Assembly: GCA_016182555.1 (NCBI GenBank) | Contig: JACPGJ010000003.1 | Location: 10,920-74,919 of the forward strand | DNA length: 64,000 nucleotides | Direction: 5' to 3' | Source of the DNA: Candidatus Kerfeldbacteria bacterium | GTDB taxonomy: Bacteria > Patescibacteriota > Patescibacteriia > UBA9570 > XYC2-FULL-38-9 | Shown here: in pieces, positions 1 to 64,000 of the stretch | How positions within the stretch are numbered: the first letter of the stretch is position 1 | Layout of the letters: each line of letters starts with the position of its first letter | Position numbers and translations under genes: made by a program | The notes under the pieces: generated by a model | Told to the model about the DNA's origin: nothing | Seen by the model: only the letters and a program-made list of their open reading frames with translations | Database searches by the model: none

Positions 1-29
1 ATCACGTTATAAAAAATAAAGATTGAGAT

Positions 30-1970
30 ATGAATCTTTCTTCAATCGAAATTTTATCCAAAATTTTCAAAAATCCCGAGGATGACCTCGCGCTTTTTAA
101 GAATTTGAATGTTTTGGAATTTTACGAGGACGAGAAAAACCGTGTGTACGTAAAAACACTCGAATACAATGGAAATGATAAAATTGTTCTTACAGAAAAA
201 AAGACAGCCCCCGAAGAAATCGTTCGGCAGTTATTCCTGTATGAACTTCTGCATGAATATCAATATCCAAAAGACAGGATAAAACTTGAGGTTGATGTAC
301 AGTTTGGTCGTGAAATTGGAAAAAAACGTGCGGACATTGTGGTTTATCGGGAAGACATGCAAACCCCATATTTGATGGTCGAAGTAAAAAAGCCTGATGT
401 AAAAGATGGGCTAGGACAATTAAAAAGTTATGCTAATGCAACAGGCGCACCAATCCTCATTCTCACTGATGGAAAACTACAAAATAACCTTTTAAGAACC
501 GATCCAAACTTATTTGAGGACTTGCCTGATCTTCCAAAGTTCAATGAAACGGTCGAAGATGTGCAAAAGAAAATTATTACTTTTGATAACCTTGAAGAGG
601 TTACAAATCTTAAACAGCTCATCCTTGATCTCGAAAATGCGGTATTGGCAAATGCTGGCGTTAATTCCTTTGAAGAAATTTTTAAACTCATTCAAACTAA
701 GCTTTATGATGAACTTGAAACTCCACGAAATCAAAATAGGCGTTTCCGTGTTATTGCAGGAGTAAGCAATAAAGAAAATTTGGATAATATCTCACGTCTT
801 TTTGCTGAATCTAAAAATCAATGGCGTGATGTTTTCAAAGATAAAGACGATATTGAAATACCAGCAAACGCTATCGTGCCAGCCGTATCGCTATTGCAAA
901 AATATCGACTTTTCGGGTCTAATCTTCAAATCATTGATGATGCTTTTGAGTACCTAATCAATCAAGATGCAAAAGGTGGGAAGGGGCAATATTTTACACC
1001 ACGCTTTGTGATTAACATGTGTGTAAAAATGCTTAATCCGAAAAAGAACGAAAATATTGTTGATACAGCTTCAGGAAGTTGCGGATTTTTGCTCCATGCA
1101 ATGCAACATGTTTGGCGAACTGAAATTACAAAAGAAAATTTCGGCAGCAGCTATGAAATGAAGCGCAAAGAATACGCGGATCAACATTTATTTGGTATCG
1201 ATTTTGACCCACGAAGCGTAAAAATCGGCAAAGCAATGATGCTTATTGCTGGCGACGGCAAAACCAATGTTACTTATGCAAATTCCTTAGACAGCGACCT
1301 TTGGGATGGAGAAGCAAAGGCAAGATTCAGTAAACTTTTACACCATTTCGACGATTTCGATTTAAACAGCAAAAATCGAGAAAAAATGACGGACTTTGAT
1401 TTTGACCTTATCATGACGAACCCGCCTTTTGCAGGTGAAGTAAAAGGGACATTGCTCAACAAATATGACCTTGGCTTTAAATTTGGTAAAGATTTTGAGC
1501 GCACAAATAAGCACCAAAACAAAATGACACGCGACATTCTGTTCATTGAGCGTAACCTAGGTTTTCTTCGCCCAGGTGGTCGCATGGCCATTGTTTTACC
1601 GCAAGGAGTATTCAACAATACCAATCAGGAGTACATCCGCCGCTATATTATGAAACAGGCACGGTTGTTGGCTGTCGTGGGTTTACATGGTAATAGTTTT
1701 AAGCCACACACAGGTACAAAAACGAGCGTACTATTTTTACAAAAATGGCGAACAGATAAAGAGCGGGAACAGGCTGGTAATTATCCAATTTTTATGGCTA
1801 CCAGCGAAAAGCCGGGAAAAAACAATAGCGGAGAATATGTATTCGCAATGGATGAAAATAATAACATCAGGAAAGATGAAAACGGGACGTATGTCTACGA
1901 TACAGATTTAGATGAAATAGCAGTCAAATTTATTGAGTTTGCAAAGAAATATAACTTTGATTTTGTTTGA
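30..1970 (+). CDS. hsdM: Type I restriction-modification N6-adenine DNA methyltransferase subunit (HsdM) with an N-terminal HsdR_N-type PD-(D/E)xK-like module
   Basis: 646-aa ORF with ATG at 30. The N-terminus carries a nuclease-fold-like stretch (KRADIVVYREDMQTPYLMVEVKKPD) typical of the HsdR_N module. The core has N6-adenine MTase motif IV NPPF (LIMTNPPFAGEV) and an AdoMet-binding-like segment (IVDTASGSCGFLLHA). Confidence 0.8.
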   Translation: MNLSSIEILSKIFKNPEDDLALFKNLNVLEFYEDEKNRVYVKTLEYNGNDKIVLTEKKTAPEEIVRQLFLYELLHEYQYPKDRIKLEVDVQFGREIGKKRADIVVYREDMQTPYLMVEVKKPDVKDGLGQLKSYANATGAPILILTDGKLQNNLLRTDPNLFEDLPDLPKFNETVEDVQKKIITFDNLEEVTNLKQLILDLENAVLANAGVNSFEEIFKLIQTKLYDELETPRNQNRRFRVIAGVSNKENLDNISRLFAESKNQWRDVFKDKDDIEIPANAIVPAVSLLQKYRLFGSNLQIIDDAFEYLINQDAKGGKGQYFTPRFVINMCVKMLNPKKNENIVDTASGSCGFLLHAMQHVWRTEITKENFGSSYEMKRKEYADQHLFGIDFDPRSVKIGKAMMLIAGDGKTNVTYANSLDSDLWDGEAKARFSKLLHHFDDFDLNSKNREKMTDFDFDLIMTNPPFAGEVKGTLLNKYDLGFKFGKDFERTNKHQNKMTRDILFIERNLGFLRPGGRMAIVLPQGVFNNTNQEYIRRYIMKQARLLAVVGLHGNSFKPHTGTKTSVLFLQKWRTDKEREQAGNYPIFMATSEKPGKNNSGEYVFAMDENNNIRKDENGTYVYDTDLDEIAVKFIEFAKKYNFDFV

Positions 1971-1971
1971 T

Positions 1972-3321
1972 ATGGCACAGATTTCTGAAATTACAGTTGA
2001 AGATTTATTGAAACATCAAAGAATTGATGCAGAATTTTTTCAACCTAAATTTTTAGATGCAGAAAGGAAAGTTGTTTCTTTTTCAAAAAAAATACAAATA
2101 AAAAAAGTCATCCACCCTAATGAGTTTAAGAGAGTATATCAAGAAAATGGGCTACAAATACTCCTTGCTCAGAATGTGAGAGATAATTGTTTAGATTTTA
2201 GCACTACTATGTTTGCAGATCCAGTGTTGAAAAATGACCTCAAACGAAACAAAGTAAATTACGATGATGTTCTCATGACAAGATCAGGTGCTAATTTTGG
2301 ACAAACGGCAGTATACAAATTTGAGAATGCTGAAATTTATGCTTGTGCGGATGTTCTCATTATTAGAAGCCAAGAAATAGCTGGTGGTTACCTTTCAACA
2401 TTTTTGAACTCTAAATATGGTAAAAGTTTAATAAACAGAGGCGTATATGGTGCAGCCCAACCACATATCGCACCATCATATTTATACTCTTTAGAAGTAC
2501 CTCAATTAAATAAAGAGTTTGAGATAAAAATAGATCAAATTACAAATGATGCTTTTTATAAACAAGAACAATCCACATCCCTCTACGCACAAGCGCAACA
2601 ACTCTTGCTTCAAGAACTTGGGCTGGATGATTTTACACCCGAATGGGTAACGGGGTACGAAATCGACCATGACAGTGTGCTTGGGGGCGCTCGTATGGAC
2701 GCGGAGTACTTTCAACCGAAGTATGAAATCGTAAAAAATAAAATTCGTGCAGTCGATCACGACACGCTAGGAAATTTAGTCAAACCGCTCAAAAAAGGTA
2801 TTGAAGTAGGTAGTGAGGCCTACGCAGAGGAAGGCATACCATTTTTACGTGTGTCAAATATTGAAAAATTCCGTATAGATAATTCAAGTGAACAATATAT
2901 TAGCAAAGAACTATACGAGGAATTGAAAGATAAGTTTTGCCCTCAAAAAAGTGAAATTTTGCTATCCAAAGACGGAACACCAGGCATTGCCTACTTTTTA
3001 ACAGAAGAAGTCAAAACGATAATTTCAGGTGGAATTGTTAGACTGAAATCGGTTGAAGTTGAACCGGAATATTTAACGCTTGTACTCAACTCTTTAATTG
3101 TTCAAACCCAAATAGAACAAGATGCAGGTGGTGCACTTATCAAACATTGGCGACCTGACCAGATCAAAACAACTCTCATTCCAATTTTGCCAAAAGAAGT
3201 GAGAGCAAAAATAGTGGCAATGGTTCAAGAAAGCTTTTCAGCACTTCACGAATCCCGCCAGCTTCTTAAACAGGCAAAGAGAGCGGTGGAGGAAATGATT
3301 GAAGCTAAAGCGTCATTTTGA
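1972..3321 (+). CDS. hsdS: Type I restriction-modification specificity subunit (HsdS)
   Basis: The ORF-track start at 1933 is a TTG. The first ATG (MAQISEI) lies 1 nt after the hsdM stop. There is an internal duplication of the conserved motif (RIDAEFFQPKFLD at the N-terminus and RMDAEYFQPKYEI mid-protein), i.e. two target-recognition halves. The size (about 450 aa) is typical of S subunits. Confidence 0.75.
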   Translation: MAQISEITVEDLLKHQRIDAEFFQPKFLDAERKVVSFSKKIQIKKVIHPNEFKRVYQENGLQILLAQNVRDNCLDFSTTMFADPVLKNDLKRNKVNYDDVLMTRSGANFGQTAVYKFENAEIYACADVLIIRSQEIAGGYLSTFLNSKYGKSLINRGVYGAAQPHIAPSYLYSLEVPQLNKEFEIKIDQITNDAFYKQEQSTSLYAQAQQLLLQELGLDDFTPEWVTGYEIDHDSVLGGARMDAEYFQPKYEIVKNKIRAVDHDTLGNLVKPLKKGIEVGSEAYAEEGIPFLRVSNIEKFRIDNSSEQYISKELYEELKDKFCPQKSEILLSKDGTPGIAYFLTEEVKTIISGGIVRLKSVEVEPEYLTLVLNSLIVQTQIEQDAGGALIKHWRPDQIKTTLIPILPKEVRAKIVAMVQESFSALHESRQLLKQAKRAVEEMIEAKASF

Positions 3322-3395
3322 AAGAATAAAGCGAAAAAATTTAGCTGCATTAAAAAAATTGCGTTTTACCGCATTATTCGGTACCATTTGCATAT

Positions 3396-3791
3396 ATGAA
3401 AATATACATTGGGCATGCTACATCGTTTGATTTTCACAATGAGCTATATACAATCATTCGTGACAGTGAAATACATCAGCAGCATGAAATTATTTTGCCT
3501 CACGAAAAAAGTAATGAACAATTTTCATCAAAAGTCTTATTTCAATCAGGATGCGATTTGATGATCGCTGAAGTGTCGTGGCCTTCAACGGGATTAGGAA
3601 TTGAGCTGGGTTGGGCAGATATGTACCGCATTCCCATTGTTTGTATTTATCGAAAAGGCTCAAAGGTATCTGGCGCATTAACAGCAGTCAGTCAATATTT
3701 TCTTGAGTACGAAAATCCATCAGATATTCCTCAGGTTGTATCCACGTATTTGGCAGAGCGTGCCCCCGTCTTTGGCGAGTTGTCTGACTAA
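3396..3791 (+). CDS. Nucleoside 2-deoxyribosyltransferase-like (NDT/LOG-fold) small protein
   Basis: 131 aa. Begins MKIYIGHA. The segment DLMIAEVSWPSTGLGIELGWADMYRIPIVCIY matches the NDT-family pattern, with an acidic residue followed by the G..E.G.A...P catalytic-Glu block. Confidence 0.5.
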   Translation: MKIYIGHATSFDFHNELYTIIRDSEIHQQHEIILPHEKSNEQFSSKVLFQSGCDLMIAEVSWPSTGLGIELGWADMYRIPIVCIYRKGSKVSGALTAVSQYFLEYENPSDIPQVVSTYLAERAPVFGELSD

Positions 3792-3917
3792 TGCAGATTT
3801 GCGTAATAACGATTGTTGATCCTTTGGATACAGTTTAAGTATTGCTGATTTTGAATAATTCCAGTAGTATGGATCTATTCAGAATGAGCAATAAATTTAA
3901 TTTTTTACCTCAACATT

Positions 3918-4361
3918 ATGGAGAGCAAAACCGTCCAAATAACACCTAAGCCAGGTGAGCAAAAATTTCAGTATGCTGGATTTTGGATAAGATTCTTAGC
4001 ATGTATTTTGGACTGGGTTGTTCTGGGAATTATAGGCTATATACTTTTTGGTAACGAAGTTACTCGTATAGAATCTGGTTCAATCAGTGTTCGTTATACT
4101 GGGTGGAAAAATATTATCCCTTTCTTATATGTACTATTATTTTGGCTATGGCTTTCCGCTACACCCGGTAAATTAATATGCCGTATTAAAATTATTGAAA
4201 TAGATGGAAGCAAGTTATCTTGGCAAAAAGCTTTGATACGAATGTTTTCATATATACCAAGTGCATTAGCGCTATTCATCGGTTTTATTTGGGCTGGATT
4301 TGATTCTAAAAAGCAAGCTTGGCATGATAAAATAGCGAAAACCTACGTGGTAAAAAAGTGA
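3918..4361 (+). CDS. RDD-family membrane protein
   Basis: 147 aa. N-terminal YAGFWIRFLACILDWVV followed by TM helices, and C-terminal WHDKIAKTYVV. These are the RDD-domain hallmarks. Confidence 0.6.
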   Translation: MESKTVQITPKPGEQKFQYAGFWIRFLACILDWVVLGIIGYILFGNEVTRIESGSISVRYTGWKNIIPFLYVLLFWLWLSATPGKLICRIKIIEIDGSKLSWQKALIRMFSYIPSALALFIGFIWAGFDSKKQAWHDKIAKTYVVKK

Positions 4362-4374
4362 TTTATCGGTAAAA

Positions 4375-4408
4375 GATGAGGAGGGGAATTGAGAGCTATT
4401 CAAAAGGT
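4375..4408. repeat. Partial (3'-half) copy of an intergenic structured repeat family (see 12312–12388 and 47072–47147)
   Basis: gatgaggaggggaattgagagctattcaaaaggt aligns with the 3' half of the 47-kb copy (atgaggtcgcgaggaattggctcaaaaggcc). It is located immediately 3' of the RDD gene. Confidence 0.4.
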
Positions 4409-4549
4409 AAAACCATTTTTTTCAGCGTTCTTTGAGTACTAGTGATTAGTACACACAGAAAGCTGGAGGTGGAGAGAGTACGCGATGTCGAAGCATGCGT
4501 CGTTTATATCGGCATGATCCCCGATTCTCTCCACCTCGTTGCTGTTGTC

Positions 4550-4831
4550 TCAGTTCTCTTCCTGCCGGAAGAGAACTGTCTCGCTCCTGTCGGGGTGGTA
4601 CGTGACCACCTCCAACATGGATAATTCCTCGCCCCCCCTGCTCTGGTCGAGCAGGGGGATGACGAGGTCACGGTGGTCGCCACACTTGTGGTACCACTCG
4701 TGCTCCTCAGGACCCTCCAACCAGACCGAGGTCACGGTCTGGTTGCTTTTCCAGGTCCGCACCTTGCCGGGGTGCAGAGACATGGTCTCGAAGCCCATGT
4801 CCCGCAGAGTAGAACTGAGAGAATTATTCAT
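4550..4831 (-). CDS. Hypothetical protein encoded inside a GC-rich island; the only protein-like frame in the island
   Basis: 93-aa ORF on the minus strand with a strong SD (GGAGG, 4-nt spacer, ATG). The residue composition is balanced, unlike the Ser/Trp/Arg-rich overlapping frames. I could not recognise a family. Confidence 0.35.
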   Translation of the reverse strand: MNNSLSSTLRDMGFETMSLHPGKVRTWKSNQTVTSVWLEGPEEHEWYHKCGDHRDLVIPLLDQSRGGEELSMLEVVTYHPDRSETVLFRQEEN

Positions 4832-5137
4832 GGCATCCTCCCTTTTTTATGCTAACTGGTATGCCATTACCCAGTCAGCGTTTTTGGATGTGCCGCATCC
4901 CACACTTGTGGAACACGGCGCGACGAGTAACGCAGCTGAGGCGCTTCTTTCATGAAAAAGTGAAAGTGAAATGCCCCGAATGCGTCACTCGTCAGGTATT
5001 TGTTTGAGACAACAGCTTTTCAATGTGCGTGTTCCGCTCAAACTACTTCTTTTCTACTGGTTCGGTTTTGCAGCGAACAGAACAAAATAGACTAGCATGG
5101 TTTTTACATTTTGTCAATACTTACTTCTGTCACGCCG

Positions 5138-5166
5138 TTGACTTTGTTCGGTATTCGTGATATAAA
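5138..5166 (+). promoter_or_regulatory. Sigma70-like promoter candidate upstream of the ABC ATPase gene
   Basis: TTGACT (5138–5143), 17-nt spacer, TATAAA (5161–5166), about 55 nt upstream of the ATG at 5222. Confidence 0.4.
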
Positions 5167-5221
5167 AAAAGTGAAAAAATGGAGCTAACTCCTCATTTTA
5201 ATATAAGCATTTTTGCATATC

Positions 5222-6463
5222 ATGCTCGAATCTGCAATACAGGTAAACAAGCTTTCTAAGGAATTTCGTATACCACATGAGCGCATTACCACCATGCGTG
5301 GTTTTTTTGTCAATATATTTAAGAAGAAACGGTATGAAGATTTTTTAGCGTTGGACAATGTTAGTTTTTCAGTACAAAAAGGAGAGTTCTTTGGAATTAT
5401 TGGAAAAAATGGTTCTGGGAAATCAACGTTATTAAAAATTTTAGCGGGTATTTATAGAGCAGATACCGGAAAGATAAAAATGAATGGTCGGATCTCTCCA
5501 TTTTTGGAATTAGGTATTGGTTTTAATCCAGAATTATCTGGCCGACAGAATATTTATTTAAATGGCGCAGTGTTAGGCATGACCAAGCAACAGATTGATA
5601 AAAAATTTGATGATATCGTCACGTTCTCTGAATTAGAAAGATTTATCGATCAGAAATTGAAAAATTATTCTTCGGGTATGCAAGTGCGATTAGCATTTTC
5701 CGTGGCTATCCATGCGAATCGAGATATTTTACTTATGGATGAAGTATTAGCGGTCGGGGACGCGAATTTTCAGCAAAAATGTTTAGGTGTATTTCGTCAC
5801 CTTCAACGACAAGGCAAAACGATTATTTTTGTTTCTCATGATATGGAAACCATGAAACAATTTGCCGACCGAGTATTAGTGCTACACCGCGGAAAGGTTG
5901 TGACCATCAGCGCTCCTGAACGTGCAGGATATGAATATAGTCAAATTTTAATGCGTGAACATAGCGCAATTCATCAAACAGCCATTGAGCGTGAAGCTCC
6001 TGATACCGTAGACCCTACACCACCAAAACAACAGAAGAAAAAAAATCGTATTGTTGGTATACAATTATTGAATCAACATGATACAGAAACGCAGGTCTTT
6101 GAGTATGGTGATGATATACGTATTCGTATAGAGTTCGATGTACAAGAACTCGTTCCAGAAATGTATGTCGGTCTTGGCATTATTGATAAGCAAACAGATG
6201 CATGGATTTGTGGAAATAATACCTATTTTGATCGATTTAATCACCACTGGAAAGTAGGGAAAAATACCGTGGTATTGAAGTTGCCAAATACCATATTTCA
6301 CAAAGGCGATTTTTATATATTGAGCAGTTTTTTTATTGGAGACCCAAAAGAGAATGCCATGATGGATTTTTATGACAGCCGTGAGCATAATTTTTATTTT
6401 CGTAGTTTTCCTCGAGATCGTCGCAATGGGTTGGTGTTAATGGATCATGAATGGAAACAATAA
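5222..6463 (+). CDS. Polysaccharide/teichoic-acid export ABC transporter ATP-binding protein (Wzt/TagH-like) with a C-terminal extension domain
   Basis: Walker A GIIGKNGSGKST, ABC signature YSSGMQVRLAF and Walker B ILLMDEVLAVGD are all present. A C-terminal extension of about 150 aa beyond the NBD resembles the Wzt substrate-binding extension. The ORF-track start 5213 is a TTG; ATG at 5222. Confidence 0.8.
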   Translation: MLESAIQVNKLSKEFRIPHERITTMRGFFVNIFKKKRYEDFLALDNVSFSVQKGEFFGIIGKNGSGKSTLLKILAGIYRADTGKIKMNGRISPFLELGIGFNPELSGRQNIYLNGAVLGMTKQQIDKKFDDIVTFSELERFIDQKLKNYSSGMQVRLAFSVAIHANRDILLMDEVLAVGDANFQQKCLGVFRHLQRQGKTIIFVSHDMETMKQFADRVLVLHRGKVVTISAPERAGYEYSQILMREHSAIHQTAIEREAPDTVDPTPPKQQKKKNRIVGIQLLNQHDTETQVFEYGDDIRIRIEFDVQELVPEMYVGLGIIDKQTDAWICGNNTYFDRFNHHWKVGKNTVVLKLPNTIFHKGDFYILSSFFIGDPKENAMMDFYDSREHNFYFRSFPRDRRNGLVLMDHEWKQ

Positions 6464-7854
6464 CGTCTATGCAAACATCTATTTTTTTAATCACTTTTTG
6501 TAATCAAGATTTGTACACTCCCGTAGAAACAAATTTGTTATTACTCGATATAGAGCGGGGAACGCAGCAGTGGATTATTACTGGTAATCAATCTGGTTTA
6601 ACGGGTGTTGGTGTACATGATGAATATGTATTCGTTTTGCATCAAGGCTCACGGCCGGGTATTTTAGTTCTTGCGAAAAAAAATTTCACGGTTATTGCCA
6701 AGACGTTCTTATCAGAGTTGGTGGACCCACATTCATTGGTGGTGCAGGGGAATACGCTCTTTGTCGTTTCTACAGGAACGGATAGTGTTTTAGAATATCA
6801 ATTTGACCCTATACAACGAACTATTCAATATGTACGCGTGCTCTGGAAACCCGAACAGTCGTTAGGAACACAAGATCAATACCATATCAATTCTATTGTC
6901 AAACACCAGAATGATTTATATATTTCCGCATTTGGTCCAAAAGCGGGTGAAACTTGGAAAACGGCATTGCATGGTTTTGTCTATAACGTGACTGCACAGG
7001 ACCCACTAGATGGCTATACAGATATTTATCATCCGCATTCGTTGGTAATGGATGGACAAGATCTCTATTTTTGTGAATCTACTGCACGTGAGGTAAGAAA
7101 AAATAATGAAACAGTAATCACTTTGCCGAATGGATATGTGCGTGGATTAACAGTTACGAATGATGTGATTTTGGTGGGAACGAGCCAAGGTCGCAAAGTG
7201 TCTAAGAGTACTGGGCAAGTGAATAATTTTTTTGAACAAGAAGGAGAGATTGATGCTGTATGCGGTGTGTCTGTTTTTGATAAAAAAACACTTGAGCAAA
7301 TTCATGAGTATAATTTTTTTCCATTACACCGTGAAATTTATGAAATTGTACCTATAGAATCAATACGAGAAACAGCGTCGCTGGTGTATTTCGGTGTGCA
7401 AAATGTGGTTGATGATGTTGTCCAATTTAAACACGCCATAGAACAGAAGCAGCATACTATTGAAGAGCGAGACGCATCGCTGAATACGTTGCGACATGCT
7501 CAAGAAAAAAACGAAATTGTATTAGCGGAACGTACGCAAGAATTGCATCAAGCCCATGCGAAGATTCAACAAAAAGATCAAGAGATGAATCAGCTACAGC
7601 AGATGGTCAATATTGCTCAGCAACACACGGAGCAATTACAGGAACGAGTTGAAGAACAGAAAGATGTCATCGTTGAACAGAAAGAGACAATCACTGAACA
7701 GAAACAGTTAGTGAATACACTCAAAGAAAATGTTCAACAAGCTTATGCAGTTATCCATGATAAAGATCGTGAATTATTGAGTATGCAGGAGTCGAAATTT
7801 TGGAAATTACGCGGAGCGTACATGCAATTTAAACAGTTTATTTTGAGAAAATAA
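6451..7854 (+). CDS. Hypothetical protein: N-terminal globular domain plus C-terminal Q/E/K-rich coiled coil of about 130 aa
   Basis: 467 aa. Overlaps the upstream gene by 13 nt. The C-terminal third is low-complexity heptad-like (QELHQAHAKIQQKDQEMNQLQQMVNIAQQHTEQLQERVEEQKDVIVEQKETITEQKQLV). Confidence 0.55.
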   Translation: METITSMQTSIFLITFCNQDLYTPVETNLLLLDIERGTQQWIITGNQSGLTGVGVHDEYVFVLHQGSRPGILVLAKKNFTVIAKTFLSELVDPHSLVVQGNTLFVVSTGTDSVLEYQFDPIQRTIQYVRVLWKPEQSLGTQDQYHINSIVKHQNDLYISAFGPKAGETWKTALHGFVYNVTAQDPLDGYTDIYHPHSLVMDGQDLYFCESTAREVRKNNETVITLPNGYVRGLTVTNDVILVGTSQGRKVSKSTGQVNNFFEQEGEIDAVCGVSVFDKKTLEQIHEYNFFPLHREIYEIVPIESIRETASLVYFGVQNVVDDVVQFKHAIEQKQHTIEERDASLNTLRHAQEKNEIVLAERTQELHQAHAKIQQKDQEMNQLQQMVNIAQQHTEQLQERVEEQKDVIVEQKETITEQKQLVNTLKENVQQAYAVIHDKDRELLSMQESKFWKLRGAYMQFKQFILRK

Positions 7855-7864
7855 ACCGAGTGGT

Positions 7865-9214
7865 ATGAACAAAACCGTCTCTATTGTTACACTCAATTAT
7901 AATGGCAAACAGTATTTGCAACCACTGTTTGAAAGCTTGCAAAAACAAACATACCAACCTTGTGAAATAGTCATGGTAGATAATGCTTCAGTTGATGGGT
8001 CTGTGGAGTTTGTTGAGCAACGGTTTCCGAATGTGCGTATTATTCGCAATAGCGAGAATGTTGGTTTTGCCGGTGGGAATAATAGCGCGCTGCGGCATTG
8101 TCGCGGTGAATATATTGCGCTCATAAACAATGACATGATTGCCGATGAACGCTACATTGAATGGTTAGTACGGTCGTTAGAAGAACAGCAAGCAGATGTT
8201 ACCGGCGGCAAAATTTTGTTTTATACACCGTTTGTGACATTGCGTGTAGAGGTGAAGACATTTGTGCCGAATGAACATAACGGTGGGGGAGATGTACGCG
8301 CGTTGGGCTGTATGATTGCTTCAGATATTGCTATTGATGATGTACCATATAAAAAGAACATATTTTTGGCCAATACGTTTGGCGAAGAAAAAGCTGGTGA
8401 ACTCGCATTTCATTGGTTGAGTAATGAGGCAGTGATTAAAATTCCAGTAGACTTGAAATTGTCGCGGCATCGGCTGCGTATGAAACTGGCGGTTAGCGAT
8501 ATGCAAAAAGAAGAGGAAGTCACTATGCGTTTGGGCGAGGAGGTTATTTTTCAAAAGCGTGTATCAAATCAGTTCAGCGAATGTACTGTGGATATTGATC
8601 CAGCGCTGATCAAAAAATATGTCTGCCATGTGGTGAATAATGCATCATCTGAATTCAATACGCATTCTGGTGGTGGCCGTGATGTTGGTATTTATGAAGA
8701 CGATAAGGGTCAGTATGATACGCCGCATACCGCGCAAGCTATTTGTGGAGGGAGTATGTTGATTCGTCGTGAGGTCATTGATCGTTATGGATTATTTGAT
8801 GATTATTTTTTTGCCTATTACGAAGATACCGATTTTTCTTGGCGTTTGAATCGTGCGGGCAAAAAATTATTTTTTGAGCCACGAGCGTTTGTCTATCATG
8901 TGCATACAGGAACTTCTAAAGAATGGTCTCCGTTTTTTCGATACCACGTAGAACGAAATCGTTTAGCCATGCTATTGAAAAATGCACGGTTATTCGATGC
9001 TGCACGTGAGTGGGGTGGTTTTTTTCTGAAAACAGCTCGTGATGCGTGGCGCATGGTTCGCCGTCGCGTGTTCAAACGTCAACCAAAAACTGAAGCAGAT
9101 AGTGTCGTGTGGATTCATTTGCGGGTTTGTGGTGATTTGCTGCTGCATATTCCGGCATTACTCTGGAAACGTCTCTATTTCGTTATTGCTCTTGAGCAAC
9201 ACGATTCAGTATGA
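7865..9214 (+). CDS. Glycosyltransferase family 2 (rhamnosyl/hexosyltransferase-like)
   Basis: N-terminal SIVTLNYNGKQYL...EIVMVDNASVDGS and the DxD region NNDMIAD give a GT-A fold. A long C-terminal extension follows. Confidence 0.8.
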   Translation: MNKTVSIVTLNYNGKQYLQPLFESLQKQTYQPCEIVMVDNASVDGSVEFVEQRFPNVRIIRNSENVGFAGGNNSALRHCRGEYIALINNDMIADERYIEWLVRSLEEQQADVTGGKILFYTPFVTLRVEVKTFVPNEHNGGGDVRALGCMIASDIAIDDVPYKKNIFLANTFGEEKAGELAFHWLSNEAVIKIPVDLKLSRHRLRMKLAVSDMQKEEEVTMRLGEEVIFQKRVSNQFSECTVDIDPALIKKYVCHVVNNASSEFNTHSGGGRDVGIYEDDKGQYDTPHTAQAICGGSMLIRREVIDRYGLFDDYFFAYYEDTDFSWRLNRAGKKLFFEPRAFVYHVHTGTSKEWSPFFRYHVERNRLAMLLKNARLFDAAREWGGFFLKTARDAWRMVRRRVFKRQPKTEADSVVWIHLRVCGDLLLHIPALLWKRLYFVIALEQHDSV

Positions 9215-10785
9215 AAATCTGTATTTATAATACCTATTTGAATACCATGGGCGGTGGGGAAAAGCACATGGGTGCTCTGGCTGAATATCTCACTCAGTTT
9301 TCCGATATAGAAGTAGATATTTTAACTCACGCACAGGCTAATCTGCTGGAGTTATCCAAAAAATTGCGTATAGATTTATCGCGATGTCGGTTAATTGTAC
9401 AACATGATATTCAGCAAGACATCGAAACTTATAGTGCGCAATACGATCTTTTTATTAATACAACACACTATAGTAAATTGAAACCACGGGCCAAGAAGAA
9501 TGCGTTATTGTTGTTTTTCCCTATACTGCCGGAACTCAGATTTTTAGCAACATCACAACGGTTTAATCGATTATTACACCGGTTCGATGCAACAGAATCG
9601 ATTCGTTTGCTCACTGGGTTTTACCATCAAGAAAAAATTGGTGCATATTTTTCACGACGGTTTGGCCAATGGACACAAAAAACATTTTCATTTCAATTAC
9701 GCGCATATCAAGTAGGGCGACAACAACAGATAAAGATCAATACATTACCACTGCGTTCAGGCCGATCGTTGAGCACCCTCATTGATCACATTCGTTGTCA
9801 TGGTGAGTTGGTACCATTTCGTATTCGCAAAAATACCATTTTGTTAACGTTGACACCATCAACTGCTGAATCCATTATTACAGTGAAGCTCCGTTCAGAC
9901 TTTCAACCATCGAGTAGCGATACTCGGCGTTTAGGTATTTTTATCACCAGTATCCGTTCCGTTTTTCCTTTCACCGCGCTGCGGCATTGGTCTATGCAAC
10001 AATTGGCACGAATTTTGAAACCGTTGCGATATTACAACTACCTTGATGCTTATGATTTCATTATGGTGAATTCAGAATATACTCAACGGTGGTTAAAAAA
10101 ATTATGGAATGCCGATTCATCTATTGTGTATCCGGTGATTGATACCGAAGTATTTTATGCTCCCTCGGCACCGAAAAAAAAGATGATTATTAGCGTTGGG
10201 CGTTTTTTTGAAGGAAGCCATAACAAAAAACATCTAGCGATGATTCGAACATTTAAAAAAATGTATTTAGCAGGTGACATTCCCGATTGGGAATATCATT
10301 TGTGTGGTGGTACTCACCCGGAGCCAGTGCACCAAGCCTATTTACGCCGTATCCAAAATGAAGCTATTGGGTATCCTATTTTTGTTCACCCAGACATTCC
10401 ATTTCAAGAATTGCGTAAACGGTATCCACAAGCGTTGATTTTTTGGCATGCGTCTGGTTTTGAAGAAAATGAGCAACGTCACCCAGACCGTTTTGAACAT
10501 TTTGGCATTACCACGGTTGAAGCCATGACTGCTGGTTGTATTCCTGTAGTCATTGGAAAAGCGGGGCAATTAGAAATTGTTACACACGGGAAGAATGGAT
10601 TTTTATGGCAAACCATGGATGAATGTATGCAGTATACCAAACGCGTGATGCAAATGCCTTCATCAGAACAGCAGCGTATGTCTGAGAGAGCTCGAGAACG
10701 TGGTACGCAATTTTCTCGAAAACATTGTGAGCAGCAACTCGCAACCGCGTTTGAACCCGTGTTGACTGAATTGCGAAAATCATGA
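9211..10785 (+). CDS. Glycosyltransferase family 4 (GT-B, retaining) with a long N-terminal domain
   Basis: The C-terminal EX7E motif region RFEHFGITTVEAMTAGCIPVV...GKNGFLW is typical of GT4. Overlaps neighbours by 4 nt. Confidence 0.75.
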   Translation: MKICIYNTYLNTMGGGEKHMGALAEYLTQFSDIEVDILTHAQANLLELSKKLRIDLSRCRLIVQHDIQQDIETYSAQYDLFINTTHYSKLKPRAKKNALLLFFPILPELRFLATSQRFNRLLHRFDATESIRLLTGFYHQEKIGAYFSRRFGQWTQKTFSFQLRAYQVGRQQQIKINTLPLRSGRSLSTLIDHIRCHGELVPFRIRKNTILLTLTPSTAESIITVKLRSDFQPSSSDTRRLGIFITSIRSVFPFTALRHWSMQQLARILKPLRYYNYLDAYDFIMVNSEYTQRWLKKLWNADSSIVYPVIDTEVFYAPSAPKKKMIISVGRFFEGSHNKKHLAMIRTFKKMYLAGDIPDWEYHLCGGTHPEPVHQAYLRRIQNEAIGYPIFVHPDIPFQELRKRYPQALIFWHASGFEENEQRHPDRFEHFGITTVEAMTAGCIPVVIGKAGQLEIVTHGKNGFLWQTMDECMQYTKRVMQMPSSEQQRMSERARERGTQFSRKHCEQQLATAFEPVLTELRKS

Positions 10786-12302
10786 ATGGGCTTTATCGAT
10801 TCTATCGAAATCATATTAAGCGCTATATTCCGCGTCGTGTATTGAATGTCATATTGAGTGTATTCGGTGTGCATGGTTTTGCCAACGAGCAGAAGCATAT
10901 CGATCAGTCATTTGTGGTACGACAGCCATATGCATCATGCTTACGGGTGCGGAAATTTTTTTCTACGCGTAGACTCGCTCGTCAATTGCTCACTCGCGTT
11001 ACACTGATGCCAAACATATTTGTATTGATTGATGATGGAAAATTGACGTATCAAGCATTGATGCAAAAAATGGAAAACATGCATTCGGATTATGTATTGC
11101 TGGTGAATCCGAGTGATCATTTTTTTTCTGATACATTGCTGCAATATACAGCGGCAGTGTGCGAGAATCCAGATGCAAAAATAGTCTATGGTGATTATGT
11201 GGTACGTTCTGCTGGGCGTATGACTGCCGTATATTTGCCACATTTTTCTCCGTATTATTTCCAGCAGATTCGGTATATTCCGCATACAGCCCTTATTCAT
11301 ATTTCGGTGATTCGCGCTTGTCAGCGCCTTCCTCAAGCGAATGAAGAGTTTATGACAGAAGCCATTGCCCAGTGCCAAACGAAAGACGTGCTACACATAC
11401 CCGCATTCCTCACGAGCATTTCCCCAGCAGCTTATCAGTTACTGAATGCCGTACGGCCTGTGGTATACACGCTACAGTCGAACGCATTAGTCTCTATTAT
11501 TATTCCAACCAAAGATCATCCAGAATTATTACGTGCCTGTATCGAAAGCATTGCACGTTACACCAAGCAACGATATGAAATACTGATTGTGAATAATCAA
11601 TCAGAGCGCCCGGAAATGTTGAAATATTTGGCTGAATTACGAACGCAGCATACAGTGATTGATTATTCGCAACCATTTGATTATGCAGCAATGAATAATC
11701 TGGCGGCGTCACAGGCGAATGGAGCATATCTATTGTTGCTCAATGATGATATTGTGGCAACAGATGATGGTTGGCTAGAGCAAATGGTGGCGCTTGGCTC
11801 GCAGTCGAAGGTTGGAGTGGTTGGCGCTAAATTAGTATATCCCAATGGCGCTATTCAACATGCCGGATTGTGTTTGACGAGTATCAATAATGGAGTGACG
11901 TATTACTGGCATAAATATTTACGCTCTCGCCGAAAGGATGGTTCGCTTGAACCAGGATATCTTTCTTCAGTAGTGGCCGTGCGTGAAGTTGCAGCGGTAA
12001 CAGGGGCTTGTTTATTGATAAAAAAGCAACTGTTTGATGAGTTGAATGGCTTTGATTCGGAGTTGCATATTGGCTATAATGATGTCGATTTGTGTTTACG
12101 AGCACGAGAACTTGGTTATAGTGTGTTATATACGCCCTATGCAGAATTGATTCACCATGAATCGATGACTCGGAAGGCGAGTGCTCAGGTATCCATGATG
12201 CAACACCCAGAAGACAGTGCACGGTTTATTCACAAATGGAGGCATGTTCTTGAAAAAGGAGATCCGTATGTTAATTCAAAACTGAGCATTAAACAATTCT
12301 AA
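10782..12302 (+). CDS. Glycosyltransferase family 2 (two-domain)
   Basis: The C-terminal half contains VSIIIPTKDHPELLRACIESI...ILIVNNQS...LLLNDDIV and GFDSELHIGYNDVDLCLRARELGYSV (GT2). The N-terminal half is a degenerate GT-like domain. Confidence 0.75.
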   Translation: MNGLYRFYRNHIKRYIPRRVLNVILSVFGVHGFANEQKHIDQSFVVRQPYASCLRVRKFFSTRRLARQLLTRVTLMPNIFVLIDDGKLTYQALMQKMENMHSDYVLLVNPSDHFFSDTLLQYTAAVCENPDAKIVYGDYVVRSAGRMTAVYLPHFSPYYFQQIRYIPHTALIHISVIRACQRLPQANEEFMTEAIAQCQTKDVLHIPAFLTSISPAAYQLLNAVRPVVYTLQSNALVSIIIPTKDHPELLRACIESIARYTKQRYEILIVNNQSERPEMLKYLAELRTQHTVIDYSQPFDYAAMNNLAASQANGAYLLLLNDDIVATDDGWLEQMVALGSQSKVGVVGAKLVYPNGAIQHAGLCLTSINNGVTYYWHKYLRSRRKDGSLEPGYLSSVVAVREVAAVTGACLLIKKQLFDELNGFDSELHIGYNDVDLCLRARELGYSVLYTPYAELIHHESMTRKASAQVSMMQHPEDSARFIHKWRHVLEKGDPYVNSKLSIKQF

Positions 12303-12311
12303 ATCTCACTT

Positions 12312-12388
12312 GGCCGTAGCGGCAATTCTGGAGAGAGCACGTATTTGCGAAGCAAAACGAAGCTCTCGAAGAATTGGCGCGGGAGGCC
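12312..12388. repeat. Structured intergenic repeat (REP/terminator-like extended hairpin), copy A
   Basis: ggccgtagcggcaattctggagagagcac-gtatttgcgaagcaaaacga-agctctcgaagaattggcgcgggaggcc. Outer stem caattct/agaattg, inner stem gagagc/gctctc, conserved loop tttgcg.agcaaaa. Homologous to 47072–47147 with compensatory changes. Sits between convergent gene ends. Confidence 0.6.
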
Positions 12389-12392
12389 AAGT

Positions 12393-14531
12393 TTAATTTG
12401 TATATATCAATAGTGAATTGAGAACCACGCGGTCAGTGAATTCATGTGGTAGGAGTTGTAATTGCAAATTCAATTCGGTTACATTTTCTGGAATATCGAT
12501 AGCAATATTTTTCCATTCGAAAATATCTTGTAAATGAATATCTTTTGTATTCACCACAGTGCCATCCAGTAATGTCACTATCGCACGAACAATATCATTT
12601 TCCTGAACCCCTTGGCCTTGCAGCGCAATATGCAACTGATGTTGTTGTGATGTTGAAATATGGCTATAGGTAACCTGCCCACCGGTAATATTTGTAGAAG
12701 TGATTCCATCAAATGTTCGTCCGCCAATGCTGGATTGCTGTAGGACGTTATTTTTTTCAAGAGAAATCGAGGGATTCTGATATTCATAGCTTCCTAAATC
12801 ACTTGCATAGAGCAAAGTTGATTTCACCTCGCTTGTGTCTGGTTCAATCGCAACAATGATAGTTTTCTGTTCATCTGAATCATTGTTGGTATGTAATATT
12901 TCTACACGTGGTTGTTGGGAAATTTGTTCCAGCATTTTTCCCCCATTATTAGGCAATGCATCGGCATGCAGAACGACATGGGTAATACCGAGTAGTTCAA
13001 GATAATCAATGCTGGTATTATCAGGAAAATTGGAAATAACCGATTCAGAGAAATGATAATCTGGCGGAAGATATCCGCTATATCCATTGAATATCGGCTT
13101 CCAATGGCACCGAGAATTAAAAATATAGTGCACGGTTTCAAATGGATCAGCATAAAATGGGAGTTCGACTAGTGATTGTATATCTGGGTTTGTTCGTACT
13201 GCGTCATAGATAGCAGGGCATTCAACATGACTCACCACCTGGTTTGCCATATTGGTGTCATACGCATCAAAGAGAATAGAAAATGGTAGAAGCAGTGCCA
13301 CGATATATCGTACAACCGGACGTTTGATATGAATGGAGCGAATCGTATAGGCAACGACAATGGAAAGGCAGAGCAATACGATAATAGCCATGCGGCTCGG
13401 TGCACGAATAAATTGAAACGCTGGTATAGATTGAATAGCGAAAAATGGAAGAGGAATTTTTAATGTTTGATCAAATAGATGGAGCGCTGGGCCCATTGAA
13501 AGAATAATAAACAGGATAACGCCCACGCCGTAGATGGAAAATATTCTACTTTCTTTTTGTAATTTTTTTCGCTGATAGATTGCATAGATGAACAATAGTA
13601 ATGGAGCAAATCCAAGGAAGTTGATGTTTTCGAGCCAACGTTCTTTATGCAGCCCAACCCATGATACGAGATATTGGGGGTAGCTATAAGGAGAAGGGAT
13701 GAGATATCCACCAAGATCGGCGGAATAACCAATAACCTCATGAATAGAGAATGCTGAATGTTCTTGATGATTGAATTGCATGTACGCATAGGCAAATGGA
13801 CCAATCAACAGGAGAAACAGTGTGCCGGCAATGGCGATATCTATGAAGAGTGATTTACAGTGTGTTTGCAGTCGTGTTCGAATAGTTTTCATATTCGCAG
13901 CAAGTAGATAGAGTGTCAGAAATCCGAGAAACGCTCCATTATACCAGCTGGCCAGTGCTTGCGCAGCAAACAGTAAGGTAAAAATGATAAGCATTGAACG
14001 TTTCCACTGTTCTATATATTTTTGCAAACAGAGCACCGCAAAGGGAATAAAGATAATGGATAGATTTTGAAAATGATGAAAACTAATAATGCGATAGGTG
14101 GAAAATCCAAAAATAAGCCCCGCAATGAATGCCGCATATCGGTGGTGAGTATAATGAAGCGCTAAAAGGTATGCACCATATGCCGCAAGGATATAAAAAA
14201 GAAAGATGAGTATATTGTAAGTGGCAATGGTATTATGAGTGATCGCATAGATGGGGAGAGCCATGATGCTCTGCGTCAGTAATAAATCACTGTACAGAAG
14301 CACTTGGTGGTGTGGATAGAAAATATTGGCGTTGAGTAATTGTAATGGGTGAGTAGTGAGTGCGTGCATGTTCCAGCTGATGATCCAGTTGAGCAGGAGA
14401 TTATCTCTATTTAAGATACGAGAGCCAACATGAGATAATAGTGGATAACAAAAAAAAGTTGCTACAAGGCTATAAAGGAAAATCACAACCAAATGATGAC
14501 CATGTCGGAATTTTCCTTTGAGATGATGCAT
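12393..14531 (-). CDS. Large polytopic membrane protein, GT-C-like (ArnT/PMT/YfhO-type) putative lipid-linked-sugar glycosyltransferase with a C-terminal extracytoplasmic domain
   Basis: 712 aa. The N-terminal roughly 450 aa have many predicted TM helices and the C-terminal about 250 aa are soluble. It is the last gene of the operon UXS, GT2, this gene; its ATG abuts the stop of the GT2 gene. Confidence 0.5.
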   Translation of the reverse strand: MHHLKGKFRHGHHLVVIFLYSLVATFFCYPLLSHVGSRILNRDNLLLNWIISWNMHALTTHPLQLLNANIFYPHHQVLLYSDLLLTQSIMALPIYAITHNTIATYNILIFLFYILAAYGAYLLALHYTHHRYAAFIAGLIFGFSTYRIISFHHFQNLSIIFIPFAVLCLQKYIEQWKRSMLIIFTLLFAAQALASWYNGAFLGFLTLYLLAANMKTIRTRLQTHCKSLFIDIAIAGTLFLLLIGPFAYAYMQFNHQEHSAFSIHEVIGYSADLGGYLIPSPYSYPQYLVSWVGLHKERWLENINFLGFAPLLLFIYAIYQRKKLQKESRIFSIYGVGVILFIILSMGPALHLFDQTLKIPLPFFAIQSIPAFQFIRAPSRMAIIVLLCLSIVVAYTIRSIHIKRPVVRYIVALLLPFSILFDAYDTNMANQVVSHVECPAIYDAVRTNPDIQSLVELPFYADPFETVHYIFNSRCHWKPIFNGYSGYLPPDYHFSESVISNFPDNTSIDYLELLGITHVVLHADALPNNGGKMLEQISQQPRVEILHTNNDSDEQKTIIVAIEPDTSEVKSTLLYASDLGSYEYQNPSISLEKNNVLQQSSIGGRTFDGITSTNITGGQVTYSHISTSQQHQLHIALQGQGVQENDIVRAIVTLLDGTVVNTKDIHLQDIFEWKNIAIDIPENVTELNLQLQLLPHEFTDRVVLNSLLIYTN

Positions 14532-15272
14532 TTATTTATCAAGAAAGTTATATTTCACAATACACCACATGGCTTCAACACCATCTTTCCAGCCGATTTT
14601 TTTACCTTCGTCATAGGTGCGGCCATTATAAGAAATGGCTATTTCATAAATGCGGCATTTTCCAGCTTTCGACAGTTTTGCGAGGCGTGCAGTCATTTCT
14701 GGCTCAAAACCGAACCGCTTGGATTGCAGTTTTGGCAGAATTTCTTTCAGCATTTCTTTGGTGAACACTTTGTAACAGGTCTCCATATCGGTCAGGTTCA
14801 AGTTGGTACACATGTTGGAAAACATGGTAAGCACTTTATTGCCAACCGAATGCCAAAAATAGAGCACGCGGTGTGGGCGACCACTCAAAAAGCGTGAACC
14901 AAATACGGCATCGGCTTTCCCTTCAATGATTGGTCGAAGTAAATCAGGGTATTCATTTGGGTCATATTCCAAATCTGCGTCTTGCACAATCACAATATCG
15001 CCAGCGACATGTTCAAAACCCGTTTTCAACGCCGCGCCTTTCCCTTGATTCACCTCATGATGAACCACGGTATATTTGTCTTTGTATTTTTCTAAAATTT
15101 CGCGCGATTTGTCGCGGCTACAATCATTCACAAAAATGAGCTGTTTTTTTAAGCCCAAGGTATCAGTCGCTTCGACGCGCTCAATAATATGCTCTAATGT
15201 TCGCTCTTCGTTATAGACCGGAATAACAATGCTCACGGTAGAAAAATGTTTGGCGGAAGACATGGGAGGCAA
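14532..15272 (-). CDS. GT2 polyprenol-phosphate glycosyltransferase, DPM1-like catalytic domain without a membrane anchor
   Basis: VSIVIPVYNEERTLEHII...IFVNDCSRDKSREIL...IVIVQDADLEYDP (DPM1/GtrB-type GT-A). 246 aa. Confidence 0.75.
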   Translation of the reverse strand: MPPMSSAKHFSTVSIVIPVYNEERTLEHIIERVEATDTLGLKKQLIFVNDCSRDKSREILEKYKDKYTVVHHEVNQGKGAALKTGFEHVAGDIVIVQDADLEYDPNEYPDLLRPIIEGKADAVFGSRFLSGRPHRVLYFWHSVGNKVLTMFSNMCTNLNLTDMETCYKVFTKEMLKEILPKLQSKRFGFEPEMTARLAKLSKAGKCRIYEIAISYNGRTYDEGKKIGWKDGVEAMWCIVKYNFLDK

Positions 15273-15292
15273 TTAATAATACCAGAGCCATC

Positions 15293-16222
15293 TTACACAA
15301 TATGGCGGAAATATTCAATAGTTTTGCCTAATCCTTCTTCTAAAGCGATTTTGGGTTCCCAACCAAGCTCTTTTTTGGCAATGCTGATTTCTGGCTGCCG
15401 TTGTTTGGGGTCATCTTGAGGAAGTGGTTCGTAGACAATCTTGCTGGTGCTTTCCGGAATCATGCTGAGCACCTTTTCTGCGAGTTGCTTAATGGTAAAT
15501 TCACCTGGGTTGCCTAAGTTCACCGGGCCAATGATATGTTCTGTATTCATCATACGCACCATCCCTTCCACGACATCATCGACATATTGAAAACTGCGGG
15601 TTTGCGAACCATCGCCGTAGATGGTGATATCTTTGTTTTGCAGAGCTTGCACAATAAAATTGGAAACCACGCGGCCGTCATTTGGGTGCATATTCGGGCC
15701 GTAGGTATTGAAAATACGCACCACGCGAATATCCACTTGATGTTGGCGGTAATAATCGAAAAACAGGGTTTCGGCGCAGCGTTTGCCTTCATCATAGCAG
15801 GAACGAATGCCAATGGGATTGACGCGGCCCCAATAGGATTCGGGTTGTGGGTGCACTTCAGGGTCGCCGTATACTTCAGAAGTCGAGGCTTGGAGAATGC
15901 GGGCGCGGGTACGTTTTGCCAGACCCAACATATTAATGGCGCCGTGAACCGATGTTTTGGTTGTTTGCACTGGGTCAAACTGGTAGTGCACAGGTGAGGC
16001 TGGGCAAGCGAGGTTATAAATTTGATTGACTTCTACATAGAGCGGAAATGTGACATCATGGCGCATCACTTCGAAATGTTTGTTCTCCATGAGGTCCAGA
16101 ATATTACTTTTGTTGCCAGTAAAAAAATTATCAACACAGAGCACTTCATGCCCTTCTGAAAGTAACCGTCTGCATAAATGTGAGCCAATAAAACCAGCTC
16201 CTCCAGTGATTAATATTTTCAT
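15293..16222 (-). CDS. uxs: UDP-glucuronate decarboxylase (UDP-xylose synthase, UXS/ArnA-decarboxylase-like extended SDR)
   Basis: [41 protein letters not shown] is the UXS-type N-terminus. YxxxK is present (YDEGKRCAE). 309 aa. Confidence 0.8.
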
Positions 16223-16295
16223 ATATATCTTTTAACCAAAAAACCATACCATCCTTTTCTGAAAATGTAAATAATAGTATACTGATGCCTGGCCT

Positions 16296-16724
16296 ATGAA
16301 ACACCTATTTTTTCAAATGATGCGGTTCGGAGTGGTAGGGGTAGGGAACATGCTCCTCGACTTGTTGATTTACACGTTGCTCACGCGTACAAGTGATTTT
16401 TTCCAGCACTATTATCTTCTTGCTGCTTTTGTTGCGTTTATTATTTCGGCATCAAATAGCTATATTTGGAATAAGCGTTGGACATTCAAAGACAAGGTGC
16501 AATTCACCCATACACAGTTGATCAAATTTTATATTGCCTCGGCGATTGCGTTATCTATAAATGAAACAGTATTATGGATCCTTGTTCGTCATCTGGGCAT
16601 ATTTGATATTGTGGCAAAATTAATGGCTTCCATCTCTGCGGGTGGAATGAATTTCGTTTTACAGAAATTTTGGATTTTTCGCCTGCGCGCTATCAAACCG
16701 GAAACGCCAATGCAGGAACAATAA
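16296..16724 (+). CDS. GtrA-family membrane protein (polysaccharide biosynthesis/lipid-linked sugar translocation)
   Basis: 142 aa with 4 TM helices. N-terminal MMRFGVVGVGNMLLDLLIYTLL and C-terminal LQKFWIFR are typical of GtrA. Confidence 0.7.
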   Translation: MKHLFFQMMRFGVVGVGNMLLDLLIYTLLTRTSDFFQHYYLLAAFVAFIISASNSYIWNKRWTFKDKVQFTHTQLIKFYIASAIALSINETVLWILVRHLGIFDIVAKLMASISAGGMNFVLQKFWIFRLRAIKPETPMQEQ

Positions 16725-16727
16725 TCT

Positions 16728-17417
16728 TTACGCTTTTTTTCGCATCACCAATAATTGGTGTAAAGCGTATATTTTTTTGTACTTCAAAATTTCAAATTCA
16801 TCTCCAAATAAACGGTACAAATCTTCTTTAGAAAAATCGTTGACATGCCATTCAGAAAATTCTTTTTCAATACCCTTCATTAAAAAATCGAATATTTTTA
16901 AGCGATTTAATATTATTTTAATATTATTTTTTGTTTTTTCATACGGAACGGTAATAATGACATACTGTTCTGGAGTCGCAATTTTTTTCAGATTGGCAAC
17001 TGCGGCATTGATATCAGGAATATGTTCCAATGTTTCAGAACAGACAATAAAATTCAAGTTCGGAATATGTAATTCCATCTGTTCACTCGCCAAATCTGAT
17101 TGTTCTAATACAACTCCGTCACCTAAATTTTTTCTTGCTTCATCTAATGCGACAGTAGAAATATCTTGTCCGTAAAATTTTGCACGCGGAAAAAAAGAGC
17201 GCAAAATAGATAACAAACGACCGGCTTCACAACCAATTTCCAATAATGAAAATTGATCATTACTTTTCCGTTCACGAATTTCTTTCGCAATGGCTTCGGC
17301 TCGTTTTTTTTCTACACGACCGGCAAGGCCTGTGTAGGGTGTAGGGTGCTTCAAGAACATTTCATTATTCCACTCTGCAAGATTTTCTGCTGGTGGTTGG
17401 CTAGGAGATTTGGACAT
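16728..17417 (-). CDS. Class I SAM-dependent methyltransferase
   Basis: Motif I LLEIGCEAGRLL and motif II/post-I FIVCSETLEHI. 229 aa. Confidence 0.7.
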   Translation of the reverse strand: MSKSPSQPPAENLAEWNNEMFLKHPTPYTGLAGRVEKKRAEAIAKEIRERKSNDQFSLLEIGCEAGRLLSILRSFFPRAKFYGQDISTVALDEARKNLGDGVVLEQSDLASEQMELHIPNLNFIVCSETLEHIPDINAAVANLKKIATPEQYVIITVPYEKTKNNIKIILNRLKIFDFLMKGIEKEFSEWHVNDFSKEDLYRLFGDEFEILKYKKIYALHQLLVMRKKA

Positions 17418-17579
17418 GATGGTTCATGAGTCAATTAATGATGTGCACAATAGGAGTAGTATAGCAATATAATTTCTTCCGTCAACGGTTGGGAAGTAGA
17501 TGCAGTATTTTCTATACCTTGTCAATATGCCACATTTTGCTACACTAGGCCTAGTATAAAAGATAATACGGATGAAGCC

Positions 17580-18530
17580 ATGACGAACAACTCATTTCGC
17601 CTTTCAGTCATTTTACCCATATTTAATGAAGCTGGCAGCATTCCAGAACTCGTGAAACGTTGTCGTGCAGCATTGAGTGTGTATGAGCAGTATGAATTAA
17701 TTTTTGTTGATGATCGGAGCAGCGATGATTCGTTTCAGTTATTGTCTCAGCTGGCAAAAGAAGACCCGACACACATTAAAGTGATTCGCTTTTCGCGAAA
17801 TTTTGGTCACCAAATAGCGATTACTGCTGGTTTGGATATTGCGTCCGGTGACGCGGTAGTGATTATGGATAGTGATTTGCAAGATCCCCCAGAATTGATT
17901 CCAGAGATGTTAGTGAAGTGGCAAGAAGGATATGAGGTAGTGTATGCACGTCGTCGTTCACGCCGTGATACTCCGTTTAAAAAAGCGACGGCATTTTTGT
18001 TCTATCGTATTCTACGCAAACTCGCCAATGTGGATATTCCAACTGATACCGGCGATTTTCGTTTAATGGATAAAAAGGTGGTGCAAGCGTTGCGTGGTAT
18101 GCGTGAACACTCTCGGTTTATGCGCGGGCTCACGTCGTGGACCGGTTTTCGTCAAACCCACATTTTTTTCGACCGCGATGATCGGAAACATGGAGAAACG
18201 CATTATCCGCTCGTGAAAATGGTTAAATTTGCGCTCGATGGTATTACCTCGTTCTCCCATATTCCTCTGCGTATGGCGACCTATGTGGGTTTCTTAAGTG
18301 CCTGTGTTGGGCTGACCGGTGGGTTGTACGCGTTTTATTGGCGTTTTTTCTTACCAGAGGAAACGGTTCCTGGGTGGACCACTATTGTCGTATCCGTTTT
18401 TTTCATCGGTGGGATTCAATTGATTATTTTAGGAGTCATTGGAGAATATATCGGGCGTATTTATACTGAATTGCAAGCTCGTCCGTTGTATATTGTGGAT
18501 AAAAAAATGAATCTTGACGGCGATGAATAA
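17580..18530 (+). CDS. GT2 polyprenyl-phosphate glycosyltransferase (ArnC/GtrB-like) with C-terminal TM helices
   Basis: LSVILPIFNEAGSIPELV...FVDDRSSDDS...VVIMDSDLQDPPELIP is the ArnC/GtrB pattern. Two C-terminal TM helices (GFLSACVGLTGGLYAF..., IVVSVFFIGGIQLIILGVIGEYIG). Confidence 0.8.
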   Translation: MTNNSFRLSVILPIFNEAGSIPELVKRCRAALSVYEQYELIFVDDRSSDDSFQLLSQLAKEDPTHIKVIRFSRNFGHQIAITAGLDIASGDAVVIMDSDLQDPPELIPEMLVKWQEGYEVVYARRRSRRDTPFKKATAFLFYRILRKLANVDIPTDTGDFRLMDKKVVQALRGMREHSRFMRGLTSWTGFRQTHIFFDRDDRKHGETHYPLVKMVKFALDGITSFSHIPLRMATYVGFLSACVGLTGGLYAFYWRFFLPEETVPGWTTIVVSVFFIGGIQLIILGVIGEYIGRIYTELQARPLYIVDKKMNLDGDE

Positions 18531-18927
18531 TGTGTTCGCGCTATTTCGCCAGTATCGGCAAATGATTATCTATATCATTATTGGGTGCACCGGAGCAACC
18601 TTGGATTTTATTATCTTCAGCTTGCTCATTCATTTTGATATTTTGCATTACGTGGTCGCGAATATCGTGAGCGTTTCTCTGGCGATTACGAATAATTTTT
18701 TGTTGAATGCATTTTTTAATTTCAAAATGCGTGATCAGTTTTGGAAACGGTTTTTTTCTTTTTATGCGATTGGGGTTTTGGGGCTCATTGTCACTTCTGC
18801 GTGTTTATATCTGTTTGTTGCGGTATTTCATTTTGAAGTGCATCTATCCAAGTTTTTGATCATCTTTGTGGCATTCTTGTTGCAGTATAACTTAAATAAA
18901 CGCTACAGCTTTAAACAATTTGCATAA
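18514..18927 (+). CDS. GtrA-family membrane protein
   Basis: 137 aa with 4 TM helices. IIIGCTGATLDFIIFSLLI and the LLQYNLNKRYSF tail. Overlaps the upstream gene by 17 nt. Confidence 0.7.
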   Translation: MTAMNNVFALFRQYRQMIIYIIIGCTGATLDFIIFSLLIHFDILHYVVANIVSVSLAITNNFLLNAFFNFKMRDQFWKRFFSFYAIGVLGLIVTSACLYLFVAVFHFEVHLSKFLIIFVAFLLQYNLNKRYSFKQFA

Positions 18928-18930
18928 CCT

Positions 18931-20250
18931 ATGAATAAGAAACATATCGGCATTATTGGGGGCGGATTAACAGGGATGACCGCGGCATTGGAACTGTTAA
19001 AAGATGGCCATGACATTACGATTATTGAAGGTGGATCGCAAACCGGCGGGCTTGCAGCCGGGTTTACATTTGAAGGTGCCAGCTTAGAACATGCTTACCA
19101 CCATGCCTTCAAAACCGATTATGATATTTTGGATTTGATTCAAGAATTAGAATTGAAGGACCAATTGAATTGGTTTGATAGCTCGATGGGTGTGTATTAC
19201 AACGGCCAATTATATCCCTTCCGCACTCCGATCGATTTACTGAAATTTCCGCCATTACGTTTTTGGAGTAAATTTCGTTTAGGCCTAACCGTATTGTATT
19301 TACAACACACAAAAAATTGGAAACGTTTTGAACACGTCACGGCAGCCGAATGGATGCGCAAGCATTGTGGTAAGCAAGCGTATGAAGTTATTTGGAAGCC
19401 GTTATTGCATGGCAAATTTCACCAATATGCTGACCAGGTATCTATGGCTTGGTTATGGGCCCGTATTCACATTCGCGCTAATTCAAAAGAAAAAGGGGAT
19501 TCGCGCGAGAAATTGGGGTATATGACGGGTGGGTTTCATACACTCATTCATGCATTGGAAGAGCGCTTACGCAAAGAAGGCGTGCAGATTCATTTGAATG
19601 AAAAAGTGCGCGGCGTGCGTACCGCAGAACAGGGCACGGTACAGGTAGAAACAGAACAGAAAACGTACACATTTGATGAAGTCATTTCGACGGTTTCTAC
19701 TCATCTTTTTTCACAAATGCTTGATTCAAAAGACACGACGTTAGCGAACTATAAAAAACAATTGGCGAGCGTGCAGTATTTAGGCGCAGCATTAGTCATT
19801 TTTTCTTCGGAACAATCGTTGAGCCCGTATTATTGGGTGAATGTGAATGATTCGGCTTCACCATTCTTAGCGTTCATTCAACATACGAATTTAGCACCGA
19901 CGAGTTGGTACAATAATCGGCAGGTGTATTATCTGGCGACATACGTTCCCCATGGTCATCGTTTTTTTACCACCGACGAAGCTGCACTGAAAGAAGAATT
20001 TTTTACCTATCTCAAAAAAATATTTCCTCAATTTTCCCCAGAACAAATACACAACACTCAGGTGATGCGTTTGCGGTATGCGCAACATATCGTGGATACG
20101 AACTACGCAGAAAAAATGCCGGCGCATGTTACGCCGATTCCGCACGTGTACCTTGCTAATTTTTCCCAAATTTTTCCAGAAGATCGCGGCATGAGTTATG
20201 CGATTCGCGAAGGTCGCAAGCAGGCGCAATTATTACGTGAACGATTATGA
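18931..20250 (+). CDS. FAD/NAD(P)-binding oxidoreductase (amine-oxidase / Glf-like Rossmann flavoenzyme family)
   Basis: N-terminal dinucleotide-binding GxGxxG (IGIIGGGLTGMTAALELL) followed by a conserved acidic residue (IIEGG). 439 aa. Sits in an operon between GtrA and GT-C genes. Confidence 0.6.
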   Translation: MNKKHIGIIGGGLTGMTAALELLKDGHDITIIEGGSQTGGLAAGFTFEGASLEHAYHHAFKTDYDILDLIQELELKDQLNWFDSSMGVYYNGQLYPFRTPIDLLKFPPLRFWSKFRLGLTVLYLQHTKNWKRFEHVTAAEWMRKHCGKQAYEVIWKPLLHGKFHQYADQVSMAWLWARIHIRANSKEKGDSREKLGYMTGGFHTLIHALEERLRKEGVQIHLNEKVRGVRTAEQGTVQVETEQKTYTFDEVISTVSTHLFSQMLDSKDTTLANYKKQLASVQYLGAALVIFSSEQSLSPYYWVNVNDSASPFLAFIQHTNLAPTSWYNNRQVYYLATYVPHGHRFFTTDEAALKEEFFTYLKKIFPQFSPEQIHNTQVMRLRYAQHIVDTNYAEKMPAHVTPIPHVYLANFSQIFPEDRGMSYAIREGRKQAQLLRERL

Positions 20251-21887
20251 ATTTTCGTAAGCGATTACAACAACAATCTGTTTATTGGTATGGAGCGATG
20301 GCAGTGATGGTGCTATTTGCCGTTTTTCAATTGGCCACTATCAATCAGTACGGAGTGAGTTGGGACGAAAAAGATGAGCATCTGCTCGCAAACGCGTTGA
20401 TGCAATATATAGAAACGGGGAATGTGAGTGAAATTACGTTAACCGGATATCCTGATTTACGACATTATGGTTCCTCAACGCCATTTTTGATGATGTTGTG
20501 TTCTGTGGTTTCGCGTCAATTTCTCGGGTTGAATGTGGCGAGTGCGAATCATCTGTATATTGTGTTGTTGGGTGTCGTGACTCTCGTGGCAACATATTTG
20601 TGGAGCCGGCGTGTATTTGGAAAAAGAGTCGCATTATGGAGTATTCTTTTTTTGGCGTTATTTCCGCAATTTATTGCTCATGCTCAGTATAACCCTAAAG
20701 ATATTCCCCAAACAGCATATATTGCACTGACGTATTATTTTTTCTATCGGTGCTACCATGATCGAAAATTCATTTTTGCACTACTGGCTGGCGTGGTTTA
20801 TGGTATTGCCTTGTCTACCGTGGTTTCAGTCTTGATTGCGCTACCTATATTTTTTGGCAGCTACGTGCTTTTTATTCTTTTTCAAGACCCCGTTTATCGT
20901 CGTGCTGATTGGAAGCAGTACCTTGGAAAAGACGCCGTATTATTTTTGGTATTTGCTGCCACTGCAGCGCTTACGATGTATGCCACCTGGCCACTCATGT
21001 GGACAGAACCGACTATTTTTATGGACGCCGTGCGCCTGTTTCAACACCATGATTGGAATGGCACGGTGTTGTACTTAGGGACTGTCTCTTATGCCGCTGA
21101 GTTGCCCTGGCATTATGCGCCGTTGTATCTCTTTATTGTTACGCCGCTGTCTACAATCATTTTTTTTGTGTTTGGGCTAGTGTATGCCGGCAAGCAGGTC
21201 TTCAAGCGGGTGCATCTTTCTGCAGCTCACCAAGAAATGACGGGCACAGTGACTGTTCATTTAACCGCGGTATTTCGCTATGGGTCTTTACTATTGTGGG
21301 CGTTGATACCATTGGCGGTGTTTATGTTACCTGGTGCAGTGAATTATGATGGCATTCGACATTTTTTTATGGCTATTCCACCACTCATGATTCTTGCTGG
21401 TATTGGATTACATGCGGTTATTGAGCGTCTCGCCAGTTTGTCTGTGCCGTACAAACGCGTGCTACCTATTGCCATTATTTGCGTGTTTTTATTTTCAATT
21501 GGTGCACAAATTGTACAAATTCATCCGTATGAAGGATCGTATATGAATGAAATTGTTCGTACCGTGATCCCTAAGCACGTTGAAGATTTTTTTGAAGTAG
21601 AGTATTGGGGACCATCCTACCGCGAAGGAGTTAAGTGGCTGAATGCCAATGCTTCACAGAAATCTCGTGTTTGCATCCCGTTTGCGCCACATCTTATTGA
21701 TGCCTACCATACACGCAAAGATCTGTCTTTTGGTTGTGACCAGCCATATAGTTATGTGATGTATTTTACGCGTGGAGGAAAGCGTAATACGCCACAGGAA
21801 TTAACAGATCATGTTGATCAAGCACGACTCGTGTATACCATTTCACGCCAAGGTGCAGATTATTTATATATTTATGAAACGAAGTAA
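20247..21887 (+). CDS. GT-C-fold membrane glycosyltransferase (ArnT/PMT-like), paralog 1
   Basis: 546 aa, polytopic. First periplasmic loop carries the Asp-Glu motif (VSWDEKDE). About half the residues are identical to the downstream gene over FPQFIAHAQYNPKDIPQ...NGTVLYLG. Confidence 0.65.
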   Translation: MNFRKRLQQQSVYWYGAMAVMVLFAVFQLATINQYGVSWDEKDEHLLANALMQYIETGNVSEITLTGYPDLRHYGSSTPFLMMLCSVVSRQFLGLNVASANHLYIVLLGVVTLVATYLWSRRVFGKRVALWSILFLALFPQFIAHAQYNPKDIPQTAYIALTYYFFYRCYHDRKFIFALLAGVVYGIALSTVVSVLIALPIFFGSYVLFILFQDPVYRRADWKQYLGKDAVLFLVFAATAALTMYATWPLMWTEPTIFMDAVRLFQHHDWNGTVLYLGTVSYAAELPWHYAPLYLFIVTPLSTIIFFVFGLVYAGKQVFKRVHLSAAHQEMTGTVTVHLTAVFRYGSLLLWALIPLAVFMLPGAVNYDGIRHFFMAIPPLMILAGIGLHAVIERLASLSVPYKRVLPIAIICVFLFSIGAQIVQIHPYEGSYMNEIVRTVIPKHVEDFFEVEYWGPSYREGVKWLNANASQKSRVCIPFAPHLIDAYHTRKDLSFGCDQPYSYVMYFTRGGKRNTPQELTDHVDQARLVYTISRQGADYLYIYETK

Positions 21888-23457
21888 GTTGTTGAATTTT
21901 TCCACAGCTGCTTATTTGCTGATTGTACTTTTTTTTATCGTGAATGTGGTGACGTTGAAGCAGTATGGCATGACATACGATGAACGGAATTATGCCATGA
22001 TCGGCCAGATGAATGTGGAATATTTTCATACGCTGGATCGTTCACAAATTCACCCGTTAGATGATCTGATGATTTATTATGGACCAGCGTATCACATTGT
22101 TCAACAAGTGTTTGGTTTATTTGCGCAGGCGGTGTTTCATTTAGGGTATATTGATGCCACACATCTTTTTTTGGTATGTACTTCTACCGCCATGTTATTG
22201 GTGGTTTTTTTCTTTGCTCGGTCATTATTCCGCCCATCGGTTGGTTTGTGTACGGTTGTCTTGCTCATGCTGTTTCCACACTTTATTGCCCACGCCCATT
22301 ATAACCCGAAAGATTTACCCGAAGCCGAGATGGTGACCATTAGTTTGTATCTTTTTTATCGGCTCTATAGCACAAAGCGATATGTGTACGCTATTTTAGC
22401 CGGTGCGGTTTACGGTTTTGGTTTAGCCACAGTCGTGAGCATTCTTTTAGCCGTGCCAATATTTGTTGCGAGTTATCTATCTTTTTTGGTTTTTCAAGAA
22501 CGAATATATCAACGCAAAGATTGGAGGGTATATTTATTAAAAGATGTATTATTATTTTTTGTATTTGCTATCGTGCTCATGTTCACAATGGTTTTGAGTT
22601 GGCCACTGTTATGGAGCGATCCACACATATTTGTAGAATCTATTCGCTTGTTTCGTCACCATAGTTGGAATGGGCAGGTTTTATATTTTGGCCAAACCTA
22701 TCTTGGTTCTGAAATTCCGTGGCATTATGTGCTGCTATCTCTATTTATGGCTACTCCACTGTTACCATTTTGCTTTTTTATTGTTGGTCTGGTTCGGTCT
22801 GGAAAACAGATACTCCATCGGAAGGAAATGTTTCCATATGCGTTCATACTGTGTTGGGCCGCTCTGCCATTGATCATATTTATGTTGCCTGGTGCTGTGA
22901 ATTATGATGGAATACGACATTTTTTTATGGCTATTCCACCATTGATGATTCTCGCTGGTGTGGGGATGGATGCGGTGATACGCGGGTTAAAAAATATATT
23001 ACACACTCGACCCGTGCTTCTTCCAACTATTTTTTGTATAATCGTCGTCGGTTGGTTGGTTAATGAATCACGCCAAGTACACCCGTATGAAGGTGCCTAT
23101 TTTAATGAATTGGTGCGTCTCATCATTCCTGCACATATCGAAACTGTGTTTGAAGTGGAATATTGGGGCGCATCTTACCGAGAAGGTGTTGACTGGTTGA
23201 ATACACATGCCGCACCAAATGCGGTGGTCTGTGTGCCTGATGGTATGCATATGGTTGAAATGTATCCACGCCGTCTAGATATTCTCTTGCATTGTGGTGA
23301 TGACTCTACGTATGTCATGTATTATACGCGTGGTGGTCCAAGAAAAATTCCTGCGCCTATGTTATTGAACCAACAATCAACGCAGCGTGTCTACACTATC
23401 AGCCGGCAACATTCGGATTATCTGTATATTGTTTCTATTTCATCAGTATCGCAGTAA
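21874..23457 (+). CDS. GT-C-fold membrane glycosyltransferase (ArnT/PMT-like), tandem paralog 2
   Basis: The start MKRSKLLNF at 21874 overlaps the upstream stop by 14 nt; the ORF-track 5' extension from 21811 is rejected. FPHFIAHAHYNPKDLPE...NGQVLYFG is collinear with paralog 1. The loop has a DE motif (MTYDERN). Confidence 0.65.
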   Translation: MKRSKLLNFSTAAYLLIVLFFIVNVVTLKQYGMTYDERNYAMIGQMNVEYFHTLDRSQIHPLDDLMIYYGPAYHIVQQVFGLFAQAVFHLGYIDATHLFLVCTSTAMLLVVFFFARSLFRPSVGLCTVVLLMLFPHFIAHAHYNPKDLPEAEMVTISLYLFYRLYSTKRYVYAILAGAVYGFGLATVVSILLAVPIFVASYLSFLVFQERIYQRKDWRVYLLKDVLLFFVFAIVLMFTMVLSWPLLWSDPHIFVESIRLFRHHSWNGQVLYFGQTYLGSEIPWHYVLLSLFMATPLLPFCFFIVGLVRSGKQILHRKEMFPYAFILCWAALPLIIFMLPGAVNYDGIRHFFMAIPPLMILAGVGMDAVIRGLKNILHTRPVLLPTIFCIIVVGWLVNESRQVHPYEGAYFNELVRLIIPAHIETVFEVEYWGASYREGVDWLNTHAAPNAVVCVPDGMHMVEMYPRRLDILLHCGDDSTYVMYYTRGGPRKIPAPMLLNQQSTQRVYTISRQHSDYLYIVSISSVSQ

Positions 23458-23458
23458 C

Positions 23459-25402
23459 ATGTTTCAACGTATCTATCATTGGTTCAAGATATATTGGAAG
23501 GATATTGTCGTTATATGCATTATCTATAGCCTGATATTATTTCTTTCCTCGTTTGCACCGATCAGATTTGCGGATGCGTATAACGCCGTCACTGCAGAAA
23601 ATGTGGCCCATTCAGGAAAATATATATCACCATTAGGTGATGAATTCGATGTGTTTCTTTCTACTGGGCCTGCCGTTATTCTTCCGATTGCTTTTTCATT
23701 TGTATTGTTTGGTTCATCCGTGCTGGCAATTCGAGCAGTGATGGTTGCCTACACCGTTGCGTTTTTTGTTCTGTGGTTTTTGTTGATGGGTCAGTGGTTT
23801 CCCGCATGGGGAAAAATAAAAAAATACCTTGTGTTGATTTTTTCCGGATTCCTTCTTTTGAAAGTGAATATTCTTGGAGGAGATATTTTTTATAATGTTC
23901 TTGGTCAAATGCCTGGATTTTTTTATCTTTTTTTAGCGTTCTATCTTCTCACAAAATACCAACGCCGCCCATCATTGCTTTTAGTGATCTTTGCCGCTAT
24001 TTCAATTGGGTTGGCTATACAATCAAAATTATTTTTTGTGTTGGCGGTTCCCTCACTGTTCTATTTATTATTTGTTCGTGCGAATGGAAAGTGGCAATCG
24101 TGGAAGAAATGGATAGGGCACAGTAGTATAGCCATTATTTTTGCATTATTACCAACAATTCTTTTTCTTGTATGGCAGTGGTGTGCGCTGGGAACAGATC
24201 AATTTTTACGCACACAGTATGCGCTATATAAAACCATGAAATATGTGCCAGATTCTTTAATTCAAATTTCTGCGGTGAACCTTATGAAACAACATGTACA
24301 TACACTGGAGCAGATGTTACATGTTGATTGGTATATTTTTATTATTTTTCTTTTATCGGTTTTTGTTGGCGTGTATTATGCGTGGAGAAAAAATGTATAT
24401 ACCATTGTTGCATTGTCAATATTTTTATTTCTCTATAGTGGTTGGTGGTTTTTTCGTGATACCGGAAATCGAGACCGGCATACACTCTATTTGCTTTTGC
24501 CATTTGTTGTATTATGCGTCTGGCAATGGTGTTCAAGAGGTATGTGGCGAGTTGGTCGTACCCTTGCTTTGCTATCTATTACTATTATCCTTATTCGCGG
24601 TGTGCATCTTCATTCCGTGTTGGTGGAAGAACCAATAGCGACTCTTTATGCACAACAACAGCTTGTTGATTATTGGAATAACACGATGTCGCAACAGAAT
24701 ATTTCCGTGGTGTATGCGGGATTAGATGTCCCCGCAGATATTGCTTTTTTAGTGCATCGTCCGACATGGAATAGTGTACGTGATATGGACATGGTTGAGC
24801 GTGAATCTGGCAATATCCATTATCATATGTTAACACCGATTGGTCATGATTATGATCCGTTTGTTTATCATTATACACTAGATAATCACTGTATTCAGCC
24901 ATTGCTGTATAACGCTGGCAACTATAGTATTTGTACAGCATATAATAATTCGTATTCAGAAGAAGAATATCAGTATATGCTCCAAAGAAAAGAGACGATT
25001 TGTGAGGAATTGAAACAAGGATATCTTGGATCGTGTGCAAAACAAATCGGCGATGGGTTTATTATTACACTTTCTGATTTTCTCACTTTAGGAAAAGATT
25101 TTGCAGCATGGATAAAAATGAAACCAGGTGCTCATACACTCATTCTTGATGGTAAGATGCTGCATGGTATTCCCCATCAGAATATGCATATATTTATTAA
25201 TGATCAACTCGTATCGGAATATGCTGGAGACGAAGAGGAGTATTTTCGTATATCGATTGATCTAGATACCTATCAGCAAGGCGAATTAATTAAAGTGCGT
25301 ATAGTGAATGATGAAGTATTTTCTCCAATTTATTCATGGCAATTTTTTAATGTGCATTATGATCAACGAAGCATAGAACTATATAATATTGTTCAAGAAT
25401 AG
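23459..25402 (+). CDS. Large polytopic membrane protein, probable third GT-C-like transferase with a C-terminal soluble domain
   Basis: The start MFQRIYHWF at 23459 is directly after the upstream stop. About 12 predicted TM helices, then a C-terminal domain of about 230 aa. Early loop with GDEFDV. Confidence 0.5.
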   Translation: MFQRIYHWFKIYWKDIVVICIIYSLILFLSSFAPIRFADAYNAVTAENVAHSGKYISPLGDEFDVFLSTGPAVILPIAFSFVLFGSSVLAIRAVMVAYTVAFFVLWFLLMGQWFPAWGKIKKYLVLIFSGFLLLKVNILGGDIFYNVLGQMPGFFYLFLAFYLLTKYQRRPSLLLVIFAAISIGLAIQSKLFFVLAVPSLFYLLFVRANGKWQSWKKWIGHSSIAIIFALLPTILFLVWQWCALGTDQFLRTQYALYKTMKYVPDSLIQISAVNLMKQHVHTLEQMLHVDWYIFIIFLLSVFVGVYYAWRKNVYTIVALSIFLFLYSGWWFFRDTGNRDRHTLYLLLPFVVLCVWQWCSRGMWRVGRTLALLSITIILIRGVHLHSVLVEEPIATLYAQQQLVDYWNNTMSQQNISVVYAGLDVPADIAFLVHRPTWNSVRDMDMVERESGNIHYHMLTPIGHDYDPFVYHYTLDNHCIQPLLYNAGNYSICTAYNNSYSEEEYQYMLQRKETICEELKQGYLGSCAKQIGDGFIITLSDFLTLGKDFAAWIKMKPGAHTLILDGKMLHGIPHQNMHIFINDQLVSEYAGDEEEYFRISIDLDTYQQGELIKVRIVNDEVFSPIYSWQFFNVHYDQRSIELYNIVQE

Positions 25403-25483
25403 GTTAAATAGCTTATCGTTTTTCTTGCATCTATTGAAGGTTTCCGATAGTATATCTGTATTCAATAATAGATGAATATTCAT

Positions 25484-26422
25484 ATGAAAATACTTGTCAC
25501 TGGCGGCGCAGGGTTTATTGGGTCGCATATCGTGGATGCGTTGGTTCAAGCTGGGCACCAGGTAAGTGTGCTGGATAATTTTAGTACCGGCAAACGGGAA
25601 TGGGTGAATGATGCTGCCGTGGTGCATGAAGCCGATATTACAGATGCAGCGCGGGTGAAAGAGGTTATTGCCGTGGCATGCCCAGAAATTATTTACCATT
25701 TTGCCGCACAGATTGATGTACGGAAATCGGTCTCTGATCCGGTGGTGGATGCACAGCAGAATATTATTGGTACACTAAATGTTTGTGAAGCGGCGCGTAC
25801 GGCGCTTCCAGTTGGCACGCCGCGAAAAATTATTTTTGCGGCAACGGGTGGTATGATGTATGGTGATACCGATATTCGTCCGACACCAGAACAGGTGGAA
25901 CCACGTCCGATTTCACCATATGCTATTTCAAAGTTATCGGTAGAAAAATATTTGTATTATTACAAAATGGTATACGGTATTGATTATGTTTCTTTGCGAT
26001 TTGCGAATGTCTATGGTCCGCGTCAGAATCCGCATGGAGAAGCGGGTGTGGTGGCCATATTTATTAACAAAATGATGCGTGGTGAACAACCGATTATTAA
26101 CGGCGATGGTACGCAAACACGTGATTACGTATTTGTGCATGATGCGGTAGATGCAGCAATGCGTGCGATGAACACTCAGACTCTATCCGGATATTATAAT
26201 GTGAGTACCGGTATCGAAACCGATGTGAATAGTATTTTTGATCTGATCAATGCCGCGTTTGATAAAAAATTTACTGCGCAGCATGGTGAAGCCAAAGCTG
26301 GCGAACAACGAACGAGTGCACTCGATTATTCAAAAATTTCACAAGAAACTGGTTGGAAACCACGAGCCGTGCTTGCAGAAGGGGTGATCCAAACGGTGAA
26401 GTGGTTTTGTGAACAAATATAG
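25484..26422 (+). CDS. NAD-dependent nucleotide-sugar 4-epimerase (GalE-like; possibly UDP-xylose or UDP-glucose 4-epimerase)
   Basis: [36 protein letters not shown]; YxxxK present (YAISKLSVE). 313 aa. Confidence 0.75.
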   Translation: MKILVTGGAGFIGSHIVDALVQAGHQVSVLDNFSTGKREWVNDAAVVHEADITDAARVKEVIAVACPEIIYHFAAQIDVRKSVSDPVVDAQQNIIGTLNVCEAARTALPVGTPRKIIFAATGGMMYGDTDIRPTPEQVEPRPISPYAISKLSVEKYLYYYKMVYGIDYVSLRFANVYGPRQNPHGEAGVVAIFINKMMRGEQPIINGDGTQTRDYVFVHDAVDAAMRAMNTQTLSGYYNVSTGIETDVNSIFDLINAAFDKKFTAQHGEAKAGEQRTSALDYSKISQETGWKPRAVLAEGVIQTVKWFCEQI

Positions 26423-26497
26423 TTTTTCATCTCAATGGGTTGATCATGCATAATGTATGTGGCGTTTTATCTGTCAACGCGAATTCCGTTAGGTGAG

Positions 26498-27916
26498 TTA
26501 TTTCAGAGGCACAAGTTTGCCATTGGGTTGTAATTGAAAAATGTAATGGAGGCTATTTTTTTCAATTGTCGATACATGTGCTATGTCAATTGGAATTGCC
26601 TTAACAGTTGGGTTGTTATAGGCAATTCGTAATATTGATCCACCATTAAATATAAATAGTTCTGTAGGAAAATCTGCTGGGAACACAAAATAGAATGTTG
26701 TATTGTCACTTATATGAGGAACAAACGCTTGTACTTGTTGAGTCACCCGATCTAAACGTTCTGTAAAGTTACCATGATTTTTTGCTACCACAGTGAATTG
26801 ATTATATGTGGTATAAGCAAAAAAAAGTAACCAGAAACTGAGAAGAGTATATGGAATATATATTCTCTTTTTACATAAGGAAGTTAGATAATCAATACAG
26901 ACTGCAAATACAATATACAGCCCGATAATAGGCAACATGAGGTAATAACTATAGATATGGAATGGGAGAATAAGGACTGGTAAAAGTGTGCCACCTGCCC
27001 AACCAGCTCCAAACAGCATTACTTTTCTTCTATCAGCATTTGCAAAAAATGCTACTATTATTGGAATGAATAAGCTAACGGCTACAATAAAAAGATTTGA
27101 TTTAACCAACAATATTCCATCTATTGCCCATGCTATATATGTACGAATATGTTCGCTCAGAAAAGAACCAAATTCAAGAGAATATGCACCTTCATTTGGA
27201 TAGATCAAAAATTGTGATCTGAGAAGAAAAAATAGGATTGTCACAATAACAAATGGACCAAATTTGCGCAGTATTTCTTTTATAGAGTGATGACGTTCTA
27301 CAGTTAAATGCAGAAGGAGTAAAACTCCAGGTAAGGTGATAGCCATCTCTTTTGACAGTAGAGCCAAGATAAAAGAGAATATTGATAAAAAATACTTCGT
27401 GGAAAGAGTTCTATACCCAGAATACATATAGAATAAGAGAGAAGATAAAAAGAATAGTATACTCAATAACTCTTGACATACAGATATCCAGCGTTGAGAA
27501 TCAAAGCTAATTGGATTCATAATATACAACAATGCAGCAGCGGCGCTAATATATTTTTTTAATCCAAATTTTGCTAAAATGAGATATAGCAGCACACCAT
27601 TGATTGCTAAAAGAATAGTATTGGAGATGTGAAAATAAATAGGATGCGGCCCAAACATCAGCTGGAGAGTACCGAAATACACATTTGTTGATATTGGTCT
27701 ATAAAATATCGTATTTTGACTGGTGGAAAATAGATTCAGCAAATCAGCAAATGATCCTATAGTAGATCGTTCCACGAAAATATAATCATCCAGAAAAAAG
27801 GATTGATCAAAGGTATGGTGATAAAAGAGTAGAGTAACAATAAGGAATATAGGAATAATACATATCAGCCATCGTATATTTGCTGTATATCGCTTCAACA
27901 GAGTAGAAACTGTCAT
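26498..27916 (-). CDS. Polytopic membrane protein, GT-C-like; last gene of the UbiA/HAD/SDR operon
   Basis: 472 aa, more than 10 TM helices. Acidic first loop (FFLDDYIFVERST). Lies directly downstream of the SDR gene on the minus strand. Confidence 0.5.
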   Translation of the reverse strand: MTVSTLLKRYTANIRWLICIIPIFLIVTLLFYHHTFDQSFFLDDYIFVERSTIGSFADLLNLFSTSQNTIFYRPISTNVYFGTLQLMFGPHPIYFHISNTILLAINGVLLYLILAKFGLKKYISAAAALLYIMNPISFDSQRWISVCQELLSILFFLSSLLFYMYSGYRTLSTKYFLSIFSFILALLSKEMAITLPGVLLLLHLTVERHHSIKEILRKFGPFVIVTILFFLLRSQFLIYPNEGAYSLEFGSFLSEHIRTYIAWAIDGILLVKSNLFIVAVSLFIPIIVAFFANADRRKVMLFGAGWAGGTLLPVLILPFHIYSYYLMLPIIGLYIVFAVCIDYLTSLCKKRIYIPYTLLSFWLLFFAYTTYNQFTVVAKNHGNFTERLDRVTQQVQAFVPHISDNTTFYFVFPADFPTELFIFNGGSILRIAYNNPTVKAIPIDIAHVSTIEKNSLHYIFQLQPNGKLVPLK

Positions 27917-27953
27917 ATTATAGAACTTCCGTATTTAGCTAAATGATCACAAA

Positions 27954-28997
27954 TTAGAAGAATTTTTTGGCTAGGCCAAGAATACCTTGTTTCCATGGCA
28001 CACGGTGGGAAACGCCAGATTTTCCTTCAAATTCTTTTTGATGGTCAATGTACCATTGCAAATTTCGAAGGAGCGCATCTTTGTTTGAATATTTTGGTAC
28101 GTACCCCAGAATGCGTTCTGCTTTTTCAATAGAAACAAACGAATCTTCACAAGCAGTTTCATACACCCATTTATATAATGGAGAGAGGTGAAAAAATTCC
28201 AGTACTCGTAAAGCCCAAATCATGGGTGCCGCAGGAAAGCCAATAATTTTTTTTCCAAACCCAGCTTTGTCTAACACGACTTGATAATCTTCTTTCATGG
28301 TAGTGAATTCCTTTGCACCAATATTGAATGTATCGTTCACTATGCTGGTTTCTTTTGTCGCACATAAGTAAATCGCATCACATAAATCTTCCACCGCAAG
28401 TAATTGATAGCGATTATGACCACTCCCGATCATGGGAAAATTTCGGCCATCCAACGCCCAATCATACAACAACGCAAAGACGCCTAAACGCTCCGGCCCA
28501 ATAAAAGATTTTGGACGAATAATGGGTACAACCATGCCATCTTTACGTGCCTGAACACAAGCTTCTTCAGCAAGAATTTTTGCTTCTCCATACGGGCCAA
28601 CGCCAACAAGCTTATCGGTTTCAAATAACGGATGATGATCTGGGATACCGTACACTGCCGTAGATGAAATATGCACGACCCGTTTTACACCGTGTTTTTT
28701 TGCCGATTCCAAAATAATGCGTGTACCCTCTACGTCAGTAGAATAAATTTCTTCTTTGGAATACAATGGGAGTGCAGCGGCGCAATGAACAACAATATCC
28801 ACTCCTTCCATTATTTTGTCTACCGTGTCTTTATGGCGAATATCACCAATGACCGACTGGATACGATCTTTTTCCGGATAATCAAATTCGAGCAAATCAA
28901 GAGAGCGAACGGTGTGCCCGTTTTCCAAAAGAAAGCGAATCAGATTAATCCCTAGAAATCCTGATCCGCCGGTAATGAGGTAGGTCTGTGATGCCAT
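27954..28997 (-). CDS. NAD-dependent epimerase/dehydratase (extended SDR, 3-beta-HSD-like)
   Basis: YLITGGSGFLGINLIRFLLENGHTV (Rossmann). Catalytic YGEAKILAE (YxxxK). 347 aa. Confidence 0.7.
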   Translation of the reverse strand: MASQTYLITGGSGFLGINLIRFLLENGHTVRSLDLLEFDYPEKDRIQSVIGDIRHKDTVDKIMEGVDIVVHCAAALPLYSKEEIYSTDVEGTRIILESAKKHGVKRVVHISSTAVYGIPDHHPLFETDKLVGVGPYGEAKILAEEACVQARKDGMVVPIIRPKSFIGPERLGVFALLYDWALDGRNFPMIGSGHNRYQLLAVEDLCDAIYLCATKETSIVNDTFNIGAKEFTTMKEDYQVVLDKAGFGKKIIGFPAAPMIWALRVLEFFHLSPLYKWVYETACEDSFVSIEKAERILGYVPKYSNKDALLRNLQWYIDHQKEFEGKSGVSHRVPWKQGILGLAKKFF

Positions 28998-29005
28998 AGA
29001 AAAAA

Positions 29006-29362
29006 TTATGATTTAGGTAATGAAATAAGAATAATGCCCGATAATAATAGCAATATTCCGCTGAGCTGTACACCGCTCAGTGTCTCTTTGAGATAGAATG
29101 TGGAAAAGAGAGTAATAATCAAAAAACCCCCACCGACCATCAGCGGATATGCGAGGGAGAGTGGTAATTTGGAGAGCGCTACGGAATAAAAAATCACATT
29201 CAGGGCGAAGAGTATCAGCCCAAGGATAAGTACGTAATTTTTCATCACGGCTTCGATCATTCCGACTTCTTTAAAATAATGCAAATTTTTAGAACCAACC
29301 TTGAGTGAAATGTTTGCGACGGCGTTGAGCGTGAGTGCAGTCACAAGATAAGCATATCCCAT
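29006..29362 (-). CDS. Small 4-TM DMT/SMR-family protein, ArnE/ArnF-like putative lipid-linked-sugar flippase subunit
   Basis: 118 aa with four hydrophobic helices. The size and topology match ArnE/ArnF/EamA-like small transporters. Located between the HAD and SDR genes. Confidence 0.5.
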   Translation of the reverse strand: MGYAYLVTALTLNAVANISLKVGSKNLHYFKEVGMIEAVMKNYVLILGLILFALNVIFYSVALSKLPLSLAYPLMVGGGFLIITLFSTFYLKETLSGVQLSGILLLLSGIILISLPKS

Positions 29363-29367
29363 AATAT

Positions 29368-29844
29368 TTATAGATAATGATTGAATAGTCTGAACATAAC
29401 ATCATCAACCGCATTGATTATTTTAATAATCGGGCGATCTTTTCCATGCTTCCTTTTCACTCGAATAAATTGGGCGCCTATACGCTTTGCAAATAGGGCA
29501 TCGGTCAAAAATTTATCGCCAATAACGGTGACCGGCTGTTGCGAAAACTCGGTGGGAAGGCATTGCAGCACACGACGACTGGGTTTTTTACAATCTGGGT
29601 TGATGATTGATGTTTTTGTAATCCGTTCTATTTCTTTGCAGCGAGGTCGATTCCGTGAATTTGTACATAAATAGACAGTATTATGTTCTTTCAGTTCTTC
29701 CAATTTTTTTAATGCGGGCAGTGTGACCAATACCGCATTGTCTGGAACCAATGTTCCGTCAATATCCAACAAAATAACTGAATCACGCAATGACTGCACA
29801 TTCAGCTCTTCAAAATAGTATTCAGCCATAGAGGTAAAATACAC
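29368..29844 (-). CDS. HAD-IIIA-type phosphatase (YqeG-like)
   Basis: Motif I ILLDIDGTLVPD (DxDGT), motif II VYLCTNS, motif IV VIGDKFLTDALFAKRIG (GDxxxTD). 158 aa. Overlaps the UbiA gene by 23 nt. Confidence 0.6.
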   Translation of the reverse strand: MYFTSMAEYYFEELNVQSLRDSVILLDIDGTLVPDNAVLVTLPALKKLEELKEHNTVYLCTNSRNRPRCKEIERITKTSIINPDCKKPSRRVLQCLPTEFSQQPVTVIGDKFLTDALFAKRIGAQFIRVKRKHGKDRPIIKIINAVDDVMFRLFNHYL

Positions 29845-30724
29845 CAGTCATCCACACCATCCAGGTGAGCACCGTACAGAGCAACCACCGATCATGAAAT
29901 AACATTTTTTCTGGTGCTTCCCCCTGTTCAAACTGATGAATAATATACAAATATCGAAACATGCCAAAAAAGACAAAAAATGAGGAGTAGATCATATACG
30001 GTTTATCTACCTCTACTGTGTATAAACTGTAACTGAGAATAACGCCGGTAATAACGACCGTGAGAATATGATCCAAGAATGAATCAGTATATTTGTTGAG
30101 AACAACGCGTGTCTGGTGTTCACTGCCAGCAACTGCTTTAAATTCAGCGCGTCGTTTCCCAATAATGAGAAATAATGCCAGAAAAAAAGTGACCAAAATG
30201 AGCCACGGAGAGATATAAATATTTAGCAGTTCTCCACCGGCTTTGACACGCAGTAAATACATAAATGCGACAAAGAAAATTTCAATGACTGGAATGTGTT
30301 TTAGAAAGAAGGAATAACTGATATTCATGCAGAAATACAGAAAGAGAATAATATCCACTCGTGCATTTAATTGGGTAGCGAGTGCAATAACAATGAGTAA
30401 CAACAAGAACGCAATCCACTGACCTTGGCGAATACTTATTTGCCCGGCAGCAATGGGACGAAACTTTTTTTTCGGATGATGTCGGTCTTTTTCATAATCC
30501 GCAATATCGTTAATGATATAAATACTGCTGGCCAAAAATGAAAATGCAAAAAATAATAGTGCCGTGTGATAGACATTCTGCACACTAAAAAATTCAACGG
30601 CAAAAAATAATGGTGCAAAGATTAACAGATTTTTAATCCAATGATTGGCACGCATTTCTTTTACGATAGCGTGCGTGGTTGATTGACGTGGTTGCATAGG
30701 TGATAAATGTCTCGAAGGTATCAT
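29822..30724 (-). CDS. UbiA-family prenyl-phosphate transferase with the decaprenyl-phosphate 5-phosphoribosyltransferase (DPPR synthase, Rv3806c-type) signature
   Basis: WIKNLLIFAPLFFA ... YIINDIADYEKDRHHPKKKFRPIAAGQIS. This is the NDxxDxxxD motif plus the K(K/R)FRPIA(A/S)G block characteristic of DPPR synthases. 8–9 TM helices. Confidence 0.65.
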   Translation of the reverse strand: MIPSRHLSPMQPRQSTTHAIVKEMRANHWIKNLLIFAPLFFAVEFFSVQNVYHTALLFFAFSFLASSIYIINDIADYEKDRHHPKKKFRPIAAGQISIRQGQWIAFLLLLIVIALATQLNARVDIILFLYFCMNISYSFFLKHIPVIEIFFVAFMYLLRVKAGGELLNIYISPWLILVTFFLALFLIIGKRRAEFKAVAGSEHQTRVVLNKYTDSFLDHILTVVITGVILSYSLYTVEVDKPYMIYSSFFVFFGMFRYLYIIHQFEQGEAPEKMLFHDRWLLCTVLTWMVWMTGVFYLYG

Positions 30725-30741
30725 AACTGTGTGTCCGGGTA

Positions 30742-31887
30742 TTAGTCAAGCATACGTTGGTACATTTTTTTATATTCGTCAGCTGCTTGTTGCCAAGAAT
30801 ACAAAAGGCTTTTTATACGGCTTGCGCTCGCGTATGTTTGCCGTAGTTTTGCGTCACGTAATAATTGGGTGAGTGCAGCGGTGAGTTGCGTTTGATTATT
30901 TTTTTCAATAATGATGCCGTTTCCGCTGGCGAGTGCTTCCGCGTCGCCAGTATTCGTGATAATCAATGGCAATCCAGATGCCATCGCTTCCAATACCGTG
31001 TTCGACATACCTTCATTATGAGACGGTAGAACAAAAATATCCGCCTGGCGATAGATTTCTGGTAATTCGCTGCGTTCCATATTGCCGTGAAAGTGTACAC
31101 GTTTGCTCAACTGTAACGCTTGTGTCAGTGCCTCAAGTTCCACTCTAATATTTCCATCACCAACTATTTCTAATTCCGTTTGTGGAAATGAAGATTGTAT
31201 TTCAGCGAATGATTTTATCAGTATATCAATTCCCTTTCTTTCTATTAGACGTGAAACACACAGAATGCGTACTTTTTTTTTATTTTCTTCGGCCGTAGAG
31301 GCCGAAAATGGATAGAATATTTCCGTGTCTACACCATTGGGAATAACGGGTATTTCTAATGATGCCATCGACTTATGCGCTAAATCAGCTAAACTTTGGC
31401 TATTGGCCACAACATCTGTTGCCTTTTTCCAAATATCGACAAACAATGGCTTCGCAATAGTATAAATAAATTGAAACCGTTTATTATATCCGGGCACATC
31501 GGAGCCGCGTAGAGAGATAATATATGGTAACTGACGGCGGAAACTATACGCAATAATTCCTGCTGGTACGGTAAAAAAGGCATGAACGAAATCGTATGTA
31601 TTTTTTCGCACCAGGCTGCGTGCCATTAAATACCCCTGCAACAGATAACGGAATAAGTTTAATTGTGACTGATAATGCAACGAATCACGTTTATCTCCAA
31701 TCGGTACACGGTACAGGGTCACATTCGGAAATGGTTGCTCTGTTGAATATCGATTGTCGATTGCTGCGGTGATGCAATCAATTGTTATGCGTTCTTCATT
31801 GCGGAATTGGCGGAATAATTCTTGTGTTGCGTATCCAGCGCCACCACCCAACGGTGGGTATTCTGAATTGAGAAAGAGAACACGCAT
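30742..31887 (-). CDS. Glycosyltransferase family 4
   Basis: MRVLFLNSEYPPLGGGAGYA at the N-terminus. EX7E region SHNEGMSNTVLEAMASGLPLIITNTGD. Confidence 0.75.
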   Translation of the reverse strand: MRVLFLNSEYPPLGGGAGYATQELFRQFRNEERITIDCITAAIDNRYSTEQPFPNVTLYRVPIGDKRDSLHYQSQLNLFRYLLQGYLMARSLVRKNTYDFVHAFFTVPAGIIAYSFRRQLPYIISLRGSDVPGYNKRFQFIYTIAKPLFVDIWKKATDVVANSQSLADLAHKSMASLEIPVIPNGVDTEIFYPFSASTAEENKKKVRILCVSRLIERKGIDILIKSFAEIQSSFPQTELEIVGDGNIRVELEALTQALQLSKRVHFHGNMERSELPEIYRQADIFVLPSHNEGMSNTVLEAMASGLPLIITNTGDAEALASGNGIIIEKNNQTQLTAALTQLLRDAKLRQTYASASRIKSLLYSWQQAADEYKKMYQRMLD

Positions 31888-31888
31888 G

Positions 31889-32821
31889 TTATTTTTTTAT
31901 GGTGAGAATTTCTTTGATCGCGTAGGGTTTGCGTGGGCCGTCATAGTAAATACGAATCAGAATATCGGCCAACAATCCAAAGATAAAAAATTGAACACCG
32001 AGTATGGTGAGTAATACGGCCAAGAGGGGGATATTTGAATCTGCTAAGCCGTGATGAAAAATAAATTTTTTGATAAACAAAGCAATAAAAAGAAGAATAG
32101 CTCCAACAATCAACCCCAACCCAAGCCCTCCAAACAAGTGCAGCGGTCGGCGGGCATATTTTCGCCAAAACCAAATCGCCAGCATATCGATAAATCCTTT
32201 GTACACGCGCTTCCAGTTATATTTTGTCTTTCCGTGCAAGCGTGGACGGTGCGCAATCGGTGCCTCTGCAATGCTGAATCCGCTCCAGGCCAGTACGGCC
32301 GGGATAAAACGGTGCATCTCACCAAATAAATCCACTTCGTTAAAACATTCTTTTTTGTAGACTTTGAGTGAACATCCTGAATCATGGATATGATCTTTCA
32401 CAAAAATACTCCGCAGGCCATAGGCACCCCGCGATACAAACCGTTTCATGAATGGGTCATGCCGTTCTTGCCGCCAACCGGAGACCACATCTACGCGCTT
32501 CTCTTCCATGACGGTGAGCAATTTTGGAATTTCACTGGGTGGATTTTGCCCGTCACCATCGAGTGTAATAATTATTTCACCGCTCGCATGTTTAATTCCA
32601 GCATCCAGTGCGGCGGTTTGTCCAAAGTTTTTTCGTAAACGAATAACGGTCAGCGGGGATAAGGTATTCAACACGCCTGCTGTTCCGTCAACGCTACCGT
32701 CATCCACGACAATCACTTCATAGGGTTGACCAAGATTGTTCATGACGGTGATCACTTCTGCATGCAGCGCAGGAATATTTTTTTCTTCATTAAATACCGG
32801 AATAATAACGGAGTATTTCAT
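31889..32821 (-). CDS. GT2 polyprenyl-phosphate glycosyltransferase (ArnC/GtrB/DPM1-like) with a C-terminal TM anchor
   Basis: YSVIIPVFNEEKNIPALHAEV...VVDDGSVDGT...IITLDGDGQNPPSEIP. C-terminal TM helices (LFGGLGLGLIVGAILLFIALFI..., LLAVLLTILGVQFFIFGLLADI). Confidence 0.8.
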   Translation of the reverse strand: MKYSVIIPVFNEEKNIPALHAEVITVMNNLGQPYEVIVVDDGSVDGTAGVLNTLSPLTVIRLRKNFGQTAALDAGIKHASGEIIITLDGDGQNPPSEIPKLLTVMEEKRVDVVSGWRQERHDPFMKRFVSRGAYGLRSIFVKDHIHDSGCSLKVYKKECFNEVDLFGEMHRFIPAVLAWSGFSIAEAPIAHRPRLHGKTKYNWKRVYKGFIDMLAIWFWRKYARRPLHLFGGLGLGLIVGAILLFIALFIKKFIFHHGLADSNIPLLAVLLTILGVQFFIFGLLADILIRIYYDGPRKPYAIKEILTIKK

Positions 32822-32826
32822 ATTGT

Positions 32827-33798
32827 TTACTTACCATGAAATCGCTCTTCTGTAAACCAGTGCACAAATTTTTTCAAACCCGTTTCAATATCGGTTTTCG
32901 GCCTCCAATTGAGCAAGCGGCTAGCTTTTGAAATATCTGCGTATGTTTTATTCATGTCGCCAGCCGCCGCAGGTAAGTACTCAATTTTGGCTTCTTTGCC
33001 AGTGACACGTTCCAACACCGCAATATATTCTCGCATCGTTAAAGGGTGGGAATTTCCTAGGTTAATAATTTCATATTCTAATTTTTTTCCCACACACGCC
33101 ATCACGCCATCGACAATGTCATCTATATACGTGAAGTCGCGCTCTGCAGAACCATCGCCATACAGTTGAATGGGCTTTCCATAAAGCAAGCTTTCCGTAA
33201 ATTTATACGGAGACATATCTGGTCGGCCACGTTCACCATAGACCGTAAAAAACCGTAATCCAATACAATTCATTTGGTAGAGGTGATGATAGGTGTACGC
33301 AATCAATTCACAGGCACGTTTACTCGCGGCATACGGAGAGATAGGATGATCGACATTCGCTTCTTCTGAAAACGGTGTTTTGTTTTGGTTGCCGTACACG
33401 GAAGAAGACGAAGCAAAAATAATATCGTGTACGCCGAATTCGCGGGCGAGTTCAAATAACAAGTATGTGCCTTCCACATTCACACGTTGTGTCAGAAGCG
33501 GCTGTTCAATGGAAATACGCACACCGGCTTGCGCTGCGAGGTGAATAATTAGGTCAATCGAGTGTTGCTCAAACACCGCACGCATCGCTGCGGCATCTGT
33601 AATATCAGCGCGTACTAACTGATAGACTGCTGTTTCCGCATGTGCCTCAATGTTCGATTCTTTATATTGTGGATTATAATACGCCGAAAAATTGTCTACC
33701 GCAATCACCGTGTGTCCTTCGGCAATTAAGCGATCGGCAACGTGTGAACCAATGAACCCTGCGGCTCCAGTTAAAAGGATATTCATGACCCTCACCAT
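32827..33798 (-). CDS. NAD-dependent nucleotide-sugar epimerase (UDP-glucuronate 4-epimerase-like)
   Basis: ILLTGAAGFIGSHVADRLIAEGHTVIAVDNFSAYYNPQYKESNI is the Cap1J/LpsL-type N-terminus. YxxxK present (YAASKRACE). The ORF-track 5' extension to 33939 is rejected; the start is likely MVRV/MNIL near 33786–33798. Confidence 0.7.
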   Translation of the reverse strand: MVRVMNILLTGAAGFIGSHVADRLIAEGHTVIAVDNFSAYYNPQYKESNIEAHAETAVYQLVRADITDAAAMRAVFEQHSIDLIIHLAAQAGVRISIEQPLLTQRVNVEGTYLLFELAREFGVHDIIFASSSSVYGNQNKTPFSEEANVDHPISPYAASKRACELIAYTYHHLYQMNCIGLRFFTVYGERGRPDMSPYKFTESLLYGKPIQLYGDGSAERDFTYIDDIVDGVMACVGKKLEYEIINLGNSHPLTMREYIAVLERVTGKEAKIEYLPAAAGDMNKTYADISKASRLLNWRPKTDIETGLKKFVHWFTEERFHGK

Positions 33799-33852
33799 AC
33801 AATTTTTTGGCCTACTGGTCAACGAGAGAGTTTTTTCGTATACTGCTTGGGT

Positions 33853-35349
33853 ATGAAGATACGTGTCAACACTATAAAACTCGCCAAAGGAATTATTTTT
33901 TTCATTCCCATCGTGATCAGTGTCTGGATGGCAGTTCAATATTTTGCTGTTTCCGGCAATTTATCTATTGGTACCAATTTTTCCAGTGCATCTCCATTTA
34001 TTTCGGAGTGGTACCCACAAAACCGCGCTGGCGACCGCGAACAAAATTTACGAACAGGCGATACATATCAGCAACTTGTTGGTGAGCCAGATTATATTGA
34101 TGTTGCCGTTCCGCGTTCATACGATAGTGTGGACGTGACAGTTGACTACAACAACGACGAACAACCGTTGATTGAATTTGGTCTCATTACGAACCCCGAA
34201 CCATGGAGTGTGAATTTGCAAGCATTTGAAAGTACCGTCATTGATGAAGCATTGAAAACGTGGGATCGTATCGACACCGACGGCGTGACGCTTTTACAAC
34301 GCACAAAACAATTCAATTCACTAGACGAATTTCGAAATGCCATGCCGTCCGACAAAGGTGTTGGCACCTATCGTTATCAATTGTATCCAACATTTATTGA
34401 TCCGACGTATACACCGAGTGATGCGAGTCTCGATATTGACCGGTACTTTCGTGGTGCTCACGAATTTGTGGCGTATGTCAAAAATGAAACACTTCACATC
34501 ACCTTTGACTTCGCCGATATGAACCGTGAATTTAATGCCGATCCTGTTAAAATAGAAGTGTACGATAAGGGGCAGCTGATTGATGAAAAATTATTATCAG
34601 ATGATGGTGATGTAACGGCGTCAGGCGTGAACACGGCTGTGCGTTCACTCACTGTTGATATTCCAAATCTTGCTGAAGGTGCTTATACGTTGAAAGTGGT
34701 GGTGGATAACGATATGGTCACCACCCATATTCACAGTGATCAAGAAAAATTTGTTGCGCACAATCAGGTCTACATTATCAATAATGAAGAATATCGCATT
34801 CCATTTCCAGAAATGAACCTGGACGGCACGACAGTTGCGACCAATGCAACAGAATTTATTGCGAAAACCGATCATAATACGGGCGTGCAAACGATGACGA
34901 TTGATGATGAGCCGCTCGATATCAATACCGTGCATGAATTTGCTTCTTGGCAAGCAGAAAACGCAACAGCGAATACCAATACTGTTCGTACGGTGGTGAT
35001 GCCGAAAAATGACCTCCTCTTTATTACCCACGGCTACATGGCGTTCACTCAGGATAGTTTTTTTGACCCAGATTATTTGATTCAATCGGTTGATGAAATG
35101 AGCACACTAGACCAGCTCGATCATATTGTTTTTCAAGATTACCATTCGCCAGAAGTGCTTCGCAGAGACAAAACACAAACCGTGCATTTGGATTTAGCAG
35201 GTGTGGCGGGTGACAGAAAAAAACTCACGTTTATTTTATCCGCACCTGGCTTGGATCGAGAACGATATATGATACAAATTAATCATATCCAATTCGATTT
35301 TCAACGCGAGCCGTTATGGCAACGACTCCGCCAACGTTTCCACTTATGA
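33853..35349 (+). CDS. Hypothetical exported/anchored protein
   Basis: The N-terminus is hydrophobic (KGIIFFIPIVISVWMAVQYFAV), followed by a large soluble domain. 499 aa. Divergent from the glycosylation operon. ATG at 33853; the track start 33847 is a TTG. Confidence 0.5.
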   Translation: MKIRVNTIKLAKGIIFFIPIVISVWMAVQYFAVSGNLSIGTNFSSASPFISEWYPQNRAGDREQNLRTGDTYQQLVGEPDYIDVAVPRSYDSVDVTVDYNNDEQPLIEFGLITNPEPWSVNLQAFESTVIDEALKTWDRIDTDGVTLLQRTKQFNSLDEFRNAMPSDKGVGTYRYQLYPTFIDPTYTPSDASLDIDRYFRGAHEFVAYVKNETLHITFDFADMNREFNADPVKIEVYDKGQLIDEKLLSDDGDVTASGVNTAVRSLTVDIPNLAEGAYTLKVVVDNDMVTTHIHSDQEKFVAHNQVYIINNEEYRIPFPEMNLDGTTVATNATEFIAKTDHNTGVQTMTIDDEPLDINTVHEFASWQAENATANTNTVRTVVMPKNDLLFITHGYMAFTQDSFFDPDYLIQSVDEMSTLDQLDHIVFQDYHSPEVLRRDKTQTVHLDLAGVAGDRKKLTFILSAPGLDRERYMIQINHIQFDFQREPLWQRLRQRFHL

Positions 35350-35546
35350 GTTCCACCAACACACTACAATGGATTCGTACACTTGTTCCGTTTACTTTCC
35401 GTGTTTTGCTTTTTTGGTATCTGGTAGCAATTTTGGTTGAATATATTTTCCCTGGTTTTGTGAGCAACCAGCTCAACCTTGATCTATTTCTCTGGCTTGT
35501 TATACTGACCGCGCTTTTTTCTTTTGTTATTGAGCGGAAGAGATAA
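35346..35546 (+). CDS. Small membrane protein (hypothetical)
   Basis: ATGA overlap with the upstream stop. Two hydrophobic helices. No family recognised. Confidence 0.35.
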   Translation: MSSTNTLQWIRTLVPFTFRVLLFWYLVAILVEYIFPGFVSNQLNLDLFLWLVILTALFSFVIERKR

Positions 35547-35548
35547 TT

Positions 35549-36502
35549 ATGCGCATCATTGTATACGGCTCGATCGCGTTTGATCGAGTGATGATATTTC
35601 CTGGAACATTTCAAGAACATATTTTACCGAACCAGATTCACAATTTGAATGTATCCTTTTTTATCGAACGTTTAGAGCAGCGGCGTGGTGGCTGCGCCGG
35701 CAATATTGCCTATAGCTTACATTTGTTGGGTGAACAACCACAACTGGTTGGCAGTATTGGTGGTGATGCCGATTCGTATATGCAATATTGGCAGCAGATG
35801 GGTTTGTCTACAGATCATGTTGCGGTATACTCAAGTGAAACAACAGGCGGCGCGTACATGATGACCGATTTGAAAAATAATCAAATTTCTGGTTTTCACC
35901 CTGGCGCAGATAGCTGCGATACTGTACTCCAACTTGAAGATTACGACCCGAAGGAGACGCTGATGATTTTTTCTCCGCGTAATAACCACGACGAAATTCT
36001 CCGTTATGTGCAGCAATGTCAGCAGTTAGGTATTCGTTATATTTTTGACCTTGGTCAAACGATTCCAACATTTTCTGGCGAAGAGTTACGCATGATGATG
36101 AATGGTGCCTATATTATTATTGTGAATGATTATGAATTCAATCTCATTCTGCACCGTGCACAGGTAACGAAAGAAGAGGTGCTCGGTTTCACAGAACAGT
36201 TGATTACGACGTTGGGTGACCACGGTTCAGTGATTGAATCGGCAACAGACCGTATAGAAATTCCCATTTGTCGTGTAGAAGAAGTGAAGGACCCCACTGG
36301 AGCAGGGGATGCGTATCGAGCTGGTTTATTGAAAGGTTTGAGCGCTGGTTGTTCATGGGAACAAGCCGGAAAATTAGGCGCTGTTGCCGCGGCGTATGCC
36401 ATTGAACATTACGGCACTCAAGAACACCGCTATACATTTGCTGAATTTGCTCAACGGTATCAAGAAAATTTTAATAAACCATTTCCATTAACCGTTAATT
36501 AA
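35549..36502 (+). CDS. PfkB-family carbohydrate/nucleoside kinase (adenosine-kinase/ribokinase-like)
   Basis: PfkB signature 2 DPTGAGDAYRAGLL. The GG motif (GGCAGN) is near the N-terminus. 317 aa. Confidence 0.75.
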   Translation: MRIIVYGSIAFDRVMIFPGTFQEHILPNQIHNLNVSFFIERLEQRRGGCAGNIAYSLHLLGEQPQLVGSIGGDADSYMQYWQQMGLSTDHVAVYSSETTGGAYMMTDLKNNQISGFHPGADSCDTVLQLEDYDPKETLMIFSPRNNHDEILRYVQQCQQLGIRYIFDLGQTIPTFSGEELRMMMNGAYIIIVNDYEFNLILHRAQVTKEEVLGFTEQLITTLGDHGSVIESATDRIEIPICRVEEVKDPTGAGDAYRAGLLKGLSAGCSWEQAGKLGAVAAAYAIEHYGTQEHRYTFAEFAQRYQENFNKPFPLTVN

Positions 36503-37768
<1,266 letters not shown>

Positions 37769-37786
37769 TATGATACCATTTCGCAT

Positions 37787-38863
37787 ATGAAAGCCTTAAT
37801 TGCTGCGGGTGGTCGAGGGACTCGTTTACGCCCCATTACCTATTCCATGAATAAGCACTTGATTCCAGTGGCCAATATTCCACTCATTGTTTGGGCTATT
37901 CAAAAAGTGGTTGAGGCTGGCATTACGGATATTGCGATCAATATTAACGAAGGAGATACGGAATTACCGAAAGCGATTGGTGATGGTTCTACTTGGAATG
38001 TGAAGATTACCTATATTGAACAAGTCGGTGGGGCATTGGGCGTCGCTCATGTGATTAAAAATGCAAAAAATTGGTTGGGGAAAGATTCGTTTGTGTTTTA
38101 TTTAGGCGATAATATTGTGCTCGGTTCTATCAACCCCTTTGTGGCCGCATTTCAAGAGCAGCACGCCAATGCATTTTTAGCACTCACTGTTGTTCCAGAT
38201 CCAGAACGATTTGGTGTTCCGCAAATAAATAGCGCAGGTGAAATTGAGCGTGTGATTGAAAAACCAAGCAATCCACCCAGCCAGTTTGCGGTAACGGGTA
38301 TTTACTGTTTTGATCAGACGGTGCATGACGCTATTGATACACTGCATGCAAGTAACCGTGGAGAGTTAGAAATTTCTGATACGATTACTGCCGTAATTGC
38401 CCAAGGTGGAAAGGTGAAATATCAAATAGTCGAAGGTTGGTGGAAAGATACGGGCAAACCTTATGATCTATTGGAAGGGAATAGGTTGTTGTTGGAAAGC
38501 ATGAGCGATGACCGCGCGCAGGCAAAAATGATTGAAGATGGAGTGGATATTCAAGGAAAAGTACAGTTAGGGAATGGTGCGCAATTGCTGGGAAAAACCA
38601 TTATTCGTGGTCCAGTCAGCATTGGAAAAAATGCTATTATTGCCGATAGCTATATTGGGCCATATACTTCCATTGGCCATGGTACAGAAATTGATGGTGG
38701 AGAAATTGAAAATTCTATTATCATGGATGATACGGATATTCAATGTTCCACTCGTATTGTTGATAGTATTATTGGTCATAACGTGACTATTCAAAATGCG
38801 CACATGACTAAACCATCCGGTCATAAATTAATGATTGGAGAAAATTCATCTATTGAATTATGA
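37787..38863 (+). CDS. rmlA: Glucose-1-phosphate thymidylyltransferase, long form (N-terminal nucleotidyltransferase plus C-terminal left-handed beta-helix)
   Basis: MKALIAAGGRGTRLRPITYSMNKHLIPV (G-x-G-T-R-L signature). C-terminal hexapeptide repeats. First gene of rmlA-C-B-D. Confidence 0.8.
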   Translation: MKALIAAGGRGTRLRPITYSMNKHLIPVANIPLIVWAIQKVVEAGITDIAININEGDTELPKAIGDGSTWNVKITYIEQVGGALGVAHVIKNAKNWLGKDSFVFYLGDNIVLGSINPFVAAFQEQHANAFLALTVVPDPERFGVPQINSAGEIERVIEKPSNPPSQFAVTGIYCFDQTVHDAIDTLHASNRGELEISDTITAVIAQGGKVKYQIVEGWWKDTGKPYDLLEGNRLLLESMSDDRAQAKMIEDGVDIQGKVQLGNGAQLLGKTIIRGPVSIGKNAIIADSYIGPYTSIGHGTEIDGGEIENSIIMDDTDIQCSTRIVDSIIGHNVTIQNAHMTKPSGHKLMIGENSSIEL

Positions 38864-39423
38864 GTACACAGCAACCACTGCGGGCGGAAGATATTGCACC
38901 AGAATTCCGTCAACAAATTTTCAAACAAGATTATAGTAAAAAACCAACCATTGATGGCGTCCGCATTGTGGATTTGCCAAGTTTTTCTGATGATGGTGGA
39001 TATTTTTTAGAGCTTACTCGTTTTGTTACTGGGCATCCAACGGCATTTCCAGATTTTGAACTCAAACAAATGAATTATTCTGAAATGGATCCTGGTGTGG
39101 TGAAAGCAGCGCATTTGCATTTTCAGCAAGAAGATATTTGGTTTGTTCCACCCACTCAAAAATTACTCATTGGGTTAATGGATTGTCGTGATACATCACC
39201 AACAAAAGGAATGAAGATGCGATTTGTCATGGGAGCAAAAAAAGCAAAATTGCTCTACATTCCTCGCGGTGTTGCGCATGGCGCAGCAAATTTGTGGCAA
39301 CGACCTGCAGCAATTATCTATTTCGTTAATAATGTATTTGATGCTGATCCAGAAAAAACAGATGAACATCGTTTACCGTGGGATGTGTTTGGTGCGGATT
39401 TTTGGGAAATTCAAAAAGGATAA
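38860..39423 (+). CDS. rmlC: dTDP-4-dehydrorhamnose 3,5-epimerase
   Basis: Cupin with DDGGYFLEL, AHLHFQQEDIWFVPPTQKL and PRGVAHG blocks. 187 aa. Confidence 0.85.
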   Translation: MSTQQPLRAEDIAPEFRQQIFKQDYSKKPTIDGVRIVDLPSFSDDGGYFLELTRFVTGHPTAFPDFELKQMNYSEMDPGVVKAAHLHFQQEDIWFVPPTQKLLIGLMDCRDTSPTKGMKMRFVMGAKKAKLLYIPRGVAHGAANLWQRPAAIIYFVNNVFDADPEKTDEHRLPWDVFGADFWEIQKG

Positions 39424-39435
39424 TATCATAGAGCG

Positions 39436-40413
39436 ATGAAATTACTTATTACTGGAGGTGCAGGATTTATTGGGTCAAATTTTATTCACTATTGGTTGGC
39501 CAATCATACACAAGATGAAGTGGTGAATTTTGATGCACTCACCTACGCGGGTCATTTGGAAAATGTGAAAGATATTGAACATCATCCTCGGTATTCTTTT
39601 ATTCATGGCGATATTACCAATCCCGCACAGGTGGATAACGCTATGCAGGGTATAGATGTGGTTGTGCATTTTGCTGCCGAATCACATGTGGATCGTTCTA
39701 TTTTAGCACCTGCAGCGTTTGTCAAAACGAATGTTGTTGGAACGCAAGTGTTACTGGACTCTGCGTTGAAACACCAGGTGAAGCGATTCCATCATATATC
39801 AACAGATGAAGTTTTTGGTACGCTTGATCTTGCGACAAACGAAAAATTTACCATCAATTCTCCGTACGCACCACGCAGCCCGTATGCAGCAAGTAAAGCC
39901 GCTTCAGATCATTTGGTGCGTGCATATTACACGACATATGGACTACCGATTACCATTACGAATTGTTCTAATAATTTCGGGCCATACCATTTTCCTGAAA
40001 AACTCATTCCACTGGCGATTACGAATATCTTAGAGGGGAAAAAAATTCCAATCTATGGTGATGGATTACAAGTGCGTGATTGGTTGTATGTAGAAGATCA
40101 CTGTCGAGCGATTGATCTTGTATTACAACAGGGCAAAATAGGGGAAACATATTTGGTTGGTGGCATGCATGATTTGCTTCCCAATATTGAAATTGCCAAA
40201 CATATTTTAGCGTTATTGGGTGCAGATGAAAGTCAAATTGAATTTGTAAAAGACCGCCCAGGGCATGATCAAAAATATGATATCGATTGGTCAAAAATTC
40301 ATCATGAATTGGGGTGGCAACCACAATATACGTTTGATGAATGGTTGTTTAAAACTGTTGAATGGTACAAAACGCATGAAACATGGTGGAAGCCCTTAAA
40401 GCACACTGTATGA
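39436..40413 (+). CDS. rmlB: dTDP-glucose 4,6-dehydratase
   Basis: [20 protein letters not shown], catalytic YAASKAASD, and ISTDEVFG. 325 aa. Confidence 0.9.
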   Translation: MKLLITGGAGFIGSNFIHYWLANHTQDEVVNFDALTYAGHLENVKDIEHHPRYSFIHGDITNPAQVDNAMQGIDVVVHFAAESHVDRSILAPAAFVKTNVVGTQVLLDSALKHQVKRFHHISTDEVFGTLDLATNEKFTINSPYAPRSPYAASKAASDHLVRAYYTTYGLPITITNCSNNFGPYHFPEKLIPLAITNILEGKKIPIYGDGLQVRDWLYVEDHCRAIDLVLQQGKIGETYLVGGMHDLLPNIEIAKHILALLGADESQIEFVKDRPGHDQKYDIDWSKIHHELGWQPQYTFDEWLFKTVEWYKTHETWWKPLKHTV

Positions 40414-41255
40414 TTCAATCTCCCATTATTATTCTTGGCGGCAAAGGAATGCTTGGGCAGTATCTGGTTGATCTATTTTCAGATAGGCACACGCTTGTTT
40501 GGGATAAGGAAGAATTAGATATTACCGACCTGTCTGCGGTGAAAGAACAATTGGCATCTGTTGCGCCAAAGATAGTAATCAATGCGGCGGCATATAATGC
40601 GGTTGATCAAGCGGAAACTGATGAAGGTTTTGCTATTGCCGAGCAGGTGAATGCGCAGGGGCCAAAAAATCTTGCAGAAGTGTGTGCACAGCTGGGCGCC
40701 GTGTTTGTGCACTACAGCACCGATTATGTATTTGATGGAACAAAAAAAGAAGGATATACAGAAACAGACGCACCGAATCCGAAGAGTCGATATGCGTTGT
40801 CCAAATTTCATGGAGAACAAGCTGTTGTAGCGGCTGGCGGCTATGTTATACGCACCTGTAAATTATTTGGTCATCCAGGGAGTAGTGATGGGTCAAAAAA
40901 AAGTTTTGTCGACCTGATGCTTACTCTTGCGGAAACAAAAACCGAATTGAATGTGGTGAATGAAGAATATGCATCACCAACATACGTTCGCGATCTTGCT
41001 CAGCAAACCCGCCTAATATTGGAGCAAGAATATGCGCCAGGGATATATCATGTCACCAATACTGGCGCCTGTACCTGGTACGAATTTGCCCAGGAAATTT
41101 TCCACCAAAAAGGAATCACTATTACGCTCAACCCGGTTCCTGCTTCTCGCTTTCCGCGCCCGGCTCTGCGTCCAGCATATTCGGTTCTGCTCAACACAAA
41201 ATTACCGCCAATGCGGTCATGGCAAGAGGCATTAGCAGATTATTTGCAACAATAA
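40383..41255 (+). CDS. rmlD: dTDP-4-dehydrorhamnose reductase
   Basis: IIILGGKGMLGQYLVDLF, STDYVFDG and YALSKFHGE, typical of RmlD. Overlaps rmlB by 31 nt. Confidence 0.85.
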   Translation: MVEALKAHCMIQSPIIILGGKGMLGQYLVDLFSDRHTLVWDKEELDITDLSAVKEQLASVAPKIVINAAAYNAVDQAETDEGFAIAEQVNAQGPKNLAEVCAQLGAVFVHYSTDYVFDGTKKEGYTETDAPNPKSRYALSKFHGEQAVVAAGGYVIRTCKLFGHPGSSDGSKKSFVDLMLTLAETKTELNVVNEEYASPTYVRDLAQQTRLILEQEYAPGIYHVTNTGACTWYEFAQEIFHQKGITITLNPVPASRFPRPALRPAYSVLLNTKLPPMRSWQEALADYLQQ

Positions 41256-41280
41256 TAATCAATACAGTTCGTGGCTTGTG

Positions 41281-42210
41281 TTAATCGTTATATAAACTTA
41301 TGCTTTTTGTTTTGTCGTTGCTGGTGAATAATAATTGTGCACCAGTTTTTGTGACACGCAAATTGCTGGCCGACGAAGCATCTGCCAATTTCCATGTTTG
41401 GCGGTGGTCCTTGTTGTCTATTTCTATTGCGTATATTCCATCTTGAGCACTAAAGAAGACATATTGCCCAGCGGGGTGAATGACCGCATCGAGCATGGGT
41501 TCTCCATGGCGTGTGAGTAGTGTATGTGTGTCATCGTGCGAATTGTATAGCCAAAGATCACTTTGGCTGGTATACACCAACAGGTGTTCATTCCAATCCG
41601 TATGCTCCATTTCCCGTTCCACCGCATCGGTGTCAATAAATGTTTTTAAAGACGGGACAATATAAGAAACGTGTGTTTGTGGGTCGACCAATATATCACG
41701 TGGACCTTCTACGGATTTTAAGGCTTCCGGATGCGCAAAACCTTCTTTTGCATAACTGGCGAGCAAATCTTGCGGTAGGGAAGAGAGCTCTTCCCGTGAA
41801 ACCGTTTCAGGCATTGCTTGTGCATCAATTGGTGTTGTTGTGGTGTGGTCTAAAAATAACATCACATCATTAAACAGCATCGATTTCCCTTGTTCAATAG
41901 TAAGATGTTTTTTCCAAGGTTGGTAACCGCTTTTGCGGATAGTAATAGTGTACGTACCAGGTAAAATATCCGTGTAAATATATGGCGTGAGCGGTTCTTG
42001 TTTTTTCCCATTGAAGAATACGGTTGCTTCTGCGGGAGTCGTTTTAATACTCAGGAGTGATGTCGCAATAATGGTACCCGTTTGCCGGTCAAATTTATAC
42101 CCAGCCGCATAGCTCAGAATAAGAACCGTTAAGGGGCCGGCCACAAGAATAAATATCCAAAAAATAATGGATCTTTTTCGTCGCGGCTTCAATTGACGCA
42201 GAGGTGTCAT
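41281..42210 (-). CDS. Membrane-anchored PEGA-domain protein with a C-terminal beta-rich domain
   Basis: N-terminal TM helix (IIFWIFILVAGPLTVLILSYAAGY). PEGA-like segment ATVFFNGKKQEPLTPYIYTDILPGTYTITIRKSGYQPW. 309 aa. Confidence 0.5.
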   Translation of the reverse strand: MTPLRQLKPRRKRSIIFWIFILVAGPLTVLILSYAAGYKFDRQTGTIIATSLLSIKTTPAEATVFFNGKKQEPLTPYIYTDILPGTYTITIRKSGYQPWKKHLTIEQGKSMLFNDVMLFLDHTTTTPIDAQAMPETVSREELSSLPQDLLASYAKEGFAHPEALKSVEGPRDILVDPQTHVSYIVPSLKTFIDTDAVEREMEHTDWNEHLLVYTSQSDLWLYNSHDDTHTLLTRHGEPMLDAVIHPAGQYVFFSAQDGIYAIEIDNKDHRQTWKLADASSASNLRVTKTGAQLLFTSNDKTKSISLYND

Positions 42211-42229
42211 TAGCGTATACTAGCCTAAT

Positions 42230-43495
42230 ATGGAAAAGTTTATTATCGAAGGTGGACATGCGTTATCTGGCCACATTGCCGTAAACGGTGCAAAGAATCA
42301 TGTCTTAAAAATGATTCCGGCATGTTTTCTTGCAAGCGAGCCAACAACCATCACCAATGTGCCAGCATTAGAAGATGTGGCACGAATGCTTGATATTGTA
42401 GAAAATATTGGCGGTACCGTCAACCGTATCAGTACACGCGAGATACAAATTATTCCACCGCAGAAATTTTCCGGTCAAATGCCTCGGGAACTCGTGAAAA
42501 AAATGCGTGCTTCTATTGTATTTGCCGGTCCATTGCTCGCTCGCTATGGCCAAGTGAGCATTGCGCATCCGGGAGGTGATAATATTGGTAAACGACCAAT
42601 CGATTTTTTTATAGAAGGGTTTGCTCTGTTTGGTGCCACCGTAGAAAAAGAAGGGGATACCTATCATTTTTCTGCACCAAATGGTTTAGTGGGTGCAACT
42701 TGCTTGTTCCCAACCATGAGTGTCATGGGAACAGAAACATTAATGATGACTGCAGTATTGGCGAAGGGGCGCACGGTATTAAAAAATGCTGCGTGTGAAC
42801 CGGAGATTGTTGCATTAGCAGAATATCTCAACTCTGTTGGTGCACAGATTACTGGTGCCGGCACGCACACAATAAACATCCAAGGAGTGGCTGAGTTGCG
42901 TGGTGGGACAGCGCATATTATCCCTGACCGCATTGAAGCTGGTTCATTCATTATTCTTGCCGCAGCAACAAATAGCGATGTCACGATTGATGGTTGTCAC
43001 CCCGAGCATCTTGAAATTCCATTACATATTCTTGCAGATATGGGCGTGCCATTAACTATTCATTCAAACGCTGTGGAAGTTCATCAGCGAAAACAGAAAC
43101 TGAAACCGTTTCATTTAATTACGCATGAATATCCTGGCTTTGCTACCGATTTACAGCCACCCATGACCGTACTGCTGACCCAAGCGGAAGGGGAAAGTAG
43201 TGTGCGTGAAACTATTTATGAAGGTCGTTTATTTTATACAGAAGTGTTGAACACCATGGGAGCGCAGATTTCATTGCTGGATCTTTATCGTGTAACGGTG
43301 AATGGGCCGACACCATTTATTGGTAAAGAAGTCACGAGCCCCGATATTCGCGCAGGCATTGCCATGGTGATTGCTGGACTCCTTGCCAAAGGAGAGACAA
43401 CAGTGAATAATATTTATCATATAGACAGAGGTTATGAACGAATTGAAGAACGATTACAACACATCGGTGCCCATATCCAACGAATTACCGAATAA
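42230..43495 (+). CDS. murA: UDP-N-acetylglucosamine 1-carboxyvinyltransferase
   Basis: MEKFIIEGGHALSGHIAVNGAKN at the N-terminus; the active-site loop region is conserved. 421 aa. Confidence 0.9.
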   Translation: MEKFIIEGGHALSGHIAVNGAKNHVLKMIPACFLASEPTTITNVPALEDVARMLDIVENIGGTVNRISTREIQIIPPQKFSGQMPRELVKKMRASIVFAGPLLARYGQVSIAHPGGDNIGKRPIDFFIEGFALFGATVEKEGDTYHFSAPNGLVGATCLFPTMSVMGTETLMMTAVLAKGRTVLKNAACEPEIVALAEYLNSVGAQITGAGTHTINIQGVAELRGGTAHIIPDRIEAGSFIILAAATNSDVTIDGCHPEHLEIPLHILADMGVPLTIHSNAVEVHQRKQKLKPFHLITHEYPGFATDLQPPMTVLLTQAEGESSVRETIYEGRLFYTEVLNTMGAQISLLDLYRVTVNGPTPFIGKEVTSPDIRAGIAMVIAGLLAKGETTVNNIYHIDRGYERIEERLQHIGAHIQRITE

Positions 43496-44807
43496 TCCCA
43501 GCGTCACACGTTCATCTCGTCGTTTGTTTTTGTGTACCGCGACAGTTATTATATTTTTATTTGGCATCAGCGTTGGGTTTGTACTTAATAATTCCCCGAA
43601 GTTTGCAACTAATCATTATATTCGAACAATTCAAGCTTCTTTTCATGCACCAGTAACGAATTCATCTTTTGAACATCAAGCAAATTTAGATCTCTTTTGG
43701 AAAGTGTGGGATGAAATTCATACCCAATATGTGGATCAACCAGTCGATGATTCGACATTGATCTATAGTGCCATTTCCGGTATGGTCGCGGGAGTTGGTG
43801 ATCAATATTCGGTTTTTTTCAATCCGGAACAATCGAAAGCGTTTTTAAGTGAGGTATACGGTAGCTTTGAAGGTATTGGCGCAGAGATTGGTATAAAAGA
43901 TGATCATCTCACTATTATTGCACCGCTTCCGGGTTCTCCCGCTTCACAGGCTGGGTTGCTTGCTGGAGATACTGTACTGGCTATTAATGGCACCAATGCG
44001 TCGAGTTTTTCATTGAACGATGCTGTAGAAACTATTCGAGGTGAAAAAGGAACCACGGTGACGCTCACCATTCAACGTGTTGATACGCCTGAACCGTTTG
44101 ATGTTATCGTGACACGTGATACGATTCATGTTGAAAGCGTGAAATGGGAAATGGTGAATGAAGGTGATCATCGTATTGCGCATATCACCATTACGAATTT
44201 TGCGGAAGATACGGCAACAAAATTTCAAGAAGCGATTAATAATATGTTGATTCAACAACCGGATGCGTTGATCTTGGATTTACGAAATAATCCGGGTGGA
44301 TTTTTAGACGGTGCAGTGAATATTGCCTCCAAATTTATTCCAGAAGGACAAGCGGTGGTGTATGAACAGTTTGGGAATGGTGCTACACAAGCCTATAAGG
44401 CAAGTGGATTATCTCCGTTACAGAATCTGCCGACGATTATTCTCCAAAATGAAGGATCAGCATCAGCATCAGAAATTCTTGCCGGCGCCTTAGAAGACTA
44501 TGGCAAGGCAAAAATTATTGGGGTGACATCGTTTGGTAAAGGTACGGTGCAAGATTTAGAAACATTCGATGATGATTCATCATTAAAGTTGACAATCGCT
44601 CGTTGGTTGACTCCAACGCAGCATTTGATCAATAACATTGGTATTTACCCAGATTATTGGGTAGAACGGACTGCCGATGATGTCGCAGCTGAGCGAGACC
44701 CGCAGTTAGATGCTGCTCTGCTCTATATTAAAGATCAAGCCGCGTTTACTGCACAATATCAGCCTTATGTGCCACCAGCGCAAGAAGAATTAACGAAGCA
44801 GAAATAA
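43434..44807 (+). CDS. ctpA: Carboxyl-terminal processing protease (S41 family, PDZ-containing)
   Basis: PDZ region (GDTVLAINGTNAS). S41 catalytic block LDLRNNPGGFLDGAVNIASKF. The TM start is uncertain; the ATG at 43434 overlaps murA by 62 nt, and an in-frame TTG downstream is an alternative. Confidence 0.8.
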   Translation: MNELKNDYNTSVPISNELPNNPSVTRSSRRLFLCTATVIIFLFGISVGFVLNNSPKFATNHYIRTIQASFHAPVTNSSFEHQANLDLFWKVWDEIHTQYVDQPVDDSTLIYSAISGMVAGVGDQYSVFFNPEQSKAFLSEVYGSFEGIGAEIGIKDDHLTIIAPLPGSPASQAGLLAGDTVLAINGTNASSFSLNDAVETIRGEKGTTVTLTIQRVDTPEPFDVIVTRDTIHVESVKWEMVNEGDHRIAHITITNFAEDTATKFQEAINNMLIQQPDALILDLRNNPGGFLDGAVNIASKFIPEGQAVVYEQFGNGATQAYKASGLSPLQNLPTIILQNEGSASASEILAGALEDYGKAKIIGVTSFGKGTVQDLETFDDDSSLKLTIARWLTPTQHLINNIGIYPDYWVERTADDVAAERDPQLDAALLYIKDQAAFTAQYQPYVPPAQEELTKQK

Positions 44808-44825
44808 TTTTTATTACACATTTTT

Positions 44826-45245
44826 ATGAAAGTGATTATCAAAAAAACAGGCGAAGTAAAGAATGTTTCTGATGGATATGCGCGTAATTTTCTTTTTCCC
44901 CATGGTTTAGCTGTTGCCGCAACAGCTAAAGAGATCGCCAACGCTCAGAAACAGCAGCAACAGAAAAAAATGTCTTTGCAACAGCAGCAAGTGATTTGGC
45001 AAGAATTAGCGAAAACATTACCGGCCACAACGATCACTATTCATGCCCGTGCCAACACGGACGGAACGCTCTTTGGCAGTTTACAAAAATCTGTTATACT
45101 CAAAGCCATAGTGGCAGCCGGTATTTCCATGGAAGAATCATGGTTACTTTTGCCTGAACCCATCAAAAAAACTGGGAAGCAAACTATCGCCGTTCACTTC
45201 CCGAACGGAGCAGAGGCCTCATTTATTCTTGACGTCATATCATAA
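44826..45245 (+). CDS. rplI: 50S ribosomal protein L9
   Basis: [43 protein letters not shown] matches the L9 N-domain. 139 aa. Confidence 0.75.
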
Positions 45246-45255
45246 CCTTTTCATT

Positions 45256-46905
45256 ATGAAACATCCAAAGTATATTTTTGTTGTTGGTGGAGTCATGTCT
45301 TCTGTCGGCAAAGGCGTGGTAACTTCTTCGCTGGGAATGATTTTGCAATCACGAGGCTTTCATGTGACGGCAATGAAATTTGATCCGTACATCAATGTGG
45401 ATGCCGGAACCATGAATCCGACGGAACATGGAGAAGTGTTTGTGACTGAAGATGGAGATGAAACAGACCAAGACATTGGCAATTATGAACGTTTTTTGGA
45501 TGAAGATATTTATTCAGTCAATTACATGACCAACGGTCGTATTTGGTTGGAAGTGATTAATAAAGAGCGAAATTTAGAGTATAAAGGAAAGTGTGTTGAA
45601 GTCGGGTATCATATTCCGCAGGAAATTATCCGTCGTATCAAGTTGGCGCAACAAAAAAGTAGATCAGATATTATGGTGATTGAGGTAGGGGGAACCATTG
45701 GGGAATATCAAAATATTCTTTTTTTAGAAGCAGCACGAATGATGAAGTTAGAGAATCCGGGCGATGTCTTATTTGTATTAGTGAGTTACCTGCCTATTCC
45801 GTCAAAAGTGGGTGAAATGAAAACGAAGCCGACGCAACATGCGGTTCGCCAGATGAATGAAGTTGGTTTACAGCCAAATGTTATTATTGGCCGTGCAGAA
45901 AAACCACTGGATACGGTTCGCAAAAAGAAATTGGCACAATTTTGTAATATTGACGATGCGCATATTATTTCTGCACCGGATGTTGAACATATTTATGCTG
46001 TGCCGCTCATGTTTGAGCAACAGGAGTTGAGTACAAAAATATTGAAAGAATTGCATTTGCGCCCACGCACGGCTTCTGCGCAGAGTCCGCGTATGATTCA
46101 GTGGAAAAAACTTGTAAAAAATATTCAACAATCAACAGAGCCGGTACGCATTGCGGTGGTCGGCAAGTATTTTCATACGGGTGAATATGTCTTAGCGGAT
46201 TCCTATATTTCTGTGATTGAAGCATTGAAACATGCCGCTTGGCAGTGTAAACGGAAAGCAGAGTTAGTGTGGTTAGACCCGGAAGAATATGAACAAGATC
46301 CGAAACGGGTGAAGGAATTAGCCGATTTTGATGGCGTCCTTATTCCCGGCGGATTTGGTTCGCGCGGGGTAGAAGGGAAAATTCAAGCCATTCAATATGT
46401 TCGGGAACACCACATTCCGTATTTTGGTTTATGTTATGGCATGCAGTTGGCGGCAATAGAAGTAGCGCGGCATGTGGTTGGGTTGCGTGGTGCCCATACG
46501 GTAGAAATTGATGAAGCACCAGAGCATCCAATTATTGTTGTGAACCCGCACCAACAGAAAAATATTTTGCAAAAGCACTATGGCGGCACCATGCGTTTAG
46601 GAAGCTACGATTGTGAAGTGATGAGTGGCACCAAAGCCGCCGTTGCTTATAAACAACCGATGGTGAAGGAACGCCATCGTCACCGTTATGAGTTTAATAA
46701 TGACTATGTTCAACGTTTGCATGATGCTGGCTTGATCGTTTCCGGCCGTAATCCACAGCAAGATTTGGTGGAAATTATGGAATTAAAAGGACACCCATGG
46801 TTCTTGGGTACACAATTCCATCCAGAATTTCTCTCTCGTCCTCTTCATCCACACCCCTTATTCCTCGGTTTTATTAAAGCTGCTATTGCCCGTAATAAAA
46901 AATAG
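45256..46905 (+). CDS. pyrG: CTP synthase
   Basis: MKHPKYIFVVGGVMSSVGKGVVTSSLG at the N-terminus. C-terminal glutamine amidotransferase with GLCYGMQ. The start is at the MKHPKY ATG (track start 45229 rejected). Confidence 0.9.
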   Translation: MKHPKYIFVVGGVMSSVGKGVVTSSLGMILQSRGFHVTAMKFDPYINVDAGTMNPTEHGEVFVTEDGDETDQDIGNYERFLDEDIYSVNYMTNGRIWLEVINKERNLEYKGKCVEVGYHIPQEIIRRIKLAQQKSRSDIMVIEVGGTIGEYQNILFLEAARMMKLENPGDVLFVLVSYLPIPSKVGEMKTKPTQHAVRQMNEVGLQPNVIIGRAEKPLDTVRKKKLAQFCNIDDAHIISAPDVEHIYAVPLMFEQQELSTKILKELHLRPRTASAQSPRMIQWKKLVKNIQQSTEPVRIAVVGKYFHTGEYVLADSYISVIEALKHAAWQCKRKAELVWLDPEEYEQDPKRVKELADFDGVLIPGGFGSRGVEGKIQAIQYVREHHIPYFGLCYGMQLAAIEVARHVVGLRGAHTVEIDEAPEHPIIVVNPHQQKNILQKHYGGTMRLGSYDCEVMSGTKAAVAYKQPMVKERHRHRYEFNNDYVQRLHDAGLIVSGRNPQQDLVEIMELKGHPWFLGTQFHPEFLSRPLHPHPLFLGFIKAAIARNKK

Positions 46906-47186
46906 AATTGCCTTGCCAGACTGCCTAACAATGACCGTCGATCGCGACTCCTGCGGTCGCTCTCTCCTCATTCCTCGGCTCGCTCCTCGAATCGCAAGCG
47001 ATTCTCGACCAAGCTCGCTGCCAGCTCCGTCACTGTACGGCAGCTGGCAATGGCAAAGAAAATTCAAAAAAGGCCGTAGAGGCAATTCCACAGCGACCAT
47101 CTTTTTGCGTAGCAAAATGAGGTCGCGAGGAATTGGCTCAAAAGGCCTTCGAGGAATTGTCGCTTAAGGGTTTTTTGTAATCAGAA
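46906..47186. repeat. Composite GC-rich intergenic repeat cluster: extended-hairpin element copy B (core 47072–47147), inverted degenerate copies and a 12-bp-stem hairpin (47019–47049)
   Basis: Core ggccgtagaggcaattccacagcgacc-atctttttgcgtagcaaaatga-ggtcgcgaggaattggctcaaaaggcc is homologous to 12312–12388. The upstream segment ...ctcctcattcctcggctcgctcctcgaatcgc is an inverted degenerate copy. The hairpin is tgccagctccgt-cactgt-acggcagctggca. The cluster lies between the convergent 3' ends of pyrG and rpmA. Confidence 0.6.
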
Positions 47187-47468
47187 TTATTTTCCGGAGA
47201 CGACAGAGACAATTTTTGCTTTTTCGAGTTTGCCGGTAAAGCGTTTTATTTTGCGTTCAGTGAATTGTACAACGCCATCGACTAATGCAAAAATAGTGTT
47301 ATCTTTGCCCATTTTTGTTCCATCACCTGGGCGGAATTTTGTACCACGTTGACGAATAAGAATGTTTCCGACAGTGACCTTCTCTCCGCCAAATTTTTTT
47401 ACGCCCAGTCGTTTCGATTGTGAGTCTCGTCCATACGCGGTGGACCCACCAGCTTTGGTATGTGCCAT
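47187..47468 (-). CDS. rpmA: 50S ribosomal protein L27
   Basis: [31 protein letters not shown]...[10 protein letters not shown]. 93 aa. Confidence 0.9.
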
Positions 47469-47681
47469 ACAATAATAGTAATAGTATAAGAAATGATAAA
47501 AATCTTCTAGACTTTTTCGTAGAAATAGTATATATTCTCCTTAAATTATTGTCAATACTTACATTAGCAAGTAATGATATGACCAGAAACATGTTGTACA
47601 TTTTTCTGTAGATGAGGTATCTTATATCATAAGAACGTTCGGGAGGAGTTTTTGCTGTTCCTGAACACGGTAATTATTAAC

Positions 47682-48749
47682 ATGAATCGTATGAACAAAC
47701 GATCGTTGTTCACCACAATTAGCGCAGGACTGTTGACCTTTGCGCTGCTGGTGCTTCCACACAACAGTTTTGCTTTGACCGCAGAACTGGTCAGCATTAC
47801 TCCGGAACCACAACAGGACATTTCTGACATGATGACTGGTGCGCCAGATGGAGTTTCGGTATTTGCATGGCTAACAGAAACAGATACGGAATACACAGCC
47901 GTTTTTTCTGTTGATGAAGAGCCGGCAGTGATCATTACTCCCGGCGGAGATATTGCTCCGGATAATCGCTGGAGCTATGATGAAGAGGGCGGAACAGTGA
48001 CCGTACCGTTTACAGCAACAGGATTAAAACAAACGAGTGATGGACCAGACAACGCCGCTATTGTTGCGCTTGTTGCAGCTGTTGAACCAGGAGAAGATGG
48101 CCCTCCGGAAGAAATGACCGGCTGTTGGTTGTCGACCAATGTGCAGGATTGGGAATTAATTCCTCCGTCAGAAGATAATGTTGCGTTTGGGTTTTCATTA
48201 ACTGGCCCGGAAGGGGAAACCGGTTTTTTCCACATGTTTATGCCTGATTCAATGGTGGATTTCATGAGTGAAATGAGCGGGGAAGAGTTAACCGTAGAAG
48301 ATTTAGCGGTGTTTAATGGAGACAATCAGTCTTCCATGAGCATTACTCCAGTAGACGGCGGCGCCATGATTGATATTAATGTGAAATTTCTTTCCACAGC
48401 AATCAGTGCAACATCAGAAGATGACGATGGCAGCATCACAAAAGAGATTACGGTTCGCGAGCAGCTGCCTATTAGTTTGGCGGCCAATAAAACAGAGTTG
48501 AAAAACGGCAAACAGGCTCAACTCTTTGGTTGGCTTAAAAACGGGAAGAAGAATAAGCGTGTTGAAATTTGGCGAAAAAAAGATGGAGAATCAGCATTTA
48601 CCAAATGGAAAAACGTTAGAACAAAAAAGAACGGAAAATTTACTCATACATTCATTCCGAGAAACACCGCCATCTATAAAGTGAAATATCGTTCTGATGG
48701 TTCCACGATGACGAGCGAAAATCAGACCATCACTGTGGAGAATGCATAA
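47682..48749 (+). CDS. Hypothetical secreted protein (signal peptide)
   Basis: MNRMNKRSLFTTISAGLLTFALLVLPHNSFA is signal-peptide-like. The mature protein is acidic and Thr/Glu-rich. The start among the 47652/47682/47691 ATGs is uncertain. Confidence 0.5.
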   Translation: MNRMNKRSLFTTISAGLLTFALLVLPHNSFALTAELVSITPEPQQDISDMMTGAPDGVSVFAWLTETDTEYTAVFSVDEEPAVIITPGGDIAPDNRWSYDEEGGTVTVPFTATGLKQTSDGPDNAAIVALVAAVEPGEDGPPEEMTGCWLSTNVQDWELIPPSEDNVAFGFSLTGPEGETGFFHMFMPDSMVDFMSEMSGEELTVEDLAVFNGDNQSSMSITPVDGGAMIDINVKFLSTAISATSEDDDGSITKEITVREQLPISLAANKTELKNGKQAQLFGWLKNGKKNKRVEIWRKKDGESAFTKWKNVRTKKNGKFTHTFIPRNTAIYKVKYRSDGSTMTSENQTITVENA

Positions 48750-48787
48750 CTCAATCCCAGAGGGAGTACGCCGCCGAGATTGAGTTA
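48747..48787. terminator. Bidirectional terminator-like hairpin between convergent genes
   Basis: taactcaatc-(21-nt loop)-gattgagtta gives a 10-bp perfect stem starting at the stop codon of the upstream gene. There is no clear U-tract. Confidence 0.4.
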
Positions 48788-48808
48788 TAGAATTATCGTA
48801 TATTGCAG

Positions 48809-49135
48809 TCAATCGATATCGTTGCGCAATGGATTTATTGGTGGGTTCGTACGAATTTTTTTCCCGGTATCTATTTTTTCTTGATGAAATTTCACAACAG
48901 ATTCATATTCGCTGAATAGAATATTTGAACTGGAGCTCGTGGTTTGTGTGGCGAGTGTATTCCGTTCATGTTGGGCAATAATTGGTAAGTAGAAATACCA
49001 GTAGAAAAATAGCATAAAAAGAGAAAAAAGCAGAACCGCAAATATTTCAAACACCAACAATAAACGTAGAGTGAAAAATCGTTTAACTATAGTGATGAAT
49101 GGAGGGTGGGGTGTTTTTATCATAATTGTTCCCAA
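48809..49135 (-). CDS. Small membrane protein at the distal end of the pilMNO operon (PilP-position; hypothetical)
   Basis: 108 aa. One strong TM segment (LLLVFEIFAVLLFSLFMLFFYWYFYL). Overlaps the PilO-like gene by 16 nt. Confidence 0.4.
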   Translation of the reverse strand: MGTIMIKTPHPPFITIVKRFFTLRLLLVFEIFAVLLFSLFMLFFYWYFYLPIIAQHERNTLATQTTSSSSNILFSEYESVVKFHQEKIDTGKKIRTNPPINPLRNDID

Positions 49136-49668
49136 TAGGTGAGGGTATCAATAGTCATCTGCGTGGTGTGTGTAATGGAATCTTCTGAAATATTAATAGA
49201 GCGTGGGTTAATATAAAAATCAAACTCTTCTATACGGCCAAAGAAACGCATAAGGTTTTCCCATGAACCACGTGCTGTAATGGTTGCGGGAATGATCACG
49301 ATGCCGTTTTTGATTGATTGTTTATCATGGAATAACTCCATTTGTTCGGTGACCGTATATGCTGTTGCTGTATTTTCCAATGATTCAATAAATTCGATAA
49401 TATGGTCTTGTGTTACGAGGCTATGAGAAAGCATAGAGGTATCATCAATCTGCGCATATTCTGCTTGTTGTTGCTGAGCTCCTTCTTGAACTTGTTCTGC
49501 CATATATTCTCGTTGTTGATGAGTACGGAGTTCTTGGTTATCGAGTACAAGCTGCTGAGCGAGTGGAATACCCAGAAGCAAAATAATAGCCATACACAAC
49601 ACCAAGGGCAGAGCCATGTCGATGTGGTAACGATGGTATAATGTGGCAATATTATTCATAGGCTTCAT
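49120..49668 (-). CDS. pilO: Type IV pilus assembly protein PilO-like
   Basis: 182 aa. N-terminal TM (ALPLVLCMAIILLLGIPLA), then coiled-coil and soluble domain. Gene order is pilM-pilN-this gene. Confidence 0.55.
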   Translation of the reverse strand: MKPMNNIATLYHRYHIDMALPLVLCMAIILLLGIPLAQQLVLDNQELRTHQQREYMAEQVQEGAQQQQAEYAQIDDTSMLSHSLVTQDHIIEFIESLENTATAYTVTEQMELFHDKQSIKNGIVIIPATITARGSWENLMRFFGRIEEFDFYINPRSINISEDSITHTTQMTIDTLTYWEQL

Positions 49669-50212
49669 AATGAAATGCGGCTGGTATAAATGTCATCGCT
49701 ATGGTAAACGGAATATCTTTTGGTGCCGTTAATGCGTCGAAGGGAAATTGAGTAATAACAAATCGATTATCTTGTTCAATTTTTTGCTGCATGGCTTGTA
49801 GGTCTGTGCGCTCTGCAGCAATACCATCAATGATGAGTGTTGTTTTTTCTGCGTCAATATCTATGGAATGAATGGACACTCCTTCCGGAAGCAACGTAGA
49901 AATTTCTTGCAGTAATCCAAGATAGTTTGAGTGGTCTTTTTGAATAAGTCGTAATTGTTGGATCCGCGTATTGATATATTGAATATCAAGTCCATCATTT
50001 TGCGTAGAGGTGGTGTTTGCATGTGTCATTAATGCTGGGGCGGCAGATGCAGAAAGCACTTGTTGCAAGGAAAAATGCAATACGGCGAGTGTGCCACAAA
50101 TAGAGATGAGTACAATATTCACTAATACCATACCAACGATAAGCTGCTGCTTCATTACCCATTGGCGAGTGCTTTTTTGTTTCTCTTTTGGAAGTAAATT
50201 AAAATCGTACAT
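49652..50212 (-). CDS. pilN: Type IV pilus assembly protein PilN
   Basis: The N-terminal MYDFNLLPKEKQ contains the PilN INLLP-type motif, followed by a single TM helix. 186 aa. Confidence 0.7.
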   Translation of the reverse strand: MYDFNLLPKEKQKSTRQWVMKQQLIVGMVLVNIVLISICGTLAVLHFSLQQVLSASAAPALMTHANTTSTQNDGLDIQYINTRIQQLRLIQKDHSNYLGLLQEISTLLPEGVSIHSIDIDAEKTTLIIDGIAAERTDLQAMQQKIEQDNRFVITQFPFDALTAPKDIPFTIAMTFIPAAFHYEAYE

Positions 50213-50217
50213 AGTCG

Positions 50218-51213
50218 TTAGAAAAGAGTAGTGGTGCGTATTGCCAGCCCAATGGCGGTACCATACGATAATAGTTCTGATTGTAGCGTATCAGGAATGA
50301 CTATAGGTTCGGCCATTTTTGCTTGTTGAACAGGATAGTGAATATATTCTTCCAGGTATTGTCGAATATGGTCAATTTTTGAACCACCGCCGATGAGATA
50401 GACAACATATTGGGGTGCTTCTTGTTCAGCGGTGTGTTCTTGATGAAAGTGAATCACTCGTTTTAATTCATTGCTTAATAATGTGGTGTGTTCTTGAATA
50501 ACCGCGTGAATTCGTGTATCTTCTTGCTTCGTCATTTTCATTTTTTCTGCTTCAGCTTCAGACACGTTCAACGTTTTTGCTATTGCTTCTGTGAGCATTT
50601 TACCAGAAATAAATTTGGATGTGTGCGTAAAATCTATTCGACCATGAGTCACCACAAGGATTGTGGTATGATTTCGTCCAATATCTGCTAATACAATGGT
50701 TTCTGGTATTTTCTCTCGGGGAATAAATAATCGTGCGATGGCTTGAGATTCAATTTCCAGCGCGCCTACATGAAGGCCAGCAGCTTCCACGGATTCAGCA
50801 TAGGACATGGCAATATCCGTTTTTACGGCAGCAAAACTGAGCGTGTGGTCGTCACGTACCGTATCAATAGTGACTTCTGTTTCCGGAAAGGGAAGATGTT
50901 TTTGAATTTCTTTTTCAATGGGCTCATCTTGCAGGTGAATAGTTTTTATAAATCCATGATATTCCGGTAAGCTGACAACGGCTATTGTGCGATGACGACG
51001 GATATGCGTGGTCGAAAGGAGATTGGTAATCGTTTTTATAACGGCATCTTGGTTATGAATAATGCCATTCACCATCATGCCATCTGGCAGCAACTGTTGT
51101 CCAAAATGTGTTACCCGTTTTTTCTTTCCCTGTTGTTGCACGCCAACAATACGAATAACATGATCGCTCATATCCACACCAACACTGTTCAGTTTTTGAT
51201 TACCGATGAACAT
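50218..51213 (-). CDS. pilM: Type IV pilus assembly protein PilM (actin/FtsA-like ATPase fold)
   Basis: 331 aa. N-terminal VGVDMSDHVIRIVGV. C-terminal YVVYLIGGGSKI (adenosine-binding Gly motif). Located upstream of pilN. Confidence 0.7.
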   Translation of the reverse strand: MFIGNQKLNSVGVDMSDHVIRIVGVQQQGKKKRVTHFGQQLLPDGMMVNGIIHNQDAVIKTITNLLSTTHIRRHRTIAVVSLPEYHGFIKTIHLQDEPIEKEIQKHLPFPETEVTIDTVRDDHTLSFAAVKTDIAMSYAESVEAAGLHVGALEIESQAIARLFIPREKIPETIVLADIGRNHTTILVVTHGRIDFTHTSKFISGKMLTEAIAKTLNVSEAEAEKMKMTKQEDTRIHAVIQEHTTLLSNELKRVIHFHQEHTAEQEAPQYVVYLIGGGSKIDHIRQYLEEYIHYPVQQAKMAEPIVIPDTLQSELLSYGTAIGLAIRTTTLF

Positions 51214-51216
51214 AAT

Positions 51217-52629
51217 TTATTCTTGATTGCGTTCTAATTCTTCCCAGGAAATGAAGGAGTATTCATTTTCTGTGGGAAAATAGGGTGGTGGATTATAGGT
51301 TAAATTTGGGTCATATTTCGTATCGGTGTAGTTGTATCCACTCGTTACTGGTCCGGTGTCTGAAGAAACCCAGCTCCATGTCCAAAAACCATTAGAAATA
51401 ATGGAACCATAGATTTTTATTGTATCACGAAGGGCATAGGTTTTGTAGGGATCTTTTTTGGATTGGGAATAATAGTATCGCATCACGTGTCCATTGATAG
51501 CAAGTATTGCGCCATTTAAATCTAACGTATCATCAGAACGTAGCGGAATGAGCACATCGTCTTGGGCGATCACACCTAGTTCATCTGCACCATCATGGCC
51601 AGTGTAGTTGAGTGAATTTGGAATATAGATATCTGCCCATGGGTAAGAACCATCTGGTAACCGTGCAGCGACCACCGTTGCATGGCCGGTGACTACGCCG
51701 GATACCCACGTGTCATCTTCTAAGAAAATTAACCCATTTGATGGAAGGGGAATGTTCGTATATCCAGATAATGCGGTCCATGTTTTTTTATCGTTGGCCA
51801 CGGTGATCCAACTCGTTCCATCATAGGCATTGACCGCTGGGTAGACCGTTGTGACACTGGAAATGGTTAGCGTACCTTTATTATGGAATTCAAGAAAATA
51901 TCCATAGCTTCCCGAGTCACCTAAATAGATGCCGCCCGCTATTGCTTCATTTTTGAGATTTTCTAAATCAACCGAAAAAGAATGAAAATCAACGGTTTGT
52001 ACAGGATATTTCCAGAATTTTGGATTTTCCCCACTGCCCCACACACCAGGTTTTACTTCATTTGTACAGCCCTGTTCCGGCCCACAAATATAACTCTCTA
52101 CGGCAGATGTGACTAGCGAATCGCTGATTCCATCCATGCGAATACCACCATTGGAATGGATTTTCCCTTTAATTTTTTCTGTACTACCGAACCACACATT
52201 GCTATTTGTGAGAAAAGCGTATTCGGTGAGTGATTGTTTTCCATAGCGAACACGTATGCGACTTTCCACATTTGGTGATTCTTGAGGCGAACCTGCAGAG
52301 GTGATGACCGCAGTCGTTTGCCCGCTGGTTGGTGCTTCTACAGTTAATGTATACGTGCCAAATACGCCACCGTATGGGTCGGTATAATGATGTGTTCCCG
52401 TATCTGTCGTGAAATCTTCGGGGTCATGCGCTAAATGCCAACGGTAATAATTCGTTCCGGCTTCTGCAATACTTGTTCCTTGGGCGCGATAGACTTCATA
52501 CGCTACGGCTTTGTGTTGCACCATAATAAAGCTCAGTGTTGCACCGAACATGATTAAAAAGAGTGAAGAAAAGAAGAGTGTCATGAGCAAGGCGGAGCCA
52601 GAGGGGGAATGGGTGGGTCGTTTGCGCAT
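51217..52629 (-). CDS. Large minor-pilin-like protein with a degenerate PilX_N-type N-terminus
   Basis: N-terminal GSALLMTLFFSSLFLIMFGATLSFIMV resembles the PilX N-terminal hydrophobic segment. 470 aa, Thr/Gly-rich beta domain. Confidence 0.45.
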   Translation of the reverse strand: MRKRPTHSPSGSALLMTLFFSSLFLIMFGATLSFIMVQHKAVAYEVYRAQGTSIAEAGTNYYRWHLAHDPEDFTTDTGTHHYTDPYGGVFGTYTLTVEAPTSGQTTAVITSAGSPQESPNVESRIRVRYGKQSLTEYAFLTNSNVWFGSTEKIKGKIHSNGGIRMDGISDSLVTSAVESYICGPEQGCTNEVKPGVWGSGENPKFWKYPVQTVDFHSFSVDLENLKNEAIAGGIYLGDSGSYGYFLEFHNKGTLTISSVTTVYPAVNAYDGTSWITVANDKKTWTALSGYTNIPLPSNGLIFLEDDTWVSGVVTGHATVVAARLPDGSYPWADIYIPNSLNYTGHDGADELGVIAQDDVLIPLRSDDTLDLNGAILAINGHVMRYYYSQSKKDPYKTYALRDTIKIYGSIISNGFWTWSWVSSDTGPVTSGYNYTDTKYDPNLTYNPPPYFPTENEYSFISWEELERNQE

Positions 52630-52633
52630 ATCG

Positions 52634-53239
52634 TTAGAAATTTTCTTTCAAATTACGAAGCATCACCATGGCTTCTAATTCGCGAGTGTCAGGAACGCGA
52701 TTGGGGTCCACGTTGGTGAGTACACGAATTTCCACTAAACGAATTTCTGATATATTCGTTGGTTCAGCCAACGGGTTGGTGGATGTATCTGCCGGATAAT
52801 TTTGATTATAATAGGTAAACACCGGATCAGATCCATTTTGAATGTAGTGTGAAATCGTTGTGACGGTTTCGTTCTCGGGCAAATATTCCAGCGGGTCACC
52901 GCTTGGCTCGATGATTCCGCGTTGAATATTCGTTCCTTCTAAGAAGTACCGTACCCGTTCAGTTTCATTATCTTTGTCTACATCGCTGTAAAAAATAATT
53001 TCTTGTTCCGTCGCATCTTCGATAGGATATGCACCGGTGTCCGCGGGCACGGTTTCACGTAATTCACTCACCATGGTTTTTAATGCTTTACGGGATTCGG
53101 CAATGGCATCATTTTGTTCGCTGACAAAGCGTTGAATATTTAAACCGGTCACCAAGAAATGTGCCGCCATGACAGAAAGCATCGCTATAATAGCGGTCAC
53201 CACCATCATTTCTATAATAGTAAATCCGTCCTTGTTCAT
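52634..53239 (-). CDS. Type IV pilin (prepilin with class III signal peptide)
   Basis: MNKDG/FTIIEMMVVTAIIAMLSVMA. Gly at -1, Phe at +1, Glu at +5, and a hydrophobic alpha1 helix. 201 aa. Confidence 0.75.
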   Translation of the reverse strand: MNKDGFTIIEMMVVTAIIAMLSVMAAHFLVTGLNIQRFVSEQNDAIAESRKALKTMVSELRETVPADTGAYPIEDATEQEIIFYSDVDKDNETERVRYFLEGTNIQRGIIEPSGDPLEYLPENETVTTISHYIQNGSDPVFTYYNQNYPADTSTNPLAEPTNISEIRLVEIRVLTNVDPNRVPDTRELEAMVMLRNLKENF

Positions 53240-54558
53240 GGGGTGAGGGTGATAAGTAATGTGGCATCTCCACTGATATCAATACTGTCGCTAAAACTCA
53301 TAAATCCGTCTGCGCTTACATCGATTGTGAATGTACCCGAGATGAGGGGAGTGAAAAATGTTTGACCAGAGTCATTGGTTGTTTGAGTGAGATCAATGCT
53401 TCCATCTGCGTTCCAGAGGTGCGCCGTTGCACCCGCTAAAGGAATAGTATTACTGTCTTCGATCGTGAGGAGGAGTGTGTCTGAGGCATCGGGTGCGGTA
53501 AGAATAGTCATTGTTACCGTAGAGTCTGGCGGCAACACATACGGAAGATGCGGCGTGCTACCGGCAAAATCATACGTGCCATCAGAGAGTGTTGCGGTGT
53601 ATGTATCAAACTCAATATCACTGTATACGATGTCGCCCGTGCCATTTGTGGTGTTCGTACGGTCAAATTTGGAAATATTATTGCCATCTAAATCTGTACC
53701 AATTCGTTTGTTTCCGGTGGTTCGGATTGAGGCATTGGTATTTGCTTGGTGAGAAATATAATCTTCAACATGCAAAGAGAGATCACTCACTGCATCAATC
53801 GTAAAGGTAGCGGTGGTCACCTCTGATTCAACTACCGTGAGATGAGCTGGGTCGGGGTGGGGATTGGTTTCTGCGTCGACACCATAGGTTTGCGCTGAAG
53901 AATAGCCTGTTTTTGAAATGGTTATTTGATAGGCTTGTACGGAAGGATCAGCGCCAGGAAGGAGAAATTGGCCATTACTATCTGTAGCGGAAGTAAAAGA
54001 AATAGCCGGGTCGACTTCAGTATTCACCACCTGAACTGTGGCATTCGGAATCGGTTCTGCATTTGCGTTATAGACCTCTACCCACATTGTTCCGCCGCCG
54101 GTATCTGTTTCAACTCCTTCCGGAGCAATATTGGTAATGAGAATCACCGGTTTTTGAACGACTTGTTTATTCCAACGCACCTCCACCCGAATTTTTTTAT
54201 AATCGGTATTTACGGTATCAGTCGGCGCAACATCATCAAATGCATCATCGATATAACGAATATCGGTTTCCACGGTAAAGGTGTTATTATTGCGAATAGT
54301 CGTCGTGGTTTGTTCAATCGCTCCTTCCGGAATGCCGCCCACCACTCCGATATCTTCATAGGGCAAGTTTTTAATCGTTTCTAGTTGTGCCTGCGCAATA
54401 CTCACCGCATCTAACCGAGCGGAATCATCACGCAATACGCGAATACCAAGTTGAATCAATGTATAGAGTGCGCTGGTTACTAAAGCAAAAATGGCAATCG
54501 CGATGATGGTTTCCAACAACGTATTACCCGCTGATTTGTTTTGTTGTTTTTTTATCAT
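53236..54558 (-). CDS. Large pseudopilin/minor pilin with a prepilin-type N-terminus
   Basis: SAG/NTLLETIIAIAIFALVTSALYTL (Glu at +5). C-terminal beta-rich domain of about 400 aa. Confidence 0.6.
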   Translation of the reverse strand: MIKKQQNKSAGNTLLETIIAIAIFALVTSALYTLIQLGIRVLRDDSARLDAVSIAQAQLETIKNLPYEDIGVVGGIPEGAIEQTTTTIRNNNTFTVETDIRYIDDAFDDVAPTDTVNTDYKKIRVEVRWNKQVVQKPVILITNIAPEGVETDTGGGTMWVEVYNANAEPIPNATVQVVNTEVDPAISFTSATDSNGQFLLPGADPSVQAYQITISKTGYSSAQTYGVDAETNPHPDPAHLTVVESEVTTATFTIDAVSDLSLHVEDYISHQANTNASIRTTGNKRIGTDLDGNNISKFDRTNTTNGTGDIVYSDIEFDTYTATLSDGTYDFAGSTPHLPYVLPPDSTVTMTILTAPDASDTLLLTIEDSNTIPLAGATAHLWNADGSIDLTQTTNDSGQTFFTPLISGTFTIDVSADGFMSFSDSIDISGDATLLITLTP

Positions 54559-54581
54559 TGGCTCGTCATGATGAAGGCCCT

Positions 54582-55715
54582 TTATATCACATTCACTAAA
54601 TTATACATGGGCCAGAGCACCGCGACCGCGATTAACCCAACAGCCACACCAAGAGAGAGCATCAACAATGGTTCAATCAGCACAGAAAGCCCATCCATAG
54701 CTGTGGATACTTCTTCTTCAAAATGTTCGGCAATTTCTTTTGTCATTTCTTCTAATGAACCGCTAGCTTCTGCAACGATAATCATTTCAACAACGGTAGC
54801 AGGGAAGAGTTGTGGATTTTGCCCAATGGCTGCTCCAATTGACACGCCGCGTTCTAATTGAGGGATGATGGTGCGCAAGAATTCTTGGTACGCACGGTTG
54901 CCAAGCGTTTTAGTAATAATCGTGAATGTTTCAATAATGGGGATATCGGTACTAATCAAGGAATGAAAAACCCGGCTAAATCGTGCGACGTTAAATTCAC
55001 GAATGAGTGTTCCGACAACGGGCATGCGCAGCAATAGCCGGTGCACTGCCAGTTGAATCGCCGCTTGTTTATAGAGCAGAATGATCAGCGTAATGAATGC
55101 GATCAACACACCTGCGGTGAGGATGCCGTGCCCAATAATAAAATCGCTTAGGGTAATCACTATTCGAGTGATGAGTGGCAATTGATAGGAGGCGTCAGCG
55201 TAGAGGGCAACAATTTTGGGAATGACAAAAATCATCATGCCCGTGCCAATGAAGAGCATGGCGATGAGAATAATTGTCGGATAGGCGAGAGCATTACGCA
55301 CTTTCAAGAAGAGAGAGTGTGATTTTTTCATTTGAATAGCCAATTCATTCAGGGTGAGTTCCAATTTTCCACTTAATTCACCGGCTTCAATCATATTAAT
55401 AAAGAGTGGGTCAAACACTTTTTCATATCGTCGTAAAGCAGTAGCAAACGAAACACCGGATTGCACATCCAGTGCGAGATGATCGACTACTTCTTTCAAG
55501 CGTTTGTTGGTCGTTTGTTTAGCAACCGTGATTAAGCCATTTGATAATGAAAAACCAGCTTTGACTAAAACGGCTAAGTTTTGTACGAAAAAAATTTTTT
55601 CCACAGCAGAAATATGAGCCAAGGTAAAGCGTGAATGTTTTTTTGGCACAGGGTTTTTTTTCTTTTGGGGTGTTGTTTTTTTTCCCACCACTTCTTTTGT
55701 TTCCTCCGCAGGCAT
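54582..55715 (-). CDS. pilC: Type IV pilus platform protein PilC (GspF family)
   Basis: Two T2SSF repeats (…FTLAHISAVEKIFFVQNLAVLVKAGFSL… and …RFSRVFHSLISTDIPIIETF…). 377 aa, 3 TM helices. Confidence 0.85.
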   Translation of the reverse strand: MPAEETKEVVGKKTTPQKKKNPVPKKHSRFTLAHISAVEKIFFVQNLAVLVKAGFSLSNGLITVAKQTTNKRLKEVVDHLALDVQSGVSFATALRRYEKVFDPLFINMIEAGELSGKLELTLNELAIQMKKSHSLFLKVRNALAYPTIILIAMLFIGTGMMIFVIPKIVALYADASYQLPLITRIVITLSDFIIGHGILTAGVLIAFITLIILLYKQAAIQLAVHRLLLRMPVVGTLIREFNVARFSRVFHSLISTDIPIIETFTIITKTLGNRAYQEFLRTIIPQLERGVSIGAAIGQNPQLFPATVVEMIIVAEASGSLEEMTKEIAEHFEEEVSTAMDGLSVLIEPLLMLSLGVAVGLIAVAVLWPMYNLVNVI

Positions 55716-55724
55716 AGTTGTTGA

Positions 55725-57479
55725 TTATTCTTTAGTCACACGTAAAATTTCTTCAATAGTGGTGAGCCCTTGCTTCGCTTTCAGAAATCCATCTTGCGCC
55801 ATAGTCATCATTCCTTGTTGCATGGCAATATTCAACAGTTCTTTCGGTGTGGCTTGGTCCAGAATACCTTTGCGTATTTCATCCGTAATTTCAAGAATTT
55901 CATAAATACCAATACGTCCAGCATATCCTCGGTTTCCGCATTCTGCGCATCCTTTTCCTTTATAAAAATTCATCTCTTCCATTTCCGTTTCACCTTCCAC
56001 GTGTTCAACAGATGTGACTGTTTCCAGAATATTTTTCAGTTGTAGTTGTTCTTCCATTTCTTTTACCAGCGAGCGTGTCATGGTGACGGTGAAGCGACAG
56101 TATTCACAAATTTTTCGAACGAGTCGTTGAGCGATAATGAGATTCGTGGTCGAGGCTACTAAATATCGGGGGACGCCCATTTCGGTTAAGCGCGGAATCG
56201 CACCGATCGCATCATTGGTATGTAGCGTGGATAACACTAAATGCCCGGTCATGGCGGCATGCGCAGCAATTTCGGCGGTTTCTCCATCGCGAATTTCACC
56301 CACCATAATAATATTGGGGTCTTGGCGCAACAGTGCGCGCAAGCCCGCTGCAAACGAAAATCCAATTTTTGGTGATATTTGCGCTTGGTTTACTCGCGGA
56401 ATGCGGTATTCAATCGGGTCTTCGACTGTGGAAATATTTACACTTGGCGTATTTAATATATTCAGCACGGAATAAAGCGTTGTTGTTTTCCCAGAACCCG
56501 TCGGGCCAGTGACCAGAAGAATGCCATGTGGTTTTCGAATATTGGCGGTGACAATAGCAATGCGTTCTTTTTGAATGCCGAGTTGTTCAAAAGTGAGTAC
56601 TTTGGCGGATTCATCGAGTAAACGCAATACCACTTTTTCTCCATCGTATACGGGGAAAATAGAAACACGAAACGCAATACGTTTATCGTCGACGGTTATT
56701 TTAAAACGTCCATCTTGTGGTAACCGATGTTCATCAATTTTTAAATTTGCCAATACTTTAATACGAGCAATTAGCGCTTGGTGAAGAATGCGTGGGAATT
56801 TCATGACATCCATCAGAATGCCATCAATACGATAGCGAATGATGACGTGGTTTTCCGTTGGTTCAATATGGATATCTGATGCGCCTTGATAGAGCGCATA
56901 ATTCAGTAATACATCAACGACTTTTACAATCGGAACATCCCGAGCAATACGATTTAATTCCGTTATTCCAGTAAAACTATCCAGCGCCAGGGGCGCGGCA
57001 GTTACCGATTGGAGTTCTTCTTCGAGTGTTTTGTGATATTGTCCAACGATATGTGCAATACTGGCTGAGTCCGTATAATAGACTTGTAATTCCATTCCTG
57101 TTCGTTTTTGAATGAAATCGAGTGTTTGAATATCATCCGGATCACGTGTGGCAACGATGAGCATTTGTTTATTTGCATCGCGCTCTACAATAACAATGTG
57201 GTGCGTTTGTACAATGGTTTCGGGCAATAAATCAATCAGTGATTTGTCAATTGTTTTGCTATTCAAATTGATATAGGGGACACCGAATCCTTCCGCAACG
57301 GTTTGATAGATTTGTTCAGGCTTTACTCCTTTTTTTCCAGCAATTTCTTCTTCAAGGTCGATGTGTTTGTGTTTGGCATCCAGCAGCATTTGTGCGACAT
57401 CATCGCTAGGAGTAAGTATTTTTTCGTGCGTGAGTATTTCTGTTATTTTTTCTGCGTGTTCCATGTCGATAGTATACAA
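55725..57479 (-). CDS. pilB: Type IV pilus assembly ATPase PilB (GspE family)
   Basis: Walker A LVTGPTGSGKTT, Asp box IIMVGEIRD, His box LVLSTLHTND, and a tetracysteine motif (CEYCRF…CAECGNRGY). 584 aa. Confidence 0.9.
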   Translation of the reverse strand: MYTIDMEHAEKITEILTHEKILTPSDDVAQMLLDAKHKHIDLEEEIAGKKGVKPEQIYQTVAEGFGVPYINLNSKTIDKSLIDLLPETIVQTHHIVIVERDANKQMLIVATRDPDDIQTLDFIQKRTGMELQVYYTDSASIAHIVGQYHKTLEEELQSVTAAPLALDSFTGITELNRIARDVPIVKVVDVLLNYALYQGASDIHIEPTENHVIIRYRIDGILMDVMKFPRILHQALIARIKVLANLKIDEHRLPQDGRFKITVDDKRIAFRVSIFPVYDGEKVVLRLLDESAKVLTFEQLGIQKERIAIVTANIRKPHGILLVTGPTGSGKTTTLYSVLNILNTPSVNISTVEDPIEYRIPRVNQAQISPKIGFSFAAGLRALLRQDPNIIMVGEIRDGETAEIAAHAAMTGHLVLSTLHTNDAIGAIPRLTEMGVPRYLVASTTNLIIAQRLVRKICEYCRFTVTMTRSLVKEMEEQLQLKNILETVTSVEHVEGETEMEEMNFYKGKGCAECGNRGYAGRIGIYEILEITDEIRKGILDQATPKELLNIAMQQGMMTMAQDGFLKAKQGLTTIEEILRVTKE

Positions 57480-57551
57480 TATTTATGAGTATCCTGCACA
57501 TTGCTTCAGGCTTTTTTCTATGCTACACTACAGCAGAGTCTATTCCTAATT

Positions 57552-57986
57552 ATGAGCATAAACACTTCCCCTGCAGAAGCGACAACAGTATCGGCAACAC
57601 AGCAAGTACCCGAGGCCGGTCAACCGCAAACAATGGTGCCACACAAGCCAGATCGGTTATTGTTTCTTTTTCTATTGGTTTCTATCCTGTTGTCTGCCGC
57701 GTCGTTTGGTTTGATATTGTGGAAAATTCCACCAACAGAAAATACTGTTTTTTTACATTACAACGTGTATTTCGGTGTCGATAGAACAGGAAATTGGAGA
57801 GATATATTTTGGCTTCCGGGTTCTGGTGCGGCAATGGTAGTGGTCAATGCGGCCTTGGTCTTATGGAGTAAACGAATGGATGCATTTATTCGTCGGTTAG
57901 TCCTTGCCTGTACCATGTTATTGCAGATCGTCGTATTCGTTGCTGCTGTGCTTTTGGTGTTATTAAATCATGCCTATGGATATTGA
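57552..57986 (+). CDS. Hypothetical membrane protein
   Basis: The start MSINTSPAEA at 57552 is preferred over the track start. Three TM helices. Overlaps mraY by 17 nt. Confidence 0.4.
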   Translation: MSINTSPAEATTVSATQQVPEAGQPQTMVPHKPDRLLFLFLLVSILLSAASFGLILWKIPPTENTVFLHYNVYFGVDRTGNWRDIFWLPGSGAAMVVVNAALVLWSKRMDAFIRRLVLACTMLLQIVVFVAAVLLVLLNHAYGY

Positions 57987-59037
57987 ATCAATTCCAGTCG
58001 TAAAAATTCTTTTTTTATTTGCACTTTCCTTTGTGGTGACCATCTTGGTTACTCCGGTACTTACTCATTTTTTATATAAATATAAACTAGGAAAGAGCAT
58101 TCGTAGCAATGCCAAGGCGCCCATTTTTTCGAAATTTCATCAAGCGAAAAGTGGCACGCCGACAATGGGAGGCATCTTGATATGGGGAACTACACTCCTT
58201 CTCGCGCTTTCATTTTATTATCTTTCTCGCTGGTTGCCGGTGTTGGTACCGCCGAGTTTTAATTTTTTGACGCGTTCAGAAACATTATTGCCCCTCGGTG
58301 CGCTCATCGCCTCTGCCGTGGTCGGCCTTGTCGATGATATTTTTAATATTCGCCAAGTTGGTGCAGATGGTGGCGGGTTGCATCTGCGCCACCGATTACT
58401 TATTTATACCATCATCGCGCTTGTTGGCGCACTCTGGTTTTATTTCAAACTCGATTGGACCATTATTCATATACCTTTTTATGGTACGGTAGAAATTGAT
58501 TCGTGGGTGATTCCCATATTTATTTTTGTCATTGTGGCTACATCTTTTTCTGTAAATGAAACGGATGGATTGGATGGCCTTGCTGGTGGGGTTTGTTTGG
58601 CGGCTTTTGCAACGTATGTGGCGATTGCATTTATTGAAGGCAAATATGATTTAGCCACATTTTGCGCAGTCATTGCGGGTGCGTTGCTCGCATTTCTCTG
58701 GTTTAATATTCATCCTGCTCGTTTTATCATGGGCGATACAGGCGCCATGCCGCTCGGTGTGACTCTTGGCATTGTTGCGATGCTTACCGATACGGTTTGG
58801 CTGTTGCCGTTTATTGGGTTTATTCTGGTGATCGAATCTGGTTCAGTGATTATTCAAACAGCGTCAAAAATGTTGCGCCAAGGCAAAAAAATATTCCTAT
58901 CATCACCCATTCACCATCATTTTGAAGGCATTGGTTGGCCGGAACCCAAAATTGTGATGCGGTTTTGGATTATCTCTGCGGTGATGGCGGTCATGGGACT
59001 AGTTTTTTTCTTAATCGACCGCGCTATTGTGCGTTAA
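57970..59037 (+). CDS. mraY: Phospho-N-acetylmuramoyl-pentapeptide transferase
   Basis: KSGTPTMGGILIW (PTMGG motif) and SVNETDGLDGLAGG (N..DG.DGL motif). 10 TM helices. 355 aa. Confidence 0.8.
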   Translation: MPMDIESIPVVKILFLFALSFVVTILVTPVLTHFLYKYKLGKSIRSNAKAPIFSKFHQAKSGTPTMGGILIWGTTLLLALSFYYLSRWLPVLVPPSFNFLTRSETLLPLGALIASAVVGLVDDIFNIRQVGADGGGLHLRHRLLIYTIIALVGALWFYFKLDWTIIHIPFYGTVEIDSWVIPIFIFVIVATSFSVNETDGLDGLAGGVCLAAFATYVAIAFIEGKYDLATFCAVIAGALLAFLWFNIHPARFIMGDTGAMPLGVTLGIVAMLTDTVWLLPFIGFILVIESGSVIIQTASKMLRQGKKIFLSSPIHHHFEGIGWPEPKIVMRFWIISAVMAVMGLVFFLIDRAIVR

Positions 59038-59140
59038 AAAATGGTAACGCTGTAAATAATAGCATAGCAATGATGGCAATAATGCTAATGAAAATCCATG
59101 CTTTCTCTTGCCATCGTTTTTTCTTCTTTTTTGACATAGT

Positions 59141-59731
59141 ATGTTCACACATTTAATTAATAAATATATTCATATTGACGAAGCGGTGATCCAGGTCATT
59201 CGCCCGTCGTTATTTTCCTATCGCGGTAAAATTTTTTTCTGTCTCTTGTTGCTACTTGGCGATTGTTTTTTCTTTTATCCGCTGCATACTTTAGGCGTGT
59301 GGGGCGATCGAATTTTTTTGTTTCTCTTGCTTGTGGCACTTTTCTGTTTTGCACGCATCGTCATTCTTTGGCTACTCAATGTGGCATTGCTCACCAATAA
59401 ACGCATTATTGATATGAATCAGCCACGGCTATTTGAACGCCATGTATCGGAGTGTCCGCTCGCGCACATTCAGGAAATTCGATACAATACTCAAGGATTG
59501 TGGCGAACGTTGTGTGCCGTAGGAACGGTGGTGATAGATGCTGGGAGTAGTCGTGGTCGCATTGAGTTGGTCGATATTCCCAAACCACAAGCCGTTAAAG
59601 AGCTCATCATGAATGCACAATACCAGCATACCAAAACAGCCAGAAGATCACAAGATACTGAATCGGCCACGATAGACAAGGGCACTGCGGGTGTTGGAAA
59701 CTTATTTGATGAAGAAGGAGAAGAATTATGA
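59141..59731 (+). CDS. Hypothetical membrane protein (two N-terminal TM helices plus a bacterial PH-like domain)
   Basis: 196 aa. FFCLLLLLGDCFFFYPL and IFLFLLLVALFCFARIVILWLL helices are followed by a soluble domain ending in an acidic tail. Confidence 0.4.
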   Translation: MFTHLINKYIHIDEAVIQVIRPSLFSYRGKIFFCLLLLLGDCFFFYPLHTLGVWGDRIFLFLLLVALFCFARIVILWLLNVALLTNKRIIDMNQPRLFERHVSECPLAHIQEIRYNTQGLWRTLCAVGTVVIDAGSSRGRIELVDIPKPQAVKELIMNAQYQHTKTARRSQDTESATIDKGTAGVGNLFDEEGEEL

Positions 59732-60165
59732 GGAAAGGGGAGGCATTGCACAATCGATATCAGCAAATATGGCAGTCACGCGCATTTGTGGTGGTGTTAT
59801 TTGTGGTACTTTTTTTTATGTTGAGTTCAGTCACCAAAGAGTTTGCTCGCCGGTATGAAACACGGCATGACATTGCAAAATTGGAAGCGGATGTGGCGCG
59901 ATTATCGCAGCGTAATAGCCAAATGCATGATTTGATTGCTCTCTTGAACACCAGCACGGCCCAAGACAAGGAAGCCCGGGTGAAACTGGGGCTGCAAGCT
60001 CCGGGTGAGCAGATGGTGATTTTGCCCAACGCCCCTGTGCGTGGAGAAATTGTACTTCCTGATAGTGATACGATAGAATATATTCCTGTGCAAACCACGA
60101 GTCCATCTCCGAAACGTTGGTTTGAATATTTTAAGCAAAAATTTTACCATTCACAAACGTTATGA
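59728..60165 (+). CDS. ftsB: Septum formation initiator FtsB/DivIC-like
   Basis: TM helix ([13 protein letters not shown]), coiled coil ([25 protein letters not shown]), then the conserved [18 protein letters not shown] block. Confidence 0.6.
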
Positions 60166-61235
60166 CGAACACGCATTCCTCTGAACACGATACACATGAC
60201 CACCGCACGAGCACGGAAAAAAAACCACATGCTGCTGTTTCTGATGAACCATTGAAGACAGCTCATGAAACACCACCCCCAACCGCGACAGAGACGACCG
60301 TAAAACGAAAATCACGCAAACGAATGGTGTATATTGTTATTCTCACAGTCGTTGTGGTATTGGCACTAGTGTTTGGTGGAATGTATTGGATGGTGTATGA
60401 ATCAACAGGACAGAATAGTGTAAAAACGGTGGTGGAAGACACGTTGCCGTGGCCAGTAGCGATTGTGGGCCGCCAGACTGTTCCGCTCGCAGATTACAAT
60501 GCGCGTGTTACATCGACATTATATTTTCTTGATAAGCAAGATGATTTGGGTGTGAATGTCAGTTCTATCCCTTCGGAAGCGACTATTCGTTCTGGTGAAT
60601 TGGACCGGTTGATTGATTTGCACATTATGGAAATGATTGCCAAAGAACGTGGTGTTTCTGTCAGTGCAGACGAAGTAGACAATTATTTTGATAATCAGAT
60701 TCTTCCACAAGCCAGCGGTGGTATGGACGAAATTACCAAAACACTTTCCGATTTGTATAACTGGAATGTAGATCAATTTAAACAATATGTGGTATATGAA
60801 GTGGTGTTACGCCAGAAATTAAGTGAAGCGCTTGTCAGCGACCCGCTACTGGATGCAGAAGCCAAGGCGGAAGCTGATCGTTTGTATGTAGAAATAACCG
60901 CCACTCCAGAAGAGACAAAACCATTTTCAGATTACGCTACAGAATTTAGTGATGACCCGGGAAGTGCACCAGATGGCGGTATGCTTGGTTTTTTTGGAAA
61001 AGGGGAAATGGTACCAGAATTTGAAGCCGCGGCATTTTCTTTGAATGTTGGTGATGTTTCGGCGCCGGTGAAAACTCAATTTGGTTATCATATTATCAAG
61101 GTGACGGATAAAGATGATACAGCTGGCACGGTGCAAGCCCGACATATTTTAATTGCGCCAAAATCGGTGGATGATTTGGTAAAAGAAAAGAAAGCACAAT
61201 TACGTATCATGAAATTCATGCCCAAGTACGAATAG
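60162..61235 (+). CDS. Parvulin-type peptidyl-prolyl isomerase (PrsA/SurA-like foldase) with an N-terminal TM anchor
   Basis: The parvulin core [10 protein letters not shown]…[21 protein letters not shown]…FGYHIIKV sits at the C-terminus, preceded by a SurA_N-like region. 357 aa. Confidence 0.75.
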
Positions 61236-61265
61236 GTTTTTGCGTGCGAATTGATCGTTTTCGTG

Positions 61266-61338
61266 AGCCGACGTCGAGAATCGAACTCGAGACCTGCGCG
61301 TTACGAGTGCGCTGCTCTACCGGCTGAGCTACGTCGGC
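61266..61338 (-). tRNA. tRNA-Thr (anticodon CGT)
   Basis: Reverse complement GCCGACG-TA-GCTC-AGCCGGTA-GAGC-A-GCGCA-CTCGTAA-CGCGC-AGGTC-TCGAG-TTCGATT-CTCGA-CGTCGGC-T. All four stems pair, with A31·C39 as the only mismatch. T-loop TTCGATT, U33, anticodon CGU. The 3' CCA is not encoded. Confidence 0.85.
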
Positions 61339-61432
61339 ATATTTTGTATGATTGATGATATAGAATAATGACCGAGCAGTCAATCGGTACCCGGTAGTTC
61401 AAGTCGTCAGACAAGTCGTCAGTCAGTTTGAC

Positions 61433-62320
61433 ATGATTGCTCATGTATTGTATTCTACACGGTACATGATGTTGAATTTTGCACCGCAGTGGCAACACGT
61501 GCGGCACAATCGACACCGTTTTTCCGGAATTCTATTACTGCTGATGGCAGTTTTTCTGTTTTTTACGCGCATTACACCGGTGGACGCAGCAAAAAAAACA
61601 ACGCATAAAGATACGGAAGCCAAAACACCAACGTATAAATATGTTTCTGTTCCTAATGTAGAAGAAGTAAATATCAATTTCGACCGCGCAACTATTCAAA
61701 AAGGATATAGCATTCAAGGACCGAGTCAAGAAGTAACACTCGGCGTACCGGGTGGTTCGCTCACGGAATATGACACCGTGCATATCAATATTCGCGCACT
61801 CAAGAAAAAGTTTTTGCCGCTCGATAACGAACAATCATTAAGCCGAGTGTATGCATACAGCATTACTGAACCGCACGGAGAAAAAGTAGATGTGAGCCAA
61901 CCATTGTGGTTAAGTCTGCTGGCAAAAAAAGAAAGTAAAAAGGGCTATACAATAAAATTGTGGAATGCTAAAATAGGCGAGTGGGAGACGATTCCAACAA
62001 CGTTTAACGAATCGGCGAATCGTTTCAATACTACTCTAAGCAAACGCCATGCGATTGTTGGTGTCTTTGCAAAGCCGTATGTTGAATTTTCGGGCAAAGC
62101 GAGTTGGTATGATTGGTATGGTGCCGCGATGAACGATTTACCAATTGGTACGCGCATTCTGGTGATCAACCCAAATAATGGAAAGCAGGCAACGACAACG
62201 GTTGTGTCTACCGGGCCCTATGTTGCAAACAGAATCATTGATCTTCCGCGTGACATTTTTTCACAACTTGGTGAATTATCATCCGGTGTGATGGATGTCG
62301 TCGTTCGCAAAATTGATTAA
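61433..62320 (+). CDS. Secreted RlpA-like double-psi beta-barrel (DPBB) domain protein
   Basis: The C-terminal GKASWYDWYG…TRILVINPNNGKQATTTV is the ASWYG-type RlpA/3D DPBB signature. N-terminal signal-like LLLLMAVFLFF. The start is ambiguous (61433 or the MML at 61466). Confidence 0.6.
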   Translation: MIAHVLYSTRYMMLNFAPQWQHVRHNRHRFSGILLLLMAVFLFFTRITPVDAAKKTTHKDTEAKTPTYKYVSVPNVEEVNINFDRATIQKGYSIQGPSQEVTLGVPGGSLTEYDTVHINIRALKKKFLPLDNEQSLSRVYAYSITEPHGEKVDVSQPLWLSLLAKKESKKGYTIKLWNAKIGEWETIPTTFNESANRFNTTLSKRHAIVGVFAKPYVEFSGKASWYDWYGAAMNDLPIGTRILVINPNNGKQATTTVVSTGPYVANRIIDLPRDIFSQLGELSSGVMDVVVRKID

Positions 62321-62326
62321 TCTTCG

Positions 62327-63013
62327 TTGTTCATGATCACGTTTGAACACGTCTCAAAATTGTATGAAGACGGCACCGTCGCTGCGGCGGATTTGAATTT
62401 TACGATTGAACCCGGCGAATTTATTTCGATTGTTGGTCATTCGGGAGCAGGGAAGACCACCATCGCCCGTATGATTATTGCGGAAGAAAAACCATCTGAA
62501 GGTCGTATTATTATTGGTGGTTGGGATATTTCTGCGATTAAACGGAGTGAAATACCAGTGTTGCGCCGGCAAATTGGTGTAGTTTTTCAAGATTTTAAAT
62601 TACTGAAGAAAAAAACTGTTGAAGAAAATATTGCATTTGCGTTAGAAGTGTGTGGAGCGAAGCGAAAAAAAATTCGCAAAATCGTTCCGCAGTTGTTGCG
62701 TATTGTCGGCTTGGAAGAGAAAGCGGATAAGTTCCCGAATCAGTTGTCTGGTGGTGAACAGCAGCGAGTGGTCATTGCACGTGCATTGGTGCACCGCCCA
62801 AAAATTTTAGTGGCAGATGAACCAACCGGAAACTTGGACACCATTACCGCTCATGAAATTACTGATTTGTTGCTCAAAATCAATCAACTCGGCACAACCG
62901 TGGTGCTCGTGACCCATAACCCGGAAATTGTGAACCGTTTGCGTAAGCGGGTGATTACGGTGGACCATGGCGCTGTTTCTTCTAATAAAAAAACTGGTAA
63001 ATATACACTCTAA
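62327..63013 (+). CDS. ftsE: Cell division ATP-binding protein FtsE
   Basis: Walker [10 protein letters not shown], signature LSGGEQQRV, Walker [13 protein letters not shown]. 228 aa. Paired with ftsX. Confidence 0.85.
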
Positions 63014-63924
63014 TGTTTGTTGGAATTATTCGCACTATTCGATTCGCCGTTCAAAATTTTTCCCGCAATTTGTGGTTGTCGGTGATTACCGTGTTTTTGC
63101 TTGTGCTCACTACCATGAGCATGACCCTTGTTGGCACGTTAAATATTATTGGGCAACAGGTCATTCATACCATTCAAGATAAAGTGAGTATTGATTTGTA
63201 TTTTTATGATTCGGTTTCAGAAAAAGATATTATTGATACGCAGAATTTTCTGCAATCGTTGAGTGGAGTGGCAGACTTGGTGTATGTATCCAAAGATCAA
63301 GCATTGGAACAATTCAAGGAAAAACATGCAGATGACCCAGAAATTTTATCATCGCTGAGTGAAATGGAAGAAAATGTGTTGCCCGCAAGTCTCACGGTGC
63401 GTGCAAGGTCCATCGATGACTACCCGCACATTATTCGTGCGTTTCAAGCATCGCCGTATAGCGAATTTATTGATCGCACCGATTACAGCGACAACCGTGC
63501 CATTATTAACCGTGTAACGACACTTACGCATAAAGCGTACGATATTGGTTTAGGAGTAAGCTTGATATTTATTATCATTTCTATTGTGGTGATTTTTAAT
63601 ACCATTCGTATTACTATTTATAGCCACCGTGAAGAAGTGGGCATTATGAAATTAGTGGGTGCAACGAATTGGTTTGTCCGTGCGCCGTTTGTGTTGGAAA
63701 GTGTATTACTTGCGGTGATTGCCTCTGTTATTACCTTGTCATTGTTTTATGTGTTATTATATGGTTCAGATCCAACCATTACCGCTTTTTTTGAAGGACA
63801 ATTTTCTATTTTACATTATTGTACCGAGCATATATGGCGAATTGTAGCAATTGAGTTTGGTGGCGCGATTTTATTGAGTGTAGCGTCGAGTATGATTGCT
63901 ATAACAAGATATTTAAAAAAATAA
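63013..63924 (+). CDS. ftsX: Cell division permease FtsX
   Basis: N-terminal TM, large extracytoplasmic loop, then the FtsX C-terminal MKLVGATNWFVRAPFVLE block. 303 aa. ATGA overlap with ftsE. Confidence 0.8.
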   Translation: MFVGIIRTIRFAVQNFSRNLWLSVITVFLLVLTTMSMTLVGTLNIIGQQVIHTIQDKVSIDLYFYDSVSEKDIIDTQNFLQSLSGVADLVYVSKDQALEQFKEKHADDPEILSSLSEMEENVLPASLTVRARSIDDYPHIIRAFQASPYSEFIDRTDYSDNRAIINRVTTLTHKAYDIGLGVSLIFIIISIVVIFNTIRITIYSHREEVGIMKLVGATNWFVRAPFVLESVLLAVIASVITLSLFYVLLYGSDPTITAFFEGQFSILHYCTEHIWRIVAIEFGGAILLSVASSMIAITRYLKK

Positions 63925-63942
63925 TATATCATTTATGAAACA

Positions 63943-64000
63943 TGCCAACATATTGGTTCGTTTCTCGCCATTCGTTGCTGTGCTCCTTGTTGCATTAGTG
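63943..64000 (+). CDS. 5' end of an unidentified gene (partial, runs off the window)
   Basis: ATG at 63943 (MKHANILVRFSPFVAVLLVALV). Only 19 codons are visible. Confidence 0.3.

Follow-up and report, generated by a model that had tools for sequence, protein, structure and literature searches.

A GC-rich, hairpin-dense island with an orphan ORF upstream of wzt in a Kerfeldbacteria glycan locus

The 860-bp gap between an RDD-family gene and wzt in the metagenome-assembled genome (MAG) of a very small groundwater bacterium (Candidatus Kerfeldbacteria) holds a GC-rich island that looks imported and looks like a one-off curiosity (Table 1). The reading that we favour, though tentatively, is that the island is a small-gene cassette of foreign origin, acquired recently and placed at a variable junction of the glycan locus, whose hairpin-dense transcript would lock itself. 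The window, as the term is used here, is the whole 64-kb stretch of DNA that was analysed.

The island had been singled out for an abrupt shift in composition, and the sliding GC analysis bore out the shift and with it the observation as a whole. The GC content rises from 0.30–0.36 at 4300–4449 to 0.52–0.68 at 4450–4800, and then lies at 0.42–0.60 up to about 5075. The stretch 4511–4810 has the highest GC content of all 300-nt stretches in the 64 kb (0.603, or 60%; z = 4.5), measured against a background over the window with a mean of 0.415 and a standard deviation of 0.042, and the next highest stretch reaches 0.54. The limits first given, 4440 and 4960, located the island but set its right end too early: the GC-rich part extends over about 4455–5075 and the structured part over 4423–5016, and both pass 4960. 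A partial copy of an intergenic repeat family, reported at 4375–4408 on the left flank, was not reproduced. Of the claimed family no more was seen than a short A-rich motif, AAAAAAGTGA, with occurrences at 4352, 4954 and 5165. The promoter proposed for wzt on the right flank is plausible by eye (TTGACT at 5138–5143, 17 nt, and TATAAA at 5161–5166) but was not called by the promoter scan.

Table 1. Coordinates of the island, its predicted structural elements and its neighbours (positions in the window)
Feature	Position	Strand	Remarks
RDD-family membrane protein gene	3918–4361	+	left neighbour
16-bp hairpin	4423–4465		AT-richer left flank; outermost structured unit
35 in-frame codons past TGA	4443–4549	-	possible former C-terminus; open to TAG 4440–4442
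GC-rich island, ~0.6 kb	4455–5075		peak 0.60 GC at 4511–4810
Branched 3' hairpin H11	4466–4537		base stem is the perfect 12-bp repeat noticed originally
Long-range helix, 3' arm	4541–4552		holds TGA stop; perfect 12 bp; pair probability 0.98
93-aa orphan ORF	4550–4831	-	NCBI hypothetical protein HYV32_00740; GC1/2/3 0.55/0.39/0.81
Hairpin H10	4551–4578		perfect 12 bp, 4-nt loop; ends at stop codon
Hairpin H9	4585–4621		15 bp; within ORF
Hairpin H8	4627–4667		perfect 10 bp (4634–4658) plus 7-bp outer stem; within ORF
Hairpin H7	4669–4702		tip CCACAAGUGUGG; within ORF
Hairpin H6	4710–4758		perfect 11 bp (4718–4745) plus 6-bp outer stem; within ORF
Hairpin H4	4777–4803		9 bp; within ORF
Hairpin sequestering the ribosome-binding site	4817–4842	-	AUG in loop; predicted
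Shine-Dalgarno-type GGGAGG	4837–4842	-	5 nt 5' of ATG; predicted paired with codons 3–5 (4817–4824)
Hairpin H3	4851–4879		loop AUGGCAU (4867–4861) complementary to start-codon AUGCCAU (4836–4830)
Hairpin H2	4890–4921		tip CCACAAGUGUGG, same 12-mer as H7
Leader hairpin H1, long	4922–4993		13-bp perfect base stem, two upper stems
Long-range helix, 5' arm	5005–5016		encloses leader and entire ORF
wzt	5222–6463	+	ABC ATPase with Wzt_C domain, intact; no adjacent wzm

The single gene that had been predicted in the island, on its minus strand, was confirmed; its frame is the only one with a gene-like codon-position composition. Coding periodicity is strong within the ORF (p = 4e-8) and absent from the leader. 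On the antisense frame GC1 is lower than GC2, and therefore that frame is not gene-like. The GC1/2/3 values of 0.55/0.39/0.81 compare with 0.52/0.36/0.37 for the host, and GC3 is also high in positions that are unpaired in the predicted fold (0.73, vs 0.85 in paired ones). The choice of synonymous codons lies far outside the host range: it scores -0.31, whereas the host values average 0.12 and do not fall below 0.06. Genomic islets are recognised by a composition and codon usage that deviate from those of the host, and the island deviates in both. Its horizontal acquisition, which had been suspected originally, is thus well supported by the GC3 value, the codon choice and a strong Shine-Dalgarno site.

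The protein encoded by the ORF is acidic (pI 5.1) and hydrophilic (GRAVY -0.79), has no membrane segment (maximum 19-residue Kyte-Doolittle mean, 0.24) and contains no alanine, of which 4.9 would be expected. A single-sequence AlphaFold model of it was of low confidence (pLDDT 48). The codon-position GC pattern continues past the TGA (0.56/0.31/0.66, p = 0.009), suggesting that the gene is truncated rather than working. A selenoprotein gene would have an in-frame UGA with a SECIS hairpin after it, beside Sec machinery and Cys-containing homologues; here, an in-frame UGA has coding signal beyond it and a hairpin begins 13 nt downstream, and no homologue was found. The start of the gene is preserved, with an in-frame upstream stop, an A-rich tract, GGAGG-N5-ATG and AT-rich first codons. 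The gene caller applied to the Logan contig predicted no gene at the island.

The start signal had been described as GGAGG-N4-ATG, of which the GGAGG (4841–4837) and the ATG (4831–4829) were found as described, but with a spacer of 5 nt rather than 4. A Shine-Dalgarno site of this strength is foreign here, since almost no gene of the genome has one: of 51 long host ORFs, none has a GGAGG in the 20 nt that precede its first ATG, and in the whole window there are two other long host ORFs (47652 and 58178) in which a GGAGG could serve an alternative TTG start. The host apparently does without Shine-Dalgarno initiation, and the anti-SD motif is missing in about half of Parcubacteria (PMC9297842). 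The ORF is therefore probably translated poorly or not at all in this host, and the gene may already be decaying. Scanning found no convincing promoter or intrinsic terminator for a minus-strand transcript and no promoter-like site on the plus strand of the island.

Both inverted repeats that had been noticed in the island were confirmed. The perfect 12-bp repeat 4466–4477/4526–4537 extends to 21 nt at 81% complementarity, and the second is the 10-bp hairpin with a 5-nt loop at 4634–4658. Beyond these, we found two further perfect hairpins (12 bp with a 4-nt loop at 4551–4578, and 11 bp with a 6-nt loop at 4718–4745) and a perfect 12-bp long-range pair, 4541–4552/5005–5016, whose arms are 452 nt apart. 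With a stem of at least 9 and a loop of 3–12 as the definition, the whole window contains five distinct perfect hairpins, three of which lie at 4551–4745.

Compared with shuffled sequences, the fold of 4440–5020 has z = -9.3 for the plus strand and -12.0 for the minus strand as RNA, and -9.1 as DNA; compared with synonymous-codon shuffles, the ORF has z = -7.9 to -10.5. The non-coding flanks are equally structured, as z is -7.2 for the leader and -6.4 for the 3' part. GC-rich DNA as such does not fold this strongly: 25 GC-rich genomic control windows had a mean fold z of -1.2 and a minimum of -4.8. The fold predicted, from this single sequence, for a minus-strand transcript or single-stranded DNA consists of about 13 near-perfect hairpins, with predicted pairing probabilities of about 1.0 for the Shine-Dalgarno site and 0.98 for the closing helix (5016–5006/4551–4541). 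The stop codon falls exactly where two perfect helices meet. Inside the island, each of two 12-mers occurs a second time; because CCACAAGUGUGG forms the tips of two hairpins and the second 12-mer occurs in two different reading frames, both appear to be motifs at the level of the nucleic acid. Nearly all stems are Watson-Crick symmetric and G-U pairs number 15 and 13 on the two strands, so that the pairing fits either strand, as RNA or as single-stranded DNA.

BLAST and related searches for relatives and mobile elements, carried out among proteins, plasmids, phages, genomes and metagenomes, found none. Against 5.8 billion proteins, a word-indexed search with the 93-aa ORF recovered only the ORF itself, and one with the antisense 138-aa ORF recovered nothing. 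A phmmer search of 1.84 billion representatives returned the ORF itself and one weak match (P0002, E = 5e-5), which covers 48 residues around VRTWKS that are present four times in a 690-aa repeat protein with no Pfam domain, encoded on a contig of 46.5% GC; we treat this match as inflated by the repeats and the protein as no more than a doubtful relative. Scans of contigs from genomes, viruses and metagenomes with back-translated patterns gave no relative, and blastn and tblastn against plasmids and phages gave no match to the island or the ORF. Paired CCACAAGTGTGG tips at native spacing were found nowhere in viral contigs and six times in genomes, each time in tandem-repeat arrays without further similarity. 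The terminal-repeat pair pattern had no match in viral contigs and two in metagenomes, both unrelated and due to chance. Pfam, NCBIfam, PADLOC and PHROGs (best E = 0.18 in the last) revealed no toxin, antitoxin, transposase or defence domain in the ORF, a Foldseek search of the PDB with the low-confidence model returned nothing, and a sequence search of the PDB returned only an annexin fragment (E = 0.01).

Covariance-model searches with Rfam identified only a tRNA at 61266–61338 in the whole window, and at E<=10 the region 4200–5300 gave no island match, only chance-level scores (10–19 bits, against thresholds of 47–93). The structured RNA that had been proposed thus has strong statistical support as far as folding is concerned, but belongs to no Rfam family, and the coding periodicity argues against a purely non-coding RNA. 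A recent transfer would be expected to have left relatives in the data from the same aquifer, but no donor or homologue was found among the sequences searched. The most similar Wzt shares only 61% identity, and the loci of the relatives are not collinear upstream.

Type I toxin mRNAs (hok, aapA1) and the transposase mRNAs of IS10 and IS200 are locked by fold-back pairing and tightly self-repressed. The island shares with them, as predicted, a long structured leader, a buried ribosome-binding site and a 5'-3' helix that encloses the coding region, and the two parts of the type I lock, Shine-Dalgarno sequestration and a 5'-3' interaction, are both present in silico. However, its product is a 93-aa acidic soluble protein and not a short hydrophobic peptide or a transposase, and thus falls outside the type I toxins, which have fewer than 60 aa and are hydrophobic or membrane proteins. 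The scan revealed neither a gene nor a promoter for an antisense RNA. Because the product is hydrophilic and has no toxin, transposase or defence domain, it is only the RNA architecture that carries the analogy with selfish genes. RNAIII has an ORF (hld) embedded in its fold, and it, OLE, ROOL and GOLLD have in common with the island a size of about 0.6 kb, about 13 hairpins and GC-richness in an AT-rich genome; in contrast to them, the ORF of the island makes up half of the element and has strong periodicity, and the element matches no covariance model and occurs once. Orphan islets in glycan (O-antigen) loci share with it the abrupt break, foreign codons and start, lack of homologues and a variable junction, but the island has no mobility gene, tRNA or direct repeats, and its hairpin density is far higher.

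Several other classes were considered and rejected. An integron cassette would carry an attC core site, and neither RYYYAAC nor GTTRRRY occurs on either strand at 4350–5230. There is no Y1 transposase domain as in IS200-like elements, no reverse-transcriptase domain in the closest predicted genes (hsdM, hsdS, the 131-aa gene, RDD, wzt, DUF4915 and the glycosyltransferases) that would point to a retron or other RT-linked RNA, and no repeated GGA loops as in CsrB-type sponge RNAs. REP/RPE palindromic repeats do not fit, as every hairpin is different and the 12-mers are absent elsewhere in the window, and no profile match to a type II toxin-antitoxin or defence family was found in Pfam, PHROGs, NCBIfam or PADLOC.

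Neither wzm nor a remnant of it was found in the window, including the gap, which was checked by tblastn; in four related lineages wzm lies directly upstream of wzt. Three other lineages likewise have no adjacent wzm and carry different small genes at the junction. One of them (L026) has a PemK toxin gene, 23S_rRNA_IVP and a glycosyltransferase upstream of wzt, another (L023/L024) has an orphan of 75 aa that is GC-rich and starts with AAGGAGGA-N6-ATG in a genome lacking SD sites, and the third has AT-rich orphans. The 75-aa orphan and PemK occupy the same position as the island ORF, divergent and immediately upstream of a wzt without adjacent wzm, and the 75-aa orphan also resembles it in GC enrichment and in a strong Shine-Dalgarno site in a host that lacks them. 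However, neither is similar to the island in sequence, PemK belongs to a known toxin family and the island ORF does not, and the fold of the L023 region is unremarkable (z = -1.5 and -2.1). The varied small genes at wzm-less junctions suggest that the junction is generally unstable, and do not allow the island to be linked to the loss event as such. The evidence for the original suggestion, that the island possibly marks the removal of a wzm, is therefore circumstantial.

In the explanation that we favour, a foreign cassette, about 0.6 kb of DNA would represent one self-contained small gene from a donor that was GC-richer and used Shine-Dalgarno starts. It would have been inserted at the wzm-wzt junction of a glycan-export locus, which has been rearranged and colonised by small genes, orphan or selfish, in several related lineages of the candidate phyla radiation (CPR). 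Read on the minus strand, the cassette would consist of a leader that is about 185 nt long and forms three hairpins, GGGAGG-N5-ATG, the 93-codon ORF, which once perhaps had 130 codons, and the branched 3' hairpin. The 5' end of the leader would be joined to the stop codon by the perfect 12-bp helix, and the loop with the start codon could pair with the complementary loop upstream. Such fold-back pairing would hold translation off until the RNA is processed or refolded. The analysis shows directly the foreign composition and start signal, the periodicity of the ORF, its exceptional fold, a sequence found nowhere else, an assembly that can be reproduced and a junction that varies; we infer that the minus strand is the transcribed one, that translation is locked and that the gene is selfish or toxin-like in nature.

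It is rather unlikely that the island is an inert relic, a DNA fragment of a GC-rich organism that entered by illegitimate recombination, in which the ORF is a longer gene cut by a nonsense TGA and the hairpins have no role in the host. Consistent with a relic, the periodicity persists for 35 codons past the TGA in a frame open to the island edge, expression is doubtful in a host that does not use SD sites, no gene was called on the Logan contig, and the protein has zero alanine and a poor fold model. However, the complete gene start is preserved, the stop codon lies precisely at the junction of two helices, and a fold that is strong in coding and non-coding parts alike suggests a selected unit over a random fragment. 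A large structured RNA gene of about 580–600 nt, non-coding or dual-function, with an incidental or secondary ORF, is less likely again. Structured RNAs classically stand out as strongly folded, GC-rich stretches between the genes of an AT-rich genome, and the island has this signature, with z of -9 to -12 overall, each third of the element independently structured, the shared tips, the second 12-mer in two frames and the perfect closing helix. A periodicity of p = 4e-8, GC1 above GC2 and a textbook start would be unexpected in a non-coding RNA, however, and this explanation is also weakened by the lack of an Rfam family at E<=10, of a homologue for covariation and of a promoter or terminator in the scan.

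We regard it as very unlikely that the ORF is native to the host, as a fast-evolving gene in which selection on the mRNA fold pushed the synonymous sites to G+C. Its GC1/GC2 values are nearly those of the host, with GC3 alone deviant, its fold beats synonymous shuffles by 8 sd, and a GC-rich small ORF lies at the analogous place in a second CPR genome; but the GC3 of 0.73 even in unpaired positions, the GC-rich non-coding leader and 3' hairpin and the SD site alien to host genes all argue against it, and the L023/L024 ORF is unrelated in sequence and not unusually structured. The chance is slimmer still that the island is a miniature non-autonomous mobile element, MITE-like or palindrome-associated, as had also been suggested. 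The pair 4541–4552/5005–5016 does have the form of the terminal inverted repeats of MITEs and insertion sequences, with an estimated chance expectation in the region of about 0.03 for a perfect 12-bp repeat 452 nt apart; the stop codon is part of the repeat, an arrangement known from many insertion sequences, and the site is prone to insertion. However, this suggestion was not supported, as neither the window nor the collections searched contain a second copy, the flanks show no target-site duplication or other direct repeat (...CTCGTT / element / TTTTCA...), there is no transposase, and GC-rich structured DNA runs 90–120 nt past the left repeat. An assembly or binning artefact, in which reads of a GC-rich organism were chimerically joined into a CPR contig, is scarcely credible. 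The abrupt composition break, the unique sequence and the metagenome-assembled source would fit it, but a 0.6-kb insert requires two chimeric joins, and a 14.4-kb Logan contig, from an independent assembly of SRR12113422, agrees fully (100%) over 12,349 bases and across both junctions, an agreement that speaks to the assembly and not to read-level chimeras, because the contig and the MAG come from the same reads.

A more far-reaching reading, which we consider improbable, is that the island alone has been sampled from a new class of coding RNA elements, about 0.6 kb long and saturated with hairpins, with about 13 helices, a perfect closing stem and shared CCACAAGUGUGG tips. In such a class the fold would have a function of its own, for instance in a selfish gene that locks itself, in a dual-function RNA or in an intermediate of single-stranded DNA transfer, and the elements would move between GC-rich bacteria and the CPR bacteria that are their episymbionts and land in glycan loci.

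What follows rests on a single island sequence and is not meant to be generalised. The hairpin density of the island exceeds by 8 sd what its protein sequence and codon usage would allow, which is rare for any bacterial gene. Our survey shows that in several CPR lineages small genes, orphan or selfish, have repeatedly landed at the wzm-wzt junction. If the island did come from a GC-rich donor with Shine-Dalgarno starts, it would record that a gene has recently passed into an ultra-small bacterium of the CPR, perhaps out of its host, and the landing site would be the locus that builds the cell-surface glycan.

The island (about 4455-5075 of the window) is real and reproducibly assembled: a cassette some 0.6 kb long and foreign in composition, which carries one orphan gene and an exceptional density of hairpins, at an insertion-prone junction of a candidate phyla radiation (CPR) glycan locus. 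The original prediction of a GC-rich island was confirmed, as GC content rises from 0.30-0.36 to 0.52-0.68 across 4450-4800 and remains raised until about 5075. The 300 nt at 4511-4810 (0.603 GC, z = 4.5) are the top of the 64 kb, and the runner-up windows of that length (0.54, then 0.52) lie inside the housekeeping genes for AdoHcy hydrolase and CTP synthase. An assembly artefact is unlikely, because a Logan contig from a separate, independent assembly of run SRR12113422 reproduces the island exactly, with 100% identity to the window over 12,349 bases.

Within the island, the 93-aa minus-strand frame at 4550-4831 (the island ORF) is identical to the NCBI hypothetical protein HYV32_00740 from a Candidatus Kerfeldbacteria MAG (86-kb contig). 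Its supposed protein-like composition was borne out by codon-position GC of 0.55/0.39/0.81 and by periodicity (p = 4e-8); the first codon base is most often G and GC1 exceeds GC2, the pattern of real genes. The antisense frame of 138 aa has the wrong pattern (GC1 below GC2), third positions being merely common to both frames, and periodicity is absent from the leader (4832-5016, p = 0.65). The gene start is textbook: an in-frame stop is followed by an A-run, then GGGAGG, a gap of 5 nt, ATG and eight AT-rich codons.

Codon choice, GC3 and the Shine-Dalgarno (SD) start all point to horizontal acquisition, as had been proposed, and we consider a foreign origin likely. The synonymous-codon score of the island ORF is -0.31, outside the host range (mean 0.12, sd 0.03, minimum 0.06). 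GC3 is 0.37 in long host ORFs, and 0.73 at unpaired and 0.85 at paired positions of the island ORF, so the high value is not merely a by-product of stems. Of the 51 long host ORFs, none carries GGAGG in the 20 nt before its first ATG, and only 2 carry any AGGA or GGAG there; across the window, GGAGG could serve an alternative TTG start in two other long host ORFs (47652, 58178). This scarcity agrees with a published account (PMC9297842) in which the anti-SD motif is missing from about half of Parcubacteria. Because host genes are almost without SD sites, the start signal of the island appears to come from another kind of organism.

Both inverted repeats noticed originally are present, and further ones were detected besides. 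Five perfect hairpins with a stem of at least 9 bp occur in the whole window, and three of them fall within the island ORF. Folding of 4440-5020 reached -264 kcal/mol (z = -9.3) for the plus strand and -288 kcal/mol (z = -12.0) for the minus strand, z being relative to dinucleotide shuffles, and DNA parameters gave z = -9.1. The leader alone (z = -7.2), the 3' part at 4423-4549 alone (z = -6.4) and the island ORF (z = -7.9 with permuted synonymous codons, -8.0 with GC3-weighted resampling, -10.5 with codon-order shuffles) are each independently structured. Control windows of 580 nt (25, from three loci with 61-69% GC) had a mean z of -1.2 and a minimum of -4.8; the strength of the fold is thus not a general trait of GC-rich DNA, and the claim of a structured element is upheld at the level of the predicted fold, with some 13 helices at pair probabilities of 0.92-1.0.

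The 12-mer CCACACTTGTGG (4680-4691 and 4900-4911) forms the tip of two different hairpins. Another, CGAGGTCACGGT (4663-4674 and 4727-4738), lies in two different reading frames, and is therefore repeated at the nucleic-acid level and not at the protein level. The only other long perfect hairpin of the window, 11 bp at 44906-44930 (TTTAGCTGTTG-CCG-CAACAGCTAAA), stands just past a gene ending at 44807 and is probably a terminator.

Island hairpins and neighbouring genes (window coordinates)
Feature	Coordinates	Position	Remark
hsdM	30-1970	left of island	type I restriction-modification pair with hsdS
hsdS	1933-3321	left of island	type I restriction-modification pair with hsdM
131-aa gene		left of island, between hsdS and RDD-family gene	
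RDD-family membrane protein gene	3918-4361	left of island	
Long-range pair	4541-4552/5005-5016		perfect, 12 bp
Hairpin	4551-4578		perfect, 12 bp
Hairpin	4634-4658		perfect, 10 bp
Hairpin	4718-4745		perfect, 11 bp
wzt	5222-6463	right of island	ATPase of glycan ABC exporter
DUF4915 and glycosyltransferase genes		right of island, beyond wzt	

The island is a singleton, and its interpretation rests on one sequence. The island ORF has no companion among 5.8 billion clustered proteins, and when 1.84 billion representatives were searched in full with phmmer, one weak, repeat-inflated match appeared. Protein searches with the antisense ORF, pattern-plus-tblastn scans of genomes, viral contigs and JGI metagenomes, plasmid and phage collections at the DNA and protein level, and Pfam, PHROGs, NCBIfam, PADLOC and PDB yielded nothing; two DNA motif scans returned chance matches only. 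The phmmer match, protein P0002 (690 aa, four repeats of about 95 aa, no Pfam domain; L018 4001-6073, on a metagenome contig of 46.5% GC), resembles the island ORF over 48 residues (VRTWKS...CG..RDL; 35-38% identity), a likeness that is probably spurious.

What the cassette does can be read in several ways. Type I toxin mRNAs and IS10/IS200 transposase mRNAs are locked by folding back on themselves, and the predicted fold of the island resembles this arrangement. A minus-strand transcript would open with the 5' arm of the perfect closing helix (5016-5005), followed by three leader hairpins; the SD site would pair with codons 3-5 (predicted probability about 1.0), the AUG would lie in a loop, AUGCCAU, whose complement, AUGGCAU, is the loop of the hairpin before it, the ORF would be threaded through seven hairpins, and the TGA would fall where the closing helix's 3' arm begins. 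The loop of leader hairpin H3 (4851-4879; AUGGCAU at 4861-4867, minus strand) is complementary at 7 of 7 nt to AUGCCAU at 4830-4836, which runs through the spacer into the start codon as far as its second base, and the two may form a loop-loop contact that masks the AUG. Unlike what the analogy suggests, the product is predicted to be an acidic, soluble protein without membrane segment or known domain. G-U pair counts do not favour either strand, and the island scan identified no promoter, terminator or antisense gene for the minus-strand transcript. A self-locked selfish gene is the most probable of the specific readings, though still less likely than not.

That the island is a relic we regard as unlikely. 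Beside the textbook start stand features that point against a healthy protein: no alanine (4.9 expected), a poor single-sequence AlphaFold model (pLDDT 48) and no gene called at the island on the Logan contig. Past the TGA (minus strand, 4440-4552), 35 further codons stay open in the same frame until the left edge of the island, where a TAG closes it, and they keep the codon-position pattern of the ORF (0.56/0.31/0.66, p = 0.009); an original length of 130 codons is possible, and the TGA could be a nonsense mutation. Speculatively, the UGA could instead be a selenocysteine codon with a SECIS-like hairpin. A branched hairpin begins 13 nt beyond the TGA, and GG opens its first inner loop, at a distance of about 30 nt from the UGA. 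A structured RNA, which the fold would suit, seems improbable; the Rfam covariance-family search gave no match. The gene is probably silent in this host, which appears to lack SD-based initiation.

The island sits in an 860-bp gap. To its left is a defence-type block (window 30-3791 and L001 147-767). It holds hsdS, an hsdM in which HSDR_N_2 and Eco57I-type domains are fused, and the 131-aa gene, which shows weak similarity to nucleoside 2-deoxyribosyltransferase; hsdR was not seen in it, and its LexA-like repressor gene lies just outside the window. Possibly this block was inserted as a whole between wzm and wzt. To the right, wzt has no ribosome-binding site; about 55 nt before it stands a promoter-like TTGACT-17-TGATATAAA (5138-5221), which suggests that it gained its own promoter. 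The nearest Wzt proteins are only 58-61% identical, so close relatives are lacking. Farther on (20247-23457), two neighbouring PMT_2-family glycosyltransferase genes are paralogues, with DNA segments 71-77% identical repeating at 1558-nt spacing.

Support for the suggestion that the island marks the removal of wzm is circumstantial. No wzm occurs anywhere in the window, nor a remnant in the gap, and four lineages carry this ABC-2 permease gene (257-259 aa) directly upstream of wzt, but three others lack an adjacent wzm too. In one (L026 1-4000), wzm is 3.4 kb from wzt, and the genes in between are those for 23S_rRNA_IVP, a large glycosyltransferase and a PemK toxin, the last being divergent and immediately upstream of wzt; in another (L025) the junction holds AT-rich orphans. 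In the third (L023/L024), an AT-rich CPR genome of 36.5% GC, the segment 4601-4900 reaches 0.48-0.60 GC, and a minus-strand ORF (4637-4864) encodes a 75-aa four-cysteine orphan, divergent and directly upstream of wzt, the same place as the island. It starts with AAGGAGGA-N6-ATG, a site that neighbouring host genes lack. This segment has no sequence relationship to the island, and its degree of structure is unremarkable (z = -1.5 and -2.1). The junction is thus one where small orphan or selfish genes have landed repeatedly, and the island of the window is one, structurally extreme, instance.

Follow-up and report, generated by a model that had tools for sequence, protein, structure and literature searches.

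Candidatus Kerfeldbacteria, a CPR lineage, is the source of the MAG from which a 64-kb stretch of DNA, here termed the window, was analyzed. The window carries wzt, the gene for the ATPase of a glycan export pump, with no permease gene (wzm) beside it, and, next to wzt, the gene for a coiled-coil protein. Capped-glycan assembly with a coiled-coil ruler and a cap-reading ABC transporter is known from a few enterobacterial prototypes, which use methyl, phosphomethyl, and Kdo caps. Ultra-small CPR bacteria, with their essentially uncharted surface polymers, seem to follow this logic as well. We favor, with moderate confidence, a reading in which the locus serves termination and export in an ABC-transporter-dependent capped-glycan pathway, with wzm most likely located elsewhere.

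The wzt gene and its missing partner

The wzt gene occupies positions 5222 to 6463 of the forward strand and encodes 413 aa when read from its ATG; a TTG at 5213 is an alternative start. The first-pass annotation had proposed an ABC ATPase with intact motifs and a C-terminal extension of the cap-binding kind, and both proposals were borne out. Walker A (GKNGSGKS), the signature (YSSGM), Walker B (ILLMDE), and the H-loop (SHD) are present, and the product matches ABC_tran (PF00005) in Pfam at an E value of 2e-22. The extension was recognized as Wzt_C (PF14524), a carbohydrate-binding, cap-recognition domain (CBD), over residues 275 to 408 (positions 6035 to 6436, forward strand) with a score of 39.9 bits, above the cut-off of 30.4. 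Residues 32 to 366 align to full-length Aquifex aeolicus Wzt (7K2T/8DKU) with an E value of 3e-66, reaching into the CBD, and the closest Wzt homologs are 58 to 61% identical. The TagH equivalog models PRK13545/PRK13546 of NCBIfam matched the NBD only, at scores below their cut-offs (188.8 bits versus 538 and 173.5 versus 320). Judged by its sequence, the product of 5222 to 6463 is a Wzt-type ABC ATPase with a Wzt_C domain.

Downstream, the gene for the coiled-coil protein (6451 to 7854) lies between wzt and three glycosyltransferase genes, all on the forward strand, and the spacing within this set of five (10 nt or less, or overlapping) is operon-like. The presumed polymerase trio, assigned through Pfam, consists of a GT2 protein of 449 aa (7865 to 9214), with an ortholog at 53% identity in a second Kerfeldbacteria species; a GT4 protein (Glycos_transf_1) of 524 aa (9211 to 10785), the start of which overlaps the preceding gene and which has an ortholog at 54% identity in locus L032; and a GT2 protein of 506 aa (10782 to 12302), which closes the co-directional set and has an ortholog at 40% identity in L032/L033. 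A putative sigma-70-type promoter of the wzt operon was read by eye at 5138 to 5166 of the forward strand (TTGACT, a 17-nt spacer, and TGaTATAAA, an extended -10 element). This element was not listed by the consensus promoter scanner, which accepts only -10 hexamers with a T in position 6. As a separate observation, the motif TTGTCAATACTTAC is common to two upstream regions, and the similarity stops at the 14-mer.

It had also been stated that wzm normally lies directly upstream of wzt and that no ABC-2 permease is encoded in the window, and both statements held. In every close Wzt homolog locus examined (L002 to L007, L035, and L036), wzm is immediately 5' of wzt, at the place where the window holds 860 bp of unrelated DNA (4362 to 5221) between wzt and the gene for an RDD protein (3918 to 4361, Pfam); wzm itself measures about 780 bp in the closest relatives. 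ABC2_membrane was absent in Pfam searches of all window ORFs that reach 100 aa and have three or more predicted transmembrane segments, and tblastn of two Wzm proteins against the whole window gave a best E value of 0.75. The 860-bp slot was free of any Wzm remnant detectable by tblastn with Wzm proteins, and wzm was likewise absent from the 2,087 bp upstream (L001) and the 784 bp downstream (L030) of the window.

The GC-rich island that had been noted upstream, next to the RDD gene, was confirmed at about 4450 to 4950; it lies in an orphan insert (4440 to 5010) that is rich in perfect hairpins and long imperfect palindromes. Its GC content reaches 0.61, versus 0.41 overall, and its fold z-scores on the two strands are -9.6 and -10.8. 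An independent Logan assembly (SRR12113422) is 100% identical to positions 1 to 12349 of the window, and the island is therefore not an assembler artefact. Within the insert, a 93-aa orphan ORF on the reverse strand (4550 to 4831) is preceded by a GGGAGGA Shine-Dalgarno sequence and has a foreign codon composition, with GC contents of 0.55/0.39/0.81 at codon positions 1/2/3. Because of this codon-position periodicity, the insert was treated as foreign coding DNA with palindromes. The candidate interpretation as a structured RNA gene was disfavored by the same clear periodicity and by Rfam, which gave no match to the insert either at gathering thresholds or at E values up to 10; ARAGORN also found nothing in it. 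The insert had no match in phage DNA or in JGI metagenomes, its hairpins were unmatched in viral contigs, and inspection by eye revealed no integron attC core sites (GTTRRRY / RYYYAAC) near the two long palindromes. The 93-aa ORF had no Pfam, NCBIfam, or PHROGs match; one weak, uninformative partial match to a repeat motif was all that came out of 1.84 billion representative proteins searched exhaustively, and the single-sequence AF2 model (pLDDT of 48) was unusable.

The position of the insert raises the possibility, which we consider unlikely, that wzm was deleted when the GC-rich DNA was inserted, leaving a dead exporter, with the loss too recent for wzt and its neighbors to have decayed. 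The insert sits exactly at the wzm slot of the relatives and no remnant is left; APS kinase, encoded between wzt and the DUF4915 gene or nearby in relatives, is missing as well; and this MAG is unrepresented among the best 120 Wzm homologs. However, conserved sites carry no excess of substitutions in Wzt (1 deviation in the 104 columns in which 120 homologs show conservation of 95% or more) or in the DUF4915 domain of the protein encoded next to it (1 in 43 conserved columns). The ATPase motifs are all intact, the stop of wzt is tightly coupled to the start of the next gene, and the putative promoter between the insert and wzt is plausible. Moreover, unlinked wzm genes occur in other CPR loci, where wzm and wzt are two to four genes apart (L011 and L039), and in a second Kerfeldbacteria species, which has wzm without an adjoining wzt; the accession series, the GC content, and orthologs at 40 to 54% identity assign the Kerfeldbacteria Wzm in question (P0259) to a different species from that of the window. 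Since Wzt and the DUF4915 protein show no decay, wzm is therefore probably encoded elsewhere in the genome. This comparative evidence supports the earlier suggestion of a glycan export and termination module with a displaced permease. Because the uncoupling of wzm and wzt recurs in related genomes, the orphan wzt is less interesting on its own.

It had alternatively been suggested that the orphan ATPase has taken a GT-C or GtrA protein as its membrane partner, and we extended this idea to the RDD protein. Several polytopic membrane proteins are indeed encoded nearby (a 712-aa protein with eight transmembrane segments, PMT_2-like proteins, GtrA, and RDD), but none of them matches an ABC transmembrane-domain family, and the NBD of Wzt is 65 to 74% identical to the NBDs of the compared loci, all of which are paired with a standard Wzm. 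We know of no precedent for a Wzt that powers such a partner. The suggestion found no support and is very improbable.

A DUF4915 propeller joined to a coiled coil

The gene at 6451 to 7854 of the forward strand encodes 467 aa (461 aa from the NCBI start at 6469). Its N-terminal domain, which the first-pass annotation had missed, matches DUF4915 (PF16261) in Pfam at 62.6 bits, versus a cut-off of 35. The score against TIGR03032, a hypothetical equivalog, was 53.5 bits, below the cut-off of 251.5, and by these scores the protein belongs, as a distant member, to the wider DUF4915/TIGR03032 family only. In the AF2 model (mean pLDDT of 87), residues 10 to 302 (6478 to 7356) form a six-bladed beta-propeller of 24 strands arranged in six four-stranded blades. 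The family alignment shows H94, H145, N147, H196, R231, R248, and E295 to be invariant, and in the model H94, H145, H196, R231, and E295 occupy equivalent positions in consecutive blades.

The propeller is followed by an uninterrupted coiled coil of 130 aa (residues 317 to 446; 7399 to 7788), and the earlier description of a heptad-like coiled coil of about this length at the end of the protein was accurate. AF2 models it as a single helix. One heptad register holds throughout, with 70% hydrophobic a/d positions over all 130 residues, versus 14 to 49% in the other six registers. The coiled coil comprises about 18.5 heptads and would measure about 19 nm if straight. Tandem Repeats Finder located within it a 21-nt tandem repeat, equal to one heptad, in 2.4 copies (7654 to 7704). 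Residues 449 to 466 (7795 to 7848) are modeled as a C-terminal basic-aromatic helix, KFWKLRGAYMQFKQFILR, with a net charge of +6 when the final K467 is counted. Its Eisenberg hydrophobic moment is only 0.25, a value that hints at amphipathicity but not strongly; the helix is a candidate contact with the membrane or the polymerase.

Searches of Pfam and NCBIfam with the whole protein gave DUF4915 and coiled-coil noise only, with no homology to the WbdD kinase/methyltransferase or to WbbB GT99. Coiled-coil noise also dominated when the full-length profile was compared with the PDB; a propeller-only profile had no significant match there, and Foldseek matches of the propeller in the PDB were to generic propellers only. 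Residues 317 to 446 matched SMC, Rad50, and other coiled-coil models weakly, as might be seen if the protein were a cytoskeletal or SMC-like factor, unrelated to wzt and beside it by chance. These matches are confined to the coiled coil and are far below family cut-offs (28.6 bits versus 567 for SMC), however, and the N-terminal domain is DUF4915, the relatives of which are embedded in glycan clusters. We regard a chance neighbor of this sort as so improbable as to be nearly negligible.

The relatives, in which DUF4915 genes repeatedly adjoin genes for wzm/wzt, glycosyltransferases, and APS kinase, suggest a more specific role. In L036, a single 1733-aa protein (DUF4915-MTase-CC-GT2-GT2-WsaF) is encoded directly 3' of wzm-wzt-APS kinase. 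In L011, wzt-APSK-DUF4915 is followed by a gene for a 1015-aa MTase-CC-GT2-GT4 protein, and the order in L039 is APSK-DUF4915-wzt. Where DUF4915 is part of an MTase-CC-GT polymerase fusion, its position is N-terminal, i.e., distal, and the slot that it takes after wzt or APSK is that of Sulfotransfer_3 elsewhere. Of 53 DUF4915 proteins, 24 have a coiled coil that reaches 40 aa or more; lengths across the family run from about 30 to 150 aa, and tandem repeats of heptad units are found in the window protein and in L011. Among 128 neighbor ORFs at 19 DUF4915 loci, APS kinase was found six times and ABC_tran and ABC2_membrane four times each; L011, L014, L016, and L022 have both wzm and wzt within a few kb of DUF4915, and about 14 of the 19 loci have neither within reach. 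DUF4915 has no characterized member and drew no match in the searchable literature, a scope that does not include the terminator census of Mann, Kimber and Whitfield (2019). The locus and its relatives provide a concrete candidate function for DUF4915, that of a chain terminator.

We also considered the possibility that the DUF4915-coiled-coil protein is a noncatalytic scaffold or adaptor, with a propeller that binds protein or glycan, or a decorating enzyme with no control over polymer length. The structural matches are mostly to nonenzymatic propellers (YWTD, Kelch, and designed proteins) and no homology to known transferases was found. About 29 of the 53 members have no substantial coiled coil, many loci have no wzt, and some loci encode sulfotransferases together with DUF4915. 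Nevertheless, a set of invariant His, Arg, Asn, Glu, and Asp residues, placed alike from blade to blade, is typical of propeller enzymes, and both the distal placement of DUF4915 in the MTase-CC-GT fusions and its sharing of the Sulfotransfer_3 slot speak against a scaffold or decorator, which we judge to be somewhat unlikely. The role of candidate ruler that had been proposed for the coiled coil is instead supported by the WbdD-like layout of the protein, by the position of its gene, which is that of wbdD, and by the glycosyltransferase fusions of the relatives.

Cap chemistry and the proposed pathway

If DUF4915 is a chain terminator, the family neighborhoods point to the kind of cap that it might add. 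The window CBD is 52% identical to that of L036, 42 to 45% identical to those of the Sulfotransfer_3-type loci, and 22 to 25% identical to those of L011/L039, whereas NBD identities stay at 65 to 74% throughout; the clustering of the window CBD with CBDs from sulfotransferase loci hints at a sulfate cap. A possible link of the family to PAPS synthesis is given by APS kinase, which is encoded near DUF4915 in L036 as well as in the six instances counted above; neither APS kinase nor any other sulfate activation gene is present in the window. DUF4915 itself has no detectable homology to a sulfotransferase, kinase, methyltransferase, or GT. None of 22 propeller-only DUF4915 members matched Sulfotransfer_1, Sulfotransfer_2, or Sulfotransfer_3 in Pfam, and Arylsulfotran_2, the beta-propeller ASST family, matched only one of the 22, weakly (E value of 0.06). 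A canonical sulfotransferase adjoins DUF4915 in the P0127 locus, with a weak match in L018, and the presence of sulfotransferases beside DUF4915 in some loci argues against DUF4915 being a sulfotransferase itself. Given the linkage of the family to APS kinase and its ability to stand where canonical sulfotransferases stand elsewhere, we propose an anionic group, possibly sulfate, as the most likely cap.

A bolder version of this proposal would make DUF4915 a previously unrecognized class of beta-propeller glycan-capping enzymes, most likely PAPS-dependent sulfotransferases, with the coiled coil setting the distance at which termination occurs and a clade of Wzt_C domains evolved to read the sulfate cap; such a system would be spread widely across CPR, Chloroflexota, Acidobacteriota, and other phyla. 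We offer it tentatively, as a possibility that on balance we doubt. It could mean a new cap chemistry (sulfate) as well as a new catalytic fold for capping.

In the pathway that we propose, the GT2-GT4-GT2 enzymes would work at the cytoplasmic face of the membrane, where they would polymerize the glycan on a lipid carrier. Oligomerization of the DUF4915 protein would proceed via its 130-residue coiled coil, and, with the C-terminal basic helix at the membrane or the polymerase, the beta-propeller would be held roughly 19 nm away. Only chains that reach the propeller would be modified at the growing end, which would stop polymerization and create the cap. Wzt_C would then bind the cap, and the Wzm-Wzt pump would export the chain. 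wzm would have become uncoupled from wzt, with the ancestral slot now filled by the foreign GC-rich insert. To our knowledge, CPR bacteria have no outer membrane, and the product would therefore not be an LPS O antigen.

Comparison with known systems

Compared with the Wzm-Wzt transporters of A. aeolicus (7K2T/8DKU) and Escherichia coli O9a, the window Wzt has a homologous NBD and CBD and a complete set of ATPase motifs. The differences are that wzm is not adjacent to wzt and is absent from the 64 kb, and that the host is a CPR bacterium. The wzm-wzt-(APS kinase)-Sulfotransfer_3 clusters of other CPR bacteria (L002 to L007 and L035) have Wzt proteins that are 58 to 61% identical and CBDs that are 42 to 45% identical to those of the window, and L005 to L007 have the same GT2-GT4-GT2 pattern downstream. 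Unlike the window, these clusters have kept wzm adjacent, and the place of the DUF4915-coiled-coil protein is taken in them by a canonical sulfotransferase; the window also has no APS kinase.

In WbdD (E. coli O9a and Klebsiella pneumoniae O3), an extended coiled coil lies between a distal N-terminal domain and a C-terminal helix (PMC11231755), and terminators occupy the coiled-coil ruler's distal end (PMC11231755). The window protein resembles WbdD in that its gene follows wzt and precedes the polymerase GT genes and in that its extended coiled coil is preceded by an N-terminal globular domain and followed by a short C-terminal helix (PMC11231755, PMC3482155). Likewise, the partner Wzt bears a cap-binding domain. 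There is, however, no kinship in sequence or fold: the catalytic part of WbdD is a methyltransferase plus kinase, whereas the putative terminator of the window is a six-bladed DUF4915 beta-propeller.

In Klebsiella, the modules are variably split between one and several polypeptides (PMC11231755). WbbB (K. pneumoniae O12) and ORF6 (serotype O7) are single proteins that combine a terminator, a coiled coil, and polymerase GTs, and the same terminator-CC-GT-GT logic is seen in the 1733-aa protein of L036 and in L011, with its DUF4915 protein and 1015-aa neighbor. The window, by contrast, encodes the candidate terminator-CC protein and each of the three GTs as its own polypeptide, and the candidate terminator domain is neither a GT99 Kdo transferase nor a kinase/methyltransferase. 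By analogy, and with no sequence homology involved, the fusions and synteny of the DUF4915 family match the terminator-ruler layout of WbdD and WbbB.

The wzt locus and its missing permease gene

The window belongs to an 86,084-bp contig from the MAG of a Candidatus Kerfeldbacteria (CPR/Patescibacteria) organism. Five genes run in one direction, overlapping or spaced by at most 10 nt: wzt (5222-6463; product MBI2410410.1), the DUF4915-coiled-coil gene (from 6451 or 6469 to 7854; MBI2410411.1), and genes for a GT2 (7865-9214), a GT4 (9211-10785) and a last GT2 (10782-12302). With this set begins a glycan super-cluster that extends to about 41 kb of the window and encodes more GT2 and GT4 proteins, GT-C/PMT_2-like polytopic proteins, GtrA, UbiA, sugar epimerases and the dTDP-rhamnose pathway. 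Four of its large proteins (12393-14531 on the minus strand, 23387-25402, 26498-27916 and 33847-35349) had no match in Pfam, and three of these, polytopic membrane proteins with 8 to 10 predicted TM segments, had none in NCBIfam; they probably represent diverged transferases of the GT-C type, or polymerases. One of them, an 8-TM protein without family assignment (26498-27916), stands in a group with an SDR epimerase (27954-28997), an SMR/EamA-like small membrane protein (29006-29362), a HAD/PGP-type phosphatase (29368-29844) and a UbiA prenyltransferase-family protein (29822-30724), a group that we take to resemble the mycobacterial decaprenyl-phosphoryl-arabinose donor pathway. On the 5' side of wzt are genes for an RDD protein and a restriction-modification pair that looks type I-like, as well as a 131-aa ORF. 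One partner of the pair (window 30-3321, and 1455-2075 of L001, the DNA directly upstream of the window) is 646 aa long and combines HSDR_N_2, N6_Mtase and Eco57I domains, and the other is a specificity-like subunit of 462 aa; LexA and GrpB are encoded farther upstream, and an HsdR gene was not seen.

Judged by its sequence, the ABC ATPase is a genuine Wzt. Its Walker A, signature, Walker B and H-loop motifs are all intact, Pfam assigned ABC_tran and, above the gathering score, Wzt_C (residues 275-408), and the nearest solved structure was full-length Aquifex aeolicus Wzt (7K2T/8DKU; E = 3e-66), aligned from the ATPase domain (NBD) into the carbohydrate-binding domain (CBD). The intact motifs and the C-terminal extension described in the first-pass annotation were borne out. 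TagH was rejected as an identity; its models covered the NBD alone and scored far under their cut-offs. In a comparison with 120 homologs, 104 columns reached a conservation of 95% or more; the protein departs from them at 1 (median of the family, 0.5) and therefore shows no sign of decay.

No ABC-2 permease was found among window ORFs with at least three predicted TM segments, in the 2.1 kb upstream or 0.8 kb downstream of the window, or by tblastn of the window with the Wzm proteins of the nearest relatives, and this MAG was absent among the best 120 Wzm homologs. In all of the close Wzt homologs that were examined (58-61% identity; loci L002-L007, L035 and L036), wzm, a 259-261-aa ABC2_membrane gene, lies directly upstream and ends about 10-20 bp or less 5' of wzt; therefore, the first-pass annotation was right that the arrangement here is unusual. 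It is not unique: two inverted genes separate wzm and wzt in locus L011, four genes separate them in locus L039, and a second Kerfeldbacteria species (L032, GCA_964578475.1; L033, GCA_016192225.1) has a lone wzm with no wzt alongside, on a contig that stops short of the expected wzt and DUF4915 position. That wzm is convergent on a GT2-GT4-GT2 trio orthologous to that of the window (40-54% amino acid identity) and is preceded by a GT2 and, in L033, additionally by a GT4. Most likely, the orphan wzt reflects relocation of wzm rather than a new partnership of the ATPase with another membrane protein.

The GC-rich insert in the wzm position

The 860-bp gap at 4362-5221, which is the wzm slot in relatives, holds a segment of about 500 bp with 55-61% GC in a genome of 41% GC (insert at 4440-5010, GC up to 61%). 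An independent Logan assembly contains the insert with the identical sequence, and Rfam gave no match to it. Several perfect hairpins of 10-12 bp and two palindromes of about 70 nt account for the strong folding of both strands (z about -10); the palindromes and a perfect 12-nt inverted repeat (4541-4552/5005-5016) border the insert. A 93-aa ORFan on the minus strand (4550-4831) has a strong GGGAGGA ribosome-binding site, and its GC1/2/3 of 0.55/0.39/0.81 is the signature of coding sequence from a high-GC donor. The ORF had no real homolog in a search of 1.84 billion representative proteins, nor in JGI metagenomes, phage records or PHROGs, and the searches turned up no relative of the insert. 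We read the segment as an orphan foreign insert that looks acquired from a high-GC donor; wzm was probably lost or relocated in connection with its arrival. A second hairpin-rich intergenic patch of about 55% GC occupies 46920-47170 and gave no Rfam match at E up to 1. It is bordered on one side by CTP synthase (45229-46905) and on the other by a minus-strand gene (about 47190-47470) that was taken by eye from its translation as ribosomal protein L27.

Between the insert and wzt, TTGACT, a 17-nt spacer and TGaTATAAA (5138-5166), read by eye, form a plausible wzt promoter candidate. The exact 14-mer TTGTCAATACTTAC occurs at 5111-5124 and 47549-47562, about 100-110 nt 5' of two plus-strand genes, wzt and a 365-aa ORF at 47652. 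With up to two mismatches allowed there were 3 matches, a number equalled in 2 of 100 shuffles, and likeness between the two upstream regions was confined to the 14-mer, possibly a promoter or operator element that the two genes have in common.

The DUF4915-coiled-coil protein and its family

Pfam placed DUF4915 at residues 78-308 (62.6 bits; cut-off, 35). From 53 homologs, AlphaFold2 produced a model (mean pLDDT, 87) that has 24 strands in six four-stranded blades (residues 10-302), one helix at 317-446 and a final helix, KFWKLRGAYMQFKQFILR (residues 449-466, then K467), which is basic and aromatic with a modest hydrophobic moment. A single heptad register persists throughout the 130 residues, with 70% hydrophobic a/d positions, and residues 317-446 accordingly form a canonical coiled coil that runs without a break for about 18.5 heptads and would measure about 19 nm if straight; the terminal heptad-like stretch noted earlier from the sequence thus held up. 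An SMC/Rad50-type identity was rejected, those matches being coiled-coil noise. For the propeller, Foldseek returned generic propellers only and a profile search of the PDB gave no match. Its invariant residues are H94, H145, N147, H196, R231, R248 and E295, and it carries a conserved R-x-x-SKSTG loop. In the model, H94, H145, H196, R231 and E295 each start the equivalent strand of successive blades; from these strand positions, not from coordinates, we infer that they encircle one central site, as in propeller enzymes.

No mention of DUF4915/TIGR03032 was found in the literature searched. Its members come from CPR, Chloroflexota, Acidobacteriota, Deltaproteobacteria-type MAGs and other groups. 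A tail of 60 aa or more was seen in 31 of 53 members and a coiled coil of 40 aa or more in 24, with coiled-coil lengths from about 30 to 150 aa. Fusions to methyltransferases (protein P0123) and to DUF707 (P0131 and P0147) were found, and a census of 19 loci, covering 128 ORFs no farther than 5 kb from DUF4915, included GT4 (9), GT2 (7), APS kinase (6), methyltransferases (5), ABC_tran (4) and ABC2_membrane (4). Some loci are particularly telling. In L036, which has the closest Wzt, wzm-wzt-APS kinase is followed by a 1733-aa DUF4915-MTase-coiled coil-GT2-GT2-WsaF protein; in L011, wzt-APS kinase-DUF4915 precedes a 1015-aa MTase-coiled coil-GT2-GT4 protein; and L039 has the order APS kinase-DUF4915-wzt.

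A 21-nt tandem repeat, exactly one heptad, is present in 2.4 copies inside the window coiled coil (7654-7704), and the coiled coil of the 1015-aa protein contains three tandem 14-residue units (LANLTQAIQQKDQE; L011 about 11530-11830). Such heptad-unit repeats suggest that coiled-coil length changes via slippage or duplication. Together with the wide range of lengths in the family, they are what would be expected if selection acted on the length of a spacer, not proof of a ruler function.

Cap chemistry and comparison with known chain terminators

The NBDs of the compared Wzt proteins are 65-74% identical, and the CBDs fall into clades: that of the window is 52% identical to that of L036 (APS kinase plus DUF4915), 42-45% to those of three Sulfotransfer_3 loci and just 22-25% to those of L011 and L039. 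Since CBDs are cap-specific (PMC11231755, PMC9445017), this pattern suggests that the window Wzt recognises the cap type of the sulfotransferase loci and that DUF4915 may be able to stand in for the sulfotransferase. A canonical Sulfotransfer_3 occupies the same slot, after wzt/APS kinase, as DUF4915 in L005-L007 and L035. Against this reading, no APS kinase is encoded in the window, DUF4915 has no homology to sulfotransferases and, in some loci, a canonical sulfotransferase is encoded in addition to DUF4915; we consider the sulfation reading less likely than not. In CPR wzm-wzt clusters (L005-L007, L035, L036, L011 and L039), a cluster-borne APS kinase is common beside a sulfotransferase or DUF4915, sometimes with a PAPS_reduct/CysD-like gene, which implies a wide occurrence of sulfated surface glycans among these reduced genomes.

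The rules of capped-glycan assembly have been summarised by Kelly et al. 2024 (PMC11231755): in WbdD, N-terminal catalytic domains are followed by a coiled coil and then by a C-terminal amphipathic helix and polymerase recruitment site; polymerase modules are fused or separate; and the cap is read by the carbohydrate-binding module of Wzt. Each architectural rule appears to be kept by the window protein and its relatives, with a candidate catalytic module of another fold, the uncharacterised DUF4915 propeller. Therefore, on present evidence, the protein would work like WbdD and WbbB, but it does not belong to their families, since the homology test failed in Pfam and NCBIfam. The comparative evidence supports the main reading of the first-pass annotation, a glycan export/termination module with a displaced permease and a coiled-coil ruler candidate. 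The locus is a variant, in a CPR bacterium, of the known capped-glycan ABC-transporter pathway; it carries the DUF4915 propeller, a candidate terminator on a putative 130-residue ruler, and has wzm uncoupled from wzt, with a foreign GC-rich insert in its place.

Follow-up and report, generated by a model that had tools for sequence, protein, structure and literature searches.

A dense cluster of probable lipid-linked-monosaccharide modules beside rhamnose-type polymer genes in a Candidatus Kerfeldbacteria genome

Results

A 30-kb glycan gene cluster in a MAG of the uncultivated Candidatus Kerfeldbacteria (Candidate Phyla Radiation, CPR) contains multiple copies of known lipid-linked-monosaccharide machinery, which loads, flips and attaches a sugar, beside rhamnose-type polymer genes. 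The density of the cluster is out of the ordinary; its mechanism is familiar. We think it probable, if by no means secure, that this is a surface-glycopolymer locus, in which a polymer made in the cytoplasm is exported by an ABC transporter and then decorated or extended outside by the lipid-linked-monosaccharide modules.

Families were assigned with Pfam and NCBIfam, folds with AlphaFold (AF2) models compared with the PDB by Foldseek, and profiles were aligned with hhalign. Orthologs were called by tblastn in three other CPR loci (L002, L004 and L005). The window, the whole 64-kb stretch of DNA analysed, is part of an 86-kb NCBI contig, and searches for absent components covered the window and short flanks. 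The comparisons show which families and folds the proteins belong to, how the operons are laid out and which gene pairs are conserved; the sugars, the flippase roles, the pairing of GT-Cs with donors and the acceptor are inferred. No glycosyltransferase in the locus reaches an equivalog cut-off, and the donor sugars are therefore guesses.

Most of a sequence-only reading of this DNA withstood these comparisons. Its three ArnC/GtrB/DPM1-type GT2s have the polyprenyl-phosphate-sugar synthases AglJ, ArnC, PgfS and PpgS as best named matches. The two GT4s, two GtrA proteins, ArnE/F-like small transporter, flavoenzyme and SAM methyltransferase that it listed were recovered by Pfam or NCBIfam, as were UXS and three further SDRs: all four are extended SDRs, one of them a clear UDP-xylose synthase. 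All five proteins called polytopic GT-Cs pass a fold or profile test, and each carries an acidic motif immediately after TM1. The count of three further GT2s was one too high.

Three or four modules would form polyprenyl-monophosphate-linked monosaccharides, a GtrA or SMR protein would carry each donor over the membrane, and the five GT-Cs would transfer the sugars on the outer side. This layer is better supported than the polymer layer. Junctions inside the operons are tight, the genes overlapping or lying 0-20 nt apart.

In module A a UDP-xylose synthase would act together with a short GT2, a GtrA protein and a GT-C that bears a CBM-like domain. The UDP-glucuronate decarboxylase (UDP-xylose synthase; 15293-16222, minus strand) matches human UXS1 structures (413 bits, E 8e-123) and has an 82% ortholog at the same position in L002. 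The neighbouring short soluble DPM1/AglJ/PpgS-like GT2 (14532-15272, minus strand; Glycos_transf_2 118.5 bits; AglJ 102, ArnC 73, PpgS 56 bits) is a candidate polyprenyl-phosphate-sugar synthase that would pair with the GT-C downstream. That 712-aa GT-C (12393-14531, minus strand; AF2 pLDDT 94.3) belongs to a DUF6311/YfhO-like family in which D43 is invariant and whose homologs bear PF19830, PF10131 and PF09586. Its model matches STT3, DPY19, PglB, Emb and ArnT, and its C-terminal beta-sandwich, with Foldseek matches to CBM6, CBM27 and the ephrin-receptor LBD, is clearly CBM-like. In L002 and L005 the ortholog of the short GT2 immediately precedes the 712-aa-type GT-C, and in L004 a single gene separates the two; identity is 67-78%. 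Adjacency of UXS and GT2 was seen only in the two Kerfeldbacteria and is absent in L004 and L005; the genes GT2-GtrA-FAD-UXS-GT2-GT-C form one uninterrupted run in a second Kerfeldbacteria MAG. A polyprenyl-phosphate-xylose donor is possible. The GtrA-family small membrane protein (16296-16724, plus strand; GtrA_DPMS_TM 99.1 bits) is a candidate flippase or synthase activator, and the gene beside it encodes a SAM-dependent methyltransferase (16728-17417, minus strand; Methyltransf_23, _12, _31 and _11), which likewise adjoins GtrA in L002.

Module B, entirely on the plus strand, would comprise an ArnC/PgfS-like GT2, a GtrA protein, a flavoenzyme, three GT-Cs and an epimerase. The ArnC/PgfS/GtrB-type GT2 (17580-18530) aligns over its full length to PgfS (277 bits) and ArnC (204 bits), yet under their equivalog cut-offs, and has a predicted C-terminal TM at 269-287. 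It is followed by a candidate GtrA-family flippase (18514-18927; GtrA_DPMS_TM 71.1 bits) and a PRK07233-family FAD oxidoreductase (amine-oxidase/CrtI/PPOX-like; 18931-20250; NF005560 498 bits, cut-off 252) whose top PDB match reaches only 36 bits; this GT2-GtrA-FAD order is kept in L002. The first GT-C (20247-21887, 546 aa; PMT_2 40.2 bits against a gathering cut-off of 26.1) has ~9 TM and a WDE motif following TM1. The second (21811-23457; PMT_2 26.4 bits, same cut-off) is its paralog, with 44% identity. The third is a divergent 671-aa protein with a C-terminal beta-rich domain (23387-25402; AF2 pLDDT 83.4). A PMT_2 match is found in 26 of 50 of its homologs, and its model finds STT3, AglB, ArnT (TM 0.48/0.55), DPY19, EmbC and ALG12; the C-terminal domain gives weak CBM35/BcsB-type matches (E 0.03-0.08). 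Taken together, the 712-aa and 671-aa models have STT3, PglB, ArnT, DPY19, Emb, ALG12 and Aft as best PDB matches. Because two GT-Cs end in beta-sandwich domains, one clearly and one weakly CBM-like, glycan acceptors are indicated. The last gene encodes a GalE/RmlB-like extended SDR (25472-26422; Epimerase 207 bits), a nucleotide-sugar epimerase or dehydratase that scores under the cut-offs for both GalE (170 bits) and dTDP-glucose dehydratase (176 bits).

Module C, on the minus strand, would join a UbiA phosphoribosyltransferase and a HAD phosphatase to an SMR protein, an SDR epimerase and a GT-C. The three-component pentofuranose system published in 2024 by Kelly et al. (PMC11127046) has the same parts list. 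The UbiA-family polyprenyl-phosphate 5-phosphoribosyltransferase (29822-30724) passes the NCBIfam decaprenyl-phosphate phosphoribosyltransferase cut-off (NF008978 224.2 bits, cut-off 207), and its NDIADYEKD fits the NDxxDxxxD motif (PMC11127046). Its stop is overlapped by 23 nt by the gene for a HAD-IIIA phosphatase (29368-29844; YqeG-type HAD 52.5 bits; DIDGT, a DxDGT motif), a candidate phosphoribose 5-phosphatase. By analogy with the published system, to which the sequence-only reading had not linked the UbiA/HAD pair that it noted, this pair would be no odd extra: it would make the donor for a fourth module, one of published type. The SMR-family small transporter (29006-29362; Multi_Drug_Res 34.7 bits, cut-off 23.7; ArnF 34 and ArnE 27 bits, under cut-offs) is a candidate lipid-linked sugar flippase. 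An extended SDR (27954-28997; Epimerase 138, 3Beta_HSD 85 bits; motifs TGGSGFLG and YGEAK), for which no close relative was found among solved structures, is by analogy with ORF13 of PMC11127046 a candidate epimerase on polyprenyl-phosphate-ribofuranose. The expected route would lead from PRPP to polyprenyl-phosphate-ribofuranose, with a possible further epimerisation to a different pentofuranose. The operon ends with a 472-aa GT-C (26498-27916) whose homologs are PMT_2+TPR proteins; it has a conserved DD43-44, and its family aligns with the 712-aa and 671-aa GT-C families at hhalign probabilities of 97.7% and 96.9%. UbiA scans for the operon elsewhere returned three distant loci only, all without pentofuranose-operon context.

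In module D, also on the minus strand, a UDP-uronate-epimerase-like SDR would work with an ArnC-like GT2 and a GT4. The UDP-sugar 4-epimerase-like SDR (32827-33939), probably acting on UDP-glucuronate, matches PDB 5u4q (278 bits), 6zl6 (189 bits) and MoeE5 (152 bits). The ArnC-type GT2 (31889-32821; ArnC 161.7, PgfS 141 bits, full-length) has two C-terminal transmembrane segments (TM 232-276) and a 54% ortholog in L005 that adjoins two PMT_2 GT-Cs. The third member is a GT4 Leloir glycosyltransferase (30742-31887; Glycos_transf_1 135 bits). The donor of this module may be lengthened before it is flipped.

The locus also has the typical features of one for a polymer that is assembled in the cytoplasm and exported by an ABC transporter. 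Its first operon (5222-12302, plus strand) begins with a Wzt-type ABC exporter ATPase (5222-6463; ABC_tran 80.5 bits) that ends in a Wzt_C carbohydrate-binding domain (39.9 bits, gathering cut-off 30.4) and matches NCBIfam TagH and galactan Wzt/RfbE-like models at 171-189 bits. A DUF4915/TIGR03032 protein whose C-terminus is a Q/E-rich coiled coil (6451-7854; DUF4915 62.6 bits; TIGR03032 53.5 bits, under cut-off) is encoded next, overlapping the wzt stop by 13 nt. Three glycosyltransferases follow: a cytoplasmic GT2 with a predicted role in polymer assembly (7865-9214; Glycos_transf_2 98.7 bits; a partial, weak match to a rhamnosyltransferase subfamily), a GT4 with an N-terminal extension (9211-10785; Glycos_transf_1 60.6 bits) and a GT2 (10782-12302; Glycos_transf_2 75.5 bits) whose 235-aa N-terminal domain has no Pfam match. 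Their orthologs in L004 (37%, 41% and 46% identity, respectively) form a block that adjoins the 712-aa-type GT-C ortholog. Nearby on the plus strand (37787-41255) are rmlA (long form), rmlC, rmlB and rmlD for dTDP-L-rhamnose synthesis. NCBIfam cut-offs are exceeded by rmlA_long (400.8, cut-off 320), the dTDP-glucose dehydratase (475.5, cut-off 365) and rmlD (274.2, cut-off 224); RmlC scores only 43.6 bits in NCBIfam and passes its Pfam threshold. The earlier inventory lacked the Wzt ATPase at the start of the interval, the DUF4915 protein and rmlA/C/B/D.

Discussion

The modular reading of the locus, donor, flippase and GT-C in place of Wzx/Wzy, is supported by homology, fold and operon structure. 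Its restriction to decoration is not, since a Wzt with a carbohydrate-binding domain and three large GT2/GT4s share one operon, with rml genes nearby. The operon would assemble a polymer at the cytoplasmic face, probably fed by dTDP-rhamnose from rmlACBD and probably rhamnose-containing, for export by an ABC transporter whose ATPase would recognise the completed glycan. ABC export is half-documented, because no Wzm permease was found in the window or its short flanks; neither an LCP ligase nor a UDP-glucose dehydrogenase was found in the DNA in view. As first proposed, Wzx, Wzy, O-antigen ligase and initiating transferase are missing from all ORFs of at least 100 aa in the window, and also from its flanks over ~2 kb on the upstream side and ~0.8 kb on the downstream side. 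Gram-positive rhamnan loci commonly do without an initiating transferase of their own; well-described examples use an initiating enzyme encoded elsewhere, export by an ABC transporter and decoration by multi-component GT-C systems (PMC9574508). The likeness to such rhamnose cell-wall polysaccharide loci lies in an exported polymer decorated externally by lipid-linked monosaccharides.

The modules could instead chiefly glycosylate proteins (type IV pilins, S-layer or PEGA proteins, or a 499-aa exported protein), as do actinobacterial Ppm1/Pmt O-mannosylation, Streptococcus mutans Pgf and Pseudomonas TfpW pilin arabinosylation. We consider this rather unlikely. It would suit the PMT_2 membership of two GT-Cs, the top PgfS score of the module B GT2 and the 472-aa GT-C family, mostly PMT_2+TPR and by some sources termed protein O-mannosyltransferase; at 49120-57479 there is a type IV pilus cluster that includes two large pilin-like proteins, and a UbiA-type-synthase route to pilin pentofuranosylation has been discussed (PMC11127046). 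However, the pilus genes are ~15-20 kb distant with housekeeping genes between, whereas the glycan-binding Wzt, polymer-type glycosyltransferases and rml genes are physically joined to the locus, and the C-terminal domains of the 712-aa GT-C (clearly CBM-like) and the 671-aa GT-C (weakly so) also speak against protein acceptors. The 499-aa and 365-aa exported proteins once put forward as acceptors found no backing: neither has a recognisable domain or a tblastn match in L002, L004 or L005.

[quoted passage not shown] Five GT-Cs, a tandem paralog pair included, face four donor synthases, the UbiA is of DPPR-synthase type, the fold matches include Emb and Aft, and a CBM on the GT-C is a typical feature of Emb and AftD (PMC11127046). 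Yet STT3, ArnT and DPY19 outrank Emb and Aft, the locus has no DprE1 or DprE2 homolog (the flavoenzyme is of the amine-oxidase family, not FAD_binding_4), and a source of polymer already exists in the operon that encodes Wzt and the cytoplasmic GT2/GT4 enzymes.

That this is an ordinary Wzx/Wzy locus for an O-antigen or capsule, with flippase, polymerase and initiating transferase just beyond the window, is highly improbable: L004 does have a Polysacc_synt (Wzx-like) gene ~9 kb from its GT-C ortholog and ~20 kb of the contig lies outside the region examined, but the window encodes no Polysacc_synt, Wzy_C or Bac_transf protein, its sole PF00953 protein is a true MraY, the ~2 kb before the window encodes GrpB, LexA and a restriction system, cell-division genes carry on through the ~0.8 kb downstream, and the exporter component found is of ABC type.

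Gene starts deserve a remark. Alignments of the module D SDR to its matches begin at residue 51-52, and its true start is probably near 33786. The NCBI start of the 671-aa GT-C corresponds to 23459.

Gene content of the locus

The glycan gene cluster at 5222–35349 densely combines components that are each of a known kind. By ORF listing and gene spacing, the cluster comprises a plus-strand operon (5222–12302), a minus-strand operon (16222 to 12393), a GtrA gene (16296–16724) with a convergent methyltransferase gene (16728–17417), a second plus-strand operon (17580–26422) and an eight-gene minus-strand operon (about 33786 to 26498). Downstream of these glycan operons are genes for a 499-residue exported protein, a PfkB kinase and an S-adenosylhomocysteine hydrolase, followed by rmlA, rmlC, rmlB and rmlD (37787–41255). 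Three of the cluster's proteins are identical to the NCBI entries with locus tags HYV32_00770, HYV32_00820 and HYV32_00830. Families, folds and synteny are reported here as observed. Promoter and terminator scans gave no signal above shuffled expectation, and tRNA-Thr (CGU; 61265–61338, minus strand) was the sole RNA gene found in the window.

Nearly all of the domains named in a sequence-only reading of this DNA were found again by Pfam and NCBIfam. That reading counted three GT2 enzymes in addition to three polyprenyl-phosphate-sugar synthase-like ones; we found two (7865–9214 and 10782–12302), with two GT4s alongside. The synthase-like GT2s at 17580–18530 and 31889–32821 align over their full length to the ArnC and PgfS models (204–277 and 141–162 bits) and have C-terminal transmembrane (TM) segments. 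The third, at 14532–15272, is a 246-residue protein without a membrane segment and is closest to AglJ, ArnC and PpgS. None of the three reaches an NCBIfam equivalog cut-off, so their sugars are not defined. The two GtrA proteins (GtrA_DPMS_TM, 99.1 and 71.1 bits) and an SMR protein (Multi_Drug_Res, 34.7 bits) all exceed gathering cut-offs.

The locus encodes four extended SDRs, three of which are described here. The protein at 15293–16222 is a UDP-glucuronate decarboxylase, or UXS (413 bits, E = 8e-123 to human UXS1). The SDR at 32827–33939, whose true start lies about 50 codons inside the ORF, has UDP-hexose or UDP-glucuronate 4-epimerases as its nearest relatives. The SDR at 27954–28997 (347 residues) has both the TGxxGxxG and YxxxK motifs, and no close characterised relative of it was found.

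Five GT-C enzymes

The earlier reading had also called five GT-C proteins, and fold recognition and profile comparison bear out all five: two by fold matches, two by PMT_2 and the fifth by profile–profile links. Each is polytopic with 8–10 hydrophobic segments, and in all five an acidic motif (D, or DE/DD) is conserved straight after the first TM helix.

The fold of the 712-residue GT-C (12393–14531, minus strand) was resolved by structure prediction and Foldseek alone. Single-sequence PDB searches with four of the GT-C candidates returned no matches, and a PDB search with the sequence profile of the 712-residue family found no GT-C. The AlphaFold model, built from a 50-sequence alignment (pLDDT 94.3), has as its best PDB matches STT3, DPY19, PglB, EmbA/B, ArnT, ALG12 and AftA. 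Residues ~540 to 712 are predicted to form a β-sandwich that matches CBM6, CBM27 and ephrin-receptor ligand-binding domains. Homologs of this protein carry DUF6311, PTPS_related and YfhO domains. The NCBI gene model gives 658 residues, with a start 54 codons later than that of the ORF. This start would remove the first TM helix and the family-invariant Asp43; we therefore prefer the longer ORF and take the deposited model to be probably truncated.

The 546-residue (20247–21887) and 548-residue (21811–23457) GT-Cs are paralogs, 44% identical, and both pass the PMT_2 gathering cut-off. For the 671-residue GT-C (23387–25402), a word-indexed homolog search returned no match but the query itself. 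An exhaustive search gave 220 homologs, and PMT_2 members make up 26 of the 50 aligned; one homolog is a fusion with a GtrA domain. The model of the 671-residue protein (pLDDT 83.4) has matches to STT3, AglB, ArnT, DPY19, EmbC and ALG12. The family of the 472-residue GT-C (26498–27916) is dominated by PMT_2+TPR proteins, and a PDB search with the family profile was dominated by the TPR repeats of these homologs. The N-terminal catalytic region aligns with the families of the 712- and 671-residue GT-Cs at hhalign probabilities of 97.7% and 96.9%. In context look-ups, the nearest homologs of the 472- and 671-residue GT-Cs were on short or unrelated contigs only.

A proposed cytoplasmic polymer and its export

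The gene at 5222–6463 encodes a Wzt/TagH-type ABC-exporter ATPase, in which the ABC_tran and the carbohydrate-binding Wzt_C domains both exceed gathering cut-offs. The sequence-only inventory had omitted this protein and the downstream rml genes. Overlapping wzt is a DUF4915/TIGR03032 gene, a subject on which a literature search found nothing; the last ~130 residues of its product are a Q/E-rich coiled coil. Three large GT2/GT4 genes follow, with overlapping stop and start codons. Of the rml products, RmlA (rmlA_long), the dTDP-glucose dehydratase RmlB and RmlD exceed NCBIfam cut-offs, and the divergent RmlC passes Pfam only. A Wzt with a Wzt_C domain, GT2/GT4 enzymes and rml genes are together typical of a polymer that is synthesised in the cytoplasm and leaves through an ABC transporter.

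A Wzx/Wzy pathway had been judged absent from view, and indeed there is no Polysacc_synt, Wzy_C or Wzz match in the window. The same reading saw no initiating enzyme. We found no WecA, TagO or WbaP in the window, and the sole candidate, the PF00953 protein at 57970–59037, is MraY (TIGR00445, 206.6 against a cut-off of 192) rather than a WecA-type initiator. Initiating transferase genes are often off-locus (PMC9574508).

No Wzm permease gene was detected: ABC2_membrane is absent from the window ORFs of at least 100 residues, from ~2 kb upstream and from 0.8 kb downstream. The upstream flank and its adjoining genes encode GrpB, LexA, a type I restriction system and an RDD protein; of these, LexA and GrpB are outside the window. 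Immediately before the glycan locus (30–3321) are an N6_Mtase plus Eco57I-type methylase fused to an HsdR N-terminal domain, then a specificity-like subunit. The 860-nt gap before wzt (4362–5221) contains no remnant of a wzm pseudogene. A 450-bp GC-rich island (4500–4950; 54–62% GC compared with 32–43% around it) sits between the RDD gene and wzt, and includes a 93-residue minus-strand ORF (4550–4831) with no Pfam match. This island could be a small foreign insertion where wzm would be expected.

The Wzt domain possibly recognises a chain-terminating modification, a role for which the methyltransferase and the coiled-coil protein would be candidates.

A probable pentofuranose module

In the eight-gene operon, the UbiA protein scores 224.2 bits against NF008978 (decaprenyl-phosphate phosphoribosyltransferase; NCBIfam cut-off 207). 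At residue 72 it carries NDIADYEKD, an instance of the NDxxDxxxD motif on which the Citrobacter and mycobacterial enzymes depend (PMC11127046). The next gene, which overlaps the UbiA stop codon by 23 nt, encodes a putative HAD phosphatase (HAD-IIIA family match, DIDGT motif), and after it in the same operon are the SMR protein, the extended SDR and the 472-residue GT-C. Kelly et al. 2024 described how ribofuranose is added outside the cytoplasm: the components are a synthase of the phosphoribosyl-lipid, a phosphatase of the HAD family, a flippase and a GT-C and, optionally, an SDR epimerase that turns ribofuranose into xylofuranose; SMR-type flippase candidates (including one in mycobacteria) and separate phosphatases were noted in other lineages (PMC11127046). 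Judged by its sequences, the UbiA/HAD module is probably a split-gene, SMR-type variant of this pentofuranose system.

The module and the Citrobacter youngae O1/O2 system share a UbiA protein with NDxxDxxxD and a GT-C, and the HAD, SMR and SDR proteins of the module are candidates for the phosphatase, the flippase and the pentose-changing epimerase. However, the candidate phosphatase here is a separate gene overlapping the synthase, whereas in C. youngae it is an N-terminal fusion; the order of synthase and phosphatase is like that in Pseudomonas syringae, where a C-terminal fusion has been reported. An SMR protein, of the type suggested in mycobacteria, is the flippase candidate in place of a MATE protein: there is no MatE protein in the locus, and the SMR protein stands in that position. 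The operon also adds an ArnC-like GT2, a GT4 and a uronate-epimerase-like SDR.

The mycobacterial DPA pathway (Rv3806c, Rv3807c, DprE1/E2, Rv3789, Emb/Aft) is similar in its first enzyme, for which the window has a homolog above the curated cut-off, and in its dephosphorylation step, small flippase candidate and GT-C transferases. It differs in that the candidate phosphatase of the window is HAD-type and not Rv3807c-type, and in that one extended SDR takes the place of the two-enzyme epimerase. Homologs of DprE1 (a FAD_binding_4 oxidase) and DprE2 were not found in the window, where the only flavoenzyme is of the amine-oxidase/PRK07233 type. With a single SDR instead of these enzymes, arabinofuranose is not predicted.

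UbiA scans of genome and metagenome collections gave three distant loci, all without the module context. The PfkB nucleoside/ribokinase-like kinase and the S-adenosylhomocysteine hydrolase lie at 35549–37768, with the glycan operons on one side and the rml genes on the other, and on an unrelated metagenome contig (L014, 5985–7843) a PfkB kinase is directly upstream of a UbiA phosphoribosyltransferase homolog. These PfkB neighbours hint at a link to ribose-phosphate supply.

Related CPR loci

We compared the locus with three other CPR contigs that have orthologs of the 712-residue GT-C: L002, from a second Kerfeldbacteria MAG, L004, and L005, from Moranbacteria. The short soluble GT2 is 67–78% identical across the three and is directly upstream of the 712-residue-type GT-C in L002 and L005; in L004 a PMT_2 gene lies between them. 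Adjacency to UXS is confined to the two Kerfeldbacteria. L002 has a contiguous run of 671-residue GT-C, GT2, GtrA, flavoenzyme, UXS, short GT2 and 712-residue GT-C, and close to it are genes for a GtrA, a methyltransferase and a UDP-glucose dehydrogenase. The GT2/GT4/GT2 block of L004 (37–46% identity) abuts the 712-residue GT-C ortholog, an adjacency that links this GT-C and its CBM-like domain to the polymer of that block. L005 has an ortholog of the 310-residue ArnC-like GT2 beside two PMT_2 GT-Cs.

L004 also has a Polysacc_synt (Wzx-like) flippase gene (128–1420) instead of Wzt, and the export or flipping route may differ between these relatives. Separately, the Logan assembly of SRR12113422 breaks at window positions 12349 and 16959. 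The breaks bracket the 712-residue GT-C, short GT2, UXS, GtrA and part of the methyltransferase, which suggests strain-level heterogeneity or a coverage change for this module.

A proposed two-layer plan and its alternatives

We propose that the locus makes an envelope glycan in two layers. The first would be a polymer, probably rhamnose-containing, built by the 5222–12302 operon and exported by the ABC transporter. For the second, three or four modules would each couple a monosaccharide to polyprenyl phosphate; the resulting donors would be flipped by GtrA or SMR proteins, and the GT-Cs would add the sugars outside. We infer the sugar identities, the roles of the flippases, the pairing of donors with GT-Cs and the acceptor. 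The sugars could be a hexose or xylose, one of the PgfS/ArnC type, a PRPP-derived pentofuranose and one of uronate type. The eight-gene minus-strand operon has two donor synthases to one GT-C, and its GT4 may extend a lipid-linked sugar before flipping; in lactococci, a lipid-linked side-chain sugar is elongated before flipping (PMC9574508).

By analogy, the overall plan is that of a Gram-positive rhamnose cell-wall polysaccharide locus. The rhamnose-rich loci of streptococci, lactococci and enterococci (gac, rgp/scc, cwps, epa) likewise have rmlABCD, several GT2/GT4 genes and an ABC-exporter ATPase, with the initiating transferase gene outside the locus, GT2 and GT-C systems that add the side chains, and flippases common to several GT2/GT-C pairs (PMC9574508). 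By contrast, the ATPase of the window has no adjoining permease gene and has a Wzt_C domain, as in Gram-negative O-antigen exporters, and the window shows neither an LCP ligase nor a GroP transferase.

The second layer resembles three-component systems (GtrA/GtrB/Gtr-type; CsbB-GtcA-YfhO; Lactococcus CsdAB/CD/EF with CflA; GacI-L), each with a polyprenyl-phosphate-sugar GT2, a GtrA-type protein and an external GT-C. A single cell can contain more than two such systems, which can have a flippase in common (PMC9574508). The window differs in packing three or four modules and five GT-Cs into 30 kb, in having one GT2 that is short, soluble and without a membrane anchor, in the conserved flavoenzyme inside one module, and in its host, a CPR bacterium without characterised envelope glycans.

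Two alternatives to single-sugar decoration of the polymer are live: some modules may glycosylate proteins, or the GT-Cs of some modules may polymerise outside the cell.

For the eight-gene operon, the uronate-type sugar that we suggest for the ArnC-like GT2 at 31889–32821 comes from its neighbouring SDR alone. This SDR (32827–33939) and GT2 may be comparable to the galacturonate modification by Rhizobium RgtE/LpsL/RgtA-D, and to ArnC/ArnT. The likeness lies in the gene pair: a UDP-uronate 4-epimerase-like SDR immediately before an ArnC-like GT2 that has two C-terminal membrane helices. However, no ArnT-like partner is assigned in the window, and the host is without LPS.

Could any module use chemistry new to three-component systems, through flavoenzyme tailoring or a polyprenyl-phosphate-xylopyranose donor? 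We think it unlikely that even one does. The flavoenzyme (18931–20250) belongs to the uncharacterised PRK07233 family (498 bits, NCBIfam; solved structures at most 36 bits). It is of the wrong family for DprE1, and a UDP-galactopyranose mutase is not supported, with no GLF domain match and no mutase model among the best 25 NCBIfam matches. The order GT2–GtrA–flavoenzyme is conserved in the two Kerfeldbacteria, and the enzyme may oxidise or modify the lipid-linked sugar, or the polyprenyl carrier, before flipping. The short soluble conserved GT2 may make a polyprenyl-phosphate-xylopyranose donor, its neighbours being a UDP-xylose synthase and the CBM-bearing GT-C; this xylose reading is a weakly supported possibility. 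A literature search on polyprenyl- or dolichyl-phosphate xylose gave nothing relevant beyond the undP-Xylf of PMC11127046 and its commentary. Either candidate, if true, would enlarge the known repertoire of extracytoplasmic glycosylation, by a new donor or by a new tailoring step, and give a first handle on CPR envelope glycans.

The surface of episymbiotic Patescibacteria is thought to mediate host attachment. A literature search for multi-component glycosylation or such envelope-glycan work in this phylum found no paper. What the locus provides is a list of parts, with candidates for four lipid-linked donors alongside five external transferases, the rhamnose pathway and the ATPase of an exporter; it also flags the conserved flavoenzyme and the DUF4915 coiled-coil protein as candidate partners. 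It would also extend the pentofuranose system to CPR bacteria, in split-gene, SMR-type form. The mechanisms are already known from Gram-positive and Gram-negative bacteria, and the value is in cataloguing and hypotheses, not in a new concept.

Elsewhere in the window, a type IV pilus cluster (49120–57479) encodes PilM, PilN and PilO together with a T2SSF platform protein and a T2SSE ATPase. Two large products of the cluster, of 201 and 440 residues, are pilin-like and have N-terminal methylation motifs; the larger has CarboxypepD_reg and SpaA-like domains, and next to the two is a 470-residue protein. A membrane-anchored PEGA-domain protein (41281–42210, minus strand), whose gene converges on rmlD, is a possible surface-layer component and alternative candidate acceptor.
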